Source: Rhodothermales bacterium | Lineage (GTDB): Bacteria; Bacteroidota; Rhodothermia; Rhodothermales; DATKEJ01 | Assembly: GCA_965222505.1 (NCBI GenBank) | Contig: OZ244956.1 | Location: forward strand, 3,412,674-3,476,673 | Direction: 5' to 3' | DNA: 64,000 nucleotides | Shown: one piece after another, positions 1 through 64,000 of the stretch | Layout of the letters: every line of letters begins with the position of its first letter | Position numbering within the stretch: the first letter of the stretch is position 1 | Notes under the pieces: generated by a model | What the model saw: only the letters and a program-made list of their open reading frames with translations | Told to the model about the DNA's origin: nothing | The model's database searches: none | Translations under genes and position numbers: made by a program

Positions 1-624
1 AAGCAGGGGCGCAACCGAAAAACCCAGGCCATCCTGCCGCTCCGGGGGAAGGTGCTCAATGCCGAGCAGGCCGGTCTCAAAAAGGTACAGGCCAACAAGG
101 AACTGAGCGACATCATCCTGGCCCTCGGCTGTGGGATGGGCGATCACCTGAACCTGAATCAGCTCCGGTACCACAAAGTCATTCTGCTGATGGATGCCGA
201 CTCCGACGGACACCACATTGCCACATTGTTGCTCACGTTTTTCTACCGCTACCTTCGGCCCCTCATCGACCACGGTTATGTGTATCTGGCGCAACCGCCG
301 CTGTACCGGGTCGATGCCCTCAAGGAAACCCATTGGGCGTTGGACGACGGGGATAAGGCCAAGATCGTCAAGCGCATTCAGAAGAAAAAACGCAACGCCA
401 AGATCGAAATTCAGCGGTTCAAGGGGCTGGGGGAGATGATGCCGAAAACCCTCTACGAGACCACCCTCAACCCCAAAAAACGGCGGCTGCTACAAGTGAG
501 TATTCCAGATACCGAACGGGTGCTGACCGAACGCACCATCAGCGATTTGATGGGCAAAAATGCCTCGGCCCGGTACGAGTTCATCATGCACCATGCCGAT
601 GAGGTCGATGATCTGGATGTGTAA
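1..624 (+). CDS. Type IIA topoisomerase subunit B (GyrB/ParE), C-terminal part; 5' end lies outside the window
   Basis: Frame 1 is open from base 1 ([20 protein letters not shown]...). Toprim/C-terminal motifs [18 protein letters not shown] and [10 protein letters not shown] are present. Stop TAA at 622-624. Confidence 0.9.
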
Positions 625-1101
625 ATGACCCGGCTGCTGCACTTTACCCACGTCACCCCGGCCGATGCAGCAGTCGTGCACCGACTGACCCAGGAAGCCT
701 ACGCCGTTTATTTCGGGCGGCTTAGTCCGCCGTCTGGCACTGAGGGCGAAACCGTTGAGGCTGTAAAAACCTACCTTGAAACCGGTGGCGCTGTGCTTGC
801 CTTGCGCGATGCCGTCCCTGTAGGGGTAGCCCGTTACCGGCATACGCCTGAACACTACTGGGTGGAACGGGTAGCGGTGGGCACAGCCCATCAAAACACC
901 GGCGTGGCATCGGCCTTGCTGGGTTATTTGGAAGGGTTCATTCGGGCACAAACGCCTCCCGTCATCTGCGTTGAGGTGCGGCTTTCATTGCCGAAGAATG
1001 TCGCCTTTTATCGAAAACGGGGGTATACCGTACGCAGCCATCACCACTACCCCGATGGTACCGACTCCTGGTATCGTATGGTCAAAAGGGTAGGAGGTTG
1101 A
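625..1101 (+). CDS. GNAT family N-acetyltransferase
   Basis: 158 aa. GNAT-like core WVERVAVGTAHQNTGVASALLGYLE ... FYRKRGY. The ATG directly abuts the upstream stop codon. Confidence 0.7.
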   Translation: MTRLLHFTHVTPADAAVVHRLTQEAYAVYFGRLSPPSGTEGETVEAVKTYLETGGAVLALRDAVPVGVARYRHTPEHYWVERVAVGTAHQNTGVASALLGYLEGFIRAQTPPVICVEVRLSLPKNVAFYRKRGYTVRSHHHYPDGTDSWYRMVKRVGG

Positions 1102-1137
1102 CGTACTTTTCTCGAAACGGATTTGTACCTTTGGTTC

Positions 1138-2832
1138 ATGACCCGACGCTTATCCTACCACGGCCTCTTGCTGCTGTTATGCATCGGCAGTGCATGCACC
1201 TCTACCACAGACACCTACGACGCTGTCATTCGGGGCGGAACGGTCTACGATGGCAGTGGCACACCCGGCTACGTAGCGGATGTAGCGCTAAATGCCGATA
1301 CCATCGCCGTAATCGGTACCCTTGATCAGGCACGTGGGCATACCGAAATTGATGCAACGGGCCTGGCTGTAGCCCCCGGTTTTATCAATATGCTCAGTTG
1401 GGCCACCACCTCTCTCATTGCCGATGGGCGTTCCCTCGGCGACATCAAACAGGGCGTGACCCTTGAGGTGTTCGGCGAGGGGTGGTCCTTGGGACCGCTC
1501 AACGAAGCCATGAAGACGGAAATGAAAGTCGGGCAGGGGGACATACAGTATGAGATCGACTGGACCACGCTTGGGGAGTATCTGGAATCTTTAGAGGCCC
1601 GTGGGGTCTCGCCCAATGTGGCCTCATTCGTTGGGGCCACCACCGTGCGTATCCATGTACTCGGCTATGAAAACCGTGCCCCAACCCCTCAGGAATTGGC
1701 CCGGATGCAGGCGCTGGTACGTGCCGCGATGGAAGAAGGCGCGTTGGGTGTGGGTTCCTCTTTGATTTATGCTCCCGCGTTTTATGCGGACACCGACGAA
1801 CTGATTGCCCTGTGCCAGGTTGCCGCTGACTATGGTGGGATGTATATCTCGCACATGCGGAGTGAAGGCAACCAACTCCTGGAAGCCGTCGATGAATTGA
1901 TTAGCATTGCGCGCACCGCCGGCATCCGTGCCGAGATATATCACCTGAAAGCGGCTGGGCAGTCCAATTGGGACAAGCTGGATGCCGTCATCGAACGGAT
2001 TGAAGCCGCCCGCACAGAAGGCCTGGACATCACGACCGACATGTACACCTACACCGCAGGTTCCACCGGCCTCGACGCGGCTATGCCGCCCGAGGTACAG
2101 GAGGGCGGATTTGGAATGTGGCGTACCCGGCTGATGGATGAACAAATCCGTGCCGAGGTTATCAAGGCCATGGACACCCCCTCTGATGACTGGGAAAACC
2201 TGTACTATGCGGCAGGGGCAGAGAATGTACTTTTGGTCGGATTACGGAACCCGGCCCTTCGGTCTTTGATCGGGAAGACCCTGGCTGAAGTGGCGCTCAT
2301 GCGCGGGAAAACCCCAGCAGAAACGGCCGTCGATCTGGTGATCGAAGACAGCAGCCGGGTAGAGTCTGTGTATTTCCTGATGACCGAAGACAATGTACGG
2401 CGGCAGATGCAGTTGCCGTGGATGAGTTTTGGATCGGACGCGGCCTCCATGGCCCCAGAAGGTCAATTTCTGAACACCAGTACACACCCTCGGGCCTATG
2501 GCAACTTCGCCCGGTTACTCGGGCCATACGTTCGGGATCAAGGGGTGATGCCGCTGGAAGAAGCCATCCGCCGCCTCACGGCCCTACCTGCCGAGAACCT
2601 GCGCCTGGACCGTCGGGGCCGTCTTCAGCCCGGCTATTATGCCGATCTGGCCCTGTTTGACCCGGCCACCATCCGCGACCATGCCACCTACGAAGCACCC
2701 CACCAATTGGCCACGGGCATGGTGCATGTGTTTGTCAATGGCGTACACGTACTCGCCGACGGGGAACACACCGGCGCCACCCCCGGCCGCGTGGTTCGTG
2801 GGCCGGGATACCAGAAGAAAGAGGATTTGTAA
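1138..2832 (+). CDS. N-acyl-D-amino-acid deacylase (D-aminoacylase) family amidohydrolase, secreted or lipoprotein
   Basis: YDAVIRGGTVYDGSG...ATGLAVAPGFINMLSW is a typical D-aminoacylase N-terminus, and the length matches. ATG 1138 gives the signal MTRRLSYHGLLLLLCIGSAC. The ORF track starts at TTG 1123. Confidence 0.8.
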   Translation: MTRRLSYHGLLLLLCIGSACTSTTDTYDAVIRGGTVYDGSGTPGYVADVALNADTIAVIGTLDQARGHTEIDATGLAVAPGFINMLSWATTSLIADGRSLGDIKQGVTLEVFGEGWSLGPLNEAMKTEMKVGQGDIQYEIDWTTLGEYLESLEARGVSPNVASFVGATTVRIHVLGYENRAPTPQELARMQALVRAAMEEGALGVGSSLIYAPAFYADTDELIALCQVAADYGGMYISHMRSEGNQLLEAVDELISIARTAGIRAEIYHLKAAGQSNWDKLDAVIERIEAARTEGLDITTDMYTYTAGSTGLDAAMPPEVQEGGFGMWRTRLMDEQIRAEVIKAMDTPSDDWENLYYAAGAENVLLVGLRNPALRSLIGKTLAEVALMRGKTPAETAVDLVIEDSSRVESVYFLMTEDNVRRQMQLPWMSFGSDAASMAPEGQFLNTSTHPRAYGNFARLLGPYVRDQGVMPLEEAIRRLTALPAENLRLDRRGRLQPGYYADLALFDPATIRDHATYEAPHQLATGMVHVFVNGVHVLADGEHTGATPGRVVRGPGYQKKEDL

Positions 2833-2837
2833 CTTTC

Positions 2838-2858
2838 CAATCACCAATCACCAATCGT
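2838..2858 (+). repeat. Heptamer array CAATCAC x2 + CAATCGT (CACCAAT subfamily), 9 nt before ATG 2867
   Basis: Read directly: ttccaatcaccaatcaccaatcgtcag. Confidence 0.8.
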
Positions 2859-2866
2859 CAGTCTCC

Positions 2867-3277
2867 ATGGGTATCCTCAAAAAAATTCCGTACCTCGGCT
2901 TTATCTTGATCGCTTACAACATTTTGATTATCGCCAGCGGGAGTTCTGCAGTGGATGAATTGGGGGCCACGGTGTTTTCGGCGCGGCTTATTTCCGGGGC
3001 ACAGCTCACGTTGACGGTCGGGCATCTGTTCATCATCTTCGGGTTGGTGGCCCTCTTTCTGGAAATCGTGGCGGCTGTCAAGTCATCCCTGGATACCGTC
3101 GTGGATCATGCCGTTTCCATGATTGTGTTTGTGATATTTCTTATCCAGTTTATTGTGATGGCCAAAGCCGGCACGGCCACCTTTCTCATCCTCACCATCA
3201 TGGCTCTGCTGGATGTGATTGCAGGCTTCACCGTGTCCCTCTCCACGGCCCGACGGGATATTAATCTGGGTGATTGA
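2867..3277 (+). CDS. Small hydrophobic membrane protein (about 4 TM), unknown function
   Basis: Start at ATG 2867 (MGILKKIPYLGFILIAYNILII...), followed by four hydrophobic stretches. The longer 2639 start overlaps the upstream CDS and is Pro/Thr-rich shadow sequence. Confidence 0.55.
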   Translation: MGILKKIPYLGFILIAYNILIIASGSSAVDELGATVFSARLISGAQLTLTVGHLFIIFGLVALFLEIVAAVKSSLDTVVDHAVSMIVFVIFLIQFIVMAKAGTATFLILTIMALLDVIAGFTVSLSTARRDINLGD

Positions 3278-3288
3278 TCTATGATACC

Positions 3289-3849
3289 TCAGGCGAACAA
3301 TTCGGCCAGGGGGATTTGCAGAGCTGGAAGGGCCCTGGCTTGTAGCGTCTGGCCGGTGCCGTATACGGTTTCTTGCTGATATCCTGTTGCGGAAGGTTGG
3401 GTGTACACCTTGATGGTGCGATCCTTGACATCGACGAGCCAAAACTCTTGAATGCCTGCCTTGGCGTACAGCGGCGCTTTGGTTTGCCGGTCGTACCGCA
3501 GGGTAGAATGCGATACTTCGATCAGGAGAAACACATCCTCAGGCTCGGCCAGGCGGTCGGCATACCGGGTGTCTGGGCGGCGGAGCAGGGCAAGGTCCGG
3601 TTCGGGAGCGGAATGATCGGCTAGGCGAAACGTGTTTTGAACGCTGACAATGGCTTCCGCATCCACTTGTAGGATGCAGAGACGTGTAAGCCGGTTGACA
3701 CACATGATGTGCGGACTTCCGGCGGAGAGCATGAGCATAATTTTACCATCAATAAGTTCGATGCGCTCCTCGGGGTGGAACAGGCCAGATTCGGCCATTT
3801 TGAGGTATTCCTCGACGGTGAAGGGGCGCTGGATGATTGCAGTTTCCAT
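3289..3849 (-). CDS. Uma2 (DUF820) family putative endonuclease
   Basis: FTVEEYLKMAESG..ERIELIDGKI..M..AGSPH, PEPDLALL, FLLIEVSHSTLRYDRQTKAPLYAKAGIQEFWLVD. Internal ATG at 3849 chosen (METAIIQRPF...). Confidence 0.75.
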   Translation of the reverse strand: METAIIQRPFTVEEYLKMAESGLFHPEERIELIDGKIMLMLSAGSPHIMCVNRLTRLCILQVDAEAIVSVQNTFRLADHSAPEPDLALLRRPDTRYADRLAEPEDVFLLIEVSHSTLRYDRQTKAPLYAKAGIQEFWLVDVKDRTIKVYTQPSATGYQQETVYGTGQTLQARALPALQIPLAELFA

Positions 3850-4040
3850 AGCTTGAACAGATTTGGATGGCACACTATTAAACGAAACAGCTAAAGGGAA
3901 CGTTTCTACAGCACAGGTTGATGGGGGATCTTTTTGTTTTATTTCAGGACAAAATCCTGTATTCTGTTCTCTCCAGGTCACTTACTGCCCGGCTGACTTC
4001 TCCGCCTCTCGACCCCCCCCAATACCCAGACGTAACCCTC

Positions 4041-5603
4041 ATGAAAATTCCAGAACTCATTCTTCGGCAACTGTATACGTTCGGAAGCCTGACCAATGAA
4101 AACGGCGGCTTCTCCTTCAGCCTGAAAAACCGCCTCACCGACGTCAACCTTGCCGGACTCACGCAGGTGACCGTAGACGGCGTGGACGTCCCGCTGGACC
4201 GCGTGCAACTTCATTTCGAGGATGGCACGACGTTGCACAGTAGCGATTTATCCCTTGAACGCCCCTTGTCGTTTCCGCTCCGCCGGATCGTTAAGTTTCA
4301 TGTGCCGGCTGGTCCGTTGGAGACCGGGAGCCACAAACTGCGCATCGGTTTTGTGGCCGAGGGACGGGGAAAGATGGCCTTCAGCGTGAAGGATGCCATT
4401 CGGGCGGCCAAACACGTTGAGCATAGCATCGCCAAAATCCCCCGCATGGATGGGGAAGCTGATTATTCGCGGGAGGCCGCTGCCCAACGACGCGACTTTG
4501 TTGGCGAATTTACGGGTGCCGATTTGGACCATGTGGGCCAGTATTCGATTGAGCCGAGCACGCTGCAGGGGAACATCGAACACTTTGTGGGTGTGGCACA
4601 AATTCCACTCGGGTTTGCCGGGCCACTCCGCATCCACGGCGAACACGCCAACGGCGAATTTCTGATTCCCCTTGCCACCACCGAAGGTACACTGGTGGCT
4701 TCGTACAACCGGGGCATACGGGTGGTTAACCTGAGCGGGGGCGTCAAGTGTACGGTCTCCTCCGACCGGATGCAGCGTGCCCCGGTGTTTGTGTTTGAAT
4801 CGGCACGGGAAGCACGGGATTTTAGCCTGTGGGTGGGGATGAACATTGACGCGGTGCGTGAGGCGGCGGAGGCGACGTCTAGTGTGGCCAAACTGCTTGA
4901 TATCGACACGTACTTGTCCAATCGCTTTGCCTTTCTGCGGTTCAACTATTCGACGGGTGATGCTGCCGGGCAAAACATGGTGGGCCGCGCCACCTTCGCA
5001 GCCTGTAGCTGGATTTTGGAACAGGACTATGCCAAACAACATGTTCGGCACTTTTACCTGGAATCCAACTTTGCGACCGACAAAAAAGCCTCGATGGTCA
5101 ACATCATGCGCACCCGTGGCAAGCGCGTAACGGCTGAGGCCGTCATCAAACGCGAAGTGCTGGAACAGCGCATGCGGGTCACCCCGGAGAACCTGCATTA
5201 CCATGCCCAGATTGCCAACGTCGGCTCGTTTATGTCCGGCGCGAACAACAACGGCGCCCATTCGCCGAATCTGGTAACCGCCATGTTCATCGCTACAGGA
5301 CAGGACGTGGCCAACGTGTCGGAATCTTCGGCTGCCGTGGTGTATACGGATCTTACCCGCGAGGGCGATTTGTACATGTCCATTACCATCCCTTCGCTGA
5401 TCGTGGCTACGTATGGCGGAGGAACCGGTATTGGTACGCAGCGCGAGTGTCTGAACGTGTTGGGCTGCCTCGGCCGGGGCAAGGTCAACAAGCTGGCCGA
5501 AATCGTAGCCGGTGCCGCATTGGCGGGCGAGTTATCCCTGTCGGCAGCCATCTCCTCGAACGACTGGGTGTCCAGCCATGAAAAGTATGGTCGGAATCGG
5601 TAA
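4041..5603 (+). CDS. Hydroxymethylglutaryl-CoA reductase family protein with an uncharacterised ~150-aa N-terminal domain
   Basis: HMGR core motifs: IPLGFAGPLRIHG, IPLATTEGTLVASYNRG, TGDAAGQNMV, ATYGGGTGIGTQRE. ATG 4041 (MKIPELILRQLYTF...). The N-terminal 150 aa are soluble and match no domain I recognise. Confidence 0.8.
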   Translation: MKIPELILRQLYTFGSLTNENGGFSFSLKNRLTDVNLAGLTQVTVDGVDVPLDRVQLHFEDGTTLHSSDLSLERPLSFPLRRIVKFHVPAGPLETGSHKLRIGFVAEGRGKMAFSVKDAIRAAKHVEHSIAKIPRMDGEADYSREAAAQRRDFVGEFTGADLDHVGQYSIEPSTLQGNIEHFVGVAQIPLGFAGPLRIHGEHANGEFLIPLATTEGTLVASYNRGIRVVNLSGGVKCTVSSDRMQRAPVFVFESAREARDFSLWVGMNIDAVREAAEATSSVAKLLDIDTYLSNRFAFLRFNYSTGDAAGQNMVGRATFAACSWILEQDYAKQHVRHFYLESNFATDKKASMVNIMRTRGKRVTAEAVIKREVLEQRMRVTPENLHYHAQIANVGSFMSGANNNGAHSPNLVTAMFIATGQDVANVSESSAAVVYTDLTREGDLYMSITIPSLIVATYGGGTGIGTQRECLNVLGCLGRGKVNKLAEIVAGAALAGELSLSAAISSNDWVSSHEKYGRNR

Positions 5604-5607
5604 AAAT

Positions 5608-5742
5608 GATGCGTGTTGCCTGAGGAAGCAGGTCCCTGATCTAGAGCCAGCTGAAGCACGTTCCACCTTGGACAAGTAAAGGTTGCATTGTCGGCCTTTA
5701 GGATTGGGAACAAGATCACGCAACACGCATCACGCAACAGAT
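5608..5742 (+). repeat. Long-loop inverted repeat plus ACGC-type heptamer array between the HMGR and acyltransferase genes
   Basis: GATGCGTGTTGC (5608-5619) is the perfect reverse complement of GCAACACGCATC (5720-5731). Right-side units ATCACGC|AACACGC|ATCACGC|AACAGAT end 6 nt before ATG 5748. Confidence 0.8.
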
Positions 5743-5747
5743 ACCTC

Positions 5748-7043
5748 ATGTCCAAGAAGAAATCGGATTCGCTGCTGTTTGATCTCAGCCTCGATGCGTC
5801 GGATCTGGAATCGTTGTTCGATCCCTATGATCCGATGCAGGTGGATGAAGAGCAGGAACACCGGTACCCGGAACTCCGGGCCACCATCGAGCCGGTTGAT
5901 CCGATTGACTGGACCTACCTGGATGACATCCGCAAACAGCCGTTTTTTAATGACATCCTCCGGCGATACTTCCGAGGGAAAATCGTTGGCGCAGACAAAA
6001 TTCCGCTGGACGGCCCCCTGATTGTGGCGCCAAACCACAGTGGCAACGCCTTTCCCCATGATGCCGTTGTGCTGGACGGTCTGATGTGGCGGCACAACGG
6101 ATTCAGCAAACGCGCCAAACTTCGGTCTGTCTTCTCGCCCATGTTGGCCGCGACCTGGTGGATGCGGCTCTACACCCTCGACAACTGGTGGCGGCGATGC
6201 GGCGGGGTAGACATGACGTTTTCCAACTACGACCGGCTCCTGGCGGCACGCCGAAAAGTCATCTATTACCCGGAGGGGGTGCCCGGCATCGGCAAGGGGT
6301 TTACCCGGCGGTACCAGCTGCAACACTACCATTCCAGCTTTGTGGTGCTGGCCGCCCGGCACAATGCGCCCATCTTCCCGGTGAGCGTGGTCAATGCCGA
6401 ATGGGTCAACCCCACCAGTATTACGTTCAAATGGCTGGACCGGGTATTTCATAAGGTTGGGTTGCCCTTTTTTCCGGTCCCGATTGTATTTCTGGCCTTC
6501 CTCTTTCCCTTCATTTTTTACCTGGGGTTTCCGTCCAGAATGGTGTTTGTCATTGGCGATCCCATTGACGTTAAACCATTACTCACCGAAGCCGGATGTA
6601 CGGACCTTGAGCGCCCCGGACGTGAGACCGTAAAGCAAGTGGCCGAGCGCATTCGGGTGTATGCCCAGCAGCAACTTGACCGTGCCGTCGAGACTTACGG
6701 TAAAAAACCTTACGATTGGCAGGGCTTGAAAGCGGCGATGAAACAGCGCGAAGGGGGCCTGTTCAAGGCGATACCGCTGGGGTGGCCGTTTGCGTTTGTT
6801 CAGCACGACCGCGACCTTCAGCGGTCTCCGGCCCGCAACAAGCTGCATGCCGCGCTGCGCGACCTCGACATTCTGGCGTTTTATCTACCGTTCGGCTGGT
6901 TTGTGCTGGCCCTGTTGCGTAGGTTGCGCAAACCGCCCTATGGGTACCGAGGCCTCTCGAAACAAGAGCGCCGGGTACGGGAGGGGAGTTATCGGTGGTC
7001 CCTCAAAAAACGTCCCCTGCCGATGGAGGAGCCAGCCGATTGA
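5748..7043 (+). CDS. PlsC-like (lysophospholipid/glycerol) acyltransferase family membrane protein
   Basis: GPLIVAPNHSGNAFPHDAVVL, YYPEGVPGIGKG and PIFPVSVVNAE resemble LPLAT motifs I-IV. The H(x4)D motif is not canonical. A hydrophobic segment VGLPFFPVPIVFLAFLFPFIFYLGF is present. ATG 5748 follows an intergenic repeat. Confidence 0.6.
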   Translation: MSKKKSDSLLFDLSLDASDLESLFDPYDPMQVDEEQEHRYPELRATIEPVDPIDWTYLDDIRKQPFFNDILRRYFRGKIVGADKIPLDGPLIVAPNHSGNAFPHDAVVLDGLMWRHNGFSKRAKLRSVFSPMLAATWWMRLYTLDNWWRRCGGVDMTFSNYDRLLAARRKVIYYPEGVPGIGKGFTRRYQLQHYHSSFVVLAARHNAPIFPVSVVNAEWVNPTSITFKWLDRVFHKVGLPFFPVPIVFLAFLFPFIFYLGFPSRMVFVIGDPIDVKPLLTEAGCTDLERPGRETVKQVAERIRVYAQQQLDRAVETYGKKPYDWQGLKAAMKQREGGLFKAIPLGWPFAFVQHDRDLQRSPARNKLHAALRDLDILAFYLPFGWFVLALLRRLRKPPYGYRGLSKQERRVREGSYRWSLKKRPLPMEEPAD

Positions 7044-8284
7044 TGCGGTGTATGATGGGAGAAGTCTTGTCCGATATTGCCCTCTGGAAGTATGCCAGCA
7101 TCCCGGTGGTTGCAGCGTTGGTAGGATGGTCTACGAACTGGGTGGCCATCAAACTGTTGTTTTTTCCGGTCAAGCCGTTGGGATGGCCGCCGTTCTTCGG
7201 GTGGCACGGCATCATTCCCTCGAAGGCGGGCAAAATGGGAGCCATTACCACAGATACCACACTCAGCAAGCTCGGCAGCTTGAAAGAGATGTTCGGGGCG
7301 ATGGAGCCGGACCTGATCGCGACACATTTGGTGGACACCATCAACCCCCAGATCGAGACCTTGGTGGACGAGTTGATGCAGCAGGAAAACCCACAGGTCT
7401 GGGACCTGGTCCCGCACACCGCCCGGCTGGTGATTCATGAACTGGTGCGGATTCGGCTACCGGAAGCGATTCGGGAGATGATGCACGATGTGGGTGTGCA
7501 TATCGAGGAGATGATGGACCTCAAGGAGATGGTGGTGCAACACCTCGAAGCCCATCCGCAGATCGTCAACCGAATCTTTCTGGAATGCGGCGATGCCGAG
7601 TTTAAGTTCATCATCCGCTCCGGGCTGTATTTCGGGTTTCTGTTCGGACTGATTCAGATGGGCATCTGGATTTTATACCCGGCCTGGTGGATACTGCCGC
7701 TGTTCGGGGTGATTGTGGGGTATGCAACCAACTGGATCGCGCTACGGATCGTCTTCCAGCCGCTTCGGCCCCGGAAGATCGGGCCGTTTATCGTGCAAGG
7801 CTTGTTTCTGAAACGGCAAAAGGAAGTCTCTGGCGTATGGTGCGGCATCGTCACACGGGAAGTGCTGACCATACACAACATCATCGAAGCGATGTTGCAC
7901 GGCAGCCGGGCCGAACATACCCGTGGGGTGGTGCGCCGCCATATCCGAAAAGTGGTGGATGAATCGCTGGGGATCACCCGGCCCGTGGTGCAATTCACCG
8001 TTGGGTCCAAGGCGTATGCACACCTGAAAGAGTCCGTATCCGAGCAGGCCATGCTGCTTACGTCCACGGCCTTCAACGATCCCCAGTTTAATGAGGACCG
8101 TGCGCAAGTGGTGCAGGGATTGATGCAGGGCCGTATGGAAGCCCTCTCCTCCGAAGAATTTCAATACCTGCTCCGCCCGGCATTCGAGGAAGAGGAACTC
8201 AAACTCATTCTGATGGGCGCCTTGCTCGGTTTCGGAGCCGGATTGGCCCAACTGTTCTGGGTGTTTGGTGGAGGAGGGGTTTGA
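7043..8284 (+). CDS. DUF445 (YheB-like) family membrane protein
   Basis: Duplicated signature GWSTNWVAIKLLFFP / GYATNWIALRIVFQP plus GIIPSKAGKMG. The ATG overlaps the upstream stop (TGATG at 7041-7045). Confidence 0.6.
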   Translation: MRCMMGEVLSDIALWKYASIPVVAALVGWSTNWVAIKLLFFPVKPLGWPPFFGWHGIIPSKAGKMGAITTDTTLSKLGSLKEMFGAMEPDLIATHLVDTINPQIETLVDELMQQENPQVWDLVPHTARLVIHELVRIRLPEAIREMMHDVGVHIEEMMDLKEMVVQHLEAHPQIVNRIFLECGDAEFKFIIRSGLYFGFLFGLIQMGIWILYPAWWILPLFGVIVGYATNWIALRIVFQPLRPRKIGPFIVQGLFLKRQKEVSGVWCGIVTREVLTIHNIIEAMLHGSRAEHTRGVVRRHIRKVVDESLGITRPVVQFTVGSKAYAHLKESVSEQAMLLTSTAFNDPQFNEDRAQVVQGLMQGRMEALSSEEFQYLLRPAFEEEELKLILMGALLGFGAGLAQLFWVFGGGGV

Positions 8285-8390
8285 TTGGTAATTGGTGATT
8301 TGTGATTGGTGATTTAGGGGGAAACGAAATCAATGACCAATCACCAATGATCATTGACAATTGACAATCGACCATTGACAATTGACCATT
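8284..8390 (+). repeat. Compound heptamer array: ATTGGTG-type arm, loop, CACCAAT-type arm, then TGACAAT/TGACCAT units
   Basis: gattggt|aattggt|gatttgt|gattggt|gattt-agggggaaacg-aaatcaa|tgaccaa|tcaccaa|tgatcat|tgacaat|tgacaat|cgaccat|tgacaat|tgaccat. ATTGGTGATT (8291-8300) is complementary to AATCACCAAT (8339-8348). Confidence 0.85.
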
Positions 8391-8469
8391 AGAATGTGTA
8401 ACATATGTAAAATGTATGGGTATCCTCTAGATATCTATCTCCTTTTAACCTCAAAATGCTGATACCAAC

Positions 8470-9030
8470 ATGGGAATTTCTGATTATGTAAAAAAGGGCA
8501 TGGAAAAGGCCGACGAACTGGCCGATAGCCTGAAGGAAAAAGCGGAAGACGCAATGGAATCCGTTGCACCCCTCACGGAGAACCTGAAGGAAAAAGCCGG
8601 AGCTGCTATGGATCAGGCCGGGGAATGGACAGACAACCTGAAGGAAAAAGCCAGTGATGCCTTCGGGGGCGACAGCTACCTGGAGAAAGCCCAGGACCTG
8701 TACGCCATGTGCGGCGAAGGCAAAATGATGGATGCTTTCGAGAAATACTATCACGACGATGTGGTGATGATCGAAGCCACCGGCGAAACCACGGAAGGCA
8801 AAGCCGCCAACCGCGAGCGGGAGATGAAGTGGATGGAAAATGTGCAGGAGATGCACGGTTTCGGGCACACCGCCACCACGGCCAATGAGGAGGACAAGGT
8901 AACGATGTGCGAAAGCTGGATGGAAGTCACCTTCAAGGATGGCAACCGCATGAAGCTGGAACAGGTCGCCGTACAACGTTGGGAAGGGGACCACATCATT
9001 CATGAGCGGTTCTACTACAACGCCCCATAA
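8470..9030 (+). CDS. NTF2/SnoaL-like domain protein with N-terminal 18-aa LKEKA repeats
   Basis: The C-terminal ~110 aa match the SnoaL-like pattern (AQDLYAMCGEGKMMDAFEKYYHDDVVMIEA...VAVQRWEGDHIIHERFYYN). The N-terminus has three repeats xLKEKAxxA. Confidence 0.6.
   Translation: MGISDYVKKGMEKADELADSLKEKAEDAMESVAPLTENLKEKAGAAMDQAGEWTDNLKEKASDAFGGDSYLEKAQDLYAMCGEGKMMDAFEKYYHDDVVMIEATGETTEGKAANREREMKWMENVQEMHGFGHTATTANEEDKVTMCESWMEVTFKDGNRMKLEQVAVQRWEGDHIIHERFYYNAP
8529..8690 (+). repeat. Three tandem 54-bp coding repeats (CCTGAAGGAAAAAGC core)
   Basis: The core CCTGAAGGAAAAAGC occurs at 8529, 8583 and 8637, an exact 54-nt spacing. It encodes xLKEKA repeats. Confidence 0.8.
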
Positions 9031-9036
9031 AGTAGT

Positions 9037-9096
9037 ACGTATTGCGTATTGCGTAAAGAACACCGTCCTTACGCAATACGCAATACACAATACGTT
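9037..9096 (+). repeat. ACGCAAT-type heptamer hairpin (18-bp perfect stem) ending at ATG 9097
   Basis: 9039-9056 GTATTGCGTATTGCGTAA pairs perfectly with 9069-9086 TTACGCAATACGCAATAC. The loop is 12 nt. The array continues acacaatacgtt up to the ATG. Confidence 0.9.
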
Positions 9097-9795
9097 ATGA
9101 TCCACATCACGCGGACCCATCATCTGTCGCCGGAGGCGGCACGGCAGCGCGTTCAGGTCATGGCACAAACCCTGGCCGAAGAGATGCGCCTGACTTACCA
9201 TTGGGAAGGGGACCGGCTGTTGTTCAAACGCTGGGGGGCCAAAGGATCGATTGATCTCCACCCCGGCATCGTAGATGTACACGTCAAAACCAGTCCGTTT
9301 TTGCCGATTTCGGAAGCGGGTCTCCGCCGGGAGATCGAGCGCCGTATTGACGAAGCCTTGCTTGAATCGGAGAAAAAACCCCTCGAACCTGAGGCAGCAC
9401 CTAAAGCCAAGCCCGAAGGAGGAGAAGCCTCGCCATTGGCCGGGTTACTTGGACAAGCCATCAGCCTCACCGGCCAGGTGGTCAACCTGGGGGCCCAGAC
9501 CTTGACCTCGGCGGGTATGCTGCCCTCGTTTGAATCATTTGTTGAGGCCGGGTCGCATTTGCGGGCGGCGCGTCAACATGCGGGCCTTTCGCTTCAGGAA
9601 TTGAGCAAGGCCCTGGATGTGCAGGTCCCGTTCATGGAAGCCGTCGAAAACGGCACTGCCCACCTCACCGCCGAACTTATCACGCGCATCTCCGACCTGC
9701 TCGCCCAAAACGATTCTGCTCAACTGGCCCAACGCCTGGCAGAGGTGTACCAATCCGGTCACACCAAGCCCCCCCCCGAATCCCTTCCACCCTAA
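9097..9795 (+). CDS. Putative polyhydroxyalkanoic acid system protein (PHA_gran_rgn-like) fused to a C-terminal XRE-type HTH
   Basis: MIHITRTHHLSPEAARQRVQVMAQTLAEEMRLTYHWEGDRLLFKRWGAKGSIDL fits the TIGR02610-type pattern. The C-terminus LRAARQHAGLSLQELSKALDV is HTH-like. ATG 9097 follows a hairpin. Confidence 0.55.
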   Translation: MIHITRTHHLSPEAARQRVQVMAQTLAEEMRLTYHWEGDRLLFKRWGAKGSIDLHPGIVDVHVKTSPFLPISEAGLRREIERRIDEALLESEKKPLEPEAAPKAKPEGGEASPLAGLLGQAISLTGQVVNLGAQTLTSAGMLPSFESFVEAGSHLRAARQHAGLSLQELSKALDVQVPFMEAVENGTAHLTAELITRISDLLAQNDSAQLAQRLAEVYQSGHTKPPPESLPP

Positions 9796-9803
9796 GCCTC
9801 ACC

Positions 9804-12800
9804 ATGCGTACAACAACCGTGGCCTGCCTCACAGGTCTTCTCCTCTTGTCTTTTGGCTGTGGCCCCCGGCCCACGTCACAGGACGCTGATGCCCCAGGTA
9901 CCCCCTTACAGATTCGGCAGGACGAAGCCAGCCTCTCCGTCTTCCGCACCGGTACGGACACACCCCTTCTGACGCAACAGGCCCAGGCCGATTTCCGGCC
10001 CTATCTGCACCCCATCGCCACACCAGATGGGCGGGGTGTATTCACCGAGTTTAGTCCGGGCCACCACAAACATCAAACCGGCCTGTACTGGGGCTTTACC
10101 CAGGTCAATGGGCGTGACTATTTTCATCACCCCGAAGGCGATTACTGGAAACGCGTAGCGCTGGAAGTCCTGGAAGCCGAAGGCCCCAGGGTGTCCTGGC
10201 AGACGGTCTATCATTTGCTCGATGAAGGCGGTGCGCCGGTCCTGGAAGAAACCCAAAAATGGGCCATGCAGGCCCACCATGACCGGTTCATCCTGGACCT
10301 GGAATGGCGGGGCACCGCCCAAACGGACGTCACCATCGGCGAATATGACTACGGCGGGTTGTTTTTGCGGATGCCCTGGCGCGAAGGCATGCCGGGTGAA
10401 GTGGTCAATGCCGCACGGCAGCGTAACGCGGCGGCCGAAGGCCGGCGGGCGATGTGGCTGGACGTCGGGTTGCAGGTGGAAGGGCGGGACGATTGGGCCC
10501 ATGTGGCCTTCTTTGACCACCCAGACAACAAAGGCTTTCCACAACCCTGGCGGGTGGACGACCAGATGGGCGTCGGCTCCGTGCGGGCGCGGTTGGGGGA
10601 TTGGACCATCGCACAAGGCGAAACGGAAATCATCCGCCATCAACTGGTGCTCTATACCGGCGAACTCAACGACGTCACGCTTCGCGAAGCCTGGGAACAG
10701 TTCAGCGGCAAAGACGCGATGTATAGCACGTCTTCCCTCTGGGACCTGGCCCAGCAAGAAGCCAGGGTGGCCGAGTTTCTGACCCCCGAGATGGCCGTCG
10801 CCGAGATGACCTTGCTCAATGGTTTTCAGGTCAACGCCTGGGCCGCCGAGCCGATGATCACGCAACCCATGGCCTTTGCCTGGGACGACCGTGGCCGGAT
10901 GTGGGTGGCCGAAAACCGGGATTATGAATCGCGCAGCGATGGGTTCTCCAACGGCGGAGACAGCCGTATCCTGATCCTCGAAGACACAGACCGGGACGGC
11001 GTGGCGGACAGTCGGAAGGTATTCCTGGAAGGTATCCCCTTCCCCTCGGCCATTGCCGTCGGCTTCGACGGGTTGTTCCTGGGAGCCCCCCCGCATTTGC
11101 TGTTCGTCCCCGACCGCGACGGTGACGACCGGGCAGATCTGGCCGACATTGAAATCCGCCTGACCGGCTGGGGCATTCGGGACCGGCACGAAACCATCAA
11201 CAGTTTCCATTGGGGGCCGGACGGCTGGCTGTACGGCCTGGAAGGGTTTGCCACGCCCTCAAAAATCCGCAAGCCGGACCATACCGCCCGGTTGTACAAG
11301 TTTAAAGACCCGTTCCCCAAAGACCTCCTGGACGCGGAAGGGGTAGACATTGACGGTGGGGTATGGCGGTACCATCCCGTCAAAGATCAATTTGAGGTGG
11401 TCGCCCACGGGTTCAGCAATCCGTGGGGCATCGACTATGATGCCAAAGGGCAGTTGTTTATCAGTGCCTGTGTCATTCCGCACCTGTTCCACGTCATTCC
11501 GGGCGGCATTTACCAGCGGCAGGGCGGACGCCATTTTAACCCGTACCTCTACAGCGACATCGGCACCATTGTGGACCATCGGCACCGCTCGGCACATGGT
11601 GGGGCGCGGGTGTACCAGTCCGATGCGTTTCCCCAGGCTCATCAGGGCCGGTTGTTTATGGCGAATATCCACGAACATGCCGTCTTGTCCGATGTGCTCG
11701 AACCCCAGGGGTCCGGCTTTGTGGCCCGGCACGGCGACGATTTTTTGATGGCCAACAATGCCCAGTGGGTCGGGTTTAGCATGGAGGTGGGGCCGGAGGG
11801 GGCCGTGTACGTTCTGGATTGGCACGATGCCGATATCTGTGGCAAGGAGGTGCTCGACAAAGACACCGGGCGCATCTTCCGTATCACCCCGGAAACCTCC
11901 CTCGCCGAGGATTTCCCCGGCCGCTATGCCGACCTCGGGGCCATGCCGGATGTGCAACTGGCCACCTTCCAACAAAGCAAGAGCGATTGGCATGCCCGAA
12001 GGGCACGGGTCATCCTGCAACACCGTGCCACACAGCGGCCCATCGACGCGGCAGCAGCAGCGCAACTTCGTGAACAGTTTGAAGGAGCCGGCACCGTGGA
12101 CCTGCGGCTGCGGGCCATGTGGAGCCTTCATGTGATCGGTTTGATGACCGACGCACAATTGAAGACGGCCTTGCAAGACGACGACGCATACATTCGTGCG
12201 TGGGCGGTACAGTTGCTTTCCGAAGACCAAAACCCTTCCCCCGAAACGGTAGCCCAATTTGAGCAGATGGCCCAATCGGATGCCTCGCCCGTGGTGCGCA
12301 AATACCTGGCCGCTGCACTTCAACGCATTCCAGCCGAGGCACGGTGGGGCATTGTGCAGGGCTTGATCGGGCATGCCGAGGATGCTTCGGACCACAACAT
12401 CCCCAAGATGACCTGGTTCGGCATGGAGTCTTTGGTGGCCGCAGACCCGGAACGGGCCATTGCCCTGGCCGAGCACAGCCGCATGCCGATGATCACCCGG
12501 TACATTGCGCGCCGGGCATTGGACGCGGATGCCGTGGACCCCTTGCTGGCCGGCATCGAAGCCCAGCCGAAGGCGCAGGTTCTCTTGCTCGAAGGCCTGT
12601 TGGCCGGGTTGGAAGGCCGTGGCGACCTCGAAACCCCGGCCCGCTGGGCCGCCCTCTATCCCAAATTGCAAGCCAATAAAGAAACGGCCGCCCTTGCGCT
12701 GGATGTGGCCCAACAATTTGGAGATACCGAAGCTGCTTTACAGCTATTGACCACCTTGAAGGACCCCGGTGCCGACCTGGATGCCCGGCGGAATGCCGTC

Positions 12801-13625
12801 AACCGGCTCGCCGCCCGGCAACAAGCCGAACTGGCCGCCGAACTCCCCGGCTTACTGGATACACCCGGTCTGGAGATTCCCGCCATTCGGGCGGTTGCAG
12901 CCTTCATCGAAGAAGACCTGGGTCAGCTATTGCTAGACCGGTATGATGGGTTCACCCCGGCACAGAAAACCGAGGCCGTACAAGCCCTGGCTTCCCGGCC
13001 AAACTATGGCTGGATGCTGACAGAGGCGCTGAAAACCGAACGTATTCCGCGGCGAGACGTCCCGGCGTATGTGGCCCGGCAGTTGCGGCGGGTGGTGGGC
13101 AACGGGTTTGTGGAGGTATGGGGGCCGATTGATCAACTGGAATCGGGCAACGATGCGGACTACGTCAAATACCGCGCTCTCCTGACCGATGCCGCTGTTG
13201 ACGAAGCCGACCCGGGCAAGGGTCGGGACGTGTTCACACGGACTTGCGCGGCGTGCCACACCCTGTATGGCGAAGGCGGCACGCTGGGGCCGGACATCAC
13301 CGGTTCCAACCGGGCCAACCTGGACTATCTCCTCAGCAACATCCTCAGTCCCAACGAAGTGATTCAGGACGATTATCGGATGGTGGCCCTCACCACCCAC
13401 GACGGGCGCACCTACCTCGGTAACATCGCCTCGGAAACCGATCGGCAGGTGACGCTTCGGGTGGTGGGTGCAGAGGCCGTGGTCATCAATACCGCAGACC
13501 TCCAATCCCGCGAGACCACCACGGTATCCATGATGCCTGCGGGCCTGCTGAATACCTTGACGGATACCGAAGTCCTGGACCTGATCGCCTACCTCAGAAC
13601 CACCCAACAGGTGCCGCTTCCTTAA
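9804..13625 (+). CDS. Lipoprotein: PmoA-like DUF6807 domain + PVC-type membrane-bound-dehydrogenase/beta-propeller + HEAT repeats + C-terminal cytochrome c (CxxCH)
   Basis: Lipobox LLSFGC. N-terminal ~300 aa (FRPYLHPI..., HHKHQTGLYWGF, YDYGGLFLRMPW). Middle region ITQPMAFAWDDRGRMWVAENRDY, FSNPWGIDYD. C-terminus GRDVFTRTCAACHTLYGEGGTLGPDITGSN. Confidence 0.8.
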   Translation: MRTTTVACLTGLLLLSFGCGPRPTSQDADAPGTPLQIRQDEASLSVFRTGTDTPLLTQQAQADFRPYLHPIATPDGRGVFTEFSPGHHKHQTGLYWGFTQVNGRDYFHHPEGDYWKRVALEVLEAEGPRVSWQTVYHLLDEGGAPVLEETQKWAMQAHHDRFILDLEWRGTAQTDVTIGEYDYGGLFLRMPWREGMPGEVVNAARQRNAAAEGRRAMWLDVGLQVEGRDDWAHVAFFDHPDNKGFPQPWRVDDQMGVGSVRARLGDWTIAQGETEIIRHQLVLYTGELNDVTLREAWEQFSGKDAMYSTSSLWDLAQQEARVAEFLTPEMAVAEMTLLNGFQVNAWAAEPMITQPMAFAWDDRGRMWVAENRDYESRSDGFSNGGDSRILILEDTDRDGVADSRKVFLEGIPFPSAIAVGFDGLFLGAPPHLLFVPDRDGDDRADLADIEIRLTGWGIRDRHETINSFHWGPDGWLYGLEGFATPSKIRKPDHTARLYKFKDPFPKDLLDAEGVDIDGGVWRYHPVKDQFEVVAHGFSNPWGIDYDAKGQLFISACVIPHLFHVIPGGIYQRQGGRHFNPYLYSDIGTIVDHRHRSAHGGARVYQSDAFPQAHQGRLFMANIHEHAVLSDVLEPQGSGFVARHGDDFLMANNAQWVGFSMEVGPEGAVYVLDWHDADICGKEVLDKDTGRIFRITPETSLAEDFPGRYADLGAMPDVQLATFQQSKSDWHARRARVILQHRATQRPIDAAAAAQLREQFEGAGTVDLRLRAMWSLHVIGLMTDAQLKTALQDDDAYIRAWAVQLLSEDQNPSPETVAQFEQMAQSDASPVVRKYLAAALQRIPAEARWGIVQGLIGHAEDASDHNIPKMTWFGMESLVAADPERAIALAEHSRMPMITRYIARRALDADAVDPLLAGIEAQPKAQVLLLEGLLAGLEGRGDLETPARWAALYPKLQANKETAALALDVAQQFGDTEAALQLLTTLKDPGADLDARRNAVNRLAARQQAELAAELPGLLDTPGLEIPAIRAVAAFIEEDLGQLLLDRYDGFTPAQKTEAVQALASRPNYGWMLTEALKTERIPRRDVPAYVARQLRRVVGNGFVEVWGPIDQLESGNDADYVKYRALLTDAAVDEADPGKGRDVFTRTCAACHTLYGEGGTLGPDITGSNRANLDYLLSNILSPNEVIQDDYRMVALTTHDGRTYLGNIASETDRQVTLRVVGAEAVVINTADLQSRETTTVSMMPAGLLNTLTDTEVLDLIAYLRTTQQVPLP

Positions 13626-14530
13626 TCAAAAAACGGGAACAGTCTTTTCAGCATTTCCCGGTCCGGCTGGCTACCGTATTCGGAGACCTCGAAGGCTTCG
13701 GCATATTCGACCGTTTGGCCGCGCGTCTCGCCATAGAGTTCGATGAGTAAATCCCGGTATTGATCGGCAACGCCCCGGTCTCGGGCTTGAAAGCGGCTGG
13801 CAATGTAGGCTTTTCGGCCCGCTTCGTCTTCGGGGACTTCGTGATCGTAGCCATCCAGCCAGGCGTTCCACTCGGAAAATTGCGAGCGCATGGCAGCCAT
13901 GCAGGCCCATTTTTGGTCTCCAGCAGGGCCGATGTCTACGGCGAGGTCGGGTTCAAAGGGGTAGGGTTTCTGGAACCGGTCGGCGTAGTAGAGGAAGATC
14001 GGATTTTTGGGAATGCGGGGCGTGTTGGGCGTGAAGTAGGGTACCGTGACCATAAAGGCGGCGTCCTGGACGAGGATGGCGGTGTAGCGGTGGTCCGGGT
14101 GGTAATCATTGGTGCGGGGGGTGAGCACGATATCGGCCTGCCACTCCCGGATGAGCCGAGCGATGGTTTTGCGGTTTTCGAGGGTGGGCATGAGTTCGCC
14201 ATCGTGGTTGTCCAGCACGACGGATTCCGCAATGCCCAACAGCTGGCCGCAGGCCTCGGCTTCGCCTGTGCGCCGTTGGGCCAGAACCCCACCGGCCATT
14301 TCGTAGTGGCCGATGTCCCCGTTGGTGACCGAGACAAATTTGACCTGATGGCCCATTTTGGCCCACATCGCGGCTACGCCGGAGGCTTTGATTTCACAGT
14401 CGTCCGGGTGGGCACCAAAGGCAATGATGCGCAGGGGCCGGTCGGCATCCTGGGCTGGGGCGGGGCGGAAACTGCCGGCCATGAGGAGTAGGCACAGGCC
14501 GGTGGTGAGAAAGGCGTGGTGGTGGTTCAT
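13622..14530 (-). CDS. PIG-L (LmbE-like) family deacetylase, secreted
   Basis: RIIAFGAHPDDCEIKASGVAAMWAKMGHQVKFVSVTNGDIGH with an N-terminal signal peptide. Its stop codon overlaps the stop of the convergent CDS. Confidence 0.8.
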   Translation of the reverse strand: MNHHHAFLTTGLCLLLMAGSFRPAPAQDADRPLRIIAFGAHPDDCEIKASGVAAMWAKMGHQVKFVSVTNGDIGHYEMAGGVLAQRRTGEAEACGQLLGIAESVVLDNHDGELMPTLENRKTIARLIREWQADIVLTPRTNDYHPDHRYTAILVQDAAFMVTVPYFTPNTPRIPKNPIFLYYADRFQKPYPFEPDLAVDIGPAGDQKWACMAAMRSQFSEWNAWLDGYDHEVPEDEAGRKAYIASRFQARDRGVADQYRDLLIELYGETRGQTVEYAEAFEVSEYGSQPDREMLKRLFPFFD

Positions 14531-14623
14531 AGGGCATACCGGTTAGGGTGGTGAGGATCATGCATTCTAACGAAGCCCATGAATAAGTGCAATGGGACCC
14601 TATAGGTTTCGTATTTTAGCCAC

Positions 14624-15094
14624 ATGTACGTCCCACTTGGCATATCCTTTTTGGTGCTGTTGGTCTGGCCGGTTCAGGCACAAAACGTGTTCGCGTCCGG
14701 CGGTTTAATTTTTAGCAGTTCAATTGATGATGATTACATTGCCACCCGGCATTTTGGTGTTGGGTTTCAAGTGCACCCTCGAACGGAGATCGGCCTCGGG
14801 TACCAGTGGATCAAATACGATGGGCAGAGCTGGGTGTATCCGTATATCCGGCAGGCGATAGTGGGGCATGGCAAGGTGCGGGTGCATGTACGAACAGGCT
14901 TGCTCTATTATGCCGTGCACACGCCTCGTTATTCTCTGTTTGAAAATCGGCTTGATCTTGTGGTCTGGGCGGCTCCTGGCCTCGGTATTCATGTCGATTG
15001 GTTGATGTTATTCACAGAACTGCGGGCTGTTCATTTTCTGGGTAACAATGTCAATTGGTCTGGCCTTGAATTTGGGCTACAGATCCAGCTTTGA
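14624..15094 (+). CDS. Hypothetical secreted protein, possibly a small OM beta-barrel
   Basis: Signal peptide MYVPLGISFLVLLVWPVQAQ. Alternating aromatic/Gly-rich strands. No recognised family. Confidence 0.4.
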   Translation: MYVPLGISFLVLLVWPVQAQNVFASGGLIFSSSIDDDYIATRHFGVGFQVHPRTEIGLGYQWIKYDGQSWVYPYIRQAIVGHGKVRVHVRTGLLYYAVHTPRYSLFENRLDLVVWAAPGLGIHVDWLMLFTELRAVHFLGNNVNWSGLEFGLQIQL

Positions 15095-15269
15095 TAGGCA
15101 GGTGTCCGGTGACTTGAACCGTACAGCTGATGGAGGAATATGCGCGGTGGGTGCTATATGCAGCGGGGGCGCAAAAACACATTCAGGCTATTGCCGGCCC
15201 AAAGAAGAAGTGCTAAAAAATTAGCATTAGTCGATAAAAGGTCTTAATTTCTTTGTGCAGCAACACCAA

Positions 15270-16637
15270 ATGATGAGATCCATGCGCATATTCATTGTGG
15301 TCCTGGCCTTCACGCTTGCTCAAAATGCTTTTGCTCGCCAGGCGGCTGAACCCGTCGCCTATGAACTTGACGTGACGTTCTTTCCTGAGGAAAGTCGGAT
15401 GCAGGGCCGAGCAACGGTTACGTTTGATGCCGTAGCCGAGGATGAACGCACCTTCTACCTGCACGGCGAACTCCGGGTTGACTCGCTCTCGACAGGTGCG
15501 TTTGGGCAGCGCAAAGTGCGCTATGACTACAGCTACTCGATGCTTGCTACCCAGGTCACGGTCACGGGCCACACCAGCCCAACGTTGACTGTGTACTACA
15601 GTGGCTACTTTCACCCTTCGAAAGCCCGCAGTGCCTCAGACTACATGCACATCGGCTCCAGGGGCGTATTCCTTCGTTCCTACGGCTACTCGCTCTGGTT
15701 TCCGGTCTTCTTGGAGGACCATGATGATGCGCCCAGGGTAACGTTTACCCATGTCACGCTGCGCACGCCGCAGGACTTTACCACAGTCTTCGTAGGCGAG
15801 CGCCTCAGCGATACCGTCCAGGATGGCATGCGGGTATCCGAGTGGCGAGCTGAGGATGTCTCACTCTTTGACGCCCAGTGCACGGCCAGTCGGTTCACGG
15901 TCGTTCAGCAGGGCAGCTACTTCATCTATGCGTTGCCGGACGGCCTTGAAGCCGCGCCCAAGGTGGCCCGTTTTGCCGAGCATTTGATTGAGCTTATGCG
16001 CACATACTACCGTAGCAATGTGGTTTCCGGACAGGTACACATCGCCGAGATGCCCCGCTACGGTGACATTTCCAGCGGCAACGTCGTGGGTCTCTCTGCT
16101 CAGACGTGGCATGAATTTGAAGCGTCAGAATATGCCCAGCGCACCCTGGCACATGAATTCGTTCACCCCTTTGTTTCTGTTGCGACTGCCCCAGGTGACC
16201 CGATCCGGGCGCTGGTCATTGAGGGGTTCCCAAGCTACTTTCACCTTCCTGTGATGGCCGAGGTTTTGGGCGAGGCCTACTATGAGGCATACCTGAACCG
16301 GGTACAACGTATCTACCAAGAGAAAAGGGCAACAGGGAAGGGGAGGAGGGGAGGTACGTTGCCTCCAGAGAAACCCCTAACCTCGCTCACCGACGGAGAT
16401 ATTGGTGTCTACAAAGACCGGTTCGTACTCAGTGATCGCGCCCTTCTCTTCTTTGATTACTTACGCCGAGGCATGGGCCGAGAAGCGTTTTTCCGGTTTG
16501 CACAGGAGCTGTTTAGCCTCCAGCGGTTAGACATGGCCTTGTTTGAACGTGTGGTGTTGGCGCATCTACCGAAGACCTCCGAGGACATACGGGTCTGGCT
16601 TGAGACGAGTGAATATCCTGAACGCTTCAAAAGATAA
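15270..16637 (+). CDS. M1-family (gluzincin) metallopeptidase-like secreted protein
   Basis: HEFVH followed after exactly 18 residues by E (ALVIEGFPSYF) gives the HExxH-x18-E signature. Signal peptide MMRSMRIFIVVLAFTLAQNAFA. The ORF track starts at GTG 15255. Confidence 0.65.
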   Translation: MMRSMRIFIVVLAFTLAQNAFARQAAEPVAYELDVTFFPEESRMQGRATVTFDAVAEDERTFYLHGELRVDSLSTGAFGQRKVRYDYSYSMLATQVTVTGHTSPTLTVYYSGYFHPSKARSASDYMHIGSRGVFLRSYGYSLWFPVFLEDHDDAPRVTFTHVTLRTPQDFTTVFVGERLSDTVQDGMRVSEWRAEDVSLFDAQCTASRFTVVQQGSYFIYALPDGLEAAPKVARFAEHLIELMRTYYRSNVVSGQVHIAEMPRYGDISSGNVVGLSAQTWHEFEASEYAQRTLAHEFVHPFVSVATAPGDPIRALVIEGFPSYFHLPVMAEVLGEAYYEAYLNRVQRIYQEKRATGKGRRGGTLPPEKPLTSLTDGDIGVYKDRFVLSDRALLFFDYLRRGMGREAFFRFAQELFSLQRLDMALFERVVLAHLPKTSEDIRVWLETSEYPERFKR

Positions 16638-16638
16638 A

Positions 16639-19600
16639 TCATAGACGCTCCTCCCAAGACCAGCCGAGGGTTTCGGCCTGTTGGATCACTTTTTGGACGG
16701 CTTCTTCTTGTTGGTCAGGGGGATAGCCGTGGCGGCGGAGCAGGCGCTTGACCCGTGCCCGCATTTTGGCGCGGACGGCTTCCTTTTCGGACCAATCAAT
16801 GGAAACGGAGTTACGTACGGTTTTAACCAGGTCCGCTGCAATGGCGCCGAGGACATCATCATTCATCACCTCTTGCACGCCCTCCTGGGCCACAAGGGCA
16901 TCGTAGAAGGCCAGTTCATCGTCGGTCAAACCCAACTGTTGTCCCCGGCCTTTGGCCGCCTGCATCTCTTGGGCCATTTCGATCAGGGTGGCAATGATTT
17001 CGGCGGCTTCAAGGGTTCGGTTCTGGTATTTGCGAATGGTTTCCTGGAGCATGTCTGAAAACCGTGCGGCCTGCACCACATTTCTGCGCCGTTGCGTTTG
17101 AATCTCATCTTCGAGCAAACGCCGCAGTAACTCGACCTGTAGATTTTTATGCGGATGGGTGCGTACGGTTTGCAGGAACGCATCGGAGAGTATCGACAGG
17201 TCCGGCTTATCGATGCCGGCGGTGGCAAATACGTCGATCACGCCATCGGTGATCACGGCCCCGGAGACGAGTTGCTTGATCGCCAGGCCCAGGGCTTCCT
17301 GGTTGGTTCGTTTGGAACCGGGGCTGGGCTTGCGCAGGCTCTTTTGGATTTGCTGGAAAAAGCCGATCTCGTCCAGGTAACTTCGTGCCCCCTCCAGATG
17401 GACCGCGAGGGCGGCGGCTTTATTGAGGCGGGTCATGGCCTCTTTGAAACGCTGCTCGCCCGGTGTGTCGCCCACCGGATCCAGGCCGAGCACGTGGTCC
17501 ATCGCCGCCTGTAAAACCTCCAACCGGTCTGCGTTTCCGCCGGTGAAGTAGCGGCTGTAGTCGAACCCGAAGAACAGGTCCCGCACGATGCCCAACTCGG
17601 TGCGGAGCACGGCCAGGGCTTCTTCGGTCGGGAGGGCGGCGCGTTCCCGTTTGCCGCCGTAGACCTCGACCGCTTCGCGCAGGTGCTGGGCCACGCCGAG
17701 GTAATCCACCACCAGGCCGCCCGGCTTGTCTTTGTAGATGCGGTTGACGCGGGCGATGGCCTGCATCAGCGAATGGCCCTTCATGGGCTTGTCCAGGTAG
17801 AGCGTGTGGGCGCTCGGCACGTCGAAGCCGGTCAGCCACATGTCCCGCACGATCACCATGCGAAGGGGGTCCCGTCCGTCGGCCTCGGCTTCTTCGATGG
17901 GTTCCTTGAACCGCTTTTCGATCAGTTTCCGGCGCGGTTTGTTGCGGACGTGCGGGATAAAATCCGGCGGGTCGCTCGCGGAGCCGGTCATGACGATCTT
18001 GATCTGCCCGGCCTCGTCTTGGTCGGCGTGCCATTCGGGCCGGCGGCGGATGAGCTCCCGGTAGAGGTCTACGCAGATGCGCCGGCTCATGCACACGATC
18101 ATGGCCTTACCCTCCAGGATTTCCGTGCGCCGGTCGTAGTGGTCCAGGAGGTCTTGGGCCACCAGCTTCAGGCGCTTTTTGAGGCCGACGATGGCTTCGA
18201 TCCGCTTCCAGGAGCTTTGCAGCTTCACCACTTCTGCAGCCTCTTCATCCTCGGTCACTTCCTCAAAGGCTTCGTCAAGCACCGGCAGCCGGGCCTCGGG
18301 CAAATCGACGGCGGCCAAGCGGCTTTCGTAGTAAATGGGCACCGTGGCCCCGTCTTCGATGGACTCGCTGATGGTGTAGGTGTCGATGTAGTCCCCGAAC
18401 ACCTCCGGCGTGGACCGGTCCTCAAACTCAATGGGCGTGCCGGTAAAGCCGATGTAGGTGGCCTTCGGTAGGGCATCTCTCAGGTTACGGGCGAAGCCGT
18501 CGATAAATTCGTACTGGCTGCGGTGGGCTTCATCCACAATCACCACCACATTGCGCCGTTCGGTCAGCGTGGGCATGCGCTCCCCCTTTCGGGTGCCGAA
18601 TTTCTGAATGGTGGTAAACACGATCCCGCCGCTGGCCACCTGGAGCAGGTCGCGCAGGTGGTCCCGGCTTTCGGCCTGGGTGGGTTGGGGGAGGTGGTCT
18701 CGGGCGGTGGTAAACTGGCCGAACAACTGCCCGTCGAGGTCGTTGCGGTCGGTCAGGATTACCAGGGTCGGGTTCGCCAGGGCCGGGTGCTGGATGAGCT
18801 TGCCGGCGAAAAAGACCATCGACACGCTCTTGCCGGACCCCTGGGTGTGCCACACCACCCCGGCCCGCCCGTCGCCGCCCTGCTTGGTAGCCGCAACAGT
18901 GGCTTCGACCGATTTGTTGACGGCGTAATACTGATGGTAGCCGGCCACTTTTTTGATGAACCGGCCCGTATCGGCATCTTGCACCCAGAAACCGAAGTAG
19001 CGCAGGTAGTCCAGAAACCGGCCCCGGTCGAACAACCCTTCGAGCAGGGTCCGCAGGGGCGGGGCATGTTCGGGGACAGGGGTGGTGCCATCGACGGTGC
19101 GCCACGGGCCAAACCGTTCCAGCGGCGCAGTGAGGCTACCCATCTGGGCCTCGGTGCCGTCCGAGATGACCAGCACGCCGTTGGTATAAAAGAGCTGGGG
19201 GATTTGCCGCTTGTAGGTTTGCAACTGGTTCCACGCACCGTCCAGGGTGGCCTGGGGATCGGTGGGGTTTTTGAGTTCGAAGACGGCCACCGGCAAGCCG
19301 TTGAGGTAGACGATCAGGTCCGGGCGGCGTGCGTTGCGGTGGGTCTGGAAGCCGACGATGGTCAGTTGGTTGACCACCAGCCAGTCGTTGTTGTCCGGAC
19401 GCTCAAAGTCGATCAGCCACGCCAGATCCCCCCGGTTGCGGCCTTTGGCATCGCGCCATTCCACCTCGATGCCCCGGGTGAGCATGCGGTGAAAGACCAC
19501 GTTGTTTTCTTCGAGCGAGGGGCTGTTGAGGTGTAGCACGGCTCGTGCCGCCGCGTCCAGCGCTGCCGCCGATAGGCCGGGGTTGATCCGGCCCAACGCC

Positions 19601-19761
19601 GTCCTAAACCGACGCTCCAGGATCACGTCCCCCAGGCCACCACGCTCGGCCTTGAGCGCGTCCCCGTGGCAGTAGGTGTAGCCCAGGCCCGAGAGCGCGG
19701 CCGTGCCGGTCAGGTATTCAATGGCCGCCTCTTCTACGACGGCTTCGTTAAACTTGCTCAT
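16639..19761 (-). CDS. hsdR: Type I restriction enzyme R subunit (HsdR)
   Basis: WHTQGSGKSVSMVFFA (motif I), VVVIVDEAHRSQY (DEAH box), QAIARVNR. About 1040 aa. ATG at 19761 (MSKFNEAVVEEAAIEYL). Confidence 0.93.
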   Translation of the reverse strand: MSKFNEAVVEEAAIEYLTGTAALSGLGYTYCHGDALKAERGGLGDVILERRFRTALGRINPGLSAAALDAAARAVLHLNSPSLEENNVVFHRMLTRGIEVEWRDAKGRNRGDLAWLIDFERPDNNDWLVVNQLTIVGFQTHRNARRPDLIVYLNGLPVAVFELKNPTDPQATLDGAWNQLQTYKRQIPQLFYTNGVLVISDGTEAQMGSLTAPLERFGPWRTVDGTTPVPEHAPPLRTLLEGLFDRGRFLDYLRYFGFWVQDADTGRFIKKVAGYHQYYAVNKSVEATVAATKQGGDGRAGVVWHTQGSGKSVSMVFFAGKLIQHPALANPTLVILTDRNDLDGQLFGQFTTARDHLPQPTQAESRDHLRDLLQVASGGIVFTTIQKFGTRKGERMPTLTERRNVVVIVDEAHRSQYEFIDGFARNLRDALPKATYIGFTGTPIEFEDRSTPEVFGDYIDTYTISESIEDGATVPIYYESRLAAVDLPEARLPVLDEAFEEVTEDEEAAEVVKLQSSWKRIEAIVGLKKRLKLVAQDLLDHYDRRTEILEGKAMIVCMSRRICVDLYRELIRRRPEWHADQDEAGQIKIVMTGSASDPPDFIPHVRNKPRRKLIEKRFKEPIEEAEADGRDPLRMVIVRDMWLTGFDVPSAHTLYLDKPMKGHSLMQAIARVNRIYKDKPGGLVVDYLGVAQHLREAVEVYGGKRERAALPTEEALAVLRTELGIVRDLFFGFDYSRYFTGGNADRLEVLQAAMDHVLGLDPVGDTPGEQRFKEAMTRLNKAAALAVHLEGARSYLDEIGFFQQIQKSLRKPSPGSKRTNQEALGLAIKQLVSGAVITDGVIDVFATAGIDKPDLSILSDAFLQTVRTHPHKNLQVELLRRLLEDEIQTQRRRNVVQAARFSDMLQETIRKYQNRTLEAAEIIATLIEMAQEMQAAKGRGQQLGLTDDELAFYDALVAQEGVQEVMNDDVLGAIAADLVKTVRNSVSIDWSEKEAVRAKMRARVKRLLRRHGYPPDQQEEAVQKVIQQAETLGWSWEERL

Positions 19762-19792
19762 GGCACTTCCGGGTTCGCATGGGCAATGGGCC

Positions 19793-20101
19793 TTAACCGA
19801 TCTCACCGGGCAACGCACCAAATTGACGCGATGCGTGGAAGACCGTCAGCACCTCGATCCTGCCTTCCTCGGGTAAGTAGATGTAAATGATCCGGTAGTT
19901 GCGGTGAATAATCTCCCGCATGTTTTTCTCGCCGATTTCTGGAACTGCACGGCCCGATGCAGGAAATGTTTTCAGACGCTCCGTGACATGCATAAGTTTG
20001 CGAACCAGCACTTCAGCATAACCCGGAGCGTTTTGCGCATGGTAGGCACCGATGGCTTCGAGATCTGCATAGGCACGTGGGGTCCAAACTAGGGTTGCCA
20101 T
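19793..20101 (-). CDS. RelE/ParE family type II toxin
   Basis: 102 aa. WTPRAYADLEAIGAYHAQNAP...FPASGRAVPEIGEKNMREIIHRNYRIIYIY...IEVLTVFHASRQF is a ParE-like pattern. It overlaps the upstream small ORF by 13 nt. Confidence 0.8.
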   Translation of the reverse strand: MATLVWTPRAYADLEAIGAYHAQNAPGYAEVLVRKLMHVTERLKTFPASGRAVPEIGEKNMREIIHRNYRIIYIYLPEEGRIEVLTVFHASRQFGALPGEIG

Positions 20102-20292
20102 GATGTGATCTGTGCTTCGATCCGACGTTTGACCTCCTCGTGAGAAATGGTTTCTCCGCGCTGGGCTTGTGCCAGTCCTTGCTCGATCTTACTGAGGAGG
20201 AGCAGCCGCTCAATGGCATCTTCAATCGTGGCGTCCTCCGGTAAGCCAGCGACGGCCTCGACGATGTGGCCTTTGGAGATGGTAGCAGGCAT
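20089..20292 (-). CDS. Putative antitoxin partner of the ParE/RelE toxin
   Basis: 67 aa from ATG 20292 (MPATISKGHIVEAVAGLPEDATIEDAIERLLLLSKIEQGLAQAQRGETISHEEVKRRI). Classic overlap with the toxin start. Confidence 0.6.
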   Translation of the reverse strand: MPATISKGHIVEAVAGLPEDATIEDAIERLLLLSKIEQGLAQAQRGETISHEEVKRRIEAQITSWQP

Positions 20293-20491
20293 AATCAGGT
20301 CGATGTTTTGGTGCGGTAAATCTGTTACGTTGGAGAGATACGCACGGAAGTTGGAACGGTTCGATCCGCCAAAACAGGTTGCGACGGACATTGCGCACGT
20401 AGCAAAGCAGGCTCCTGGGGTTGGGCACGGTTCTCCGTTGGGATATGCCCAGGGGGATGACTACACTTCGCTCGTGATGACACCCCGGCAA

Positions 20492-21746
20492 TCACAGTAG
20501 CCCCTCAATCTCATCGACCGCCGCCGGCACCCGAACCTCGCCGGAGATCAACTTCGGCAATAATGTGTCGCGCAGTTCAGCAAGGGTGCGGGATTGTTTT
20601 CTATTGGCGGAAATACGCAGAATTAGCGGTTCGACAATTTGATGAAAATCATTCATCTTCTCTCTCGGGGGTAGAACTACTGGAACTTGGTGAATGATTT
20701 CGTGGGCAACAGCAGGATAAGCACTTCCATGTGCGGTTGCAGCCAAATATTCTACCACTCTTTGTTGGGTGATCCACAAATAGTTGAAATATCGTGCAGA
20801 TTCAAATTTTGGCCGTAGGACCGTGAACCCTGTACTTCCCGTTAGATTTGATTCAGGATCCTGGATCAATGCGTAAGAACCATTTGCTGGACGTACACGT
20901 CCGAAGATTGTATCACCATCTTGAAGGATTCGCCTCGCCCGACTTGGAGCGTCTTCATATCTCATTTTCTCAGGTTTCTGATACTCGCCCCAAGAGGTAT
21001 CAGTCAGTGTCAGGTAATGGATTGTCTCGGGTGATGTTTTCTTGGTCCACTTGGTGGGATTCAGATTAGCCAGGTCAGACATTTTACCAACCGTCCACCC
21101 CACCGGCACCCGGCCCAGATCGGTGCCGCTGTCTTCAAAGTCGGTGTGGCCGTCGAAGTCTACGAACCAGCTTTTGAAGAGCGCCTGGGCGATGGCCTCC
21201 AATGTGCGGTTCATTTGCCGGTTGAGCTCAATCTTGTCGTCCAACGCGCCGAGGACGCCGGCAATCCGCCGTTGTTCTTCAAGGGGGGGGATAGGGATCT
21301 CGATTCTAGAAAATGTACTCTTGTTTAATATTGGTTGTGCCGACCCTCCGGCTATGCCTTGAAGAAAGTCTTGCTGGTTTGAAAGAACGTAATACACATA
21401 TTCAACATCATAAATTTCATTGACGACTATAGTGTTGATTTGCTGGTTAGTTACGGCAAGTTTGCGAATGAAGGACGTTTTTCCAAGCCTTGATCCAATA
21501 CAAGAGACCGCAACAGATTCAGCCGGTACCAATACATTGCTTAAAATCTCTGCTCCCTTTGATGATAAACCCCTTTCTGTCACTAGAACATCTCTATGGT
21601 CATCCATGTCGCGTGGTGTCACGAAAAGTACATCTTCTCCATAGCAGTCTGTTTGATCCTTAGAAGGTGTTCTCCCTGTCACGATCGTACCTATTGAGTC
21701 TAGTCTATTCCAAGACCAGTAGGTAGGCATCTCCGTATCAATGGTC

Positions 21747-21757
<11 letters not shown>
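20492..21757 (-). CDS. hsdS: Type I R-M specificity subunit (HsdS), two target-recognition domains
   Basis: Conserved spacer helices ([45 protein letters not shown]; ...[20 protein letters not shown]). It is AT-richer than its flanks. ATG 21757 (or TTG 21763) overlaps the hsdM stop. Confidence 0.9.
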
Positions 21758-23354
<1,597 letters not shown>

Positions 23355-23636
23355 GGGGTATGACGCTGTAGGGTGGACGTGCCGAAAGATAGAAGGGGTG
23401 AGGAGTCCAACGGCATACCAACCCTGCTTGGCTACGGCAGGAAGCCACACTTCATCCGGCGTGTTTTGCTCGAAATGATCATCATGGCGTTCTACCTGGA
23501 TGCCGGCTTCACGAAGAATCTTTGCGAATGCGGAAATGAAATCCGCGATGATCCCGCCCATATTCCGGTCAATGAAGAATACCGGGGGGCCTGATGTAGC
23601 ATCAGGCTCAGCAGACGCCTTCGTAGATGATGGCAT
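23355..23636 (-). pseudogene. N-terminal remnant of a PIN-like/DUF5615-type toxin gene, in frame with hsdM
   Basis: [49 protein letters not shown] resembles the first ~65 aa of toxins that pair with DUF433. The expected C-terminal half is missing and the frame runs straight into hsdM. Confidence 0.4.
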
Positions 23637-23787
23637 GGTGTACCTGCTCAGGTATTAAGCTGTAGTCCTTTGCCAATTCGGCAATCGTTTCGCCGGCGTT
23701 GAACCTGCGGGCGATGGCGCTGGTGAGTACGCCCCCAACATTTGGATAGCCAAAGCTGTAGCGCGGATCAATGACGATAGACCTCAC
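23608..23787 (-). CDS. DUF433 domain protein (antitoxin-like), short, GTG start 3 nt from the tRNA 3' end
   Basis: [53 protein letters not shown] fits the DUF433 pattern. The longer track ORF reads through the tRNA gene. GTG at 23787. Confidence 0.55.
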
Positions 23788-23789
23788 CG

Positions 23790-23862
23790 TGGAGCTAAGC
23801 GGAGTCGAACCGCTGACCTCTGCAGTGCGATTGCAGCGCTCTACCAACTGAGCTATAGCCCC
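23790..23862 (-). tRNA. tRNA-Ala (anticodon CGC)
   Basis: Minus-strand sequence GGGGCTATAGCTCAGTTGGTAGAGCGCTGCAATCGCACTGCAGAGGTCAGCGGTTCGACTCCGCTTAGCTCCA. It folds as a cloverleaf with a G3:U70 pair, anticodon loop AT-CGC-AC and T-loop GGTTCGACTCC. CCA is not encoded. Confidence 0.9.
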
Positions 23863-23896
23863 GATTGTGTGCGAAGCCCCGAACGGCCTGCCTAAA

Positions 23897-23922
23897 GCGT
23901 GTTGCGTAATGCGTAAGGGAAA
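23897..23922 (+). repeat. GCGTGTT|GCGTAAT|GCGTAAG heptamer array ~35-60 nt upstream of the tRNA-Ala 5' end
   Basis: Read directly. It shares the 16-mer TAATGCGTAAGGGAAA (23907-23922) with 31154-31169. Confidence 0.8.
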
Positions 23923-24193
23923 TTGTCCGCATATGGACGGGCACCCTTTACTTCGGTTTACTAGCGTGAGTCGCCTTTGGCTCGTTTGTCGCTACGATTG
24001 TTTCGCAATACGTTCCCGGCACAACATCTGGATAGCGCACAACGTGTCCCAAATATACGGCGGTGGCCCCCTCGGGTTCAACGCCCTGCCGACCTGTACT
24101 CAAATTTCAAGGGGACACGGGAGCAAAAGGGGGGGCGGTTTTGTATTTTGGTCAGGACAGAAATACATACTGAAATGACCACGCAGACGTGAT

Positions 24194-24347
24194 ACGTGTT
24201 GCGTGCTGCGTGATCTCGGGCTCCAGGATAATGCCTGTTCCTTCGTGGTTCGGCAAATTACATGCACGTGCCGCGTAAACGCGACGTCGGGGCGTGGGCA
24301 CATACACCATTCGCCGAAGATCACGCAATACGCAATACGCAATACGC
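24194..24347 (+). repeat. Long-loop inverted repeat in the acnA leader; right arm is (ACGCAAT)x3
   Basis: GCGTGATC (24208-24215) is complementary to GATCACGC (24319-24326). The arms extend imperfectly (G:U-compatible) to 24194 and 24347. Three perfect ACGCAAT units at 24323-24343. ATG at 24365. Confidence 0.8.
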
Positions 24348-24364
24348 TCTCTGACCTTTTGCCC

Positions 24365-27100
<2,736 letters not shown>

Positions 27101-27107
27101 CTCCGGT

Positions 27108-27130
27108 GGGGCGATCCTCGTGATCGCCCC
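27108..27130 (+). terminator. GC-rich hairpin just after the acnA stop (possible terminator, no U-tract)
   Basis: GGGGCGATC-ctcgt-GATCGCCCC is a perfect 9-bp stem starting 8 nt after the stop codon. Confidence 0.45.
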
Positions 27131-27145
27131 ACAACATTGAGTTGA

Positions 27146-27358
27146 TTACCGAAATGTGGGTCGATTTCTACGCGCGTCCCCTTCACACAGGGCCAGGAGT
27201 TTTACGTCGCCCTCAAACGTCTCGGCGTACCAACCGAAATGGTGGTCTACCCCCGTACGCCGCATGGACCGCGTGAACCGAAGTTGCTGATGGACGTATC
27301 GGAACGGATTCTAAAGTGGTTTGATCAGTATATGCCGGAAGCGGGGCCTGCACAATAG
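27146..27358 (+). pseudogene. C-terminal remnant (~70 codons) of an S9 prolyl-oligopeptidase-family serine peptidase
   Basis: The open frame after TGA 27143-27145 reads LPKCGSISTRVPFTQGQEFYVALKRLGVPTEMVVYPRTPHGPREPKLLMDVSERILKWFDQYM..*. This is the typical S9 C-terminus including the catalytic-His region. There is no in-frame start and the N-terminal ~600 aa are absent. Confidence 0.7.
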
Positions 27359-27401
27359 ATTGGTAATTTGCTCCGCACAGTCGGCTACGCCTCGTGTGAG
27401 C

Positions 27402-27454
27402 ATTGGTAATTGGTGATTTTTTGCACCCCAAATCACCAATCACCAACCACCAAT
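27402..27454 (+). repeat. CACCAAT-type heptamer hairpin ending 6 nt before ATG 27460
   Basis: ATTGGTGATTT (27409-27419) pairs perfectly with AAATCACCAAT (27430-27440). The flanking units ATTGGTA / CACCAAC extend the stem, followed by CACCAAT. Confidence 0.9.
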
Positions 27455-27459
27455 CAAAA

Positions 27460-28446
27460 ATGACCAATAGCGTTGCATTCATCACCGGCGGCACCGGCTT
27501 CATCGGAAGCCACCTCGCTGAGGCCCTGCTCTCCCAGGGTTACAGGGTGCGGTGTTTGGTACGGAACAACCTGAAGTGGCTCGATGGGTTGGATGTGGTC
27601 CCGGTGCAGGGGGATTTACAGGATCTAGCAGCATTGCGCGAGGGAAGTAAAGACGCGGATGTCATCTACCATGTAGCCGGAGTCACGCGGGCGAAAACGT
27701 GGGATACGTTTGAAGCGGGCAACATCAAGGCCACGTTGAACGTGCTGGAAGCCGCCGCCGAAACGGCCCCGAACGTGAGGCGCGTACTCATTACCAGTAG
27801 CCTGGCCGCTGTGGGGCCTTATTCCGGTGGAATGGCTACAGAGGAGACGCCGCTTAACCCCATTAGCCGATACGGGCGGAGCAAGGCAGAAATGGAGGAA
27901 GCCGTTGTGCCCTGGCACGACCGGCTCCCGATCACGGTGGTGCGCCCGCCCGCTGTATATGGCCCGCGCGAAGCCGATATTTACACCTTCTTTCGCACCG
28001 TCAGCCGGGGGGTTTGTCCGGTGGTGGGCGATGCCCAGACGCCGGACCTGAGTCTGGTGCATGTGCAGGATTTGGTGGACGGGATGATCCAGGCAGCCAA
28101 TGCCGAAACAAGCATCGGGCAGACGTATTTCATCGGGAGTGAACGGCCCTACAGTTGGGCGGAAATCAAGGCCGCTACCTGTGCCGCGTTAGGGCGGAAG
28201 GCGATGACGATTCCTGTGCCTCCGGCATTGCTGGGTGTCGTGGGGGCCGTGGCTGAATTTGGTGGGCGCTTGATGGATCAGTATCCGCCGCTAACCCGAG
28301 AGAAGGCGCGGGAAATTCGCTACACCTGCAAGATGTGCAGCAGCGAGAAGGCCCAGTCTGAAGTAGGCTATACGCCCCGCATAGGACTCGAAGACGGCAT
28401 TCGGGAAACCATTGCCTGGTATCGCACCCACGGCTGGCTAAAATAA
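27460..28446 (+). CDS. NAD-dependent epimerase/dehydratase (extended SDR) family protein
   Basis: MTNSVAFITGGTGFIGSHLAEALL (GxxGxxG), YGRSKAEME (YxxxK). ATG 27460. Confidence 0.85.
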   Translation: MTNSVAFITGGTGFIGSHLAEALLSQGYRVRCLVRNNLKWLDGLDVVPVQGDLQDLAALREGSKDADVIYHVAGVTRAKTWDTFEAGNIKATLNVLEAAAETAPNVRRVLITSSLAAVGPYSGGMATEETPLNPISRYGRSKAEMEEAVVPWHDRLPITVVRPPAVYGPREADIYTFFRTVSRGVCPVVGDAQTPDLSLVHVQDLVDGMIQAANAETSIGQTYFIGSERPYSWAEIKAATCAALGRKAMTIPVPPALLGVVGAVAEFGGRLMDQYPPLTREKAREIRYTCKMCSSEKAQSEVGYTPRIGLEDGIRETIAWYRTHGWLK

Positions 28447-28455
28447 CGAGGCCAT

Positions 28456-28977
28456 ATGGTGACCATCGAACCCATCGCATTGCATCACGCCCCAGAATTG
28501 CAACCGCTGGCCTCACACCCCGAGGTGACAGCCACCACGCTGCTGCCCGAACCATACCCCCCCAATGGGGCCGAGGAATGGGTCCGGCACATCCTCTGTC
28601 AGGCGCATCCCCCGGCCGCACGCCCCTTCCTGATTCGTGCCGACGGCACAGCCGTGGGCGGATGCGGGTTCAAAGACGTAAGCAAAACCGCGGGTGAGGC
28701 CGAGTACGGCTACTGGATCGGGCGTCCGTATTGGGGCCGGGGATATGCCACCGCCGCTGGTCGGTTGGCGCTCGCCATTGCCTTTGAACAATGGAACTTA
28801 CAGTATGTATTTGCCCAACCCCTGTCATGGAACAAGGCCTCATGCCGGGTGCTGGATAAGCTCGGGTTCGAACGGACGGGCCTGCGTCCCAATCCGTTTC
28901 CGAAGTGGAAACCCACCGATCAGGTCGCCTACTATGAGATAAGCCGGGAACGGTGGCTGCTTCTGCGGGAAGGATAA
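28456..28977 (+). CDS. GNAT family N-acetyltransferase (RimJ/RimL-like)
   Basis: YWIGRPYWGRGYATAAGRLALAIAFEQWNLQYVFAQPLSWNKASCRVLDKLGFERTG. Confidence 0.8.
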   Translation: MVTIEPIALHHAPELQPLASHPEVTATTLLPEPYPPNGAEEWVRHILCQAHPPAARPFLIRADGTAVGGCGFKDVSKTAGEAEYGYWIGRPYWGRGYATAAGRLALAIAFEQWNLQYVFAQPLSWNKASCRVLDKLGFERTGLRPNPFPKWKPTDQVAYYEISRERWLLLREG

Positions 28978-29128
28978 ATGCACGGGCAAGTGTGCTCGAA
29001 ATGGGGTGGCCACGTCGCCGTAACCGGCTCCGTGCCATGATACTGAGGAGGTGGTGCAACCATGCCTTCATGTCACGGCGAGGGCCGTGGCCGTCCCATT
29101 TCGTACGAGAATGCCAGGGAAGGATTGA

Positions 29129-31102
29129 TCACTCCCCATACGTCAGGCCGTGGCCGAAGGGGAAGACCGGGTTTTCCGAATCATAGGGCAGGTCTTCTTT
29201 CTGGTTTTCGACCGCATCCATCGAAGACGGCAACTCCACGGGGAGCTTGCCCTGCGGCGCATACTTGCCGAAGACCAGATCAAGGATCACGGCATCCTGT
29301 GCCCCAAAGTTCGCGAGCATTCCGACACTTGCCTGCGCGATTTTCGGGACGACGGCCGGCCGATCCAAATAGATGTCCACAATGGTGGGTATTGTGTTGA
29401 TAATGTTCAGGATGCGGGTGCGTTCTGGCTCCTTGAAATCCAGATCGCCCTGGTGAAAGAACCCCTCGAAAAAGCCGTCGCGGGGCTGGTATGGCGTACT
29501 GAGCCGAAGGATCGCTACGTCGGCATCGGCTACGCTGTCCACGACGGTCCCGTACCGGCCCGCTACTTCTGGATCTATGTTTTCGATGTAGAGGCGGGGT
29601 TTCCCTTGGAGGGGCAACATGGGGCCGGTGGCCGTGGTGTCATTTTTCAGCAGGACTACGGATTTACGCTGTGCCTCAAGCCCCGCATCCATAAAATCCG
29701 CCCGGCCGACGATCTCGTGTACGCGGCCTGCATCCACATAGGGGTTGTCGAACAGGCCCAGCGTGAACTTGTCGCGCAGGAGGCGACGCACTGATTGGTC
29801 AATACGGGCTTCGCTTATCTGTCTGCTTTGGACCAACTCGACCACAAGTCTCGGCAAGGCTTCGCCCCCGAACTGGTCGATGCCGGCATCCAGGGCCTTT
29901 TTGACGCGTTCCAGTGGGGTTGCATTTTCCATTCCCCAACCGGTTGCGCCGATGAGCGTGAAGCCCAGAAAACCTTTGTCGGTCAGGAGGCTCCAGTCGG
30001 TACAAATCACGCCATCGAAGCCGTACCGTTCGCGCAGCATCCCCGTAATAATTTCCTGGTTGAAGGCAAACCCGACTTCTTCACTGGTTTGCCCTACCGG
30101 GATGCTGTAGTAAGGCATGATCTGGGCCGTGTGGGCCGGGAAAGCACCTTTTTCAAACGGGATCAGGTGATAGTCGAAGTTGTTGCCGGGATACACCTGG
30201 TCTTTGCCGTGGGCAAAGTGTGCGTCTTCCCCGTCTTTCTGTGGTCCTCCACCTGAGAAGTGCTTCGTCATGGTCGCTACGCTCTGCGGGCCCAGCGTAT
30301 CGCCCTGGAAGCCTTTGATGTAAGCGTACGTCATCCGCGCCGAGAGGTCGGCATCTTCCCCGAAGGTGCCATTTACCCGTGCCCAGCGGGGTTCGGTGGC
30401 GAGGTCCGCCATGGGGTGCAGGGCCAGCCGGAAGCCCATCGCCAGATATTCTTGCCGGGCGATGTCTCCGAACCGGGCCACCAGGGCGGAGTCGCCGGTG
30501 GCAGCCAACCCCAGGTGTTCCGGCCATTTGGAGAAGGCTCCGGAGATCATGGCCGCCGCCGGGTTGTTGGTGAAGGCGTGCCGGGGATCGGAGGCTATGG
30601 TGATGGGGATACCGAGCCGTGTGCCCTCGGCCAGTTTTTGCATGGTGTTGTGCCATTTGACGTGGGCCTCCGGGGTGGACATGAACGTCACGTTGAAATG
30701 CGTCATGTGCCGGTTGACCACCATCTCAGAGTTCGTTGGACTAAAAAACGAGAAGGGGTTGAACGTTGTTGGTCGTTCCACCAGATCCCCTTCTTCGCTG
30801 GTAGCAATCATCGTGATAAACATTTGTCCGGCCTTTTCTTCAAGCGTCATCTGCCCGAGTAAATTCTCAACCCGCGCCTCTGTGGGTACGCGATGGTCTT
30901 CATACGGATCAAGCTCACCGTTTTTGTTCAGATCGCGGAAGGATGCGCCATCGACCGTCAAGACCGGCGCTGCATCCATCACCTTCGCCAGGTTGCGGGA
31001 CGAGGTGATGCCGAAATAGGTATACCCCAGGATCAAGAGCAGCAGGACCAAGCCGACCAGTATGAGGAGCAGGTTGCGAAGGAATCGGAGGAAGCGTTTC
31101 AT
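29129..31102 (-). CDS. Glycoside hydrolase family 3 protein, N-terminal membrane anchor
   Basis: LTLEEKAGQMF, GIPITIASDPRHA, KHFSGGG, GFDGVICTDW (nucleophile Asp region). N-terminal TM LLLILVGLVLLLLILGY. Confidence 0.85.
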   Translation of the reverse strand: MKRFLRFLRNLLLILVGLVLLLLILGYTYFGITSSRNLAKVMDAAPVLTVDGASFRDLNKNGELDPYEDHRVPTEARVENLLGQMTLEEKAGQMFITMIATSEEGDLVERPTTFNPFSFFSPTNSEMVVNRHMTHFNVTFMSTPEAHVKWHNTMQKLAEGTRLGIPITIASDPRHAFTNNPAAAMISGAFSKWPEHLGLAATGDSALVARFGDIARQEYLAMGFRLALHPMADLATEPRWARVNGTFGEDADLSARMTYAYIKGFQGDTLGPQSVATMTKHFSGGGPQKDGEDAHFAHGKDQVYPGNNFDYHLIPFEKGAFPAHTAQIMPYYSIPVGQTSEEVGFAFNQEIITGMLRERYGFDGVICTDWSLLTDKGFLGFTLIGATGWGMENATPLERVKKALDAGIDQFGGEALPRLVVELVQSRQISEARIDQSVRRLLRDKFTLGLFDNPYVDAGRVHEIVGRADFMDAGLEAQRKSVVLLKNDTTATGPMLPLQGKPRLYIENIDPEVAGRYGTVVDSVADADVAILRLSTPYQPRDGFFEGFFHQGDLDFKEPERTRILNIINTIPTIVDIYLDRPAVVPKIAQASVGMLANFGAQDAVILDLVFGKYAPQGKLPVELPSSMDAVENQKEDLPYDSENPVFPFGHGLTYGE

Positions 31103-31147
31103 GTATGTTTATGTTGAGCCATGTCTATAATGGCATGCAGGGAAAGT

Positions 31148-31169
31148 ATTGCATAATGCGTAAGGGAAA
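31148..31169 (+). repeat. ATTGCAT|AATGCGT|AAGGGAAA element upstream (minus sense) of the GH3 gene
   Basis: It shares TAATGCGTAAGGGAAA with 23907-23922. A related TTATGCAATGCGTCACGC occurs at 31214-31231. Confidence 0.7.
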
Positions 31170-31226
31170 CCGTGAGGTTCACGACGTAAGTCGCTTCGGC
31201 ATGGACAATGTCCGTTATGCAATGCG

Positions 31227-32348
31227 TCACGCTGTCTTTCGATAGCGGGTCACGGCGAGGCTCAGGGCAGTAGCGGCAAACAGCGCCATAGCCCCCAGCG
31301 GGTAGCCGATTTCAGATAAGGTGGTACCTTTCATCAGGACGCCGCGCACGATCACGACAAAATGTTTGATCGGGTTGAATTCGGCCAGCGTTTGTGCCCA
31401 GCCGGGCATCGACTGCGTGGGGGTGAAAATGCCGCCCAAAAAGAGGAAGGTCACCATCACAAAGAACGTCAAAAACTGGGCTTGCTGCTGCGTGGTGGCA
31501 ACGGTAGAAACCAACAGGCCGAGGCCGAGGGCGGCCAGCAGGTAGACGGCCACGGCTAAATATACGATCAACACATTGCCCATAAATGGAATGCCGAACC
31601 CGAACCGGATAATCGCCAATCCAAGGGTCAATTCAATCAAACCCAATACCCAGAACGGGATCAACTTGCCGAGGATAAACTGCCATTTGGTGATCGGCGT
31701 TACATTCAACTGCTCCAGCGTGCCGATCTCTCTCTCCCGTGCGATGTTTTGGGACGTGAGCAACACGCCGACGAGTGTTAAGAGGGCCGCCAACAACCCG
31801 AAGGCCATATAGCCCAGATACTGTCCTTCGGGATTATAAAGTTTGCGGGTACGAATGGTCACGCCTGGCCGACCGGCAGGTCCCGAGGGCATACCCGCCA
31901 GACGTACCCCCTCGGTTCGGGCAAAGGTGTTGATGATCTGACTGGCATACGACTGGACCACGCCTGCCGCAGCGCCGTCTTCGGCATTGAGGACCAGTTG
32001 GATCGTGGGGGAGGTGCCGCGCCGCAAGTCGCGTTCAAAGCCTTCCGGGATGCGGAGGATCGCGTTGGCCGTGCGGGTGAGCAGGGCTTCATCGGCCACA
32101 TCGCCCGAGACGGTCCGCACCACCACATCAAACCGGCCCGTGGCTGTGAAGGCATCGACGAGGGTGTGGGCCGCCGGGGTTCGGTCGGCATCGACGAGAA
32201 CGAGGTCCGTGTGTTTGACCTCGAACGTCATGGCCTGGGCCAGGATGAGGAGTTGAATAAACGGCGGCACAAAGATCAGGAAGATCATGCGCTTGTCGCG
32301 CAGGACCTGCAACACCTCTTTCTGTATGATAAAGCCAACGGTATTCAT
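31227..32348 (-). CDS. ABC-2 type transporter permease
   Basis: 373 aa. N-terminal TM, large loop, then five C-terminal TMs. EREIGTLEQLNVTPI motif typical of YbhS/YbhR-type permeases. Confidence 0.85.
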   Translation of the reverse strand: MNTVGFIIQKEVLQVLRDKRMIFLIFVPPFIQLLILAQAMTFEVKHTDLVLVDADRTPAAHTLVDAFTATGRFDVVVRTVSGDVADEALLTRTANAILRIPEGFERDLRRGTSPTIQLVLNAEDGAAAGVVQSYASQIINTFARTEGVRLAGMPSGPAGRPGVTIRTRKLYNPEGQYLGYMAFGLLAALLTLVGVLLTSQNIAREREIGTLEQLNVTPITKWQFILGKLIPFWVLGLIELTLGLAIIRFGFGIPFMGNVLIVYLAVAVYLLAALGLGLLVSTVATTQQQAQFLTFFVMVTFLFLGGIFTPTQSMPGWAQTLAEFNPIKHFVVIVRGVLMKGTTLSEIGYPLGAMALFAATALSLAVTRYRKTA

Positions 32349-32383
32349 TTATGTGCGGAGTGATTTCATCTCGTCAGGGTTTA

Positions 32384-33481
32384 TTAATGTTCGATGCGGT
32401 CGGGGAAGTTGCGGGCGCTGAGGGCCAGCAGTACGGCAGCCATGCCGCCGAGAATCAGGAGTTCTTGCCAGAGGATGGACAGGCCGACCCCCTTGAGCAT
32501 GATGCCCCTAACGATGATGATGAACCAGGTGGCCGGAACAATGTTGGTAAACGGCTGCAACCACACGGGCATGCTCGAAATCGGGAAGATGAAGCCGGAC
32601 AGGGCAAGCGTGGGCAGCAATAAGCCCAACAAGGCCCCGATCATGGCGGTCCGTTGATCCGGGGCTTTGGTCGAGATCAACACCCCGAGGGCCAGCGCTA
32701 CCAGTACGTAGAGCAGGGAACAAAACAGCAGCAGCAGCAGGCTCCCATTGATGGGCACCTGAAAGACCAACTCCGCTACGATGAGTGTTGTGACGGCGTT
32801 GATGAAGGCCAGCATCAGGTACGGGGCTACCTTGCCGACCACAATCTGAAGCGGCCGAAGCGGTGAAACAAGCAACAGTTCCAGCGTTCCGGTTTCCTTT
32901 TCCTTGGCGATAGAAATTGCCGTCATTAGTGCCGAAACCAACGTCAGGACAAAGGCCAACAAGCCGGGCACAAACAGGTTTTGACTTTCGAGCGTCGGGT
33001 TGAAACGCATCCGTGTGGAGGTGCGAATGAGGACGTGGCCCCCCGCTGTTTCCGCTTGCCAGCCCTGAATGACGGCAGAGATATACGCCTCAATGGTTTG
33101 GGCAAAGTTGGCGTTGGTGCCATCGGTCAGGATGAGGACATCAGCGGTGCCTCTTGCAAACTGAAGGGCAAAGTCTTCGGGCAACAGCAGCACGGCATCC
33201 GCATCGCCCCGGCGCAAAAGGGCCTCCACCCCTGCGGTTGCCGTTTGAATGGCAACAGGTTGGAGCGAAGGCGTTGCGTGCAGCTTACGGATCAGGTCGG
33301 CACTGCGGGAATCCTGTGCACCATCCACAATGACAATCCGCACATTTTCAATGTCGGTGCGGATGGCAAAGCCGAAGAGCAACACCATAATCACCGGCAG
33401 CATCAGCAGCACCGTCAGCGTCTGCCGATCCCGCAGGATGTGGCGGGTTTCCTTAAGCACAAAGCTTCGGAACGTACCCAT
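32384..33481 (-). CDS. ABC-2 type transporter permease
   Basis: 365 aa paralog. EKETGTLELLLVSPL motif and the same topology. Confidence 0.85.
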   Translation of the reverse strand: MGTFRSFVLKETRHILRDRQTLTVLLMLPVIMVLLFGFAIRTDIENVRIVIVDGAQDSRSADLIRKLHATPSLQPVAIQTATAGVEALLRRGDADAVLLLPEDFALQFARGTADVLILTDGTNANFAQTIEAYISAVIQGWQAETAGGHVLIRTSTRMRFNPTLESQNLFVPGLLAFVLTLVSALMTAISIAKEKETGTLELLLVSPLRPLQIVVGKVAPYLMLAFINAVTTLIVAELVFQVPINGSLLLLLFCSLLYVLVALALGVLISTKAPDQRTAMIGALLGLLLPTLALSGFIFPISSMPVWLQPFTNIVPATWFIIIVRGIMLKGVGLSILWQELLILGGMAAVLLALSARNFPDRIEH

Positions 33482-33486
33482 AGGTG

Positions 33487-34233
33487 TTATTCTTTGGGAC
33501 GGGCGAGGCGAACAAATACCTCATCCATTGAGGTTACGTTAAACTGTTGAGTAAGGGCAGCAGGAGAGCCGAGGGCGGCAATCTTGCCGTCGACCATGAT
33601 CGAGACCCGGTCGCAATATTCGGCTTCGTCCATGTAGTGTGTGGTTACGAAAACCGTGGTGCCCCGTGCGGCGGCTTCATAGATCAATTCCCAGAACTCT
33701 CGGCGCGTGGCCGGGTCCACACCACCGGTCGGTTCATCCAGGAAAACGACGCCGGGTTCATGCAGCAGGGCCACGGAGAAAGCGAGCTTTTGCTTCCAGC
33801 CCAGCGGGAGCCGCCCGACGCGTTCATCGGACAGGTCTTCAAACCCGAGGCGTTCCAGCATGGCCTGCCGGCGGGCACGAAGCTGTTTGCCTTTCAGGCC
33901 GTACACCCCGCCATAAAACCGGACGTTTTCGGCCACGGTGAGGTCGTCGTACAGGGCAAAACGCTGGCTCATGTAGCCGATGCGGCGCTTGATTTCATCA
34001 GGGTCTTCGGCCACGCTGTAGCCTAACACACCGGCATCGCCTTCCGTTGGGGTAAGGAGGCCGGTGAGCATTTTGATGGCCGTTGTTTTGCCTGCCCCGT
34101 TGGCCCCAAGAAAGCCGAAGACCTCACCGGGTGCAACTGCAAACGAGATCCGGTCCACCGCCGTAAAGGTGCCGAATCGCCGGGTTAAGTCCTCGGCCCA
34201 AACGGCGGCATCGGTATGGTTCAGGGCAGGCAA
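33487..34233 (-). CDS. ABC transporter ATP-binding protein
   Basis: GFLGANGAGKTT (Walker A), LPLGWKQKLAFSVALL (signature-like), VVFLDEPTGGVD (Walker B). The start codon is TTG, immediately after an in-frame TAA. Confidence 0.9.
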   Translation of the reverse strand: MPALNHTDAAVWAEDLTRRFGTFTAVDRISFAVAPGEVFGFLGANGAGKTTAIKMLTGLLTPTEGDAGVLGYSVAEDPDEIKRRIGYMSQRFALYDDLTVAENVRFYGGVYGLKGKQLRARRQAMLERLGFEDLSDERVGRLPLGWKQKLAFSVALLHEPGVVFLDEPTGGVDPATRREFWELIYEAAARGTTVFVTTHYMDEAEYCDRVSIMVDGKIAALGSPAALTQQFNVTSMDEVFVRLARPKE

Positions 34234-34278
34234 TTATTCGTTGGTTTTGAGGTTGGACAGCGCTAACGTTTTCCATAT

Positions 34279-34353
34279 GGTCGTGCCCGAAATGGGATCG
34301 CCACAACCCGGTGTAACCGGGTTTCGCGATGACACGAGGAAATGGCACAGACC
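34279..34353. other. Extended imperfect hairpin inside the 254-bp spacer between the two ABC ATPase genes
   Basis: Core AACCCGG-tgtaa-CCGGGTT (34305-34323). It is flanked by GATCGC/GCGAT(g) and GTGCC(34283-87)/GGCAC(34344-48). Confidence 0.5.
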
Positions 34354-34486
34354 TTCCCACTTGTCACGGCGAGGAATGAAATGACGTGGCCGCCCCATTA
34401 CGACCGGACGCGCTCTGGATGAGAGCGCTATACCTTGGCTACACCGAAGTTCGTGATCACCTGGAAATAAGAATATGGTAGACATA

Positions 34487-35461
34487 TCAGGTGTTGATTT
34501 CTTCCGAGGTTGTCATTTTCGCCATGAAGACGTCTTCGATCGAGGGGGTGGCTTGTTCAACCCGAGCCTCGGGCCGGCCTTGTTCGGCGAGTTGTTGCCG
34601 GAGTGTATGCATCCATGTGGTTTGTTGGGCAGGGGCGGTTTCACCGGTCACATGAATCCACGCCCCGAAAACTTCGGCACGGGCCACGCCGTCGAGTTGG
34701 CGCAGGGCCGTGAGCAACTTGATCCGTGGGCCCGGCGCTTGCACGCGGGCAAGCGGTGCCGTGAAACTGGCAGCTACGGCATCCGGGGTATCCGGTGGGC
34801 CGAGCAAAAGACCGTCTTGCATGAGGGCGATGCGGTCACACCGGGCTGCCTCGTCCATATAAGGGGTGGACACGATGGTCGTAATGCCGCCGGCCTTGAA
34901 CGCGGCCAGGATGTCCCAGAATTCGGAACGGGAGACGGCATCTACGCCGGTCGTGGGTTCGTCCAGCACAAGTACACGGGGCCGGTGAATGAGGGCACAG
35001 GAGAGGGCTAGTTTCTGTTTCATGCCGCCGGAGAGCGCACCGGCCCGGCGGGTGGCGAACGGTTCGATCTGTGCATAGATCGGGGCGATCATGTCGTATT
35101 CAGCCGCGATGGTTGTCCCGAATACCGAGGCAAAAAACTCCAGATTTTCCCGCACGGTGAGGTCCGGGTAAAGGGAGAACCGTCCGGGCATGTAACCGAT
35201 GCGCTGGCGGATGGTGCGGTAGTCTTGTACCACATCTAGACCATCCACCGTGGCCGAGCCTTGGTCCGGGGTAATGACCGTTACCAGAATCCGAAACAGG
35301 GTGGATTTACCGGCCCCGTCCGGCCCGATGACGCCGAACAACTCACCGGGCCTCACATCAAGCGAGATCCCGCCGAGGGCTTCGGTGGTGCCGTACCGCT
35401 TGACCAGGTCGCAGACCTGAATCGACGCGGGGTTTTCGATACGGGTAACCGGGCTGGGCAT
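34487..35461 (-). CDS. ABC transporter ATP-binding protein with a ~90-aa C-terminal extension
   Basis: GVIGPDGAGKST, LSGGMKQKLALSCALI, VLVLDEPTTGVD. ATG 35461 lies 4 nt after the HlyD stop. Confidence 0.9.
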   Translation of the reverse strand: MPSPVTRIENPASIQVCDLVKRYGTTEALGGISLDVRPGELFGVIGPDGAGKSTLFRILVTVITPDQGSATVDGLDVVQDYRTIRQRIGYMPGRFSLYPDLTVRENLEFFASVFGTTIAAEYDMIAPIYAQIEPFATRRAGALSGGMKQKLALSCALIHRPRVLVLDEPTTGVDAVSRSEFWDILAAFKAGGITTIVSTPYMDEAARCDRIALMQDGLLLGPPDTPDAVAASFTAPLARVQAPGPRIKLLTALRQLDGVARAEVFGAWIHVTGETAPAQQTTWMHTLRQQLAEQGRPEARVEQATPSIEDVFMAKMTTSEEINT

Positions 35462-35465
35462 TGTG

Positions 35466-36458
35466 CTACTCTTCGGTTGTATCGGGGAAACGCACCTCGC
35501 CGGGCATGCCGATTTTGAGGCGGCCATCGACATTGGGGGTACGTACGTCAAAAGCATAGACCAACTCGGCCCGCTCGTCCCGTGTCTGAATGGGCGTCGG
35601 GGTAAACTCAGCCTGCGGGGCGATGAACGTGATAGTGCCTTGCCGGCTTTCCAGCCCGCCGCTGCCGTCGTCGATCAGGACCTCAACGGTCATGCCAGCT
35701 TTGAGGCGGGGCAACTGGTTACCGGTAGCATAGGCGCGGAGCGTCAACGGATCGAGGTCGGCGATGGTGTAGAGGGGGCTGCCCGTACGCACCACCTCTC
35801 CGGCGCGGACAAGGACCGTCAGCACGGTACCGGCGCGAGGGTTGGTCAGGGTCGCGTCCTCCAGCCGGTCTGCGATTTGCCGGAGTTGGGCATCGAAGGC
35901 GGCGATCTGGGCATTCAGGGCATTGGCCTGTGCGGTGTACACTTGGGCTTGGGCACGGGCCGTTCGGATGCGGGCCTGGGCTTGTTGCACCTGGGCGGTC
36001 AGTTGATCGACGGTGCCCTCGCGTTGGGTGAGTTCTCGGGCGGTCGCCGCCTGGGCTTCGGCGAGGCGACGGGTACGGTCGCGCTCTGTGGTCGCCGTTG
36101 CAAGTTGGACGGCCCACGCCTGGGCCTGGGCATCCGCTTCGGCAATTTGAGCGCGTGCGGCCCGTTCCTGGGCATACAGGGCTTGTTGCTGGGCTTTCAG
36201 GTTGCGTTGCTGGGCCAGCAGGTTGTCCTGTTGGGCAGCAAGCTGCGTGGTATCGACTAACCCTACCACGGCACCTGCATCCAGGTGATCGCCTTCGGTA
36301 AGCGTAAAGTCCAGCAAACGGCCATTGGCCTGGGCGGAGACGGTGATTTCTGTGGCCTCGAAGTTGCCGTAGGCATCGGCCTCCGGGTCATCCCCACATC
36401 CTGCCAACACAGCCGACAGGGCAACGAGGGGGGACAGAAGAAGATGACGTAGGGTCAT
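35466..36458 (-). CDS. HlyD family membrane-fusion (periplasmic adaptor) lipoprotein
   Basis: Lipobox LSAVLAGCG. Long Ala/Gln coiled-coil. C-terminus FTPTPIQTRDERAELVYAFDV...GMPGEV. ATG 36458. Confidence 0.85.
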   Translation of the reverse strand: MTLRHLLLSPLVALSAVLAGCGDDPEADAYGNFEATEITVSAQANGRLLDFTLTEGDHLDAGAVVGLVDTTQLAAQQDNLLAQQRNLKAQQQALYAQERAARAQIAEADAQAQAWAVQLATATTERDRTRRLAEAQAATARELTQREGTVDQLTAQVQQAQARIRTARAQAQVYTAQANALNAQIAAFDAQLRQIADRLEDATLTNPRAGTVLTVLVRAGEVVRTGSPLYTIADLDPLTLRAYATGNQLPRLKAGMTVEVLIDDGSGGLESRQGTITFIAPQAEFTPTPIQTRDERAELVYAFDVRTPNVDGRLKIGMPGEVRFPDTTEE

Positions 36459-36468
36459 GACGGGCAGA

Positions 36469-37815
36469 TTAGGGGGTGGAGGTATCGGTGCGGGTTTCAC
36501 CCGGAAAATGGCCGAGTGCCGACAACAGCCGGGCCTGGGCACGGGCCTGTTCGATGCGGTGTCTCTGGAGGGACAAACGGGCAGCGGCAAGGTCGGAGAG
36601 CCGGTCGGCATACAGGGCGGGCAGGAGCACGCCTTCTTCGAGTTGCCGCTGGGCAACTTCCAGGATCTGCTCCCGCAGGGCGATGTGCCGCAGGTCGTCG
36701 GTCAGGGTGCGTTTGAGGCGTTTTAGGGTGGTCTGTTCATCCTGAACGTCACGGTGGATGCGGCGCTTGAGGGCATCGGCATCGTGTGCGGTGATCGTTG
36801 CCTGTTGCCGCAAGACGCGGGCCGTGCGGCGGGCTTGGCCCCAATCGAATACATTCCACCGCAGCCGTACCCCGGCGATGCCGAATTCGTTCAGTTCATC
36901 ACTCAGGAAATTAAAAGGCCCTGGCCGCCCCACACCGGCTTGCCCAAATACACTCAACTGGGGAAGCAACTTGGTGGTAACTACGCGGGCCTCCGCTTCC
37001 AGGCGGGCTTGCCGTTGATCCAGCAACTGAAGTTCTTGCGTCTGGATGGAGACCTCCGAAGTTGAGCCGGAGGGGGGATGGACGGCAGACAGAGGCCCGG
37101 TAAGGTCTGGCACGGCCAGTACCGTTGTGGGGGGAAGCGTTTGGCCCAGAAATCCGCCCAGTACACCCAGCGCCGCCAGCCGATGGGCCTCGGCTTCTTC
37201 AATTTGTTGGCGAAGCTGGATCTGTTCGGCCTCCAGCGCGGCGGCATCCGAAGGCAAGGCCACGCTGTCCCGGACGTGTGCCTGCACGAGTTTGAGCCGG
37301 GCTGCCAGATCCTCAACCGATAGTCTGAGCGCTTCGGCCTGAACCTGAAAAAGCAGGGCGGCGAAGTACGTCTCGGTAGCTCCATCGCGTAGCGCTTTCA
37401 AGGATACCTCAACCCCGGCGATCTGCTCGGCCAGCCGTGCCCGTTCCGCTGCTGCTTCCCGTCCTGGCCGACCTCCACTAAGGAGCAGCCAGTCTACTTC
37501 GGCCTGGACGCGGTATTGGGACAGCGGAGGACCCAGCGTCATGCCGGTAGGGAAGTCGATGGAGATTGTTTCGTTTTGCCGAGTGGCGAGGGCCGTGACG
37601 GCCACCTGGGGCAGCCGCTGCATCTTCAGGTTTTGTCGACGCAGGCGCGAGGCCTCGGCCAGCAGGGACGGCTGGATGGCACGCGGATCCTGCTCAGCCG
37701 CCAGGGTTCGGACCTCAAAGAGGTTGAGCGTATCGGCTTGCATCCCGCTTTGCGTCGGTGGTCCGTCTGATACGGGGCCGCATGCAAGGAGCACGCAGAA
37801 GGCAAAGAAAAACAT
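36469..37815 (-). CDS. TolC family outer-membrane efflux protein
   Basis: 448 aa with a signal peptide. Two repeated alpha-helical/beta regions typical of the TolC/OEP family. Operon context. Confidence 0.8.
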   Translation of the reverse strand: MFFFAFCVLLACGPVSDGPPTQSGMQADTLNLFEVRTLAAEQDPRAIQPSLLAEASRLRRQNLKMQRLPQVAVTALATRQNETISIDFPTGMTLGPPLSQYRVQAEVDWLLLSGGRPGREAAAERARLAEQIAGVEVSLKALRDGATETYFAALLFQVQAEALRLSVEDLAARLKLVQAHVRDSVALPSDAAALEAEQIQLRQQIEEAEAHRLAALGVLGGFLGQTLPPTTVLAVPDLTGPLSAVHPPSGSTSEVSIQTQELQLLDQRQARLEAEARVVTTKLLPQLSVFGQAGVGRPGPFNFLSDELNEFGIAGVRLRWNVFDWGQARRTARVLRQQATITAHDADALKRRIHRDVQDEQTTLKRLKRTLTDDLRHIALREQILEVAQRQLEEGVLLPALYADRLSDLAAARLSLQRHRIEQARAQARLLSALGHFPGETRTDTSTP

Positions 37816-37830
37816 GGCAATACGGATGGT

Positions 37831-38475
37831 TTACAGACTGAGGCCACGCAGGATGAAGTCGGCCAGATCCTCACGGCGGCGGTCCAGCATGGCGGCACGG
37901 GCGGTTTCGTCAAGGCCGAGGATGAGTTCGATCATGCCGGCAGCGGCAAACGGATAGACGAGCGTCGACATCAACAGGACGATCAGGTCTTCGGCTTTTG
38001 TGGGGCGCAAACGCCCGGCCTCGGCTTCGGCATCCAGTTGGTGTTGCAGCTTTGCGAGTACCACCGACTGGATCTGTTGAAGCGGCACGATCTGCGTGAC
38101 CAACGTCTTCAGGCGGGTCGGATGGTATTGCAACTCGGCCAGGACGTACAGCGGCAAAAAAGGGTTGGCTGAGAGGGTTTCAATTTCGAAATCTACAACC
38201 TGGGTCAGCTTTTCCCGAAGGGGGAGATCAGAGGCCAGGGTTTGCAACAGCCGGGGAAACAGGGATTGTGCAGCCCGGATGAACACGGCCTCGGCCAGCT
38301 TTTGCTTGGAGCGAAAGTAATAGTTGATCAGCGCCCGGTTGACCCCGGCTGCTTCGGCAATGTCCTGCGTCCGTGCTCCTGCAATGCCCCGGCGCACAAA
38401 CACCTGCTGCGCCGCCGCCAGAATGCGGTTCTCGGTCTGTTGATCATCGGGCGCTTGAATCGTCTCCTGTGGCAT
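37831..38475 (-). CDS. TetR/AcrR family transcriptional regulator
   Basis: ILAAAQQVFVRRGIAGARTQDIAEAAGVNRALINYYFRSK (TetR HTH). ATG 38475; the track start is TTG 38496. Confidence 0.9.
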   Translation of the reverse strand: MPQETIQAPDDQQTENRILAAAQQVFVRRGIAGARTQDIAEAAGVNRALINYYFRSKQKLAEAVFIRAAQSLFPRLLQTLASDLPLREKLTQVVDFEIETLSANPFLPLYVLAELQYHPTRLKTLVTQIVPLQQIQSVVLAKLQHQLDAEAEAGRLRPTKAEDLIVLLMSTLVYPFAAAGMIELILGLDETARAAMLDRRREDLADFILRGLSL

Positions 38476-38541
38476 ACCCCAGAGGCCGTCGGCCAATTAG
38501 AAACGTGGTGGTTCGTATAATTTATGACTTAAACGGCTTGT

Positions 38542-38557
38542 TTAACCATTTGGTTAA
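38542..38557. promoter_or_regulatory. Palindrome TTAACCA-tt-TGGTTAA upstream of the TetR-efflux operon (candidate operator)
   Basis: 7-bp perfect inverted arms, 67-82 nt upstream of the TetR ATG, in the only intergenic space ahead of the operon. Confidence 0.45.
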
Positions 38558-38603
38558 TGAATAGTTTCATGATTGGCGTCGATGCCATCTTCCGGTAACA
38601 TTC

Positions 38604-39749
38604 TCAGGGCTTAAACAAGGTCCCGTCGGGTTTGAAGGCAGACCACACGAACCAGAATACGTTGTGGTGTACCACCGGCGCCAACCGACGTCCTTGCATT
38701 GGGCCTTCGACGGCTTCCCCCAGCACGTTCCAGACCGAGCCGGTTTGTTGATCGGTGAATTGATCGTCTTTGCCGCGTTCAAACGTAAACGTCTGGCCGT
38801 CCAGGGTGCGCTGAAAAGCGCCAATGGTACCGATGTCCTTGCCCCGGCTGATTTGTTCGGCATCCAGCGCGGAGGCTGTGCCTTCGGTCCAGAACAAGAC
38901 CACGGGCGTTTCGGCCAGGGTATCGTTGAAGACCTTTTCCTTGCGTAAGGTCCGGCGGCGGTAAGCACGCCCGGTTTCACCGACTTCAATGCCCACCACG
39001 TGTTCCATTGGGCGGAGGGCATTGTCGGTTTCGCCGTCATAGGCCCACGGGCGCTGATCTACATCATCATATCCTTTGTAGGGGTTGCGGCCATAGGGGC
39101 GGGCGTGGCCGGTGTTTTTGGAGAGGACCTGGCCGTCGGGGTGCTCGGTTTTGAAGGTTTTCCAGGCAATGAGGGCGGCGGGAACGGCTTTGAGTTTCGT
39201 ACCGGTCAGTTTGCCCACAATGGCCGCTCCGCTAAACTGTTGCCACCAGGATTCCGTCTGCCGGTCCCACATCACCAGGTCGCTGTTGCGCAAGTTTCCG
39301 CTGGTGCCGAACGTGAGCCGCTGGCCCTCAATTTCCGGACGTTCGTAGACCAGGGCCGCATAACACAACGGGCAAAACGTGACCGTCACGGGCACCCCGC
39401 CCACGTCATCGTTGACGATTTCATGCCACGTCAGAATTTGGAGGGGGTAGGCCCGCACATCGTCTCCGATGCGCAGGAACAGGACCGGCTCCTGGTCTTC
39501 GATCCAGGCATCGGCCTCCTTGGGAGACACAAAGGAAGGCTGGTCGATGGGGGGAATGCCGTCGCGGGGTGGGCCGCCGGAGCGGATCTCGTCGTACGGG
39601 ATGCTATGTTTACAGAAGTCTGTAGCCCAACCGGCGGAAGAAAAACCCAATGTGGAGATCCCGGCAAAAGGATCGGTGCAGTTGGATTGGGCGGCGGCCG
39701 GTCCCGCCATCATCAAAAATAAACCGGATAGCAAAAGGCGAAAACCCAT
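38604..39749 (-). CDS. DUF3179 domain-containing secreted protein
   Basis: RDGIPPIDQPSF, VRAYPLQILTWHEIVNDDVGGVPVTVTFCPLC, FGTSGNLRNSDLVMWD. Signal peptide present. Confidence 0.8.
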   Translation of the reverse strand: MGFRLLLSGLFLMMAGPAAAQSNCTDPFAGISTLGFSSAGWATDFCKHSIPYDEIRSGGPPRDGIPPIDQPSFVSPKEADAWIEDQEPVLFLRIGDDVRAYPLQILTWHEIVNDDVGGVPVTVTFCPLCYAALVYERPEIEGQRLTFGTSGNLRNSDLVMWDRQTESWWQQFSGAAIVGKLTGTKLKAVPAALIAWKTFKTEHPDGQVLSKNTGHARPYGRNPYKGYDDVDQRPWAYDGETDNALRPMEHVVGIEVGETGRAYRRRTLRKEKVFNDTLAETPVVLFWTEGTASALDAEQISRGKDIGTIGAFQRTLDGQTFTFERGKDDQFTDQQTGSVWNVLGEAVEGPMQGRRLAPVVHHNVFWFVWSAFKPDGTLFKP

Positions 39750-39873
39750 ATATCGATCTCATACGTGAACATGTACGGATTCGATACCTCACCCCTAAAA
39801 AACGTTACACCCCGGATGTGGAACGAACCCGCAATCTCTCGTGGTTGCCCGGATATTAAAATACCCTCATCAC

Positions 39874-40635
39874 TCAAAACGAAACCGTCAACGAATTTTG
39901 CAACAGCAGGTCATAGGACTTGAGCGAGACTGGCGGTTCACTGTCGTAGCGATACGTCATGGTCACCCCGAAGGAAATATGATCATTGAGGAGCACGTTC
40001 ATGCTTAGGTCACTGAGGATACGCAAATCGCTCCAATCATCAACGCGGGGCTGTATGTAGAAGGTGGTACCGAGGGTGACGTTGTTTTTGGTTTCGGTCT
40101 GGCCCACAAAGTAGTTGCTCCAGCGCACAACGGTGGAACTCGGATTTTCGGTCGTCACTTTTTTGGGGTTGAGTTCCTCATTCTCAAGCATCGGTGTGGT
40201 GCCGAGGTAGATGCTGGATTTTTCGTCCTTAAAGAGTTTGAACCGCACCCCTGTACCGGCCAGCAGCCGCCGGTTGAGCAGGCGCGTCTCGTCATATTCT
40301 ATCTGTCCAAATACCTCATAAATCAGCCATGTTTTCAGGAAGCCGTTGTACCGAATGTGCCCGAAGCCGTTGTTGACCAGGACGTCTTTGGTGCTCTGTA
40401 AAAACTGAACCTTGCCGATCACGAACCCCTTATGTTTCCCCTTGAAAACGTCCAGCCGACCGTTTAGCCCGATGATGTACAACTCCGTGTTACCCTGTCT
40501 TAATGTGAAGGCGGTACCGAGGGAGCCGTTCACGCCGCGTTCAACCTGCGCACGCATGGCTTCCGTATTGACCTGGGCCGAAAGGGGGGGTGTTGTACCC
40601 AATACAAGTAGCAAGAATAAAAGAAAACGAAGCAT
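39874..40635 (-). CDS. DUF481 (YdiY-like) outer-membrane beta-barrel protein
   Basis: Signal peptide. GNTELYIIGLNGRL..., IEYDETRLLNRRLLAGTGVRFKLF, C-terminal ...NSLTVSF. Confidence 0.6.
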   Translation of the reverse strand: MLRFLLFLLLVLGTTPPLSAQVNTEAMRAQVERGVNGSLGTAFTLRQGNTELYIIGLNGRLDVFKGKHKGFVIGKVQFLQSTKDVLVNNGFGHIRYNGFLKTWLIYEVFGQIEYDETRLLNRRLLAGTGVRFKLFKDEKSSIYLGTTPMLENEELNPKKVTTENPSSTVVRWSNYFVGQTETKNNVTLGTTFYIQPRVDDWSDLRILSDLSMNVLLNDHISFGVTMTYRYDSEPPVSLKSYDLLLQNSLTVSF

Positions 40636-40815
40636 ATTTTCGTGCGGAGTTTGGGGATGCAGCGATCATCGAATGACCGGGCGGGCACAAGACCTGCCCG
40701 TCCCCATTTGCCCATCAAAACGATCGCGCCCCAGGAGGGGGCGGCCTTGTGCCGACCCGGGTATGGGAATGTCTCGGCCTTTGCCATATATCGCGATGGT
40801 TCAACCCGAAACAGG

Positions 40816-41730
40816 TCAGGCTCCCGTTTGCAACCGGATTTTCATGGAAATATCGAGGGCGGTGACGGAATGCGTCAGGGCACCTGAGGAGATGAAATCC
40901 ACACCGGTGGCGGCAATGGCGGGTACGGTGCCGAGGGTGACGTTGCCGGAGGCTTCGGTGGCGATGCGTCCGTCAATGCGCTGAACGGCCTCTTGCAACA
41001 TCGAGGTGTCCAGGGTGCCGTCTTCCTGCATCTGGGCCATATTGTCCAGCAAGACCCTTTCGATGTTACCGTTGGTTTCGGCCCATACGTCCAGCACTTC
41101 GTCTACCTCATCCAGCGTTCGGGTTTCGATTTCGATGTAGAGGGTGGGGCGGTCCTGCTGGATGCGGTATGCCTGTGCCGCTCGAATGGCCGGGCGGATG
41201 CCCCCGGCTGCTGCAATGTGGTTGTCCTTGATGAGGATCATGTCGAACAGCCCGATGCGGTGGTTTTTGCCCCCACCGAGAGCCACAGCGGCCTTGTCCA
41301 GGTACCGGAGGCCGGGCACGGTTTTGCGGGTGTCCAGGATGCGGGTGGGGTGTGGGCCGACGGCATCCACCATGCGCCGCGTTGCGGTAGCAATCCCGCT
41401 CATGCGCTGCATCAGGTTCAGGGCCAGCCGTTCCCCTATGAGTAGTGCACGGGCTGGCCCGGTAACGGTGCCGAATGTAGTGCCGGTGGTCACGGCATCG
41501 CCATCCTGTTGCGTCCAGGTGATCTCAACGGCAGGATCCATGAGGGCAAATACGCGCTCGGCAACCTGCAATCCGGCCAGTACACCATCGGCTTTGGCGA
41601 GGAAATAGGCGGTGGCCTGGGTTTCGGAGGGGATGGTGGCTTCGGTGGTGACGTCGCCGGTGCCCAGGTCTTCATCAAGGGCCTGCCGAAGCAGCCGGTT
41701 TAGATGGTGGGCATCAATGGTGAGGGGCAT
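40816..41730 (-). CDS. nadC: Nicotinate-nucleotide diphosphorylase (carboxylating) / quinolinate phosphoribosyltransferase
   Basis: LRQALDEDLGTGDVTT, GERLALNLMQRMSGIATAT, ILDTRKTVPGLR, GGGKNHRIGLFDMILIKDNHI. Confidence 0.93.
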   Translation of the reverse strand: MPLTIDAHHLNRLLRQALDEDLGTGDVTTEATIPSETQATAYFLAKADGVLAGLQVAERVFALMDPAVEITWTQQDGDAVTTGTTFGTVTGPARALLIGERLALNLMQRMSGIATATRRMVDAVGPHPTRILDTRKTVPGLRYLDKAAVALGGGKNHRIGLFDMILIKDNHIAAAGGIRPAIRAAQAYRIQQDRPTLYIEIETRTLDEVDEVLDVWAETNGNIERVLLDNMAQMQEDGTLDTSMLQEAVQRIDGRIATEASGNVTLGTVPAIAATGVDFISSGALTHSVTALDISMKIRLQTGA

Positions 41731-41732
41731 AC

Positions 41733-42161
41733 CTATTGGGCAAGAAAAGCAGATTCAAAAACGGATTTTATCATGTCCGGGATGCGGACCGGGCGGCGGC
41801 GTTTGACGTCCACAAAACACAAGGTCACTCGTCCCTCAACCAACAGTTTGGGTTCAGGCACACCGTTGACCATCCGCCGCACTTCATAGTCGATGGGAAT
41901 GCGCACCGTTGGCATTTCGGGGAAAAGGCATTTGATTTGCAACTCATCATCATACAACCCTGAGCCGTGGTATTTCAGGCGTACGTCGGTGACGGGCATG
42001 ACGATGCCTGCATCTTCAACCGCTTTATAGGGGAGGCCGAACGAACGCAGGGCTTCGGTACGGGCGGCTTCGAAAAAGTCCAGGTAATGCGTATGGTACA
42101 CCACCCGCATGGGATCGCATTCACGGTAGCGCACCCGGTGGTAGTACATGTACGTGAGCAT
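41733..42161 (-). CDS. Acyl-CoA thioesterase (4HBT/YbgC family)
   Basis: HRVRYRECDPMRVVYHTHYLDFFEAARTEALRSFGLPYKAVEDAGIVMPV. Confidence 0.85.
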   Translation of the reverse strand: MLTYMYYHRVRYRECDPMRVVYHTHYLDFFEAARTEALRSFGLPYKAVEDAGIVMPVTDVRLKYHGSGLYDDELQIKCLFPEMPTVRIPIDYEVRRMVNGVPEPKLLVEGRVTLCFVDVKRRRPVRIPDMIKSVFESAFLAQ

Positions 42162-42167
42162 GGCCGC

Positions 42168-43160
42168 TTAGGTCATCGGGTTTTCAGCTTCCTGCCATGC
42201 GCCCATACGCTCAAACTTGAGCAGGCGCTCCTGAATCAGGGCCGCTCCGCTCAGGTCATCAAGGGCTGCTAGTGCATCGGCGATGGCCTGGCCGGTGTGG
42301 GCAAAGGCCGTTTTAGGATTGCGGTGTGCCCCGCCGGTGGGTTCTTCAACAATCTGGTCGATGATGCCGGTTTGAATGAGGTCAGACGCGGTTAGTTTGA
42401 GGGCGCTTGCGGCCTGCTCCTTATAATCCCAGGAGCGCCACAGAATCGAAGAGCAGCTTTCCGGGGAAATCACAGAGTACCAGGTGTTCTCCAACATCAG
42501 AATACGGTCGCCTACGGCAATGCCCAACGCGCCGCCCGAAGCACCCTCGCCAATGATGACAACGATGATGGGTACGGGATAACCGGCCATCTCCATGAGG
42601 TTGCGGGCAATGGCTTCAGCTTGCCCTCGCTCTTCGGCTTCGAGGCCGGGGTAGGCTCCGGGGGTATCCAGAAAGGTGATGATCGGCTTGTTAAACTTGG
42701 CGGCCATTTGCATCAGCCGACGGGCTTTCCGGTAGCCCTCCGGGTTGGGCATACCGAAGCGCCGTTTCTTTCGGCTCTTGGTGTCTCGGCCTTTCTGGTG
42801 GCCGATGACCATCACCGTCCGGTTGCGGTAGCCATACTGCTGGCCCCGAAACTGGGCCGGGCCCCCGACGATGGCCGGGTCGTCTCCGTAGAGCCGGTCT
42901 CCGTGGAGTTCCACAAACCCACGTGTGAGCGCACTGATGTAATCCAGCGTATAGGGCCGCTCGGGGTGCCGGGCAATCTGAACCCGTTGCCACCGGGTGA
43001 GGTTGGCATAGATTGAAACACGAAGGGACTCCAGCCGATGCTCCAGGTCGTCGATTTTTTCGGACAAATCGACGGCGGCATCGGCATGGTCCAGCGCTCG
43101 CATTTCATGCAGCTTCTGCTCCAGCTCAACCAGGGGCTTTTCAAAATCGAGTAGGTACAT
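42168..43160 (-). CDS. accA: Acetyl-CoA carboxylase carboxyltransferase subunit alpha
   Basis: [68 protein letters not shown] 43160. Confidence 0.93.
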
Positions 43161-43243
43161 GCGCGTGTGGACATCAGGAAAAAGGGACGGGGAAGATACG
43201 GCGGGATGGGGGGAATGAAAAGCAGAAAAGGCACACCGCACAT

Positions 43244-45208
43244 CTACGGCATTTGTGCTTGTTGTCCGTTGGCCGGTAGCCAGACATTGAGAAAATCAAA
43301 CGCCGTGGGGCTGCCGTTCATGTCAAAATCACCACTATGGTAACCCGAAGGCCCACCATTGACCGGCAACCACACGTTCAAGAAATCAAAGGCCGTCACC
43401 GCACCACTCACATCGCCGTCACCCCCCCAAAGCGTGAACCAACCCCCTCGATCCCGCATGGCCGCTCCCCCTCCCGTGTAGGCCTGCGCCAGACCCGTAC
43501 CAAAATCATAGCTGCCCACCACTTCATCCCACTTCACATAGACCGGACGAGACGACATGACCGCCAGGTGGTTCCGGTGGTGTACGGCCACATAGTACCA
43601 GCCCGGATCGACCTTGATCGCGGTGAACCCCACATCGGGCTCAAAAAGCAAACCGTTGGCATTGAGGGCATAGATCCTGCGAAACTTCAGGCTCGGCCCC
43701 CCGGCATCGATGAGGCCGCCTTGCAGGAAGTCGACGTAGACCCAGTCGACCATCTCCGGCGGAATGGTGGTCATGCTCACGTTGCCGGGGATGTTCCATG
43801 GGGGGGCGCTGTAGGGTTGTGTGAGCGGAATTTGGCCGGCCGTGTTGAGGTCTGTGTGCATGGCCCCGGTGGTGTAGGCACCGTCGAGGAGGACCTTGAG
43901 GGCAAAGGTGCTGGCAAGGCCGGTAGCGCCGAGTTCGTTGGCCCCGATGTCGCATCCGTCGTCGGCATCAGCGAAGGCGGCGATGTCCTTGGGTCTGAGG
44001 GGAGTGCTGGTGTTTCCTGCGGTTCCGCGCTGGTCGTGTTTTTGGCCGAGGCAGCTACCCATGTCGATGACGGTGTTGGGAGTGATGGTCGTTGTAGGGG
44101 GATGGGTGTGTGTGGGTCCTGCGTTGTCTTGCAAGGCATCGATGTTGGCCACGAGGGGAGCTGCAGCGGTGCCGACGTAGTCGTTGTTGGCATTCGGATT
44201 GCCTGTTGGGAAGTATGTGGTTCCGCTATTGTTAATGCCGATGAGGTTGTACCCAAAGGATGTAAACGTCGCACCTGGATATATAAGGGCGTCTGGATGG
44301 TTATTCCCGCCCAGGTCGAAGTTACCGGCGACGATGTTGTTCTGCATCTTCAAATCGTAGTTGGTGGTGATGCCTGCAAAAAGACCTCCACCACCTGCCC
44401 CCCCTCCAGTGTTGTTGGTAATCGTCGTGTGGCTGATATCCAGGGTGTGACCATTGATGCCCTGGAAATAGATGCCTCCTCCGGCACCATCTGCGCTGTT
44501 GCCGCTCAACGTTGAGCGCCGAATCGTCACACTGCCCTCGGCGGCATATAGCCCTCCTCCCAAATTCGATACGCCCCCTGTTGCTGTATTGCCGGAAATG
44601 GTGCTCTCCAGGATGACCAGGCTTGTGCCTGTTGTGGTGAAGATTCCCCCACCACGGCGGGCCATATTGCCGGTGACGCTCACCCGTTCCAGTCTCAGGT
44701 TACCACCCGCAATGCCGCCGCCATTCGTTGAGGCGATGTTGCCCGTAATGACGGCATCGGATACGGTAAGCAAACCGGAGACGTTTTCTGCATCAATGCC
44801 ACCGCCACGGAGGGGGGTATCTCCCCCGGTGATCGTGACACCACTGAGCGTGAAAAACTGAGGGCTGCCTGCCGTATCCTCAAACTCGATCACCGAGCCC
44901 AGAGTGTTTCCATCAATGGTCAAAAGCGCTGCCCCCGGCCCGATGATGTTGGTGTCGTGTTCGACCTTGGGCAAGGTGTTAATCAGTGTGATCGTGCCCG
45001 TTTTGGCGAAGAAGATGTCGTCGGCATTCAGGGGGTCTCCAGCCGGGCAGGCATCGACGGGTGTGTTGGTGTTGGCCGCCAGGATGGCCTCACGCAGGTT
45101 GCAGGAGCCGTTGGCCGTGTTGGTATCGTCGGTGAGGTGGGTGACCCAGATCGTTTGGGCCGAGGCCGGGGTGCTCAGGATTAGAAGCAGGCAGAGGAGG
45201 CGTCGCAT
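43244..45208 (-). CDS. Secreted right-handed beta-helix protein: CSLREA-type N-terminus, Pmp-like GGGI/GGGL repeats, two C-terminal dockerin-like repeats
   Basis: Signal peptide. [14 protein letters not shown]. Repeated GGGIDA/GGGIAG/GGGIFT/GGGLYA/GGGIYF. C-terminus [23 protein letters not shown] / [23 protein letters not shown]. Confidence 0.65.
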
Positions 45209-45231
45209 ATCGGTACAGGTTCGTTTGGATC

Positions 45232-45258
45232 ATCCCTCGGTCTTGGGTGGCGAGGGAT
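45232..45258. other. Hairpin between the GT2 gene end and the beta-helix gene start
   Basis: ATCCCTCG-gtcttgggtgg-CGAGGGAT, an 8-bp perfect stem. Confidence 0.3.
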
Positions 45259-45284
45259 CACGGTATGCCTGATTGGCGACAAAG

Positions 45285-47432
45285 TCAAGGTAAACTGGAC
45301 ATGGAGGGAATATGCCGCATAAGTATTTTTAGATCCAACCCGGCAGACTGATGTTGGGCGTATTCCCAGTAGGCGCGGCGGAGTGCGGTCTCGTCCATGG
45401 ACTCAGCGGCGGGGACCACGGGAAACACGCCGGGGCGTAATTCCCATTCTTCTGGTGGACGGTAGGCATGATCGGCATCGTAGCCGACGAGTGTCTTTCG
45501 CCCGGTCAAAACCTTGGGCAACTGGGCGGCACAGGCTTTCAGGCGAGCGAAACGTGGGCCACCGGGTACACGGGCCAGCACGGCCAACATCGGATACAAA
45601 AGCAGCCCCAAAATGGCAATGGGCCAGGAGACCAACCGCCGCGTCCAGGCACTCCGGGGCAAGTGTATGGTTTGCTCGGCCTCCACCAGCGATGGTCCCC
45701 CGAGATCCCCGATGTACGCTTTGCCGATCACATACTGCTGGTCTTCGGGTAACATCTTGAACTCGACGGGCAGATCCTGCAGGTTGTGCATGGCCTGAAA
45801 GATCAACTCATTCGGGAGCCGCCCGGCTGTAAAGATCACATCGTCAATGTGCCGAAGCCGAACGATGTCTCGCAACTGATCCAGATGGCCCAGCAGGGCC
45901 AGAGTCTGGACTTTGCTCTTCGGCTTCGCCTCTGTAGAGGTCGGCGGGATATAGCCGATCAGGTCAAAGGGAGGTTGCGGCATCGATTGCAAGTGGCGTT
46001 GCAACCGCCGAACATCGGCGCGTGCCCCGATGAGCAGGGCTTGCCGAAGGCCGATGCGGCGTTCGGTGCGTTCGCGCCGGATCCACCGGAAGATCAACAG
46101 GCCGATGGCAACGGTCAGAAAGCCAAACAGGACCACCGCACGGGAGTAGGCCACGGATTTGACAAAGAACGAAAAGGTCGTGACCAGCAGGAACGCGATG
46201 CCCACACCGGCAATCACCGGCTGAAAGGTTCGGCGTACCCGTCGGCGGTACCCGCCGGCCAGCCCAATGCACCCTACAATGATGAGCGCATAGGCCGGCG
46301 CCACGGCATAATAGAAAAAGGGCGCAAAGGAGAAGTTGATCGGCAAGGATCGGATTTTGGCGACCACCATGATGACCAGGCATGCAAGGAGGCCCTCCCA
46401 GAACGGGATACGCAGCCGACGTACCGTGTTCGCCATGACGGTTTGGGCCGCACGGAGCAGAATGCCGGTGTGCAGGGTGGCCGCAAATAGTTTCGAGTAG
46501 CGGTCGTGGAAGTGTTTTTGGACGAACTGGATCATGGCCCCGTAAAAGAGGCGCACGTAGCGCAACTCGCCCCGTTTGGTGCTTTCGCCTTTGTAGTGGA
46601 TGATCTGGGTATCCGGCGTGTAGTAAATTTTCCAGCCTGCCTCTTTGATGCGGAAGCACCAGTCCAGGTCTTCACCGTACATGAAAAAGTCTTCGTCAAA
46701 CAATCCGGCTCCGCCGGGCGGTGCCTGTGGTGGGGTAGCGGATTCGGCATCGGAAGATTCCCAATCGAACCGGGGATGATCGGCGTTGCGGTATAAGGCG
46801 GCGCGGCGGACCATCATACAACTCCCGCTGAGGGCATCCACCTCGGCCACCTGATCGATGGGCAGATAGGTCATGTTGTACCGCCCGAACCGCTTGCTTT
46901 TGGGAAAAAGCCGACTCAGGCCGCTGATGCGGTAGAAGGCCACCTCCGGGGTCGGGAAGGCCCGGCGGCTTTCGCGGGCAAAGGTCCCGTCCGGGTTCAG
47001 GATGCGGCATCCTGTGGCTCCGGCATCCGGGTGGGCCTCCATGAAGTCGATCATGGTGGTGAAGGAATCTTCCTGAACGATGGTGTCCGGATTGAGGATC
47101 ATCAGGTACCGACCCCGCGCCTGCCGGATGGCCTGGTTATTGGCCCTGCCAAAGCCCACATTGTCGGTATTGGCAATAACGTGTACGTCCGGGTACATCG
47201 TTCGTACCATGTCTACGGAGCCGTCGGCGGAGTTGTTGTCCACCACAAACACTTCCATTGTGAGGCCGTTTCCTGCCCGCAGCACGGAGTCCAGCGCCTG
47301 CTTCAAGAACTCCTGCACGTTGTAATTCACAATCACCACCGACAGGTCCAGGACCGGGGCTTCCGTAGCAACCGGAGATTGAGGGGGCGATGTGGGGGAA
47401 GCGAAGGGCAATCTTGAATGGTCAATGGTCAA
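45285..47432 (-). CDS. Family 2 glycosyltransferase fused to a polytopic membrane / WcaJ-like CoA-binding-type region
   Basis: N-terminus LSVVIVNYN...VVDNNSADGS...GFGRANNQAI...LNPD (GT2). Then ~5 TM and LIGARADVRRL...DLIGYI...IDDVIFTAG. The start is uncertain: there is no in-frame ATG, and the candidates are TTG 47432 or TTG 47411, both in or next to a heptamer array. Confidence 0.7.
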   Translation of the reverse strand: MTIDHSRLPFASPTSPPQSPVATEAPVLDLSVVIVNYNVQEFLKQALDSVLRAGNGLTMEVFVVDNNSADGSVDMVRTMYPDVHVIANTDNVGFGRANNQAIRQARGRYLMILNPDTIVQEDSFTTMIDFMEAHPDAGATGCRILNPDGTFARESRRAFPTPEVAFYRISGLSRLFPKSKRFGRYNMTYLPIDQVAEVDALSGSCMMVRRAALYRNADHPRFDWESSDAESATPPQAPPGGAGLFDEDFFMYGEDLDWCFRIKEAGWKIYYTPDTQIIHYKGESTKRGELRYVRLFYGAMIQFVQKHFHDRYSKLFAATLHTGILLRAAQTVMANTVRRLRIPFWEGLLACLVIMVVAKIRSLPINFSFAPFFYYAVAPAYALIIVGCIGLAGGYRRRVRRTFQPVIAGVGIAFLLVTTFSFFVKSVAYSRAVVLFGFLTVAIGLLIFRWIRRERTERRIGLRQALLIGARADVRRLQRHLQSMPQPPFDLIGYIPPTSTEAKPKSKVQTLALLGHLDQLRDIVRLRHIDDVIFTAGRLPNELIFQAMHNLQDLPVEFKMLPEDQQYVIGKAYIGDLGGPSLVEAEQTIHLPRSAWTRRLVSWPIAILGLLLYPMLAVLARVPGGPRFARLKACAAQLPKVLTGRKTLVGYDADHAYRPPEEWELRPGVFPVVPAAESMDETALRRAYWEYAQHQSAGLDLKILMRHIPSMSSLP

Positions 47433-47498
47433 TGGTCAATGGTCAATTGTCAATTTGTCTTTTCATTGACCATTGACAATCGACAATCGACAATTGAC
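47417..47498 (+). repeat. (AATGGTC)x4 + degenerate units, loop, inverted (CATTGAC/AATCGAC/AATTGAC)x5: long heptamer hairpin in the GT2-MATE divergent region
   Basis: Four perfect AATGGTC units at 47417-47444, then AATTGTC. Right arm 47464-47498. GTCAATG/CATTGAC are complementary unit by unit. Confidence 0.9.
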
Positions 47499-47548
47499 TA
47501 TTCTCAAAAGTTATGTGCTGATTCCATAGTATATAAACCAAAAACCCG

Positions 47549-48919
47549 GTGTTACCCAAACAGAAGAAAGTCGCAACCGAAATCCGGCAGGCTTTGTTGT
47601 TGTCCGGGCCGCTGGTCTTGGCTCAACTCGCTCAGGTCTCGTTGGGTTTCATCGACACGGTGATGGTGGGGCGGTTGGGAGGGCTCAGCCTTGCCGGGGT
47701 GGCCCTCGGAAGTGCGGTGTTTTTTCCATTGTTTCTGATCTGTATGGGGTTCATTGCAGCGGTCAGTCCGATGGTATCGCAATCCTTCGGAGCCGGGCGT
47801 GAAGCGGAAATCGGGCCGACGGTCCGGCAAGGCTTATGGTTGGCCACGATGCTGGCTGTTTTGTCCCTGATGTTGGTCTTTAACGTGGAGCCGTTGTTGC
47901 GGGGGATGGGACAGGAAGACGAGGTGGTTGATCTCGCAACGGGCTATTTGCATGCCATCGCCTGGGGATTCCCACCGGCCCTCTGGCTGGCGGTGCTTCG
48001 GAATTTTCTGGAAGGGCTGGCCCGTCCTCGCCCGGTCATGGTGATCGCGTTCATCGGTGTGGGCATTAATATCATCGCCGATTATACCCTGATGTTCGGC
48101 AAGTTCGGGTTTCCGGCGCTTGGGGTGGTCGGGACGGGTTGGGCATCCACGGCGGTCTTCTGGGGCATGTTCATCGCGGCCGTCCTTTACATCCGAAGCC
48201 AGGGCGCATTGCGGCATTATGGGGTGTTTACCCGGTTGGGCCGGCCGGATCCCACGGTGTTCCGTGATCTGTTTCGGATTGGGTGGCCCATCGGTGTGAT
48301 GTTCGGGATCGAGGTCGGGTTGTTTGCGGCCACGGCCATGTTGATGGGCCTGCTGGGGCCGAATGTGTTAGCGAGCCACCAGATCGCCATTCAATGTGCA
48401 GCCTTTACGTTTATGGTGCCTGTCGGGTTGGCCCTGGCCACCACGGTGCGTGTGGGGCAAGCCATCGGACGGGAAGACGTGCGGGGTGCGCGTCGGGCCG
48501 GATACGTGGGCATGGGGCTCGGCCTTGTTTTCATGTCCATTACGGCCCTTTGTTTCTGGCTCATCCCACAGCCCATTGTGGCGCTGTACATCAACACCTC
48601 AACCAACCCTGAGGTCACCCGGATGGCTGTGGCTTTGCTGGGGATCGCTGCCTTTTTTCAAGTCTTCGACGGGTTACAGGTCACCGCCGCCGGGGCCTTA
48701 CGGGGCCTCAAGGATACCCGTATCCCGATGTTGGTAGGCTTGGTGACCTACTGGGGCATCGGTATGACCTCGGGTTATTTCCTCGGTTTTCATTGGGGAT
48801 GGGGCGGCAAGGGCCTGTGGTGGGGTCTCGTGCTGGGCCTGGCCAGTGCCGGTCTCTTGCTCCTCTGGCGGTTCAAGGTCCGCATCACCCGATTGGCCCG
48901 CATGGAGGTGGTCGATTAG
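47549..48919 (+). CDS. MATE family efflux transporter
   Basis: 12-TM profile. LLLSGPLVLAQLAQVSLGFIDTVMVGRLG, ALRGLKDTRIPM. GTG start at 47549. Confidence 0.85.
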   Translation: MLPKQKKVATEIRQALLLSGPLVLAQLAQVSLGFIDTVMVGRLGGLSLAGVALGSAVFFPLFLICMGFIAAVSPMVSQSFGAGREAEIGPTVRQGLWLATMLAVLSLMLVFNVEPLLRGMGQEDEVVDLATGYLHAIAWGFPPALWLAVLRNFLEGLARPRPVMVIAFIGVGINIIADYTLMFGKFGFPALGVVGTGWASTAVFWGMFIAAVLYIRSQGALRHYGVFTRLGRPDPTVFRDLFRIGWPIGVMFGIEVGLFAATAMLMGLLGPNVLASHQIAIQCAAFTFMVPVGLALATTVRVGQAIGREDVRGARRAGYVGMGLGLVFMSITALCFWLIPQPIVALYINTSTNPEVTRMAVALLGIAAFFQVFDGLQVTAAGALRGLKDTRIPMLVGLVTYWGIGMTSGYFLGFHWGWGGKGLWWGLVLGLASAGLLLLWRFKVRITRLARMEVVD

Positions 48920-48930
48920 GGTGGCCTTTT

Positions 48931-49758
48931 TTATGCTGTAAGTTTCGTCCCGTTTTCCAGGCGTACAGCCATCCAGCGGTGGGGAATACGAATCCCCGCC
49001 TCGTCAAATTTCGTCTTGATGAACTCAGACACATCGAACACCACATCTTCCCGATCCTTGGCTGCCACCGTTACTTCTAGCTGCAACTGCACCCCAACCT
49101 CATCCAGCGCCCGAATCTGAATCTCTGCGGGCGGCTCGGGTATGATTCGTTCGGAGGAGGAGGCCGCTTCATTCAGAATGGCTTTTACACGGGGATAGTC
49201 AGCGGCATGGTCAATGGTGATCGGAATCTCGACCCGCACGAATCCTTGCCGGGAATAATTGATGATGGTGCCGCTGGTCACTTCAGAGTTGGGGAGAATA
49301 ACCGTCTCATTATCTAGCGTAATCAGCACCGTACTGATCAACTGGATTTTCTCTACTTGCCCCTCATGGTCCCCGACGCTGATCCAATCGCCCACGCGAA
49401 TCGGCCGAAAAAAAGTAATCATCACCCCGGCAGCAAAATTGGATAGCGCACCTTCCATCGCCAGCCCCACCGCGAGGCCGGTTGCGCCCAACAGGGCCAC
49501 AAAGGACGTGGTTTCTACACCGATATTGCTGAGGGCAGCCAGAATGATAAAAGCCAGCAACAAATAGTAGACGACGTTGGCCACAAAATGTTGAAGCGTG
49601 CGTTCCAGCGAACTTTTTTCAAGGGCACGTCCAATGAAACGGCTCATCAGGCGGGCAATCCATCGGCCCACGATAAAAATTGCAATGGAACCCAGGATGC
49701 GCATACCGAACTGACTGATCAATTCGCCGACCTGGGTAAAAATCTGTTGGAAGTCCAT
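48931..49758 (-). CDS. Mechanosensitive ion channel (MscS family) protein
   Basis: Three N-terminal TMs, then FRPIRVGDWISVGDHEGQVEKIQLISTVLITLDNETVILPNSEV. Confidence 0.88.
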   Translation of the reverse strand: MDFQQIFTQVGELISQFGMRILGSIAIFIVGRWIARLMSRFIGRALEKSSLERTLQHFVANVVYYLLLAFIILAALSNIGVETTSFVALLGATGLAVGLAMEGALSNFAAGVMITFFRPIRVGDWISVGDHEGQVEKIQLISTVLITLDNETVILPNSEVTSGTIINYSRQGFVRVEIPITIDHAADYPRVKAILNEAASSSERIIPEPPAEIQIRALDEVGVQLQLEVTVAAKDREDVVFDVSEFIKTKFDEAGIRIPHRWMAVRLENGTKLTA

Positions 49759-49761
49759 AAA

Positions 49762-50931
49762 TTATGCGGGGGTTGAGGGGTGCATAAGATGTATAGCGCG
49801 TACCGCCAGCAAAACGGCCACGGGGAGGGCTGCCGACGGGAGTACCTGCGGCCACATCGCCCAGCCGATGACGGCAATGCCGGTCACGACAGCGGTGAGC
49901 AGCCAGTAATAGCGGAACCACGTTGGCGGTTGTTTCCTGAACAGAATCCAGGCTGCGAGGGTGTGCATTGGCCAGGCCCATAGCAGGTTCCAGTTGGGGC
50001 CGGTCACGACGTGTTCGGTGCCGAGCCACAGGAAGGCCATCAGCAGGCCCATCAGTCCGGTCAATCCAAACAGCAACACATCCCACAGGCGGGGTATGGT
50101 ACGCCCTTTCAGCATAGCACGAATTGTCAACAATAGCAAGATGCCTGCGCCCAGCATAAGAACCCAGGACGGCCAGGGGAGGGCCGGTTTCTGCCAAAAG
50201 GAAGGGTCCGCCCAATAAAGGGTATCGGTGCGCGCCACGAGGGGCATTCCGGTTTCGCCGTTCAGCACACGGGCTTCGTCAAGCGCGTGCATCAGGTGGA
50301 GGGGCAAAAACCGAGTTTCCTGGCGGGTGGCGAGCCGGTCCACAGGGGCACCCAGAATCAGGTTGATACCGAAGTGGGTCCACGGCTGGTTTTCCAGGTA
50401 GGGAGCCAGGAGTTGCCGGAAGGATTCCGTTGGGGGTGCGGCATCATCAAACCGGAGGGCCGGACCCAGGGTGGCGGCCAGAACGTCTCGTGGGCGGGTT
50501 GAGCAGTTGTCGAAAAAAAAGTCGTACCGGTAGGCGCGGTTTTCGGGTAGGTAATTGGTTTCGAGGGCGGCAAACAGGTTGTTCTTTTGGGGAGCCGACA
50601 GGTTCAATACCTGCTCAATCATGGACCGGCCGCGTTGGGTATACAGCCGAAACGACGGTACCGTAGGTGGGCGCGAGAGCATATAGTCCAGTTGCCCCCG
50701 GAGGAATTTGACATAAAATCCCTTGGTCTCGAAATCGAACGTCCCGTAGTTGTACGTCATATCCAGGTTCAAGGCCGGGTCTCGTACCCGGAAGGCCGTG
50801 TGTCCATATGCTGAGTACAAGGCATGGCCGGGGTAGACGGTGAGCAGGGAGACCTCGGCCTCAGGGGAAAGCGTCGGTTGGGCAAGACCAATGGCCGGCA
50901 GGATAAGGAGGAACAAGAGCAAAAATCGCAT
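49762..50931 (-). CDS. DUF4105 (Lnb N-terminal domain) membrane protein
   Basis: VSLLTVYPGHALYSAYGHTAFRV...YNYGTFDF (DUF4105), followed by ~5 C-terminal TMs. Confidence 0.7.
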   Translation of the reverse strand: MRFLLLFLLILPAIGLAQPTLSPEAEVSLLTVYPGHALYSAYGHTAFRVRDPALNLDMTYNYGTFDFETKGFYVKFLRGQLDYMLSRPPTVPSFRLYTQRGRSMIEQVLNLSAPQKNNLFAALETNYLPENRAYRYDFFFDNCSTRPRDVLAATLGPALRFDDAAPPTESFRQLLAPYLENQPWTHFGINLILGAPVDRLATRQETRFLPLHLMHALDEARVLNGETGMPLVARTDTLYWADPSFWQKPALPWPSWVLMLGAGILLLLTIRAMLKGRTIPRLWDVLLFGLTGLMGLLMAFLWLGTEHVVTGPNWNLLWAWPMHTLAAWILFRKQPPTWFRYYWLLTAVVTGIAVIGWAMWPQVLPSAALPVAVLLAVRAIHLMHPSTPA

Positions 50932-51110
50932 GTCCCAAAGATAATCGACACCGGCATAAAAAAACCCGGAACGACGGCAAATTGACAGGGTATAGCCTTA
51001 AACTTATCTGCTGATGCTACGCCGCTTGTCGTTGATGTTGTGCAATACGGCAAGGTCGAATGGGCCAAGAGGGCGTAACAGGACTTATCTATCCAGAACC
51101 TATTTCCTGC

Positions 51111-51950
51111 ATGAGCTCCAAAACCCACGCCCGGCACGTTTTATCCACCTTGCGCACGGTTATTCCGAAGCCCGAAACCGAACTCACCTACGGCACCCCG
51201 TTTGAGTTGTTGGTATCCGTCATTCTTTCCGCCCAGTGTACCGACGAGCGAGTCAATAAGGTTACCCCGGCGCTGTTCGAAGCCTTTCCCACAGCGGACG
51301 TCATGGCGCAGGCCGAGGCGGAAGCCATTTTTCCATACATTCGGTCGGTCTCCTATCCCAACAACAAGTCCCGACATCTGGCCGGTATGGCCCACATGTT
51401 GATGGATGATTTTGAGGGGGCAGTGCCTTCATCGTTGGAAGATCTGGTGAAGTTACCGGGGGTGGGGCGGAAGACCGCCCAGGTGGTGGCCTCGGTCGCG
51501 TTCGACATTGCGGCGCTGCCGGTGGATACGCACGTGTTCCGGGTGGCCAACCGCATCGGTCTCGCAGATGAAGCCCCAACCCCGCTGGCTGTTGAACGCC
51601 AACTCAAGGCCCGCATTCCCGAGGCGGAGTGGGGCGATGCCCATCACTTGTTGATTTTACACGGTCGGTACACCTGCACGGCCCGTAAGCCCAAGTGTAC
51701 CGATTGTGCCCTGCCGGAATATTGTCGGTACTACGCCGCCCTGCAAACCCTGCCAGGCCCCATCCAGGGACTGAACATGCGGAAGGGAAAGTATTTCTGC
51801 AGCACGTGCGGCACCTACTTCAAAACCCCCGCCCATCACACCGACGCGCAAGGCATCAAACAGATCGCCTGCCCCGCCTGCCGAAATGTGGAAGTGCACC
51901 TCACCAAAACCGGCTTGACCACGCAGAAGGTAAGGGATTACCGGGTTTAG
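51111..51950 (+). CDS. nth: Endonuclease III with a ~74-aa C-terminal zinc-ribbon extension
   Basis: PFELLVSVILSAQCTDERVN, LPGVGRKTAQVV, VDTHVFRV. FeS cluster CTARKPKCTDCALPEYC (C-x6-C-x2-C-x5-C). Extra tail with CSTC...CPAC. Confidence 0.9.
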   Translation: MSSKTHARHVLSTLRTVIPKPETELTYGTPFELLVSVILSAQCTDERVNKVTPALFEAFPTADVMAQAEAEAIFPYIRSVSYPNNKSRHLAGMAHMLMDDFEGAVPSSLEDLVKLPGVGRKTAQVVASVAFDIAALPVDTHVFRVANRIGLADEAPTPLAVERQLKARIPEAEWGDAHHLLILHGRYTCTARKPKCTDCALPEYCRYYAALQTLPGPIQGLNMRKGKYFCSTCGTYFKTPAHHTDAQGIKQIACPACRNVEVHLTKTGLTTQKVRDYRV

Positions 51951-54076
51951 GCGGACAATCCAACGTTATCCAAAAGCGCCTGAAACCGCGGATCGGCGCG
52001 TACCGGATCGTAAGCAGGCCATAGGTGCAACAGGACCAGCGCGGTATCCCGCTCGTTGAAGGCGTGCATTAGCCAGCGAAAGGCCTGATCTTGCTCCTCC
52101 AGGGCCAGGTAAATACCTGCCACGATAGAAGACAGGACGTGTTGCTTTTCAGCAAGAACGTGCAACTCCGCTATGACCTTGTGCGCTTCATCGGGCTGGT
52201 GTTGCTTGGCATAGAGTGCACCAAGGCGTCCGAGAATAATCGGCCGACGCCCAATCAGGTTGCGTACGCACTGGTATGCCTCGTGTGCTTCGTTGAGGCG
52301 ATCCGTAAACAGGTAGGCATCGCCGAGGAAGAGGGGGGCGATATAAAGACGGGGCTCCATCTCATGGGTTTGCAGGAACAGATCGATGGCTTCTTCATAT
52401 CGTCGCGCCGCCAGCAGCCAGATCCCTCTAGCCACACGGGGCATGATCCAGAAGGGATCCAGTACCTCTCCACGTTTGGTGAGCGCGAGGGCCTCCTCGG
52501 ATTGTTCTCTTAATACCAGGTAGCTCGCATAGTTGCCGATGGTATCCAGGTTGTCTGGATCAAGGGCCAACGCCTGCTTGAAAGCGTCTTCGGCTCCCGG
52601 TCCGTCCCACTCAAAGGCAAGGTATGTGTAGGCGAGCGCTAGGTGTGCCTCTGAAAGTCGGTTGTTCAAGGCTAGTGCCTTTTCGGCAGCGTCTCGTGCC
52701 AGTGGGTAGGCGTGGTGTGGCGCAAACACATCGTAAAGAAACCAGCCCCCAAGGGCATAGGTAAAGGCCAACGCAGCATAGGCCTGCGCGTAGTTGGGGT
52801 CACGCGCAATGGCCTGCTGGAAGGACGCACAGGCTTTCTTAATGTCTTCTGGCGTACGCCTGCGGCGTAGGAAAAGTCCTTTCAGATACAACGTATGAGC
52901 CTCCATATCCTGCGTAGGAGGCAATGCCCGTTGCTCGGGTGCCTGGAGCAATGCTACGTGCAAGGTTTCAGCGACGGATTGCGCAATTTCGTCCTGGATG
53001 GCAAAGATATCGTGCATCGCCCGGTCGTAGCGTGCAGACCAGAGGTGATAGCCATCGGTGGCATTGATCAACTGGACTGTGATGCGCAGTCGCCCGCCCG
53101 CCCGGCGTACGCTGCCTTCAATCACGAAATCTACGCCCAGTTTTTGGGCCAGGTCTCGAAAATCAAGCGACTGGTTCTTAAAAGCAAAGACGGTTGTTCT
53201 GGCCGCCACGCGCAGCCCTCTATTCTGCGCCAGGACATTGATGATCTCCTCGGTCATGCCATCACAGAAGTACGCTTGCTCCGGGTCCGCGCTCAAGTTG
53301 TCGAAGGGCAGTACGGCCACCGACGGTTGGGTCTTTTCACCCGGAGGCAGAACCGAGGCGGTTGGGACCTGGAGGCGAGCAGCGAATGCCTGGGTCTCTT
53401 TAGCAGGGGTGAGGTCGAGGTCCTGCGCCAGCCGTCGTGTGAATGTTTGATAGGCCCGGAGTGCCCCGGTCCGGTCGCCGAGGCCGTCCAGCAGATTCAT
53501 GAGACGTTTTAGCGCGACTTCGTTATCCGGTGCAAGTTCAAGCAGACGGCGTAGCCAGTGTACAGCTCCGGTTGGATTGCCCACAACTTCCTCTCGTTCT
53601 GATAAAGAAGCCGTGGCTTCGGTGGCCTGATGGTGGAGGCGTTCGCGCTCTATCTCCAGCCAGTACTCAAAAGCAGGGGCCGCGCTGACATGCAAGCCGT
53701 CCAGCAGAGGGCCTCGATAGACCTCAAGGGCCTTCGTGAGGGTGTCGTTTTGAAGGGCTTGCTGGAAAGCCAAGACGTCGCACCAAAGGATTTCCTGCGA
53801 CAAACGCAGTTCCTCAGCCCCCTGGCTAATGATTACCGCTTTGTCCATCGTGCGCCGGAGCCAATGCACGGATTGACTTAGCGCGTTGCGTGCGTGCGCC
53901 TCATCCAGGTCTGGCCAGAACAAGGCCAGCAGCGTATCGCGTCGGCAAGATCCCGTTGGCGCCAGGGCAAGGTAGGCCAGCAAGGCCAGACGCTTGGGTT
54001 GCAGATGCACCCTGTTGGCCCCTTCGCTTGCCGTACGCCGAAGGTTGGGAGTGCCAAGGATTCGAAGTTGAATCAT
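51947..54076 (-). CDS. SARP/BTAD-type transcriptional regulator fused to a TolB-N-like domain and TPR repeats
   Basis: N-terminal winged-helix plus BTAD (LALLAYLALAP...LLALFWPDLDEAHARNALSQSVHWLRR; VYRGPLLDG). SVAVLPFDNLSADPEQAYFCDGMTEEII. C-terminal TPRs. Confidence 0.7.
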   Translation of the reverse strand: MIQLRILGTPNLRRTASEGANRVHLQPKRLALLAYLALAPTGSCRRDTLLALFWPDLDEAHARNALSQSVHWLRRTMDKAVIISQGAEELRLSQEILWCDVLAFQQALQNDTLTKALEVYRGPLLDGLHVSAAPAFEYWLEIERERLHHQATEATASLSEREEVVGNPTGAVHWLRRLLELAPDNEVALKRLMNLLDGLGDRTGALRAYQTFTRRLAQDLDLTPAKETQAFAARLQVPTASVLPPGEKTQPSVAVLPFDNLSADPEQAYFCDGMTEEIINVLAQNRGLRVAARTTVFAFKNQSLDFRDLAQKLGVDFVIEGSVRRAGGRLRITVQLINATDGYHLWSARYDRAMHDIFAIQDEIAQSVAETLHVALLQAPEQRALPPTQDMEAHTLYLKGLFLRRRRTPEDIKKACASFQQAIARDPNYAQAYAALAFTYALGGWFLYDVFAPHHAYPLARDAAEKALALNNRLSEAHLALAYTYLAFEWDGPGAEDAFKQALALDPDNLDTIGNYASYLVLREQSEEALALTKRGEVLDPFWIMPRVARGIWLLAARRYEEAIDLFLQTHEMEPRLYIAPLFLGDAYLFTDRLNEAHEAYQCVRNLIGRRPIILGRLGALYAKQHQPDEAHKVIAELHVLAEKQHVLSSIVAGIYLALEEQDQAFRWLMHAFNERDTALVLLHLWPAYDPVRADPRFQALLDNVGLSA

Positions 54077-54202
54077 TGCCGGGTCATTAGAAAGAAGCTG
54101 TTCTTATCAGGCTGGTAAGACCTTGATAAGAGAAGATAAAGACCGCTCGATTACTTTGACAATCGATGTTGATTTAACGCACTTAACCTGAGAAGGTGGA
54201 AT

Positions 54203-54751
54203 ATGCAACGTAAACCGATACACCGCTATGTAGGGTGGCTTTTTGTGGCTATCTTACCCCTTATCATCATGGGCTGTGAAGCCTCTGAAAAAAACGTTAA
54301 TGTGATGACTACGCCGGAAGAAAACAAAGCACTTATCCGCCAAATTGTGAATGAAGGAGTCAACACCGGCAACCTGGAGGTCTTCCGGGAGCTTCTGGCA
54401 CCCAACTATGCCCGCCATAGCCAGGCCACTACGGAGATGCCTGAGCTTCATGGCCTGGAACCCATGTTGGCCTTCCTTCAGGCCACGTTCACCGCGTTTC
54501 CGGACTGGCATGAAGAGATCGAACTCATGATTGCCGAGGGCGACAAGGTCGCGTACATCACCACGGGCACCGGCACCCATACCGGTCCGATGGGCGATAT
54601 CCCACCCACGGGGAAGCAGGTAAAAGTGGTAAACTACATCGTCCAGTGCATCGAAAACGGGAAGATCGCCGAGACGTGGGTGGGATGGGACAACCTAGCG
54701 GTCCTTGCGCAACTCGGCCTGTTTCCCCCACCCGGTGCAAACACACCGTAA
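54203..54751 (+). CDS. Ester cyclase (SnoaL-like) lipoprotein
   Basis: Lipobox LIIMGC. ENKALIRQIVNEGVNTGNLEVFRELLAPNYARH ... GKIAETWVGWD. Confidence 0.75.
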   Translation: MQRKPIHRYVGWLFVAILPLIIMGCEASEKNVNVMTTPEENKALIRQIVNEGVNTGNLEVFRELLAPNYARHSQATTEMPELHGLEPMLAFLQATFTAFPDWHEEIELMIAEGDKVAYITTGTGTHTGPMGDIPPTGKQVKVVNYIVQCIENGKIAETWVGWDNLAVLAQLGLFPPPGANTP

Positions 54752-54803
54752 TCCTTGCTCCTCTAGGCGCAAAAAAATTACATTTCACCCCGCACCCCGC
54801 ACG

Positions 54804-57674
54804 TCACTCCGGCATCAGCACAAACCGGGCGTAGCGTTGTGGGTTGAGGTAGGCGCGGGCGGCTTGCTGAATGGTTTCTTCGTCGAAGGTGGCCAGGATG
54901 TTGGCGGAGCCTTCTAGAATCAGGCGGGGGTCCTGGGTGTACCGGTCGGCGTATTGGAGGGAGCGGAGCCAGTAGCCGTTTTCCCGAAGGTTGGTTTCGT
55001 GTGATCGCAGGCTGGTTTCTCGGACTTTTTCGAGGTAGGATACGTCAATCCCGAAGGTCTGGAGGCTGTCGATCTGGGTGAAGATGGTTTGGGTTAGTTC
55101 TTCTACCCGTTCCGGATCACATCCAAAGCTGATGTTGATGCGGTACAACGGCTCTGGATCACGCACGGAGGAGCCGCTGATCCGTACCCCGTAGGTGCCG
55201 CTCAGGTCTTCCCGCATGACCTCGCGGAGCTTGATGTTCATCACTTGCGTGAGGGCAAACAGTTCGAGGCGCTGTTCCCGACCCCATTCAAACGGCCCCG
55301 TAAAGGCCATATTGACCCGGCTCTTGGGTTCAAGCCCTTTGCGGATGGTTTTTTCGATGACCCCGTCCGGGGGGCGGATGCCGGTGTCCCGCCAGGTTTC
55401 CTCCCGGTTTATGTCCGGCAGGGTACCGAGGTACGTAGCGGCCAGGGTTTGGAGTTGATCCACGTCGAAGGTGCCGACGAAGTAGAACGTAAAATCGCTC
55501 AGGTCGGCGAAGCGGTCCTGGTAGAAGCGTAGGGAACCTTCCAGGTCCATCGCATCCAGGGTGGCCTGGGTGAAGGGGCGGCGGCGCGGGTGGTATTGCG
55601 CCATCGTGACGGTGATGGTGTCCCGAAACGCATTTTCCGGCGAGGCTTTATATCCCAGTACCAGATCACCCAGGCGCTGCTTATAGGACGCATAGGCGGT
55701 GGAATCGGCGCGGGGGGCCACGACGTACAGGTGGATCAACTGAAACAGCGTTTCCAGGTCTTCCGGCGAGGCCGAGCCGTTAAAACCTTCGGAAAAGGCC
55801 CCAATGGTCGGGCTCACGTTCAGCGCCTTGCCGGCCAGTTTTTTCTCCAGTTCAATCGGCCCGAAGGTTCCCACCCCACTCTGCCCGATGAGATCATCGG
55901 CGAACAGGGCCGGGATGTAGCCTTCATCCGGGGCCAAAGAGTTGCCGCCGGGGCTGGTGGCGGAAAAGATCACCTGGTCATTTTTGAAGTCGGTGGGTTT
56001 CATCACTAGGCGCACACCATTTTCCAATGTGATACGCGTGACCCCCAGGACGGAGTCGGTTTGGGTTTCAATGATGGCAGCCGGGACGGGTACATCCGGC
56101 ACCAGGGGTGCATCGGAGACGGCGTCTTCATAGGGCGTAATAGCCAGGGTGTCGATGCTGTCGAACACGGCCAATACGTCGGCCTGGGTAGGCAGCGTGA
56201 CACCGGGTTTTTCAGGGCCGTCAACGGTGATCACGCGGTTTTCGTCTGTAATCCAGCGGCTGGCGAGGGCGTTGACTTCTTCCAGTGTGATGGAAGGCAG
56301 CATGTCTTGTGCCATCGCGTACGCCCGTTCGATACCTGGGGTTGGGGTTTCCTCCAGAAAATGTCCGACATAAATGCCGGCATATCGGGCAGATTCGGTC
56401 TTGTCTCGTTCGGCATAGCCCCGCTTGAACTGGCGGAGGAGTTCGGCTTTTTGCCGTTCCAGTTCTGTGGTTGTAAAACCGTGCCGACGTACACGCTCGG
56501 CTTCGGTGAGCAATGTGGTGAGGGCACGGATGAGTCTGGCTTCCGGGGCGACTGCGTTCAGGCTGTAGAAGTCTTTGCCCCGTACGAAGGAAGACAGGCC
56601 GGCACCGGCAAACAGATATGGGGGGTCGACCTGTTGGGTCAGCTCACCGAGGCGGGTGTTGAGCATCACATCATAGAGCATCTGGGTCAGGAATTTCCGG
56701 TAGCCGCTGGTGGTCGGGTCGGGCTTGGCATCGTGCTTGTAGAGTACGCCGATGGAGGCATAAGCGGCTTCCGGGTCTGTGGCCTCGGCAAAGAGGGTTT
56801 CCGGGTGGCCCGGCACCGGATGCGTGGTGCGCGGACGCGGCGTGGCCGGATTGACCAGGTCGCCGAAGAGGGTTTTGATGTACGTCTCGATGTCAGTCGG
56901 GTCAAAATCCCCAACGGCTACCACGGCCATCAGGTCGGGCCGGTACCAGTCGCGGTAGTAGCGCACCAGTGCCTCGTGGGTAAAGGATTTCAGGCTTTCG
57001 GCTGTGCCAATGGGGAGACGGTTGGCGTAGTGGGAGCCTTGCAAGAGGATGGGGAATTGTTTGTCCTGCATCCGGGCATCGGCCCCGCGCCCGAGCCGCC
57101 ATTCTTCCACGACCACCCCGCGTTCCTTGTCGATTTCTTCCGGTTCAAAGCTGACTTCACCCGCCCAATCCCGCAAAATCTGGAAGCCGGTTTCCAGCAG
57201 TTTCGTGCTGTCCGTGCGGACCTTCAGCATGTAGACCGTTTCGTCGAAACTGGTGTAGGCGTTCAAATCCGGTCCAAAGCGGGTCCCGACCGATTCCAGG
57301 TAATCCACCAGGGCTTGTTTCTCAAAATTCGTGGTGCCGTTGAAGGCCATGTGTTCGACCACGTGGGCCAGGCCGCGTTGATCCTCGTCTTCCAGAATGG
57401 AACCTGCATTGAGCACCAGCCGCAATTCGGCCCGGTTCCGGGGGCGTTCATTGGGACGGATGTAGTACGTCAGTCCGTTGACCAGCGTCCCTTTCCGGAC
57501 CGCAGGGTCCAGGGGCAGCCGATCCAGGGTATCCGGCAGCGTCGGGACCGGGTGTACCTCGGTGGTTTCATCCGGTGGGGCCGGGGGGAGGGTCGTGATG
57601 GTACGGGGCGAGCGGCAGGCCCAGAGGCCGAGGCTCAGGGCAAGGACCCAAACGGTGCGGGGCAGTCGAGACAT
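54804..57674 (-). CDS. M16 family (pitrilysin-like) zinc peptidase, fused double-module form
   Basis: GLAHVVEHMAFNGT (HxxEH). ~956 aa with a second inactive M16 half. Signal/lipobox LSLGLWAC. ATG 57674. Confidence 0.88.
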   Translation of the reverse strand: MSRLPRTVWVLALSLGLWACRSPRTITTLPPAPPDETTEVHPVPTLPDTLDRLPLDPAVRKGTLVNGLTYYIRPNERPRNRAELRLVLNAGSILEDEDQRGLAHVVEHMAFNGTTNFEKQALVDYLESVGTRFGPDLNAYTSFDETVYMLKVRTDSTKLLETGFQILRDWAGEVSFEPEEIDKERGVVVEEWRLGRGADARMQDKQFPILLQGSHYANRLPIGTAESLKSFTHEALVRYYRDWYRPDLMAVVAVGDFDPTDIETYIKTLFGDLVNPATPRPRTTHPVPGHPETLFAEATDPEAAYASIGVLYKHDAKPDPTTSGYRKFLTQMLYDVMLNTRLGELTQQVDPPYLFAGAGLSSFVRGKDFYSLNAVAPEARLIRALTTLLTEAERVRRHGFTTTELERQKAELLRQFKRGYAERDKTESARYAGIYVGHFLEETPTPGIERAYAMAQDMLPSITLEEVNALASRWITDENRVITVDGPEKPGVTLPTQADVLAVFDSIDTLAITPYEDAVSDAPLVPDVPVPAAIIETQTDSVLGVTRITLENGVRLVMKPTDFKNDQVIFSATSPGGNSLAPDEGYIPALFADDLIGQSGVGTFGPIELEKKLAGKALNVSPTIGAFSEGFNGSASPEDLETLFQLIHLYVVAPRADSTAYASYKQRLGDLVLGYKASPENAFRDTITVTMAQYHPRRRPFTQATLDAMDLEGSLRFYQDRFADLSDFTFYFVGTFDVDQLQTLAATYLGTLPDINREETWRDTGIRPPDGVIEKTIRKGLEPKSRVNMAFTGPFEWGREQRLELFALTQVMNIKLREVMREDLSGTYGVRISGSSVRDPEPLYRINISFGCDPERVEELTQTIFTQIDSLQTFGIDVSYLEKVRETSLRSHETNLRENGYWLRSLQYADRYTQDPRLILEGSANILATFDEETIQQAARAYLNPQRYARFVLMPE

Positions 57675-57802
57675 GGTAGGCGGATTTAGCAAGTATAAGA
57701 GACCGAACGGTGTATGCCGTCCCTGCGTTGGGGTTTCGATGGGGGAAGATTTGTGCCAGACGGTAATGTGTTTTCCGAAAAGCCGTACCTTGGAAGGAAG
57801 AT

Positions 57803-57892
57803 TAGTGGTGATTGATGATTGGGCATTTACTCTGTTAGTCGCTACGCTCGTTTGTGATTGCAAACTCGAAAGTCACCAATCACCACTTACCA
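57803..57892 (+). repeat. Heptamer inverted repeat (ATTGGTG-type / CACCAAT-type) in the M16-membrane protein divergent region
   Basis: AGTGGTGATTG (57804-57814) is the perfect reverse complement of CAATCACCACT (57877-57887). Units tagtggt|gattgat|gattggg and gtcacca|atcacca|cttacca. Confidence 0.8.
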
Positions 57893-57929
57893 CACGAGGC
57901 GTAAGCCGACTGTACGTAGTAAATTACCA

Positions 57930-59180
57930 ATGTCCAATACCCACCACACCGACGTACTCTGGCGCGAGTGGCGTGTAGCCCGGCACACGGGGTACACAGA
58001 TCAACTCTATGCCCTGGTTTCCGGCACTCGCATCGGGTGGCGCAAGGCGGGGCAGATCGTCAAGGGGCTGGGGGCGTTTTATATTTTTCTGGCATTGGCG
58101 ACGCTGCTTTTACAATGGCCGTGTCCGCTGGAGTATTTGGCGCTTACCTATGGGTACAGCGTGCTGGCCCTCGTCGGGGTTACCTACCTGCTGACCTATG
58201 CCCGGACGTGGCACAGTTGGTTGGGGGAGCCCGGTACGCCCAACCGGTATCCCCGGTTCGATAAGCTCTGGGTGCTGGGGTATGCGGTAGGGCTTGGGGT
58301 GGCGTTGGTGCAATTCGGGAGTGGCTGGTGGTCTGGGTATCAGGATGTGCTGTTTGGGTATCGATCCTTTTATGGACCTGTGAAACCCTTGTGGTGGGCC
58401 TATGCTTTCGCGGTGCCGTTGGTGTTGCACTTTATGGTGATCCTAGTGCCGGTTTTGGCACATGGGTTTATGGTCGGGTACGGCATCCTGACGTTGTGTA
58501 CCGTGGTACCGTCCTATCGGTTGGCCTTTGGGTTGTTCTTGTTGGCCGGCCTGATTCAGCCATTTGCCTGGGGGGTCATGTACCGCTGGTCGGTTCCGCT
58601 GGGCCATTTGTTGTTTCGGTATGCGGCGGCATTTGATTTGAGTGGGCCGGTCGACCGCCGGTCGCGCATCACCTGGTGGAAAGGACGGCCATCGGGGGCA
58701 GCGGTTGAAGCCGCCTTACGTGCCCTCCAGCATCCGGGATGGGATGCCGTATTGGACGAGGTGCAACAGCACCGGGCGGCTTCTGGTCCGGTGGACCGGG
58801 TCCTGGACGGCCTCGGAAGCCCGAATGTGTGGTCCTATTTCATGGCCCGGCAACTGCTCCAGGGCAACCGGGAGGTGGAGTTGATCCTCTCCGAAGAGGC
58901 CGGGTCTACCTACACTTGCGAGGCGGGGGTGTTGTCTTTGAACTGGCCCGTCGTGCGTGATGCCGGTACGCTTCTGGTTCGGCTGCGGGATACGCTGGAC
59001 CGGGTGGTGATTCGGGCCGGATCGGACGAGGCGGTGATGCGGTTTGCCACGCAGGTGGATTATGCCACCGAGGAGATGGTGCGCAAGCAAGTGGCCTGTA
59101 TTGTAGAAAAAACCCTGGATGAGCACACCATAGAGGTCTTATCCCGTATCTTTGGCAGCGTCCGTTACACCCAGACGTAG
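57930..59180 (+). CDS. Hypothetical polytopic membrane protein (~7 TM) with a ~170-aa soluble C-terminal domain
   Basis: 416 aa from ATG 57930. Trp/Tyr/Gly-rich TM segments. The C-terminal region (ITWWKGRPSG...VRYTQT) matches nothing I recognise. Its stop lies 4 nt before the next ATG. Confidence 0.5.
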   Translation: MSNTHHTDVLWREWRVARHTGYTDQLYALVSGTRIGWRKAGQIVKGLGAFYIFLALATLLLQWPCPLEYLALTYGYSVLALVGVTYLLTYARTWHSWLGEPGTPNRYPRFDKLWVLGYAVGLGVALVQFGSGWWSGYQDVLFGYRSFYGPVKPLWWAYAFAVPLVLHFMVILVPVLAHGFMVGYGILTLCTVVPSYRLAFGLFLLAGLIQPFAWGVMYRWSVPLGHLLFRYAAAFDLSGPVDRRSRITWWKGRPSGAAVEAALRALQHPGWDAVLDEVQQHRAASGPVDRVLDGLGSPNVWSYFMARQLLQGNREVELILSEEAGSTYTCEAGVLSLNWPVVRDAGTLLVRLRDTLDRVVIRAGSDEAVMRFATQVDYATEEMVRKQVACIVEKTLDEHTIEVLSRIFGSVRYTQT

Positions 59181-59184
59181 ACGT

Positions 59185-60144
59185 ATGCCCCCGACCCGCG
59201 CCCAACGCAACCGCACGCTCACCCTCACCGCAGCAGAACGGCGCACCTACCGCAAGCGGCTGTTCACCCCGTGCGGCCCCTGTATCCTGCCTGACCTCCT
59301 GGACCGCACCCTTTGGGCCGACGTGTTCACGGTACTGGAATGGCTTCCGCACGGCACGGTCGATTTACTCATCGCCGACCCGCCCTACAACCTCTACAAA
59401 TCCTTCAACGGGAAACCCTTCAATGCCCGTTCGCTTCCGGCCTATGCCGATTGGCTCGATACCTGGTTGCAACCCCTTATGCCGGTCCTCAAACCAACGG
59501 CATCGGTTTACATCTGTGGCGATTGGCGCTCCGGGGCAGCTGTGCAGGAGGTGATGGGCCGGTATCTGAAGGTCCGGAACCGCATCACCTGGGAGCGTGA
59601 AAAGGGACGCGGGGCCAAAACCAACTGGAAAAACAGCAGTGAAGATGTATGGTTTGGTACCTGTTCCGGAGCATACACCTTTAATGTGGATGCCGTCAAA
59701 CTTCGTAAGCGGGTCCATGCCCCGTACACTGATGCCCAGGGCTATCCGAAGGACTGGGAAGAAACAGCAGCAGGCAAAACCCGGCTCACGCATCCCTCCA
59801 ATCTATGGACAGACCTCACGGTGCCGTTCTGGTCGATGCCGGAAAACACGGACCACCCCACCCAGAAACCAGAGAAGCTGTTGGCCAAGCTCATCCTGGC
59901 CAGTTCCAATCCGGGGGATGTCGTGCTTGATCCGTTTTTAGGGTCCGGCACCACATCGGTGGTTGCACGGAAGCTGGGGCGGCACTACATCGGCATAGAG
60001 CGAGAAGAAGTGTACGCGTGCCTCGCCGAAAAACGATTGGCACAAGCCGCCGCAGACCCCACGATTCAGGGGTATGCCGATGGAGTGTTCTGGGCGCGCA
60101 ATGCGCCCGTGCCTGCCCGGAGCCGCAGGTCAGACACGGCCTAA
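59185..60144 (+). CDS. Beta-class DNA methyltransferase (N6-adenine or N4-cytosine), no adjacent endonuclease recognised
   Basis: DLLIADPPYNL (motif IV) precedes HPTQKPEKL and VLDPFLGSGTTSVVA (motif I), which is the beta-class order. ATG 59185. Confidence 0.85.
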   Translation: MPPTRAQRNRTLTLTAAERRTYRKRLFTPCGPCILPDLLDRTLWADVFTVLEWLPHGTVDLLIADPPYNLYKSFNGKPFNARSLPAYADWLDTWLQPLMPVLKPTASVYICGDWRSGAAVQEVMGRYLKVRNRITWEREKGRGAKTNWKNSSEDVWFGTCSGAYTFNVDAVKLRKRVHAPYTDAQGYPKDWEETAAGKTRLTHPSNLWTDLTVPFWSMPENTDHPTQKPEKLLAKLILASSNPGDVVLDPFLGSGTTSVVARKLGRHYIGIEREEVYACLAEKRLAQAAADPTIQGYADGVFWARNAPVPARSRRSDTA

Positions 60145-61115
60145 ATGAAGCGGTCGATCAGGATGCAGACCACAAACAGCGGGATGTAGAGGACGGAGGC
60201 CAGTAGGACCTTCCGGGCGGCCTGGTTGGATTTGGAGCGATAGAACGCAATGGCGGGTTTCAGGAACGCAACCCCCAGGAGCAAGACCCCTGCGAGGTAC
60301 AGCCAACTGGACAGCCCCAGCGCGAAGGGCACCACGCTGGCTGCAATCACCAACACCGTGAACAGCACCGTCTGGCGTGCTGTCGAATGGCCTTCCGGCT
60401 CAACCACGGGCAACATCGCAAACCGGCCCCGGTCATAATCCTTGCGGTACATCCAGGCCAGCGACAGGAAGTGCGGCATTTGCCAGAAGAACAGTACCGC
60501 AAACAAGGCCCAGCCACCTGCGCCCAGCGAACCCGTTGCTGCCGTCCAGCCACCGAGGGCCGGAAGCGCACCGGGGATACAACCGATCAGGGTATTGTAC
60601 TTGGAGACCCGTTTCAATGGGGTGTAGATGCCGAGGTAGGTCACGGCGGTGAGTGCGGCCAGAAAAGCCGTAAGGCCGTTGATAAAAGCCCACAGTTGAA
60701 GCGTGCCAAGCAGGATGAGCACGGCGCCGAGGATCAAAACGACCGGTGCTGATACCCGGCCCGCAGCGAGGGGGCGATTGGCCGTCCGGCGCATGTTGGG
60801 GTCCAGGTGCCGTTCCAAGTAGTGGTTCAGCATACCGCATCCGGCAGCCGCCACGGTCACGCCCACCAGCGTGTGGAAGAGGCGGACGGCGGATACGCTG
60901 CCTTCCGTGCCCAGAAAAAACCCGGCCAATGCGGAAATGCCCACCAGAAACGTGATTTCCGGTTTGATGAGGTCCCAGTAGTCGAGCGCTTTGGAACGTT
61001 GCGTCCGCTCATTGGCCGACAAGTGCCGTCGCTGGTTCAAGTAAGTGCGCGGGGCGACTGTGCCGGTTTGGGCCGGGAGGGGCGGGGTTTCTGGTAACGA
61101 GGCCGGTGCGGGCAT
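60141..61115 (-). CDS. ctaB: Protoheme IX farnesyltransferase (heme O synthase)
   Basis: UbiA-family pattern: DYWDLIKPEITFL, NHYLERHLDPNMRRTANRPL, YTPLKR, FFWQMPHFLSLAWMYRKDY. Confidence 0.9.
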   Translation of the reverse strand: MPAPASLPETPPLPAQTGTVAPRTYLNQRRHLSANERTQRSKALDYWDLIKPEITFLVGISALAGFFLGTEGSVSAVRLFHTLVGVTVAAAGCGMLNHYLERHLDPNMRRTANRPLAAGRVSAPVVLILGAVLILLGTLQLWAFINGLTAFLAALTAVTYLGIYTPLKRVSKYNTLIGCIPGALPALGGWTAATGSLGAGGWALFAVLFFWQMPHFLSLAWMYRKDYDRGRFAMLPVVEPEGHSTARQTVLFTVLVIAASVVPFALGLSSWLYLAGVLLLGVAFLKPAIAFYRSKSNQAARKVLLASVLYIPLFVVCILIDRFI

Positions 61116-61276
61116 GGAGTAGGGATTGGCGGGTCAAAACATCGGACGCAAGCTACGGCATGGATCGGACACAGTTCCATAAAACGATTTCAATTCCGAT
61201 TGAAAATTGTATCAAGCCCAATACCGGTCATCGGTTGTTGAAGGCCATGCCGTAGATTCACCCCCAATGTAACCCC

Positions 61277-61306
61277 CGTAGGGACACGGCATGCCGTGTC
61301 CCTACG
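61277..61306. promoter_or_regulatory. 30-bp perfect palindrome in the ctaB-glmM divergent intergenic region
   Basis: CGTAGGGACACGGCA|TGCCGTGTCCCTACG gave 15/15 complementary positions when checked base by base. It lies 36 nt upstream of the glmM ATG. Confidence 0.5.
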
Positions 61307-61341
61307 TAAACAATTGGAAAAAAAACGAGAGAGGCACATTT

Positions 61342-62733
61342 ATGCCGTTAATGGTATCCATCTCGGGCATCCGGGGCATCTTCGGCGACGGTCTCGACCC
61401 GAAGGTGCTGGTTTCTTTTGCATCTGCCTACGGTACCTGGTGCCGGAAACGCGCCGAAGACATCGGGCATGACCCGTGCATTGTCATCGGTCGGGATGCG
61501 CGGGTGACCGGGGATGTGTGCAGCCGCATCGTGATGGCCACGTTGCAAAGTGTGGGGTGTGATGTAATTGATGCGGGCCTGGCCACCACGCCAACGGTTG
61601 AGATGGCCGTATTGTTTGAAAAAGCTGTTGGCGGCATCGTACTGTCCGCTTCGCACAATCCGGCCCAGTGGAATGCGCTGAAGCTGCTCAATGAGAAGGG
61701 CGAGTTTTTGTCGGCAGCGCAGGGGCAGATGGTGCTGGACCTCATGGATACCGAGGCTGCCAATGCCGTGGCATACGACCAGATCGGGGCGTACCGCAAG
61801 CAGGATTATCTAGACGCGCACATTGATGCCATTCTGGCCCTGCCGTACATCCATCCGGAGCAGATTGCGGCTCAAAACTTCAAGGTGGCCGTAGACGGCA
61901 TCAACTCCGTCGGCGGTGTAGCCATTCCGGTCTTGCTTGAACGGCTTGGAGTAGCCCCCGAAAACATCATCCGGTTACACTGTGAACCCACAGGCATCTT
62001 TGCCCACAACCCCGAACCCTTGCCCGCGCACCTGAACGAGATCATGGAAACCGTACGCGAGACCGGCGCCGATCTGGGCATCGTCGTCGATCCGGATGCG
62101 GACCGGCTGGCGCTGGTTGAAAATGGCGGTCGGTTTTTCGGCGAGGAACTCACCCAGGTGATTGCAGCCGATTTCATGTGGCGCTTTCGGTCCGGCGCGT
62201 TTGTGACCAACCTGTCCTCGTCCCGTACCATTGAAGATGTAGCGGCCAGGTATGGACAAGATGTGCATCGCTCGGCGGTGGGGGAGGTCAACGTGGTTGG
62301 GCGCATGAAAGCCGTCGATGCCGTGCTGGGAGGAGAGGGCAATGGCGGAGTGATTTTGCCCGATTTGCATTACGGGCGCGATGGCCTCATCGGCGTGGCG
62401 ATGGTGCTTCAGCATCTGGCAGATACGGGGCAGGCGTTGTCCGATTTCCGGACCGCGTTCCCGAGCTATGTGATTTCCAAAAACAAAATCCCGCTCGGCA
62501 CACTGAATGCCGATGCCGTGTTGCGCCAGATGGCCGAGACCTACAAGGCTGAGCGGATCTCCACGGTAGATGGGGTGAAGGTTGATTTTGAGGACGGATG
62601 GGTACATTTGCGCAAGTCCAATACCGAGCCCATCATCCGGATTTATGCCGAAGGACGGTCTGAAGCCGAGGCTGAAGCCCTGGCCGGGCGGTTTATGGAA
62701 GAAATTCAGGCGTTGGGTGGTCTAAATGATTAG
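61342..62733 (+). CDS. glmM: Phosphoglucosamine mutase (alpha-D-phosphohexomutase family)
   Basis: SISGIRG, GGIVLSASHNPAQWNALK (active-site Ser), GIVVDPDADRLALV, GGEGNGG. ATG 61342. Confidence 0.85.
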   Translation: MPLMVSISGIRGIFGDGLDPKVLVSFASAYGTWCRKRAEDIGHDPCIVIGRDARVTGDVCSRIVMATLQSVGCDVIDAGLATTPTVEMAVLFEKAVGGIVLSASHNPAQWNALKLLNEKGEFLSAAQGQMVLDLMDTEAANAVAYDQIGAYRKQDYLDAHIDAILALPYIHPEQIAAQNFKVAVDGINSVGGVAIPVLLERLGVAPENIIRLHCEPTGIFAHNPEPLPAHLNEIMETVRETGADLGIVVDPDADRLALVENGGRFFGEELTQVIAADFMWRFRSGAFVTNLSSSRTIEDVAARYGQDVHRSAVGEVNVVGRMKAVDAVLGGEGNGGVILPDLHYGRDGLIGVAMVLQHLADTGQALSDFRTAFPSYVISKNKIPLGTLNADAVLRQMAETYKAERISTVDGVKVDFEDGWVHLRKSNTEPIIRIYAEGRSEAEAEALAGRFMEEIQALGGLND

Positions 62734-62806
62734 TAGATAGTGTATAGGCGATCGAAACATGCGCTTGTTGCTGCCCGTTAACGCACCGGAGACGGTAACA
62801 TGAGGC

Positions 62807-62830
62807 GCGTGTTGCATAGCGCACTTTTTT
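62807..62830 (+). repeat. GCGTGTTGC unit followed by a T6 tract after glmM (related motif; possible weak terminator)
   Basis: ggcGCGTGTTGCatagcgcacTTTTTT. The same 9-mer GCGTGTTGC occurs at 5611 and 23897 (CGTGTTGCG at 24195). Only a 4-bp GCGC/GCGC stem is evident. Confidence 0.35.
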
Positions 62831-62840
62831 CGGTACAGCG

Positions 62841-63587
62841 ATGAGAAGAAACGACTGGATCGGCCTGCTCACCAGTTTCCTGGTACATGCCCTGTTGCTG
62901 GTCACTTTTTTGTTTATCACAACCACTCCGGAGCCCGTTACGGCTGGTTTTCTGGAAGTCGAATTTGGTCCGTTGGCGCAGGGGCGGCCCGTACAGCAAG
63001 CGCCGGAACCGCGGGAGGAAGATGTTGAAACCGAGGCCGAAGAACAGGTCGAGGAAACCCCGCCGCCGGAAATACCGGATGAGGAGACCAAGCCCGTAGA
63101 CTTGCCTGATCAGCCCGAGCCGGTTGTAGAAGAAGAGGTGATCAATACCCCGGAAACCGATGTCATTGCGCCGGAGCAGGTGCAGCCCGATGAGGTCCAG
63201 CAGGATTCCGATACGCAAAACGAGTCCACGGAATCCACGGGCGGTGGTCAACCCGAAGGTACCGATGGTGATGAGTCCGGGCAGGATGGGGCCGGGGCTG
63301 AGGAAGCCAAAACAGCCCCCTTCGTGCTCGAAGGCATAGACCGGGTGCCGCTCCGAACCACGTTGCCCCAGTATGTCGACAAGGTGAACGCGATCATTCA
63401 GGTCCGAATCACGGTTTCACCGAAAGGACGCATCATCCGTGTGATTCCCGTACGCAAGGGCAATGCCTCGCTGGAACGGGCCGTCACGCAGGTCCTTTTG
63501 CAGCGCTGGCAGTTTAATCCACTCGCCCCCAATGTTCCGCAAGAGAACCAGACGGGGACGATTACTTTTCGCTTCCGGTTAGAGTAA
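62841..63587 (+). CDS. TonB family energy transducer
   Basis: N-terminal anchor IGLLTSFLVHALLLVTFLFI, a Pro/Glu-rich spacer, and a C-terminal TonB_C-like region (VNAIIQVRITVSPKGRIIRVIPVRKGNASLERAVTQVLLQRWQFNP). Confidence 0.85.
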   Translation: MRRNDWIGLLTSFLVHALLLVTFLFITTTPEPVTAGFLEVEFGPLAQGRPVQQAPEPREEDVETEAEEQVEETPPPEIPDEETKPVDLPDQPEPVVEEEVINTPETDVIAPEQVQPDEVQQDSDTQNESTESTGGGQPEGTDGDESGQDGAGAEEAKTAPFVLEGIDRVPLRTTLPQYVDKVNAIIQVRITVSPKGRIIRVIPVRKGNASLERAVTQVLLQRWQFNPLAPNVPQENQTGTITFRFRLE

Positions 63588-63750
63588 AGCGTCCTTCCAT
63601 GGAGATTCTGTGTGTGGGGTTGCTTCTTCACCGGGTAATAGATAGCTTTCGGCATGTTTCGCTGAATCATTCCGATCCTTCCGACGCAAAACGTTTCGCA
63701 CACGTACCCTTCCGACTTACTGGTATAACCCATCTTATCTGCAGTAATCC

Positions 63751-64000
63751 GTGTTACGTAAAGTCGAAATAACAGCGCTGATCATCACCGACTTTCTTTT
63801 TCTAAGTCTGGGCATGCTGTTCTACTACATGGCACGCTTTCGGTGGGGATGGGTAGCCACGGGGCCTGAGCCACCCAATCCCTTTGTGGCCATGCTCTTC
63901 GTGACATCGGTATGGATGATTCTTTTCCTCTTTGCCGGGCTGTACCGTGAACAGTTTGCCCCCAGCCGGTTCGATGAAGTCACCCTGCTGATTAAAATAG
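63751..64000 (+). CDS. Probable start of an exopolysaccharide polyprenyl glycosylphosphotransferase (sugar transferase); 3' end outside the window
   Basis: The frame is open from GTG 63751 to the window end: VLRKVEITALIITDFLFLSLGMLFYYMARF...MILFLFAGLYREQFAPSRFDEV. This is the typical N-terminal TM region plus the GLY..(x)SR.DE motif. Confidence 0.45.
   Translation, partial: MLRKVEITALIITDFLFLSLGMLFYYMARFRWGWVATGPEPPNPFVAMLFVTSVWMILFLFAGLYREQFAPSRFDEVTLLIKI

Follow-up and report, generated by a model that had tools for sequence, protein, structure and literature searches.

The DNA analysed here, hereafter the window, is one 64-kb stretch of the 5.3-Mb genome of a Rhodothermales bacterium, and the window counts below cover that stretch. 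Coding sequence makes up about 95% of it. Several of the spacers hold tandem 7-nt repeats, some as direct arrays and others as inverted pairs whose stems measure 13-19 bp. The units fall into three families, CACCAAT, ACGCAAT and ATTGACC/ATTGACA, with a CAAT core in common. The sites, with strand where one is assigned, are as follows.

S1, 2837..2856, plus strand: direct array (CACCAAT) x2.9 with the inverted partner absent, occupying the 34-nt spacer between an amidohydrolase gene (end 2832) and a small ORF (ATG 2867)
S2 5' arm, 5607..5623: TGATGCGTGTTGCCTGA, 4 nt past the stop codon (5603) of the HMG-CoA reductase gene
S2 3' arm, 5716..5739: ACGCAAC/ACGCATC units, 8 nt before ATG 5748 (acyltransferase); arm pair 5607-5623 / 5716-5732, 17 nt, 94% complementary, spacer 92 nt
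S3a, 8284..8349: imperfect hairpin, starting on the stop codon of a DUF445 gene (8282-8284), in which a loop separates (ATTGGTG) x4.5 from (CACCAAT/GACCAAT) x3; inverted arms 8286-8308 / 8331-8353, 23 nt, 83%
S3b, 8350..8390, plus strand: direct array (ATTGACA/ATTGACC) x6, with ATG 8470 79 nt downstream
S4, 9026..9099: palindrome with arms (ATTGCGT)n and (ACGCAAT)n, core 18-19 bp, -34.5 kcal/mol; arms 9037-9055 / 9077-9095, 19 nt, 95%
S5, 23897..23922, minus strand: single degenerate arm, reading TTTCCCTTACGCATTACGCAACACGC on the minus strand, 34 nt upstream of a tRNA-Ala gene (23789-23862, minus)
S6 5' arm, 24188..24221: GTGTTGC/GTGCTGC units
S6 3' arm, 24313..24347: (ACGCAAT) x3.6, 17 nt before the aconitase ATG 24365; arms 24188-24221 / 24313-24346, 34 nt, 76% complementary, 91 nt apart
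S7, 27358..27454: composite module ending 5 nt before the epimerase ATG 27460 and built from ATTGGTAATTTG (immediately 3' of the stop codon ending a truncated peptidase remnant), a non-heptamer box and two arms, one 5' (27402-27419, ATTGGTA/ATTGGTG) and one 3' (27429-27454, CACCAAT/CACCAAC); inverted arms 27403-27419 / 27430-27446, 17 nt, 94%
S8, 31146..31169, minus strand: single degenerate arm, with the GH3 gene start (31102) 43 nt downstream on the minus strand
S9, 47417..47502: hairpin between divergent GT2 (minus) and MatE (plus) genes, with (GGTCAAT) x5.4 and (ATTGACC/ATCGACA) x5.4 on either side of a 9-nt loop; arms 47418-47434 / 47464-47480, 17 nt, 94% (38 nt at 79%)
S10 left arm, 57804..57822: GTGATTG/ATGATTG units adjoining the start region of an M16 peptidase gene (minus strand)
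S10 right arm, 57869..57929: CACCAAT/CACCACT (57873-57893) and a non-heptamer box, ending at ATG 57930; arms 57804-57818 / 57873-57887, 15 nt, 93%
S11, 62807..62815, plus strand: lone GCGTGTTGC 9-mer, a weak and doubtful member

Tandem Repeats Finder placed period-7 arrays of 2.6-5.4 units at every strong site in the window or no more than a few bases away (2837-2856, 5717-5739, 8282-8314, 8353-8390, 9038-9055, 9070-9094, 24323-24347, 27431-27468, 47417-47454 and 47465-47502). The pattern CAAT-N3-CAAT-N3-CAAT occurs eight times against 0.00 in shuffles, and CAAT-N3-CAAT 24 times against 2.5 expected. A period scan of the window gave seven strong arrays at period 7 (shuffles about 0) and none at periods 4-6 or 8-13, making 7 the sole enriched tandem period. 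At a relaxed threshold there are 11 period-7 segments, ten of them outside coding sequence; the eleventh would be coding if one ORF were extended to a TTG, but that ORF probably starts at ATG 57930. We place all arrays outside genes.

Both the enrichment over shuffles and the non-coding position of ten of the 11 relaxed segments bear out the initial sequence-only reading, which had described a non-coding family with strict 7-nt periodicity. The inverted partners it reported are real as well, seven arm pairs of 15-34 nt with 76-95% complementarity. Its list of sites stands for the strong ones; S5 (23897-23922) and S8 (31148-31169) are single degenerate arms without an inverted partner and are weaker items, and the entry at 62807 is a lone 9-mer (GCGTGTTGC occurs five times against 0.96 expected, once within a gene). 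As that reading had stated, the arrays carry no T-tract and are not CRISPRs, and the Rfam search it called for returned no matching family. Its view that the arrays fit no known architecture was mistaken, as heptanucleotide repeats have already been published (PMC4679880, 10.1101/2022.06.06.494920, PMC4692102). Intergenic TAACTGA repeats are forward-oriented directly before start codons (PMC4679880), GAC(C/T)AAT x8 abuts or overlaps the recO ATG in Nostoc (10.1101/2022.06.06.494920), and Xanthomonas has inverted heptamer pairs (PMC4692102); the class has further published precedent (PMC2408588). Like the Rhodothermales arrays, the cyanobacterial STRRs are heptanucleotide repeats.

The arrays end 10, 8, 1, 17 and 5 nt before the ATGs at 2867, 5748, 9097, 24365 and 27460, respectively. 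The claim that the C/A-rich strand is the sense strand of the downstream gene had to be restated. In hairpins it is undefined by the ATTG/CAAT arm, because a palindrome reads alike on both strands, and we therefore recast sense orientation as the balance of G and C in the arm nearest the start. By that measure it holds, with C exceeding G on the sense strand in 12/12 start-proximal arms. S1 has no G and nine C, and each arm of S9 presents an ATTGACC-type, C>G sequence toward its own neighbouring gene. ATG, GTG and TTG are all absent from 8/12 of these arms. Hairpins also have a fixed handedness: the window gave G-first for 5/5 arms, with the G-rich arm 5', and sets not selected for handedness gave 13 G-first against one C-first. 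In the viral test, both G-first matches were true stop-hairpin-ATG arrangements while both C-first matches lay within AT-rich coding sequence. These two polarity rules, a C-rich, G-poor start-proximal arm and a 5' G-rich arm in hairpins, are new here. The array upstream of tRNA-Ala also follows the polarity rule, though no translation occurs there.

Native leaders in the window (25 nt before 29 array-free ATG genes) contain 20% G, 28% A and 29% C, compared with about 29% G per strand overall, and motifs resembling Shine-Dalgarno (SD) sequences are scarce. The genome is almost without SD sequences, and a normal leader in it is also rich in C and A and poor in G.

Given their proximity to starts, the arrays might be 7-nt-register sites at which a single RNA-binding protein controls translation initiation of all array-bearing genes; ribosomal protein S1, CsrA-like factors and cold-shock-domain proteins would be candidates. 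Such control has been proposed for the TAACTGA repeats of Beggiatoaceae (PMC4679880), a sister repeat, and speculated for those of Nostoc (10.1101/2022.06.06.494920). The 1-17 nt separating five arrays from their ATGs would suit it, as would the way one unit recurs at numerous genes and across many organisms, also in phage contigs with (CACCAAT)n immediately before the SD/ATG. In viral contigs, arrays of exact CACCAAT or ACGCAAT units are sense in 12 cases and antisense in five, but generic NNNCAAT arrays are biased just 24:16. Nevertheless, a single factor would have to tolerate three unit families, or each family would need its own, the functions of the downstream genes are unrelated, pairing with the inverted arm would hide the site to be bound, and one array precedes a tRNA gene. 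Conservation is also absent in the nearest available relative (L001), which keeps the tRNA-Ala to aconitase gene order and has no arrays in that region. We consider such a regulon unlikely. The same observations on L001 and the tRNA gene, where translation is irrelevant, do not support the earlier suggestion of leader structures controlling initiation, and neither does the G-U pairing, which lacks strand specificity: stems hold 45 G-U pairs in the sense and 73 in the antisense orientation, with no sense bias. Given that this RNA-specific signature is absent, we infer that inverted pairs are matched at the DNA level.

The position of the hairpins relative to stop codons suggests another role, as REP/BIME-like RNA 3'-end elements (terminators or exonuclease barriers lacking a U-tract), with the direct arrays as decayed halves. 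At S2, S3a, S4 and S7 the stems (13-19 bp, predicted at -31 to -72 kcal/mol) begin 0-5 nt past the stops. S4 takes up the entire spacer from the stop of a SnoaL-like gene (9028-9030) to the ATG (9097) of a PHA_gran_rgn/HTH gene, a start consistent with database protein P0001. Its outer pairs join CATAA, which overlaps the stop, with TTATG, which holds the start, so that the stop-codon region pairs with the ATG. Beyond S3a come a promoter-like array and a stretch rich in AT, and a probable aconitase terminator in the window likewise lacks a T-tract. The ATTGGTG...CACCAAT hairpin also occurs in 74 metagenome contigs (GC 38-70%), at median distances of 5 nt to the stop and 20 nt to the start. However, where both flanks could be assigned (n=50), 39 hairpins lie between a stop and a start, eight between two starts and three between two stops; convergent spacers, which need only terminators, are thus depleted (3/50 versus an 18% baseline of the same contigs, p=0.026). 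A start so close leaves no space for the next gene's promoter, S6, S9 and S10 lie in promoter-type spacers without an upstream gene end, the G-U pairs show no sense bias, and the window encodes no RAYT-type or other transposase genes. A 3'-end role appears about as improbable as the RNA-binding regulon.

Less probable still are DNA-level promoter or operator elements, whether phased -35 (TTGACA) and -10-like (GACAAT) boxes or iteron-like regulator sites. A (TTGACAA)n array automatically yields TTGACA-17-GACAAT, and S3b carries the two best sigma-70-like matches of the first 20 kb (TTGACA-17-GACAAT and TTGACA-18-TAACAT, 10/12), with another in S9, where each arm between the divergent genes reads ATTGACC toward its gene. 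S5 and S8 lie 34-43 nt upstream of the tRNA and GH3 genes, and positions 51947-54076 encode a SARP-like BTAD/TPR regulator, of a family that binds heptameric direct repeats (PMC5930380). Against this, SARP sites are spaced at 11 nt and not 7, CACCAAT and ACGCAAT units make poor hexamers, and the filled co-directional spacers of 34-66 nt are too short for a promoter and leader. Neither sigma-70-like matches nor the Bacteroidetes -7 motif is enriched across the window.

The arrays appear to disperse and turn over. S7 and the inverted S10 have 61 nt in common at 84%, non-repeat sequence included (27361-27420 matches the S10 right segment in inverted orientation at 84%), and S5 and S8 are 95% identical over 21 nt. 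Other Rhodothermales loci hold two CAAT-type arrays in 356 kb, versus eight in the 64-kb window. The strain comparison suggested earlier, made in metagenomes with the same hairpin type, gave an exact unit difference: alleles with 96-98% identical flanks differ by +7 nt. Turnover is not fast for every copy, as one hairpin persists in alleles whose flanks are 89-93% identical. Unit indels of 7 nt are also on record in Cyanothece strains (PMC4679880). Both indel observations would suit contingency loci, in which 7-nt gains and losses toggle downstream expression within a population, but the arrays are short (2.6-5.4 units), their neighbours are housekeeping enzymes without surface or virulence functions, and gaining or losing 7 nt in an untranslated leader leaves the reading frame intact; we regard this as very improbable. 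An identical 24-nt loop is present at four distinct metagenome loci. Given the range of GC contents and the phage contigs, independent slippage is not an easy explanation for CACCAAT/ATTGGTG, whose recurrence is suggestive of horizontal spread or of a binding factor in common. As phage genomes are compact, retention of arrays there suggests some use.

Overall, the arrays are probably slippage-prone dispersed heptanucleotide repeats filtered by compatibility with translation starts. Under this scenario, replication slippage would grow and shrink the arrays, while palindrome duplication or template switching would keep inverted pairs matched. Arrays would survive only where harmless, in non-coding DNA and in one polarity, as the mRNA strand just before a start would have to be the G-poor, C/A-rich one, mostly free of ATG, GTG and TTG. 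Such a filter would explain why direct arrays are sense-oriented and why hairpins keep one handedness, with the G-rich arm 5' and the C-rich arm 3'. It accounts neither for the period of 7 nor for the polarity of the array before tRNA-Ala. In mRNA, a direct array would form an unstructured leader. A hairpin that fits tightly between one gene's stop and the following start would draw both codons together and bury the start region, with downstream expression then probably dependent on completion of upstream translation (translational coupling) or on stem processing. These leader and coupling effects are plausibly consequences of the arrays and not demonstrated functions, and any regulatory role would be one that we infer. 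The arrays add a new case to the bacterial heptanucleotide repeats of the STRR or "long SSR" kind, a class already known but unexplained in function, to which this genome contributes the Rhodothermales lineage, the unit set and the two polarity rules.

Arrays of 7-nt units are far more frequent in the window than chance allows. Three CAAT cores at 7-nt spacing occur eight times, compared with none in 100 shuffles, and two such cores occur 24 times against 2.5 expected. A scan of the window for periods of 4 to 13 found seven strong arrays, all of them with period 7, and shuffles gave about zero; at a looser threshold, 11 period-7 segments lie at 10 spacers within these 64 kb of a 5.34-Mb genome. 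Ten of the 11 relaxed arrays fall outside coding sequence and the eleventh is upstream of a likely ATG, although coding sequence takes up about 95% of the window, whose GC content is about 58%. Tandem Repeats Finder places period-7 arrays at 2837-2856, 5717-5739, 8282-8314, 8353-8390, 9038-9055, 9070-9094, 24323-24347, 27431-27468, 47417-47454 and 47465-47502. Given the enrichment both of period 7 and of CAAT spacing, the heptamer arrays noticed in the sequence-only reading are correctly observed and far above chance. The units sort by sequence into three families.

Array sites of the window by unit family, with gene context from Pfam annotation of the window
Family A, CACCAAT/ATTGGTG
2837-2856 (S1): direct array only, short spacer between co-directional genes
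8284-8349 (S3a): after a gene end
27402-27454 (S7): after a truncated peptidase remnant
57804-57893 (S10): between divergent genes
Family B, ACGCAAT/ATTGCGT and ACGCAAC variants
5607/5716 (S2): short spacer between co-directional genes
9026-9099 (S4): short spacer between co-directional genes
23897-23922 (S5): upstream of tRNA-Ala
24188/24313 (S6): upstream of aconitase
31146-31169 (S8): between two minus-strand genes
62807: doubtful lone 9-mer
Family C, ATTGACC/ATTGACA
8350-8390 (S3b): direct array, after a gene end
47417-47502 (S9): between divergent genes

Seven sites form inverted pairs, the best arms of which are 13-19 nt long with 92-95% complementarity, and RNA of the site regions, about 75 to 190 nt long, is predicted to fold with energies between -31 and -72 kcal/mol. 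Some sites also share sequence with one another. The segment 27361-27420 at S7 is an 84% inverted copy of 57869-57929 at S10 (61 nt), including about 40 nt of non-heptamer sequence, ACAGTCGGCT(T)ACGCCTCGTGTG; as both copies adjoin a gene boundary and a CACCAAT-type arm, the duplicate may be a composite dispersed element. S5 and S8 have 21 nt in common at 95%, and the minus-strand motif TTTCCCTTACGCATTAYGCAAYAC, common to 23897-23922 and 31146-31169, precedes tRNA-Ala by 34 nt at the first site and a GH3 glycosidase gene by 43 nt at the second, as would be expected of an element in a promoter region.

The distance from the array end to the following ATG is 10 nt at 2867, 8 nt at 5748, 1 nt at 9097, 17 nt at 24365 and 5 nt at 27460, and the start at 9097 matches that of a database protein exactly. 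The outer pairs of the S4 palindrome join CATAA, which overlaps the upstream stop codon, to TTATG, which contains the downstream start. All five arms scored in the window are G-first, with the G-rich arm 5' and the C-rich arm 3', and in collections not selected for handedness G-first prevails 13 to 1. The arrays had been described from sequence as sense-oriented. This holds in the form that C exceeds G on the sense strand of the start-proximal arm (12 of 12, both arms of S9 and S10 counted), but for hairpins the ATTG/CAAT arm defines no sense, because a hairpin reads alike on both strands. Eight of the 12 start-proximal arms lack ATG, GTG and TTG. Array-free leaders in the window are G-poor (20% G) and A/C-rich, with a Shine-Dalgarno motif almost never present.

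The longest ORFs at 9049-9795, 24203-27100, 27403-28446, 45285-47432 and 54804-57863 run through arrays to internal TTG or GTG codons. Because the arrays contain no stop codons, such ORFs reach false upstream starts, and gene callers that maximise length would mis-set the starts of array-bearing genes. Several other features of the window lie near the arrays or resemble them.

Other features of the window
3289-3981, minus strand: Uma2-family (PF05685) putative endonuclease gene
16639-23636: island-like block adjoining tRNA-Ala (23789-23862), with a type I restriction-modification system
16639-19821: HsdR
19793-20101: ParE toxin gene, in the block adjoining tRNA-Ala
20492-21763: HsdS
21747-23636: HsdM with an N-terminal PIN_10 domain
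27150-27358, plus strand: orphan C-terminal fragment, S9/prolyl-oligopeptidase-like (...VVYPRTPHGPREPKLL...), without the N-terminal part, flanked by the aconitase terminator hairpin (27108-27131) and array S7
51947-54076, minus strand: SARP-like regulator (Trans_reg_C + BTAD + TPR)
54786-54802: (CACCCCG) x2.4, a period-7 repeat of another kind, where the SnoaL and M16 peptidase genes converge on a 52-nt spacer
61184-61210: TTTCAAT-TCCG-ATTGAAA, a small palindrome with ATTG after it, in the spacer of the divergent UbiA and phosphoglucomutase genes

The peptidase fragment is probably the remnant of a rearrangement next to repeats, and the palindrome at 61184-61210 looks like a one-unit version of the array hairpins. 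In cyanobacteria and Chloroflexota, groups rich in heptamer repeats, the Uma2 family has undergone great expansion. SARP regulators bind heptameric direct repeats, but at 11-nt spacing (PMC5930380); a SARP-like gene coincides in the window with arrays of 7-nt units.

The best matches to the window aconitase are in metagenome-assembled genomes (MAGs) of Rhodothermales and Bacteroidota, at 81% identity at best. In the closest relative (L001) the arrangement from tRNA-Ala to aconitase is kept and the arrays are absent; a conserved aconitase leader is therefore rejected. CAAT-type arrays were found at two of 23 loci from other Rhodothermales (356 kb in total), (CGTGTTG)4 in L009 and (ATTGCTC)3.5 in L021, and at none of the loci from other phyla (about 1 Mb). 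A Chloroflexota MAG (L023, 2140-2225) carries a hairpin of the form (CAGTNNN)4 - loop - (ACTGACC/ACTGAAA)7, which sits exactly between the TATAAT box and the AGAGGTG ribosome-binding site of its aconitase gene. With L009, L021 and L023, heptamer arrays stand upstream of aconitase at 3 of about 80 aconitase loci, a suggestive count for which array-rich genomes alone may account.

The same units recur in viruses. Exact 18-mers of family A are present in 24 viral contigs and those of family B in 14, where by rough estimate chance would give only a few occurrences of an 18-mer in the collection, and many of them stand directly before SD/ATG. One IMG/VR contig (L092, 6048-6125) has 11 CACCAAT units before AAGGAGG-ATG, and another (L096; 1526-1548, 2818-2835) has (CACCAAT)n arrays before three separate genes. 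The viral exact family A and B arrays are sense rather than antisense by 12 to 5. Generic NNNCAAT arrays (CAAT-N3 x4) are common in viral contigs, with 34 different units and an orientation of only 24:16, and the CAAT core is therefore not the key feature; it is the G-poor composition that matters. The strict double-unit hairpin had no match in the viral contig scan. A relaxed test of handedness returned two G-first and two C-first raw matches; both G-first matches are true stop-hairpin-ATG arrangements while both C-first matches are coincidences within coding sequence.

In metagenomes, the strict hairpin pattern ATTGGTGATTGGTG-N(4-34)-CACCAATCACCAAT occurs in 74 contigs with GC contents of 38 to 70%. 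These contigs come from other organisms; a search for orthology between the window genes and the array-bearing contigs gave nothing closer than 44% identity. Both flanks could be assigned for 50 hairpins, of which 39 stand between a stop and a start, eight between two starts and three between two stops, at median distances of 5 nt from the stop and 20 nt from the start. The identical 24-nt loop is found at four different metagenome loci. It is possible, if unlikely, that the ATTGGTG...CACCAAT hairpin and its ACGCAAT and ATTGACC relatives are a functional module spreading horizontally across phyla, whose insertion falls exactly between a stop codon and the following start and which would couple or gate the translation of the cistron behind it; alternatively, a conserved nucleic-acid-binding protein would read the 7-nt register. 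Under either version, G-first handedness would be part of the design and not just a survival filter. If true, such a module would provide a functional basis for the long-unexplained excess of heptamers in bacteria.

Alleles of one metagenome locus (L256/L309 versus L267) differ by exactly one 7-nt unit, and one hairpin is retained between alleles with 89-93% flank identity. That the arrays are phase-variable contingency loci is very improbable. In the 39 oriented hairpins, G-U pairs number 45 on the mRNA strand versus 73 on the antisense strand, and a manual check of the window stems of S4, S6 and S7 gave mixed directions; G-U pairing thus gives no evidence for selected RNA-level pairing. As mRNA-strand G-U pairs are not enriched, the complementarity of the arms looks like a DNA-level palindrome and not like an RNA structure maintained by selection. 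One reading of the arrays is a protein-mediated regulon, which we consider doubtful; units shared by many sites in the window favour it, and the absence of arrays from the closest relative speaks against it.

REP/BIME sequences, the palindromic elements of enterobacteria and pseudomonads, are associated with RAYT (Y1 transposase), have a conserved 5' tetranucleotide and are enriched at gene 3' ends, convergent spacers included. The array hairpins resemble them as dispersed imperfect palindromes of tens of nt between co-directional genes, with copies of one element at many loci, and in the effects on mRNA ends and stability to be expected. However, REPs lack an internal 7-nt periodicity, are common at convergent gene ends and are tied to RAYT transposases. 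No transposase domain was found by Pfam in about 50 window ORFs, and neither convergent spacer of the window has a CAAT-type array. Instead of the 3'-end enrichment of REPs, the metagenome hairpins under-represent convergent spacers (3 of 50 versus the 18% baseline of the same contigs, p=0.026). REP-like elements at transcript ends are an improbable account of the arrays.

The sequence-only reading had also noted the absence of U-tracts and set CRISPR aside, and both points are borne out. No T-run follows any window hairpin, which rules out intrinsic (Rho-independent) terminators, and, apart from a partial match within S3 on the minus strand, the terminator scan lists none of the hairpins. The repeat units are contiguous and 7 nt long, whereas CRISPR arrays consist of 24-48 nt repeats separated by unique spacers of similar length. 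No Rfam family matches the arrays, as only tRNA-Ala passes the gathering threshold; in E-value mode, S4 has a 32-bit match to a miRNA hairpin model with a threshold of 90 bits, and the aconitase region returns nothing. Promoter or operator arrays, chiefly of family C, are quite unlikely. A (TTGACAA)n array yields TTGACA-17-GACAAT, and apart from this arithmetic the promoter reading is speculative; the window shows no enrichment of sigma-70-type matches or of the Bacteroidetes TAnnTTTG motif.

The STRR sequences of heterocystous cyanobacteria are 7-nt tandem units, intergenic and with many copies per genome; those of Calothrix, CCCCAGT, TTGGTCA and CAACAGT, were reportedly described by Mazel et al. 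in 1990, a study cited in PMC4692102. The complement of TTGGTCA, GACCAAT, is one base from the window unit CACCAAT and itself occurs once in the window, at 8335-8341. As in the STRR/LSSR class, head-to-tail 7-nt units longer than chance allows are present in the window (seven strong arrays) and are predominantly intergenic. Strict membership in the STRRs of Mazel 1990 is ruled out by the Rhodothermales host, which is not a heterocystous cyanobacterium, and by units differing by at least 1 nt. In addition, the window arrays, unlike the cyanobacterial ones, are short (3-5 units) and mostly paired as inverted repeats with fixed G-first handedness. The Nostoc heptamer ATTGCGA (PMC2408588) is one base from the window ATTGCGT, and like the window arrays those of Nostoc run up to or overlap a start codon, as does GAC(C/T)AAT x8 at recO (10.1101/2022.06.06.494920).

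Similar heptamers, the direct repeats of TAACTGA, occur in marine Beggiatoaceae, some cyanobacteria and five Bacteroidetes, in 2-6 copies and almost all intergenic (MacGregor 2015, PMC4679880). They share with the window arrays a forward orientation a few nt from start codons (1-17 nt before five ATGs in the window), Shine-Dalgarno-poor genomes and a patchy phylogenetic distribution, and their indels between strains come in 7-nt steps (PMC4679880), like the unit difference of the metagenome alleles. However, the units CACCAAT, ACGCAAT and ATTGACC/ATTGACA exclude strict membership, most window sites are inverted pairs as opposed to one inverted set among 170, and no hairpin or handedness rule is described for TAACTGA (PMC4679880). 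Rehm et al. 2015 (PMC4692102) describe GGGAATC and GGGGA(T/C)T heptamers in Xanthomonas and Nostoc that are likewise over-represented, intergenic simple repeats, some in plus/minus pairs able to form stem-loops or cruciforms; their length differs between related strains, and polymerase slippage is their proposed origin. Unlike the window units, in which G or C runs to at most two and G4 is not possible, they are G-rich and form G-quadruplexes (PMC4692102). In the survey of Mrazek et al. 2007, as PMC4679880 and PMC4692102 quote it, no long simple repeats were commoner than heptamers, and polymerase slippage was put forward as their origin. The earlier statement that the arrays fit no known architecture thus does not hold, as heptanucleotide repeats are a described class (PMC4679880, PMC4692102, PMC2408588, 10.1101/2022.06.06.494920). 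The heptamer-repeat literature searched yielded no handedness rule, no stop-hairpin-start placement and no case from Rhodothermales.

The arrays are, most probably, slippage-prone, dispersed heptanucleotide repeats with quick turnover, filtered by compatibility with translation starts. Their periodicity, location, polarity, turnover and dispersal are observed, as are 7-nt indels in the metagenome alleles; we infer the slippage origin, the selective filter and the consequences for RNA. A single translation-start filter, under which repeats survive only in non-coding DNA with the G-poor, C/A-rich strand as mRNA before starts, would produce both the orientation of the direct arrays and the handedness of the hairpins. 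In mRNA, a direct array would leave an unstructured leader, while a hairpin would juxtapose stop and start and occlude the start, and translational coupling or processing would therefore be expected.

The window arrays are a real feature and belong to a class of heptanucleotide repeats known since 1990 without an established function or spreading mechanism, the literature on the STRR, TAACTGA, Xanthomonas and Nostoc heptamers establishing no function for any of them. In many bacterial genomes no other long simple repeats are as over-represented as the heptanucleotide ones, and the window provides a new phylum-level host for them. Three regularities emerge: on the mRNA strand the arm next to the start is always poor in G, the G-rich arm of a hairpin is always 5', and the typical order is stop codon, hairpin, start codon. 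The arrays may be tolerated junk or translation-coupling devices. In metagenomic and phage contigs that are unrelated, the same unit follows the three regularities as well. Most worth pursuing is the finding that a single unit, in a single architecture, comes back in unrelated genomes and in phages.

Follow-up and report, generated by a model that had tools for sequence, protein, structure and literature searches.

GTPase-centric conflict systems built on DO-GTPase2 and GAP1-N2 genes have been described by Kaur, Burroughs, Iyer & Aravind (eLife 2020, PMC7159879), and that paper also sets out the dispersed-paralogue pattern of effector-associated domains (EADs). The protein family treated below is not named in the sections consulted (PMC7159879).

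The locus studied here lies in a 64-kb window (the whole stretch of DNA analyzed), where a gene for a polytopic membrane protein, which we call X, is followed by a gene for a beta-class DNA methyltransferase (Table 1). The first-pass annotation had suggested that X might be a novel effector in a module linked to the methyltransferase or, alternatively, an unrelated neighbor. Its reading of the gene layout holds throughout: X ends immediately ahead of the methyltransferase start codon, convergent ctaB, with a 4-nt overlap at the methyltransferase stop, forms the right boundary of the pair, and the divergent M16-family peptidase gene forms the left one. The true start of the peptidase is likely the ATG at 57674, which opens a signal-peptide-like sequence (MSRLPRT...). 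The spacer between X and the methyltransferase leaves room for neither a promoter nor a terminator, a promoter/terminator scan found no terminator-like site at the junction, and Rfam and promoter/terminator scans of the locus returned nothing relevant. Such spacing without a terminator implies an operon, an observation that runs against unrelated neighbors, and the two genes are probably co-transcribed. Operon partners are often functionally linked.

Table 1. Features of the X/methyltransferase locus (window positions).
Feature	Position	Strand	Details
M16-family peptidase	54804..57863	-	PF00675 + PF05193
Gene X (membrane protein)	57930..59180	+	ORF, ATG 57930, stop TAG 59178-59180, 416 aa
X N-terminal cytosolic motif, aa 4-38	57939..58043	+	VLWREWRxxxxxxYxxxLYxLV; HMM built without X or P0002, E 1.3e-11
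X TM region, about six helices, aa ~40-234	58047..58631	+	hydropathy, AF2 helices
X MID module, aa 243-310	58656..58859	+	WWxGRPxxxxVExAL linker + HEAT-like helical repeat; independent HMM, E 8e-12
X C-terminal alpha/beta domain, aa 319-412	58884..59165	+	independent HMM, E 2.3e-9
Spacer, X stop to methyltransferase ATG	59181..59184	+	4 nt, ACGT
Orphan beta-class DNA methyltransferase	59185..60144	+	ATG 59185, stop 60142-60144, 319 aa; PF01555
ctaB (heme o synthase)	60141..61115	-	TIGR01473, E 4.4e-80, above cut-off

No nuclease, Vsr or defense gene occurs among the annotated neighbors between 43 and 64 kb of the window, in agreement with the earlier statement that no restriction endonuclease or Vsr gene is adjacent. 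The products of these neighbors comprise glycosyltransferase, MatE, MscS, Lnb, HhH-GPD, SnoaL and M16 proteins, CtaB, a phosphoglucomutase-family enzyme and a TonB-like protein, and a BTAD/TPR regulator is encoded 3.8 kb upstream. The pair is thus surrounded in the window by housekeeping genes rather than by a defense island.

The 416-codon frame of X is intact in two genomes, and the 73% amino acid identity between the two proteins is spread over their whole length. Ka/Ks was 0.18 for X (measured against the relative at locus L001, with a Ks of about 1) and 0.10 for the methyltransferase; both genes are under purifying selection. Given the 73% identity to this relative and the Ka/Ks value, X is a real gene. 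A word-indexed homologue search with X returned only X itself and one relative, and when the family alignment served as query only 11 proteins came up, as TM-like words saturated the candidate list. An exhaustive HMMER search with X, on the other hand, gave 35 representative clusters, with a best non-self E value of 1.7e-13. No match was obtained by tblastn of X against plasmids, no usable match to X was found in Pfam, NCBIfam or PADLOC, and the anti-phage models of PADLOC-DB 2.0 matched neither X nor P0142, another member of the family. A match to PEX6 N1 (E 0.057) was dismissed as chance.

The proteins recovered constitute an uncatalogued family, with no model in Pfam, NCBIfam or PADLOC. In its canonical members an N-terminal WREW motif is followed by 2-7 TM helices, the WWxxRP/HEAT-like linker, the zinc ribbon and, last, a domain of ~95 aa. 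HMMs built without X matched three collinear modules in X (E values in Table 1). These profile matches show that X is a divergent, zinc-ribbon-less, stand-alone member of this unnamed N-motif/TM/HEAT-like/C-domain family. It should be noted that distant members are only 21-29% identical to X, and so may not predict its function.

The N-terminal motif is common to soluble and membrane-bound members of the family and was modeled by AF2 as two helices (pLDDT 75-85). The membrane region had been described as about seven aromatic-rich TM segments; it is indeed aromatic-rich (F/W/Y making up 20% of residues), but hydropathy and AF2 together give about six helices (about 40-61, 67-90, 108-142, 152-169, 172-192 and 196-234, the first spanning 36-61 in the AF2 model, where pLDDT is low in this region). 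That the N- and C-termini of X are both cytosolic is suggested by the count of six TM helices and by the Arg/Lys-rich segments that precede the first of them and follow the last. The remaining tail, previously said to be soluble, of ~170 aa and free of recognizable motifs, is soluble and of about 180 aa (236-416), but contains two family modules. MID (pLDDT 81-87 in the AF2 model) is assigned as HEAT-like since family members match Pfam HEAT_2 and alphaRep/HEAT folds appear in Foldseek searches. The C domain is, on alignment, a degenerate copy of the ~95-aa domain of the family, whose polar signatures LFDFD, ERFAVQVGNDTD and RYxxMxC are not kept in X; the corresponding positions read LRDTLD, MRFATQVDYATE and KQVAC, and neither the FDFD nor the GNDTD signature is conserved. 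An HMM of the zinc ribbon (CPxC ... YYGCRxCxQS), which in the family follows the HEAT-like linker and precedes the C domain, did not match X, and the alignment places here a deletion of roughly 85 aa that takes out both the ribbon and the second HEAT-like repeat.

A nuclease fold had been proposed as something to look for in the C-terminal region, and no match to one was accepted from structure prediction, Foldseek or PDB profile searches. The AF2 model of X is weak (mean pLDDT 61.6), while that of P0142 is good in the soluble half. Foldseek against PDB and BFVD gave no match at E <= 1e-3, the only plausible local matches being to HEAT-like alphaRep proteins, and a profile of the C domain found no match among PDB sequences. 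Flavodoxin- and CheY-like matches to the C domain were weak (probability up to 0.82, E 0.3 or worse) and were not accepted. Overall, the Pfam, PADLOC, Foldseek and PDB profile searches revealed no nuclease-like or DNA-binding fold or motif in X.

The gene neighborhoods of the family point elsewhere. In Chloroflexota, Armatimonadota, Thermodesulfobacteriota and Verrucomicrobiota, its members occur in DO-GTPase2/GAP1-N2 operons with a recurring order: DO-GTPase2, a short soluble paralogue, a TM paralogue, an FGE-sulfatase-like gene and GAP1-N2. Pfam searches of the neighbor clusters identified DO-GTPase2 in 18 of 19 upstream-cluster genes, GAP1-N2 in 16 of 18 and FGE-sulfatase in 11 of 13. Most full-architecture members lie in these GTPase/GAP1 operons and not in respiratory ones. 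As judged from gene context, the X family belongs to predicted conflict systems that are GTPase-centric rather than methylation-based. The C domain alone is also found in HEAT-repeat proteins of Planctomycetota and, within nuo operons of Chloroflexota, fused to the C-terminus of NuoJ (PF00499, E 2e-37), a fusion present in about 10 Anaerolineae and Caldilineaceae loci. Solo members, without the N motif or TM helices, are scattered in genomes that also hold the full operon, for example those of isolates H5_CFX7 (L007 and L026), H5_CFX5 (L010, L028 and L032) and W92_265 (six loci). When tblastn was run on the window with two queries each for DO-GTPase2, GAP1-N2 and FGE-sulfatase-like proteins, one for AAA and one for a further recurrent neighbor, no match was found. 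This search covered 58 kb upstream and about 4 kb downstream of X, 64 kb in all of a genome of roughly 5.3 Mb, so a DO-GTPase/GAP1 system may exist elsewhere in it.

PF01555 (N6_N4_Mtase) gives a full-length match to the methyltransferase, at E 2.9e-42 and 145.6 bits where the cut-off is 26.7; of the 221 profile positions, 1-220 are covered. The PADLOC model MTase_II PDLC03371 matches it as well (E 2.8e-62). The motifs listed in the first-pass annotation were located at aa 65-68 (DPPY), 224-232 (HPTQKPEKL) and 251-257 (FLGSGTT); the order is that of the beta class, since motif IV precedes motif I. Identity as a CcrM equivalog (NF050803) was rejected at 121.1 bits against a cut-off of 830. The enzyme has more than 8000 homologues and is 57-82% identical to a very large family, the top 120 lying at 64-82% across phyla. 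In 27 of 80 sampled metagenome loci the homologue is followed by a restriction or candidate restriction gene, either PADLOC REase_II (5/80, E down to 4e-147) or a conserved gene of ~220 aa, k0 (22/80). The k0 product was not confirmed as a nuclease, having no match in Pfam or PDB and only a marginal PADLOC match to PDC-S32 (E 0.0017) in one of two representatives; tblastn of k0 against the window gave no credible match. Other close homologues are solitary among unrelated, partly housekeeping, neighbors, and the five loci viewed individually had unrelated neighbors including glutamate racemase, a DsbA-like protein and RuvABC. Since about one third of the 80 sampled loci carry such a downstream gene, the window copy is an orphan of a Type II R-M family. 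As had been claimed, it has no cognate restriction endonuclease beside it: its neighbors are X, which shows no nuclease family or fold, and ctaB, whose overlap with the methyltransferase stop leaves no room for a downstream (REase_II-type, k3) gene.

Co-occurrence of X homologues with methyltransferases, the check proposed for the effector idea, was not seen from either side. No methyltransferase was detected by tblastn near X-family genes in 73 loci (872 kb), and no member of the X family was found at E <= 0.1 near close methyltransferase homologues in 85 loci (577 kb). Among 12 motif-defined methyltransferase candidates in the family loci, the five longest were all non-methyltransferases by Pfam, and the loose motif-based candidates were TPR, HPPK or unannotated proteins. 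The pairing was seen again only in the close relative L001, where the methyltransferase is 82% identical and the gap is 6 nt. Synteny in L001 is identical (M16, X, methyltransferase, ctaB), so this instance is not independent. The X clade consists of these two known sequences, both methyltransferase-linked, and the linkage is consequently not independently testable within the clade. Retention of the pairing in L001, the one further clade member, is an observation against unrelated neighbors. The proposal of a novel effector of a methyltransferase-linked module is not supported by these counts, and what was found is largely what the first-pass annotation had expected of unrelated neighbors.

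The most likely explanation, to which we give a probability of roughly 60%, is that two unrelated genes, tightly packed and probably co-transcribed, sit side by side in one lineage; it is favored because no linkage was found in the 73 and 85 loci and because the methyltransferase homologues are solitary or accompanied by a restriction-type gene. X and the methyltransferase would then be without functional coupling. A genuine two-gene module is improbable. In it X, as a membrane effector or sensor that stems from a component of conflict systems, would replace the restriction enzyme, and the methyltransferase would mark self DNA or regulate X epigenetically. The close spacing, the pair conserved in one known relative, a methyltransferase family that is normally R-M-linked and here misses its restriction enzyme, and the presence of the X family in predicted conflict systems would all fit such a module. 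However, co-occurrence is 0/73 and 0/85, the partner slot of homologous R-M pairs is downstream whereas X lies upstream, X has no nuclease-like or DNA-binding fold, the sole other instance is a syntenic copy, and the surroundings are housekeeping genes. Because the two genes form an operon, each evolves under purifying selection and both members of the X clade are methyltransferase-linked, X could still have been re-wired to an orphaned R-M methyltransferase to give a new methylation-dependent module, for instance a membrane effector or sensor coupled to methylation state, an outcome that we regard as very unlikely.

Two further explanations concern X by itself. It might be a satellite of a DO-GTPase2/GAP1-N2 system elsewhere in the genome, recruited in EAD-like manner through the shared N and C modules. 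The scatter of solo members in H5_CFX7, H5_CFX5 and W92_265 fits the dispersed-paralogue pattern described for EADs (PMC7159879). A satellite role is nonetheless unlikely, as the 64-kb window contains no GTPase or GAP1 homologue and X has lost the zinc ribbon and conserved C-domain residues. We also think it unlikely that X serves the respiratory chain or heme-copper oxidase biogenesis as an accessory membrane protein, with its C domain docking onto respiratory membrane complexes. Such a role would agree with the proximity of ctaB and with the NuoJ fusions in about 10 loci, but ctaB is convergent, with the methyltransferase gene lying between it and X, most members of full architecture reside in GTPase/GAP1 operons, and the C domain of X is without the conserved polar signatures of the family. 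The deletion of roughly 85 aa and the lost motifs could suggest, finally, that X is a decaying remnant without function; the frame intact in two genomes, Ka/Ks of 0.18 at a Ks of about 1 and identity along the whole length make this highly improbable.

On this most likely explanation, X is probably a membrane-anchored scaffold or adaptor-type protein, descended from a family whose canonical members are encoded between DO-GTPase2 and FGE-sulfatase-like/GAP1-N2 genes. It has lost the zinc ribbon and those polar signatures that are most conserved in the C domain. Most likely it functions as a stand-alone membrane protein, its HEAT-like and C-terminal modules putatively serving protein-protein contacts, because the ribbon and signatures are lost and no partner lies in the window, while the gene is still under purifying selection. 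The methyltransferase is a lone representative of a beta-class family that is widespread and highly conserved, and as an orphan enzyme it most likely methylates the genome. The result for the locus is mostly a correction: what looks like a new defense module is better read as an orphan methyltransferase of R-M type beside X, itself a stray and reduced relative of a component of GTPase conflict systems. The definition of the family, a by-product, is of more use than the locus itself. If its C domain were a homotypic adaptor, it would link poorly understood GTPase systems to respiration.

Compared with known enzymes, the methyltransferase resembles those of Type II R-M systems in its full-length PF01555 match, beta-class motif order and MTase_II match, and differs from them in having no restriction-enzyme gene at the locus, where convergent ctaB lies downstream. 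The nearest solved structure by sequence is M.BceJIV (PDB 8URK; E 8.3e-36 over aa 46-290), an orphan GTWWAC N6-adenine methyltransferase of Burkholderia cenocepacia. Like the window enzyme it is an orphan of the beta class, but the two are only distantly related, and its specificity is not transferable to the window enzyme. CcrM-type orphans belong to the same Pfam family, and there is partial similarity to the NCBIfam CcrM model, but the window enzyme lacks the CcrM C-terminal domain and only its C-terminal catalytic stretch aligns to 6PBD. With regard to X, the C domain of the family matches no Pfam EAD model, and a fusion to a subunit of a respiratory complex would be atypical for an EAD; like EADs, however, this domain is always C-terminal, is attached to unrelated N-terminal parts (TM/HEAT, long HEAT arrays or NuoJ) and occurs in several dispersed paralogues per genome. 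Relative to the components of DO-GTPase2/GAP1-N2 systems, X is not accompanied by a neighboring GTPase, GAP1 or FGE-sulfatase-like gene, is without the zinc ribbon, the second HEAT-like repeat and the FDFD and GNDTD signatures, and occurs singly instead of in a soluble-plus-TM tandem pair, yet it has the same three collinear modules and polytopic TM core.

The first-pass annotation of this locus, in which the gene for a membrane protein (X) directly precedes a DNA methyltransferase gene between an M16 peptidase gene and ctaB, was correct as to the 4-nt spacer, the strands and the beta-class motifs (DPPY at aa 65-68, followed by HPTQKPEKL and FLGSGTT at aa 224-257, an order typical of the beta class). 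X had rightly been called polytopic, with about six TM helices rather than ~7 and a soluble tail of ~180 rather than ~170 aa. The other annotated genes at 43-64 kb of the window (glycosyltransferase, MatE, MscS, Lnb, HhH-GPD, BTAD/TPR regulator, SnoaL, phosphoglucomutase-family enzyme and TonB-like protein) are all ordinary; none of the annotated genes in this interval is a nuclease or known defence gene, in agreement with the reported lack of an adjacent restriction endonuclease. The GC content of the pair (0.55-0.63) is similar to that of its flanks. A strongly negative AT skew (-0.37 to -0.43) with positive GC skew falls on the stretch of X that encodes the TM helices, where T-rich hydrophobic codons abound; it is a compositional effect and no sign of foreign DNA. 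The M16 peptidase has an alternative start (MSRLPRT..., signal-peptide-like) to TTG 57863, whose use would leave a divergent intergenic region upstream of X, presumably containing both promoters.

Features of the window, motifs of the X family and coordinates in compared loci (L-numbers)
Feature	Position	Strand	Details
Gene X	ATG 57930 to TAG 59178-59180	+	416 aa
X/methyltransferase spacer	before ATG 59185		4 bases, ACGT
Methyltransferase	59185-60144	+	319 aa; full-length PF01555 match, E 2.9e-42
ctaB	60141-61115	-	TIGR01473, E 4e-80; convergent, overlaps methyltransferase stop by 4 nt
M16 peptidase	54804-57863	-	divergent
Alternative M16 start	ATG 57674	-	
X/M16 intergenic region with that start	57672-57929		~255 bp
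Skewed stretch	58000-58750		
X family, N-terminal motif (N)			WxxI(I/L)WREWRNxxDEEYAxxLFELV
X family, TM helices	after N-terminal motif		variable block
X family, linker	after TM block		YRxxxFWWRxRPxxxEVExAL
X family, HEAT-like repeats			some members match Pfam HEAT_2
X family, zinc ribbon (ZnR)			CPxC...YYGCRxCGQS
X family, C-terminal domain (C)			~95 aa; VVAVLD...RVNWLxRRxLFDFDxVEIxxAxDEDVERFAVQVGNDTDxxRxxRYxxMxC...LSENTxRILxxxFGxV
Tandem X-family arrays	L007, L008, L013, L014, L034, L036 (e.g. L008:6958-10612)		2-3 paralogues
NuoJ-C domain fusions	L053-L054, L057-L061, L064, L067, L068 (e.g. L060:7473-8312)		
HEAT-repeat + C domain proteins	L066:5697-8486, L078:2710-4695		Planctomycetota
HEAT-repeat + C domain protein	L056:7251-8996		unclassified metagenome-assembled genome
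Tandem soluble C-domain proteins	L069:3004-5102		Rhodothermaceae MAG
Gene downstream of methyltransferase homologues	L086-L157 (e.g. L087:3916-4575, L096:5472-6128)		~220 aa
murI-adjacent methyltransferase	6001-6927 in L002, L004-L006		

X is a real gene. P0002, the relative encoded on a 3.8-kb Logan contig (L001), shares 73% identity with it along the whole protein, with a Nei-Gojobori Ka/Ks of 0.18 (Ks about 1); the corresponding value for the methyltransferase is 0.10. In L001 too, a divergent gene precedes X, the methyltransferase follows after a gap of 6 nt and a convergent gene comes last, in positions matching the window order of M16 peptidase, X, methyltransferase and ctaB. This confirms that the arrangement is conserved, but it does not count as a second, independent case of the pairing.

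Pfam, NCBIfam and PADLOC all lack a match to X. When 1.84 billion cluster representatives were searched exhaustively with HMMER, 35 clusters came up at E <= 1e-3 (best non-self match 1.7e-13), every match falling in two to four separate stretches. Alignment of the matched proteins yielded the family architecture, and HMMs of four modules (N, MID for the linker and HEAT-like region, ZnR and C) were made without X and P0002. N, MID and C matched X in the correct order (E 1.3e-11, 8e-12 and 2.3e-9) and had no match in the window outside its reading frame; the C-terminal part, in which no motif had been recognised, thus contains two modules. The zinc-ribbon HMM did not match X, where a deletion of ~85 aa takes out the second HEAT-like repeat along with the ribbon. 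The hydrophobic pattern of the C domain survives in X, but its conserved polar signatures do not. This makes X a divergent and reduced member of a family for which the searched libraries contain no model.

A scan of genomes placed the family at 73 loci, mostly in Anaerolineae, Caldilineaceae and other Chloroflexota, with the remainder in Armatimonadota, Thermodesulfobacteriota, Planctomycetota, Verrucomicrobiota and one Rhodothermaceae MAG, often with several paralogues per genome. According to gene maps, full-architecture members are typically third in a conserved co-directional cluster, which begins with genes for a ~330-aa protein and a short soluble paralogue without TM helices (N-MID-ZnR-C); behind the TM paralogue come genes for proteins of ~215 and ~550 aa. 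By Pfam, the flanking genes encode DO-GTPase2 (PF19993; 18/19 members), an FGE-sulfatase-like protein (PF03781; 11/13) and GAP1-N2 (PF20013; 16/18), and some loci have an additional ClpB-like AAA_2 ATPase. These clusters correspond to the GTPase-centric conflict systems of GAP1-N2 type that Kaur et al. predicted (PMC7159879). Their paper describes hosts in Chloroflexi, Planctomycetes and Verrucomicrobia, FGS-domain effectors and TM-containing variable components and, in the text consulted, does not name the X family.

The modules also occur in other settings. Tandem arrays usually have a ~300-aa soluble form (N-MID-ZnR-C, no TM) directly upstream of one or two TM forms, with 4-nt overlaps, suggesting hetero-oligomers built from shared modules. 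In ~10 genomes of Anaerolineae, Caldilineaceae and other Chloroflexota, NuoJ (PF00499, E 2e-37, five TM helices) bears the C domain as a C-terminal extension within otherwise normal nuoG-H-I-J-K-L-M-N operons, an unexpected fusion of a respiratory subunit to a conflict-system-associated domain. The C domain likewise terminates long HEAT-repeat proteins (580-930 aa, up to 11 HEAT_2 stretches), the three tabulated examples having no predicted TM helices. At L069, it ends two tandem soluble ~310-aa proteins, one with a zinc ribbon; neither matches Pfam and no GTPase or GAP1 gene is nearby, making this another stand-alone context outside Chloroflexota.

Are X and the methyltransferase functionally linked? 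The window methyltransferase had no tblastn match in the 73 X-family loci (872 kb), where a loose motif screen returned 12 ORFs; by Pfam, none of the five longest was a DNA methyltransferase. Conversely, five individually examined methyltransferase homologues had unrelated neighbours (glutamate racemase, DsbA-like protein, RuvABC and others), 80 further metagenome loci (57-68% identity) were added, and no N, MID or C module was present at E <= 0.1 in 85 methyltransferase loci (577 kb). Co-occurrence was thus absent from both sides. The AF2 model of X (mean pLDDT 61.6, from a shallow alignment of 11 sequences) reached 75-87 only in the helices at the N terminus, in the HEAT-like stretch at aa 250-310 and in the C domain at aa 358-416. 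That of the family member P0142 averaged 77, with its soluble half mostly at 82-95, and combines helical repeats with a zinc-ribbon region rich in beta structure and a small C domain of alpha/beta type. In PDB and BFVD, Foldseek gave no match at E <= 1e-3, the only coherent local matches being HEAT-like alphaRep proteins, and the C-domain profile had none in PDB. No nuclease or known sensor fold, the kinds suggested for this search, was detected, nor was a DNA-binding fold, which argues against X as an R-like effector. The proposed novel methyltransferase-linked defence effector does not hold up, and the alternative already offered, an unrelated neighbour, is best supported.

We favour, with a confidence of about 0.6, co-transcribed neighbours without shared function. 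X would have evolved from a component of a conflict system; it would be anchored in the membrane with cytosolic N and C termini and may contact other proteins through its HEAT-like and C-terminal modules. The methyltransferase would be an orphan member of an R-M family. Against this reading, the two known members of X's own clade are both methyltransferase-linked, and distant relatives (21-29% identity) may not predict its function. A genuine X-methyltransferase module is nevertheless quite improbable given the 73 and 85 loci. That X serves as satellite of a DO-GTPase/GAP1 system encoded elsewhere in the genome is unlikely; the partner proteins had no tblastn match within the 64-kb window. A respiratory or heme-related accessory role, to which the neighbouring ctaB gene and the fusions with NuoJ point, is similarly doubtful, and decay to a remnant, contradicted by Ka/Ks, is very improbable. 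The finding is of modest value, in that it draws attention to a domain family not yet described.

The methyltransferase itself is ordinary. It has >8000 homologues (the top 120 at 64-82% identity), from sources including Chloroflexota, Cyanobacteria, Thermodesulforhabdaceae and Moorellales. Immediately downstream of the methyltransferase in 22 of the 80 metagenome loci lies a conserved co-directional gene whose ~220-aa product, with motifs including MADxAFxD...VDV(K)T (D...VDVK-type) and GALGWGQIQI, has no convincing match in Pfam, PADLOC or PDB and probably represents a Type II restriction endonuclease family not yet catalogued; in another 5/80 the downstream gene matches PADLOC REase_II PDLC03461 (E down to 4e-147). 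These genes place the enzyme in a Type II R-M-type family that is often solitary. In Aggregatilinea-like Anaerolineae, a homologue lies 10 nt downstream of murI (glutamate racemase), and the order Ser/Thr kinase, murI, methyltransferase is kept in several assemblies, suggesting an orphan copy inherited vertically. The window enzyme, an orphan, falls below the CcrM equivalog threshold; its nearest solved relative is M.BceJIV (8URK, E 8e-36), a GTWWAC enzyme and likewise an orphan. Beside it, X is a reduced, stand-alone variant of a component from a known, purely predicted kind of system.
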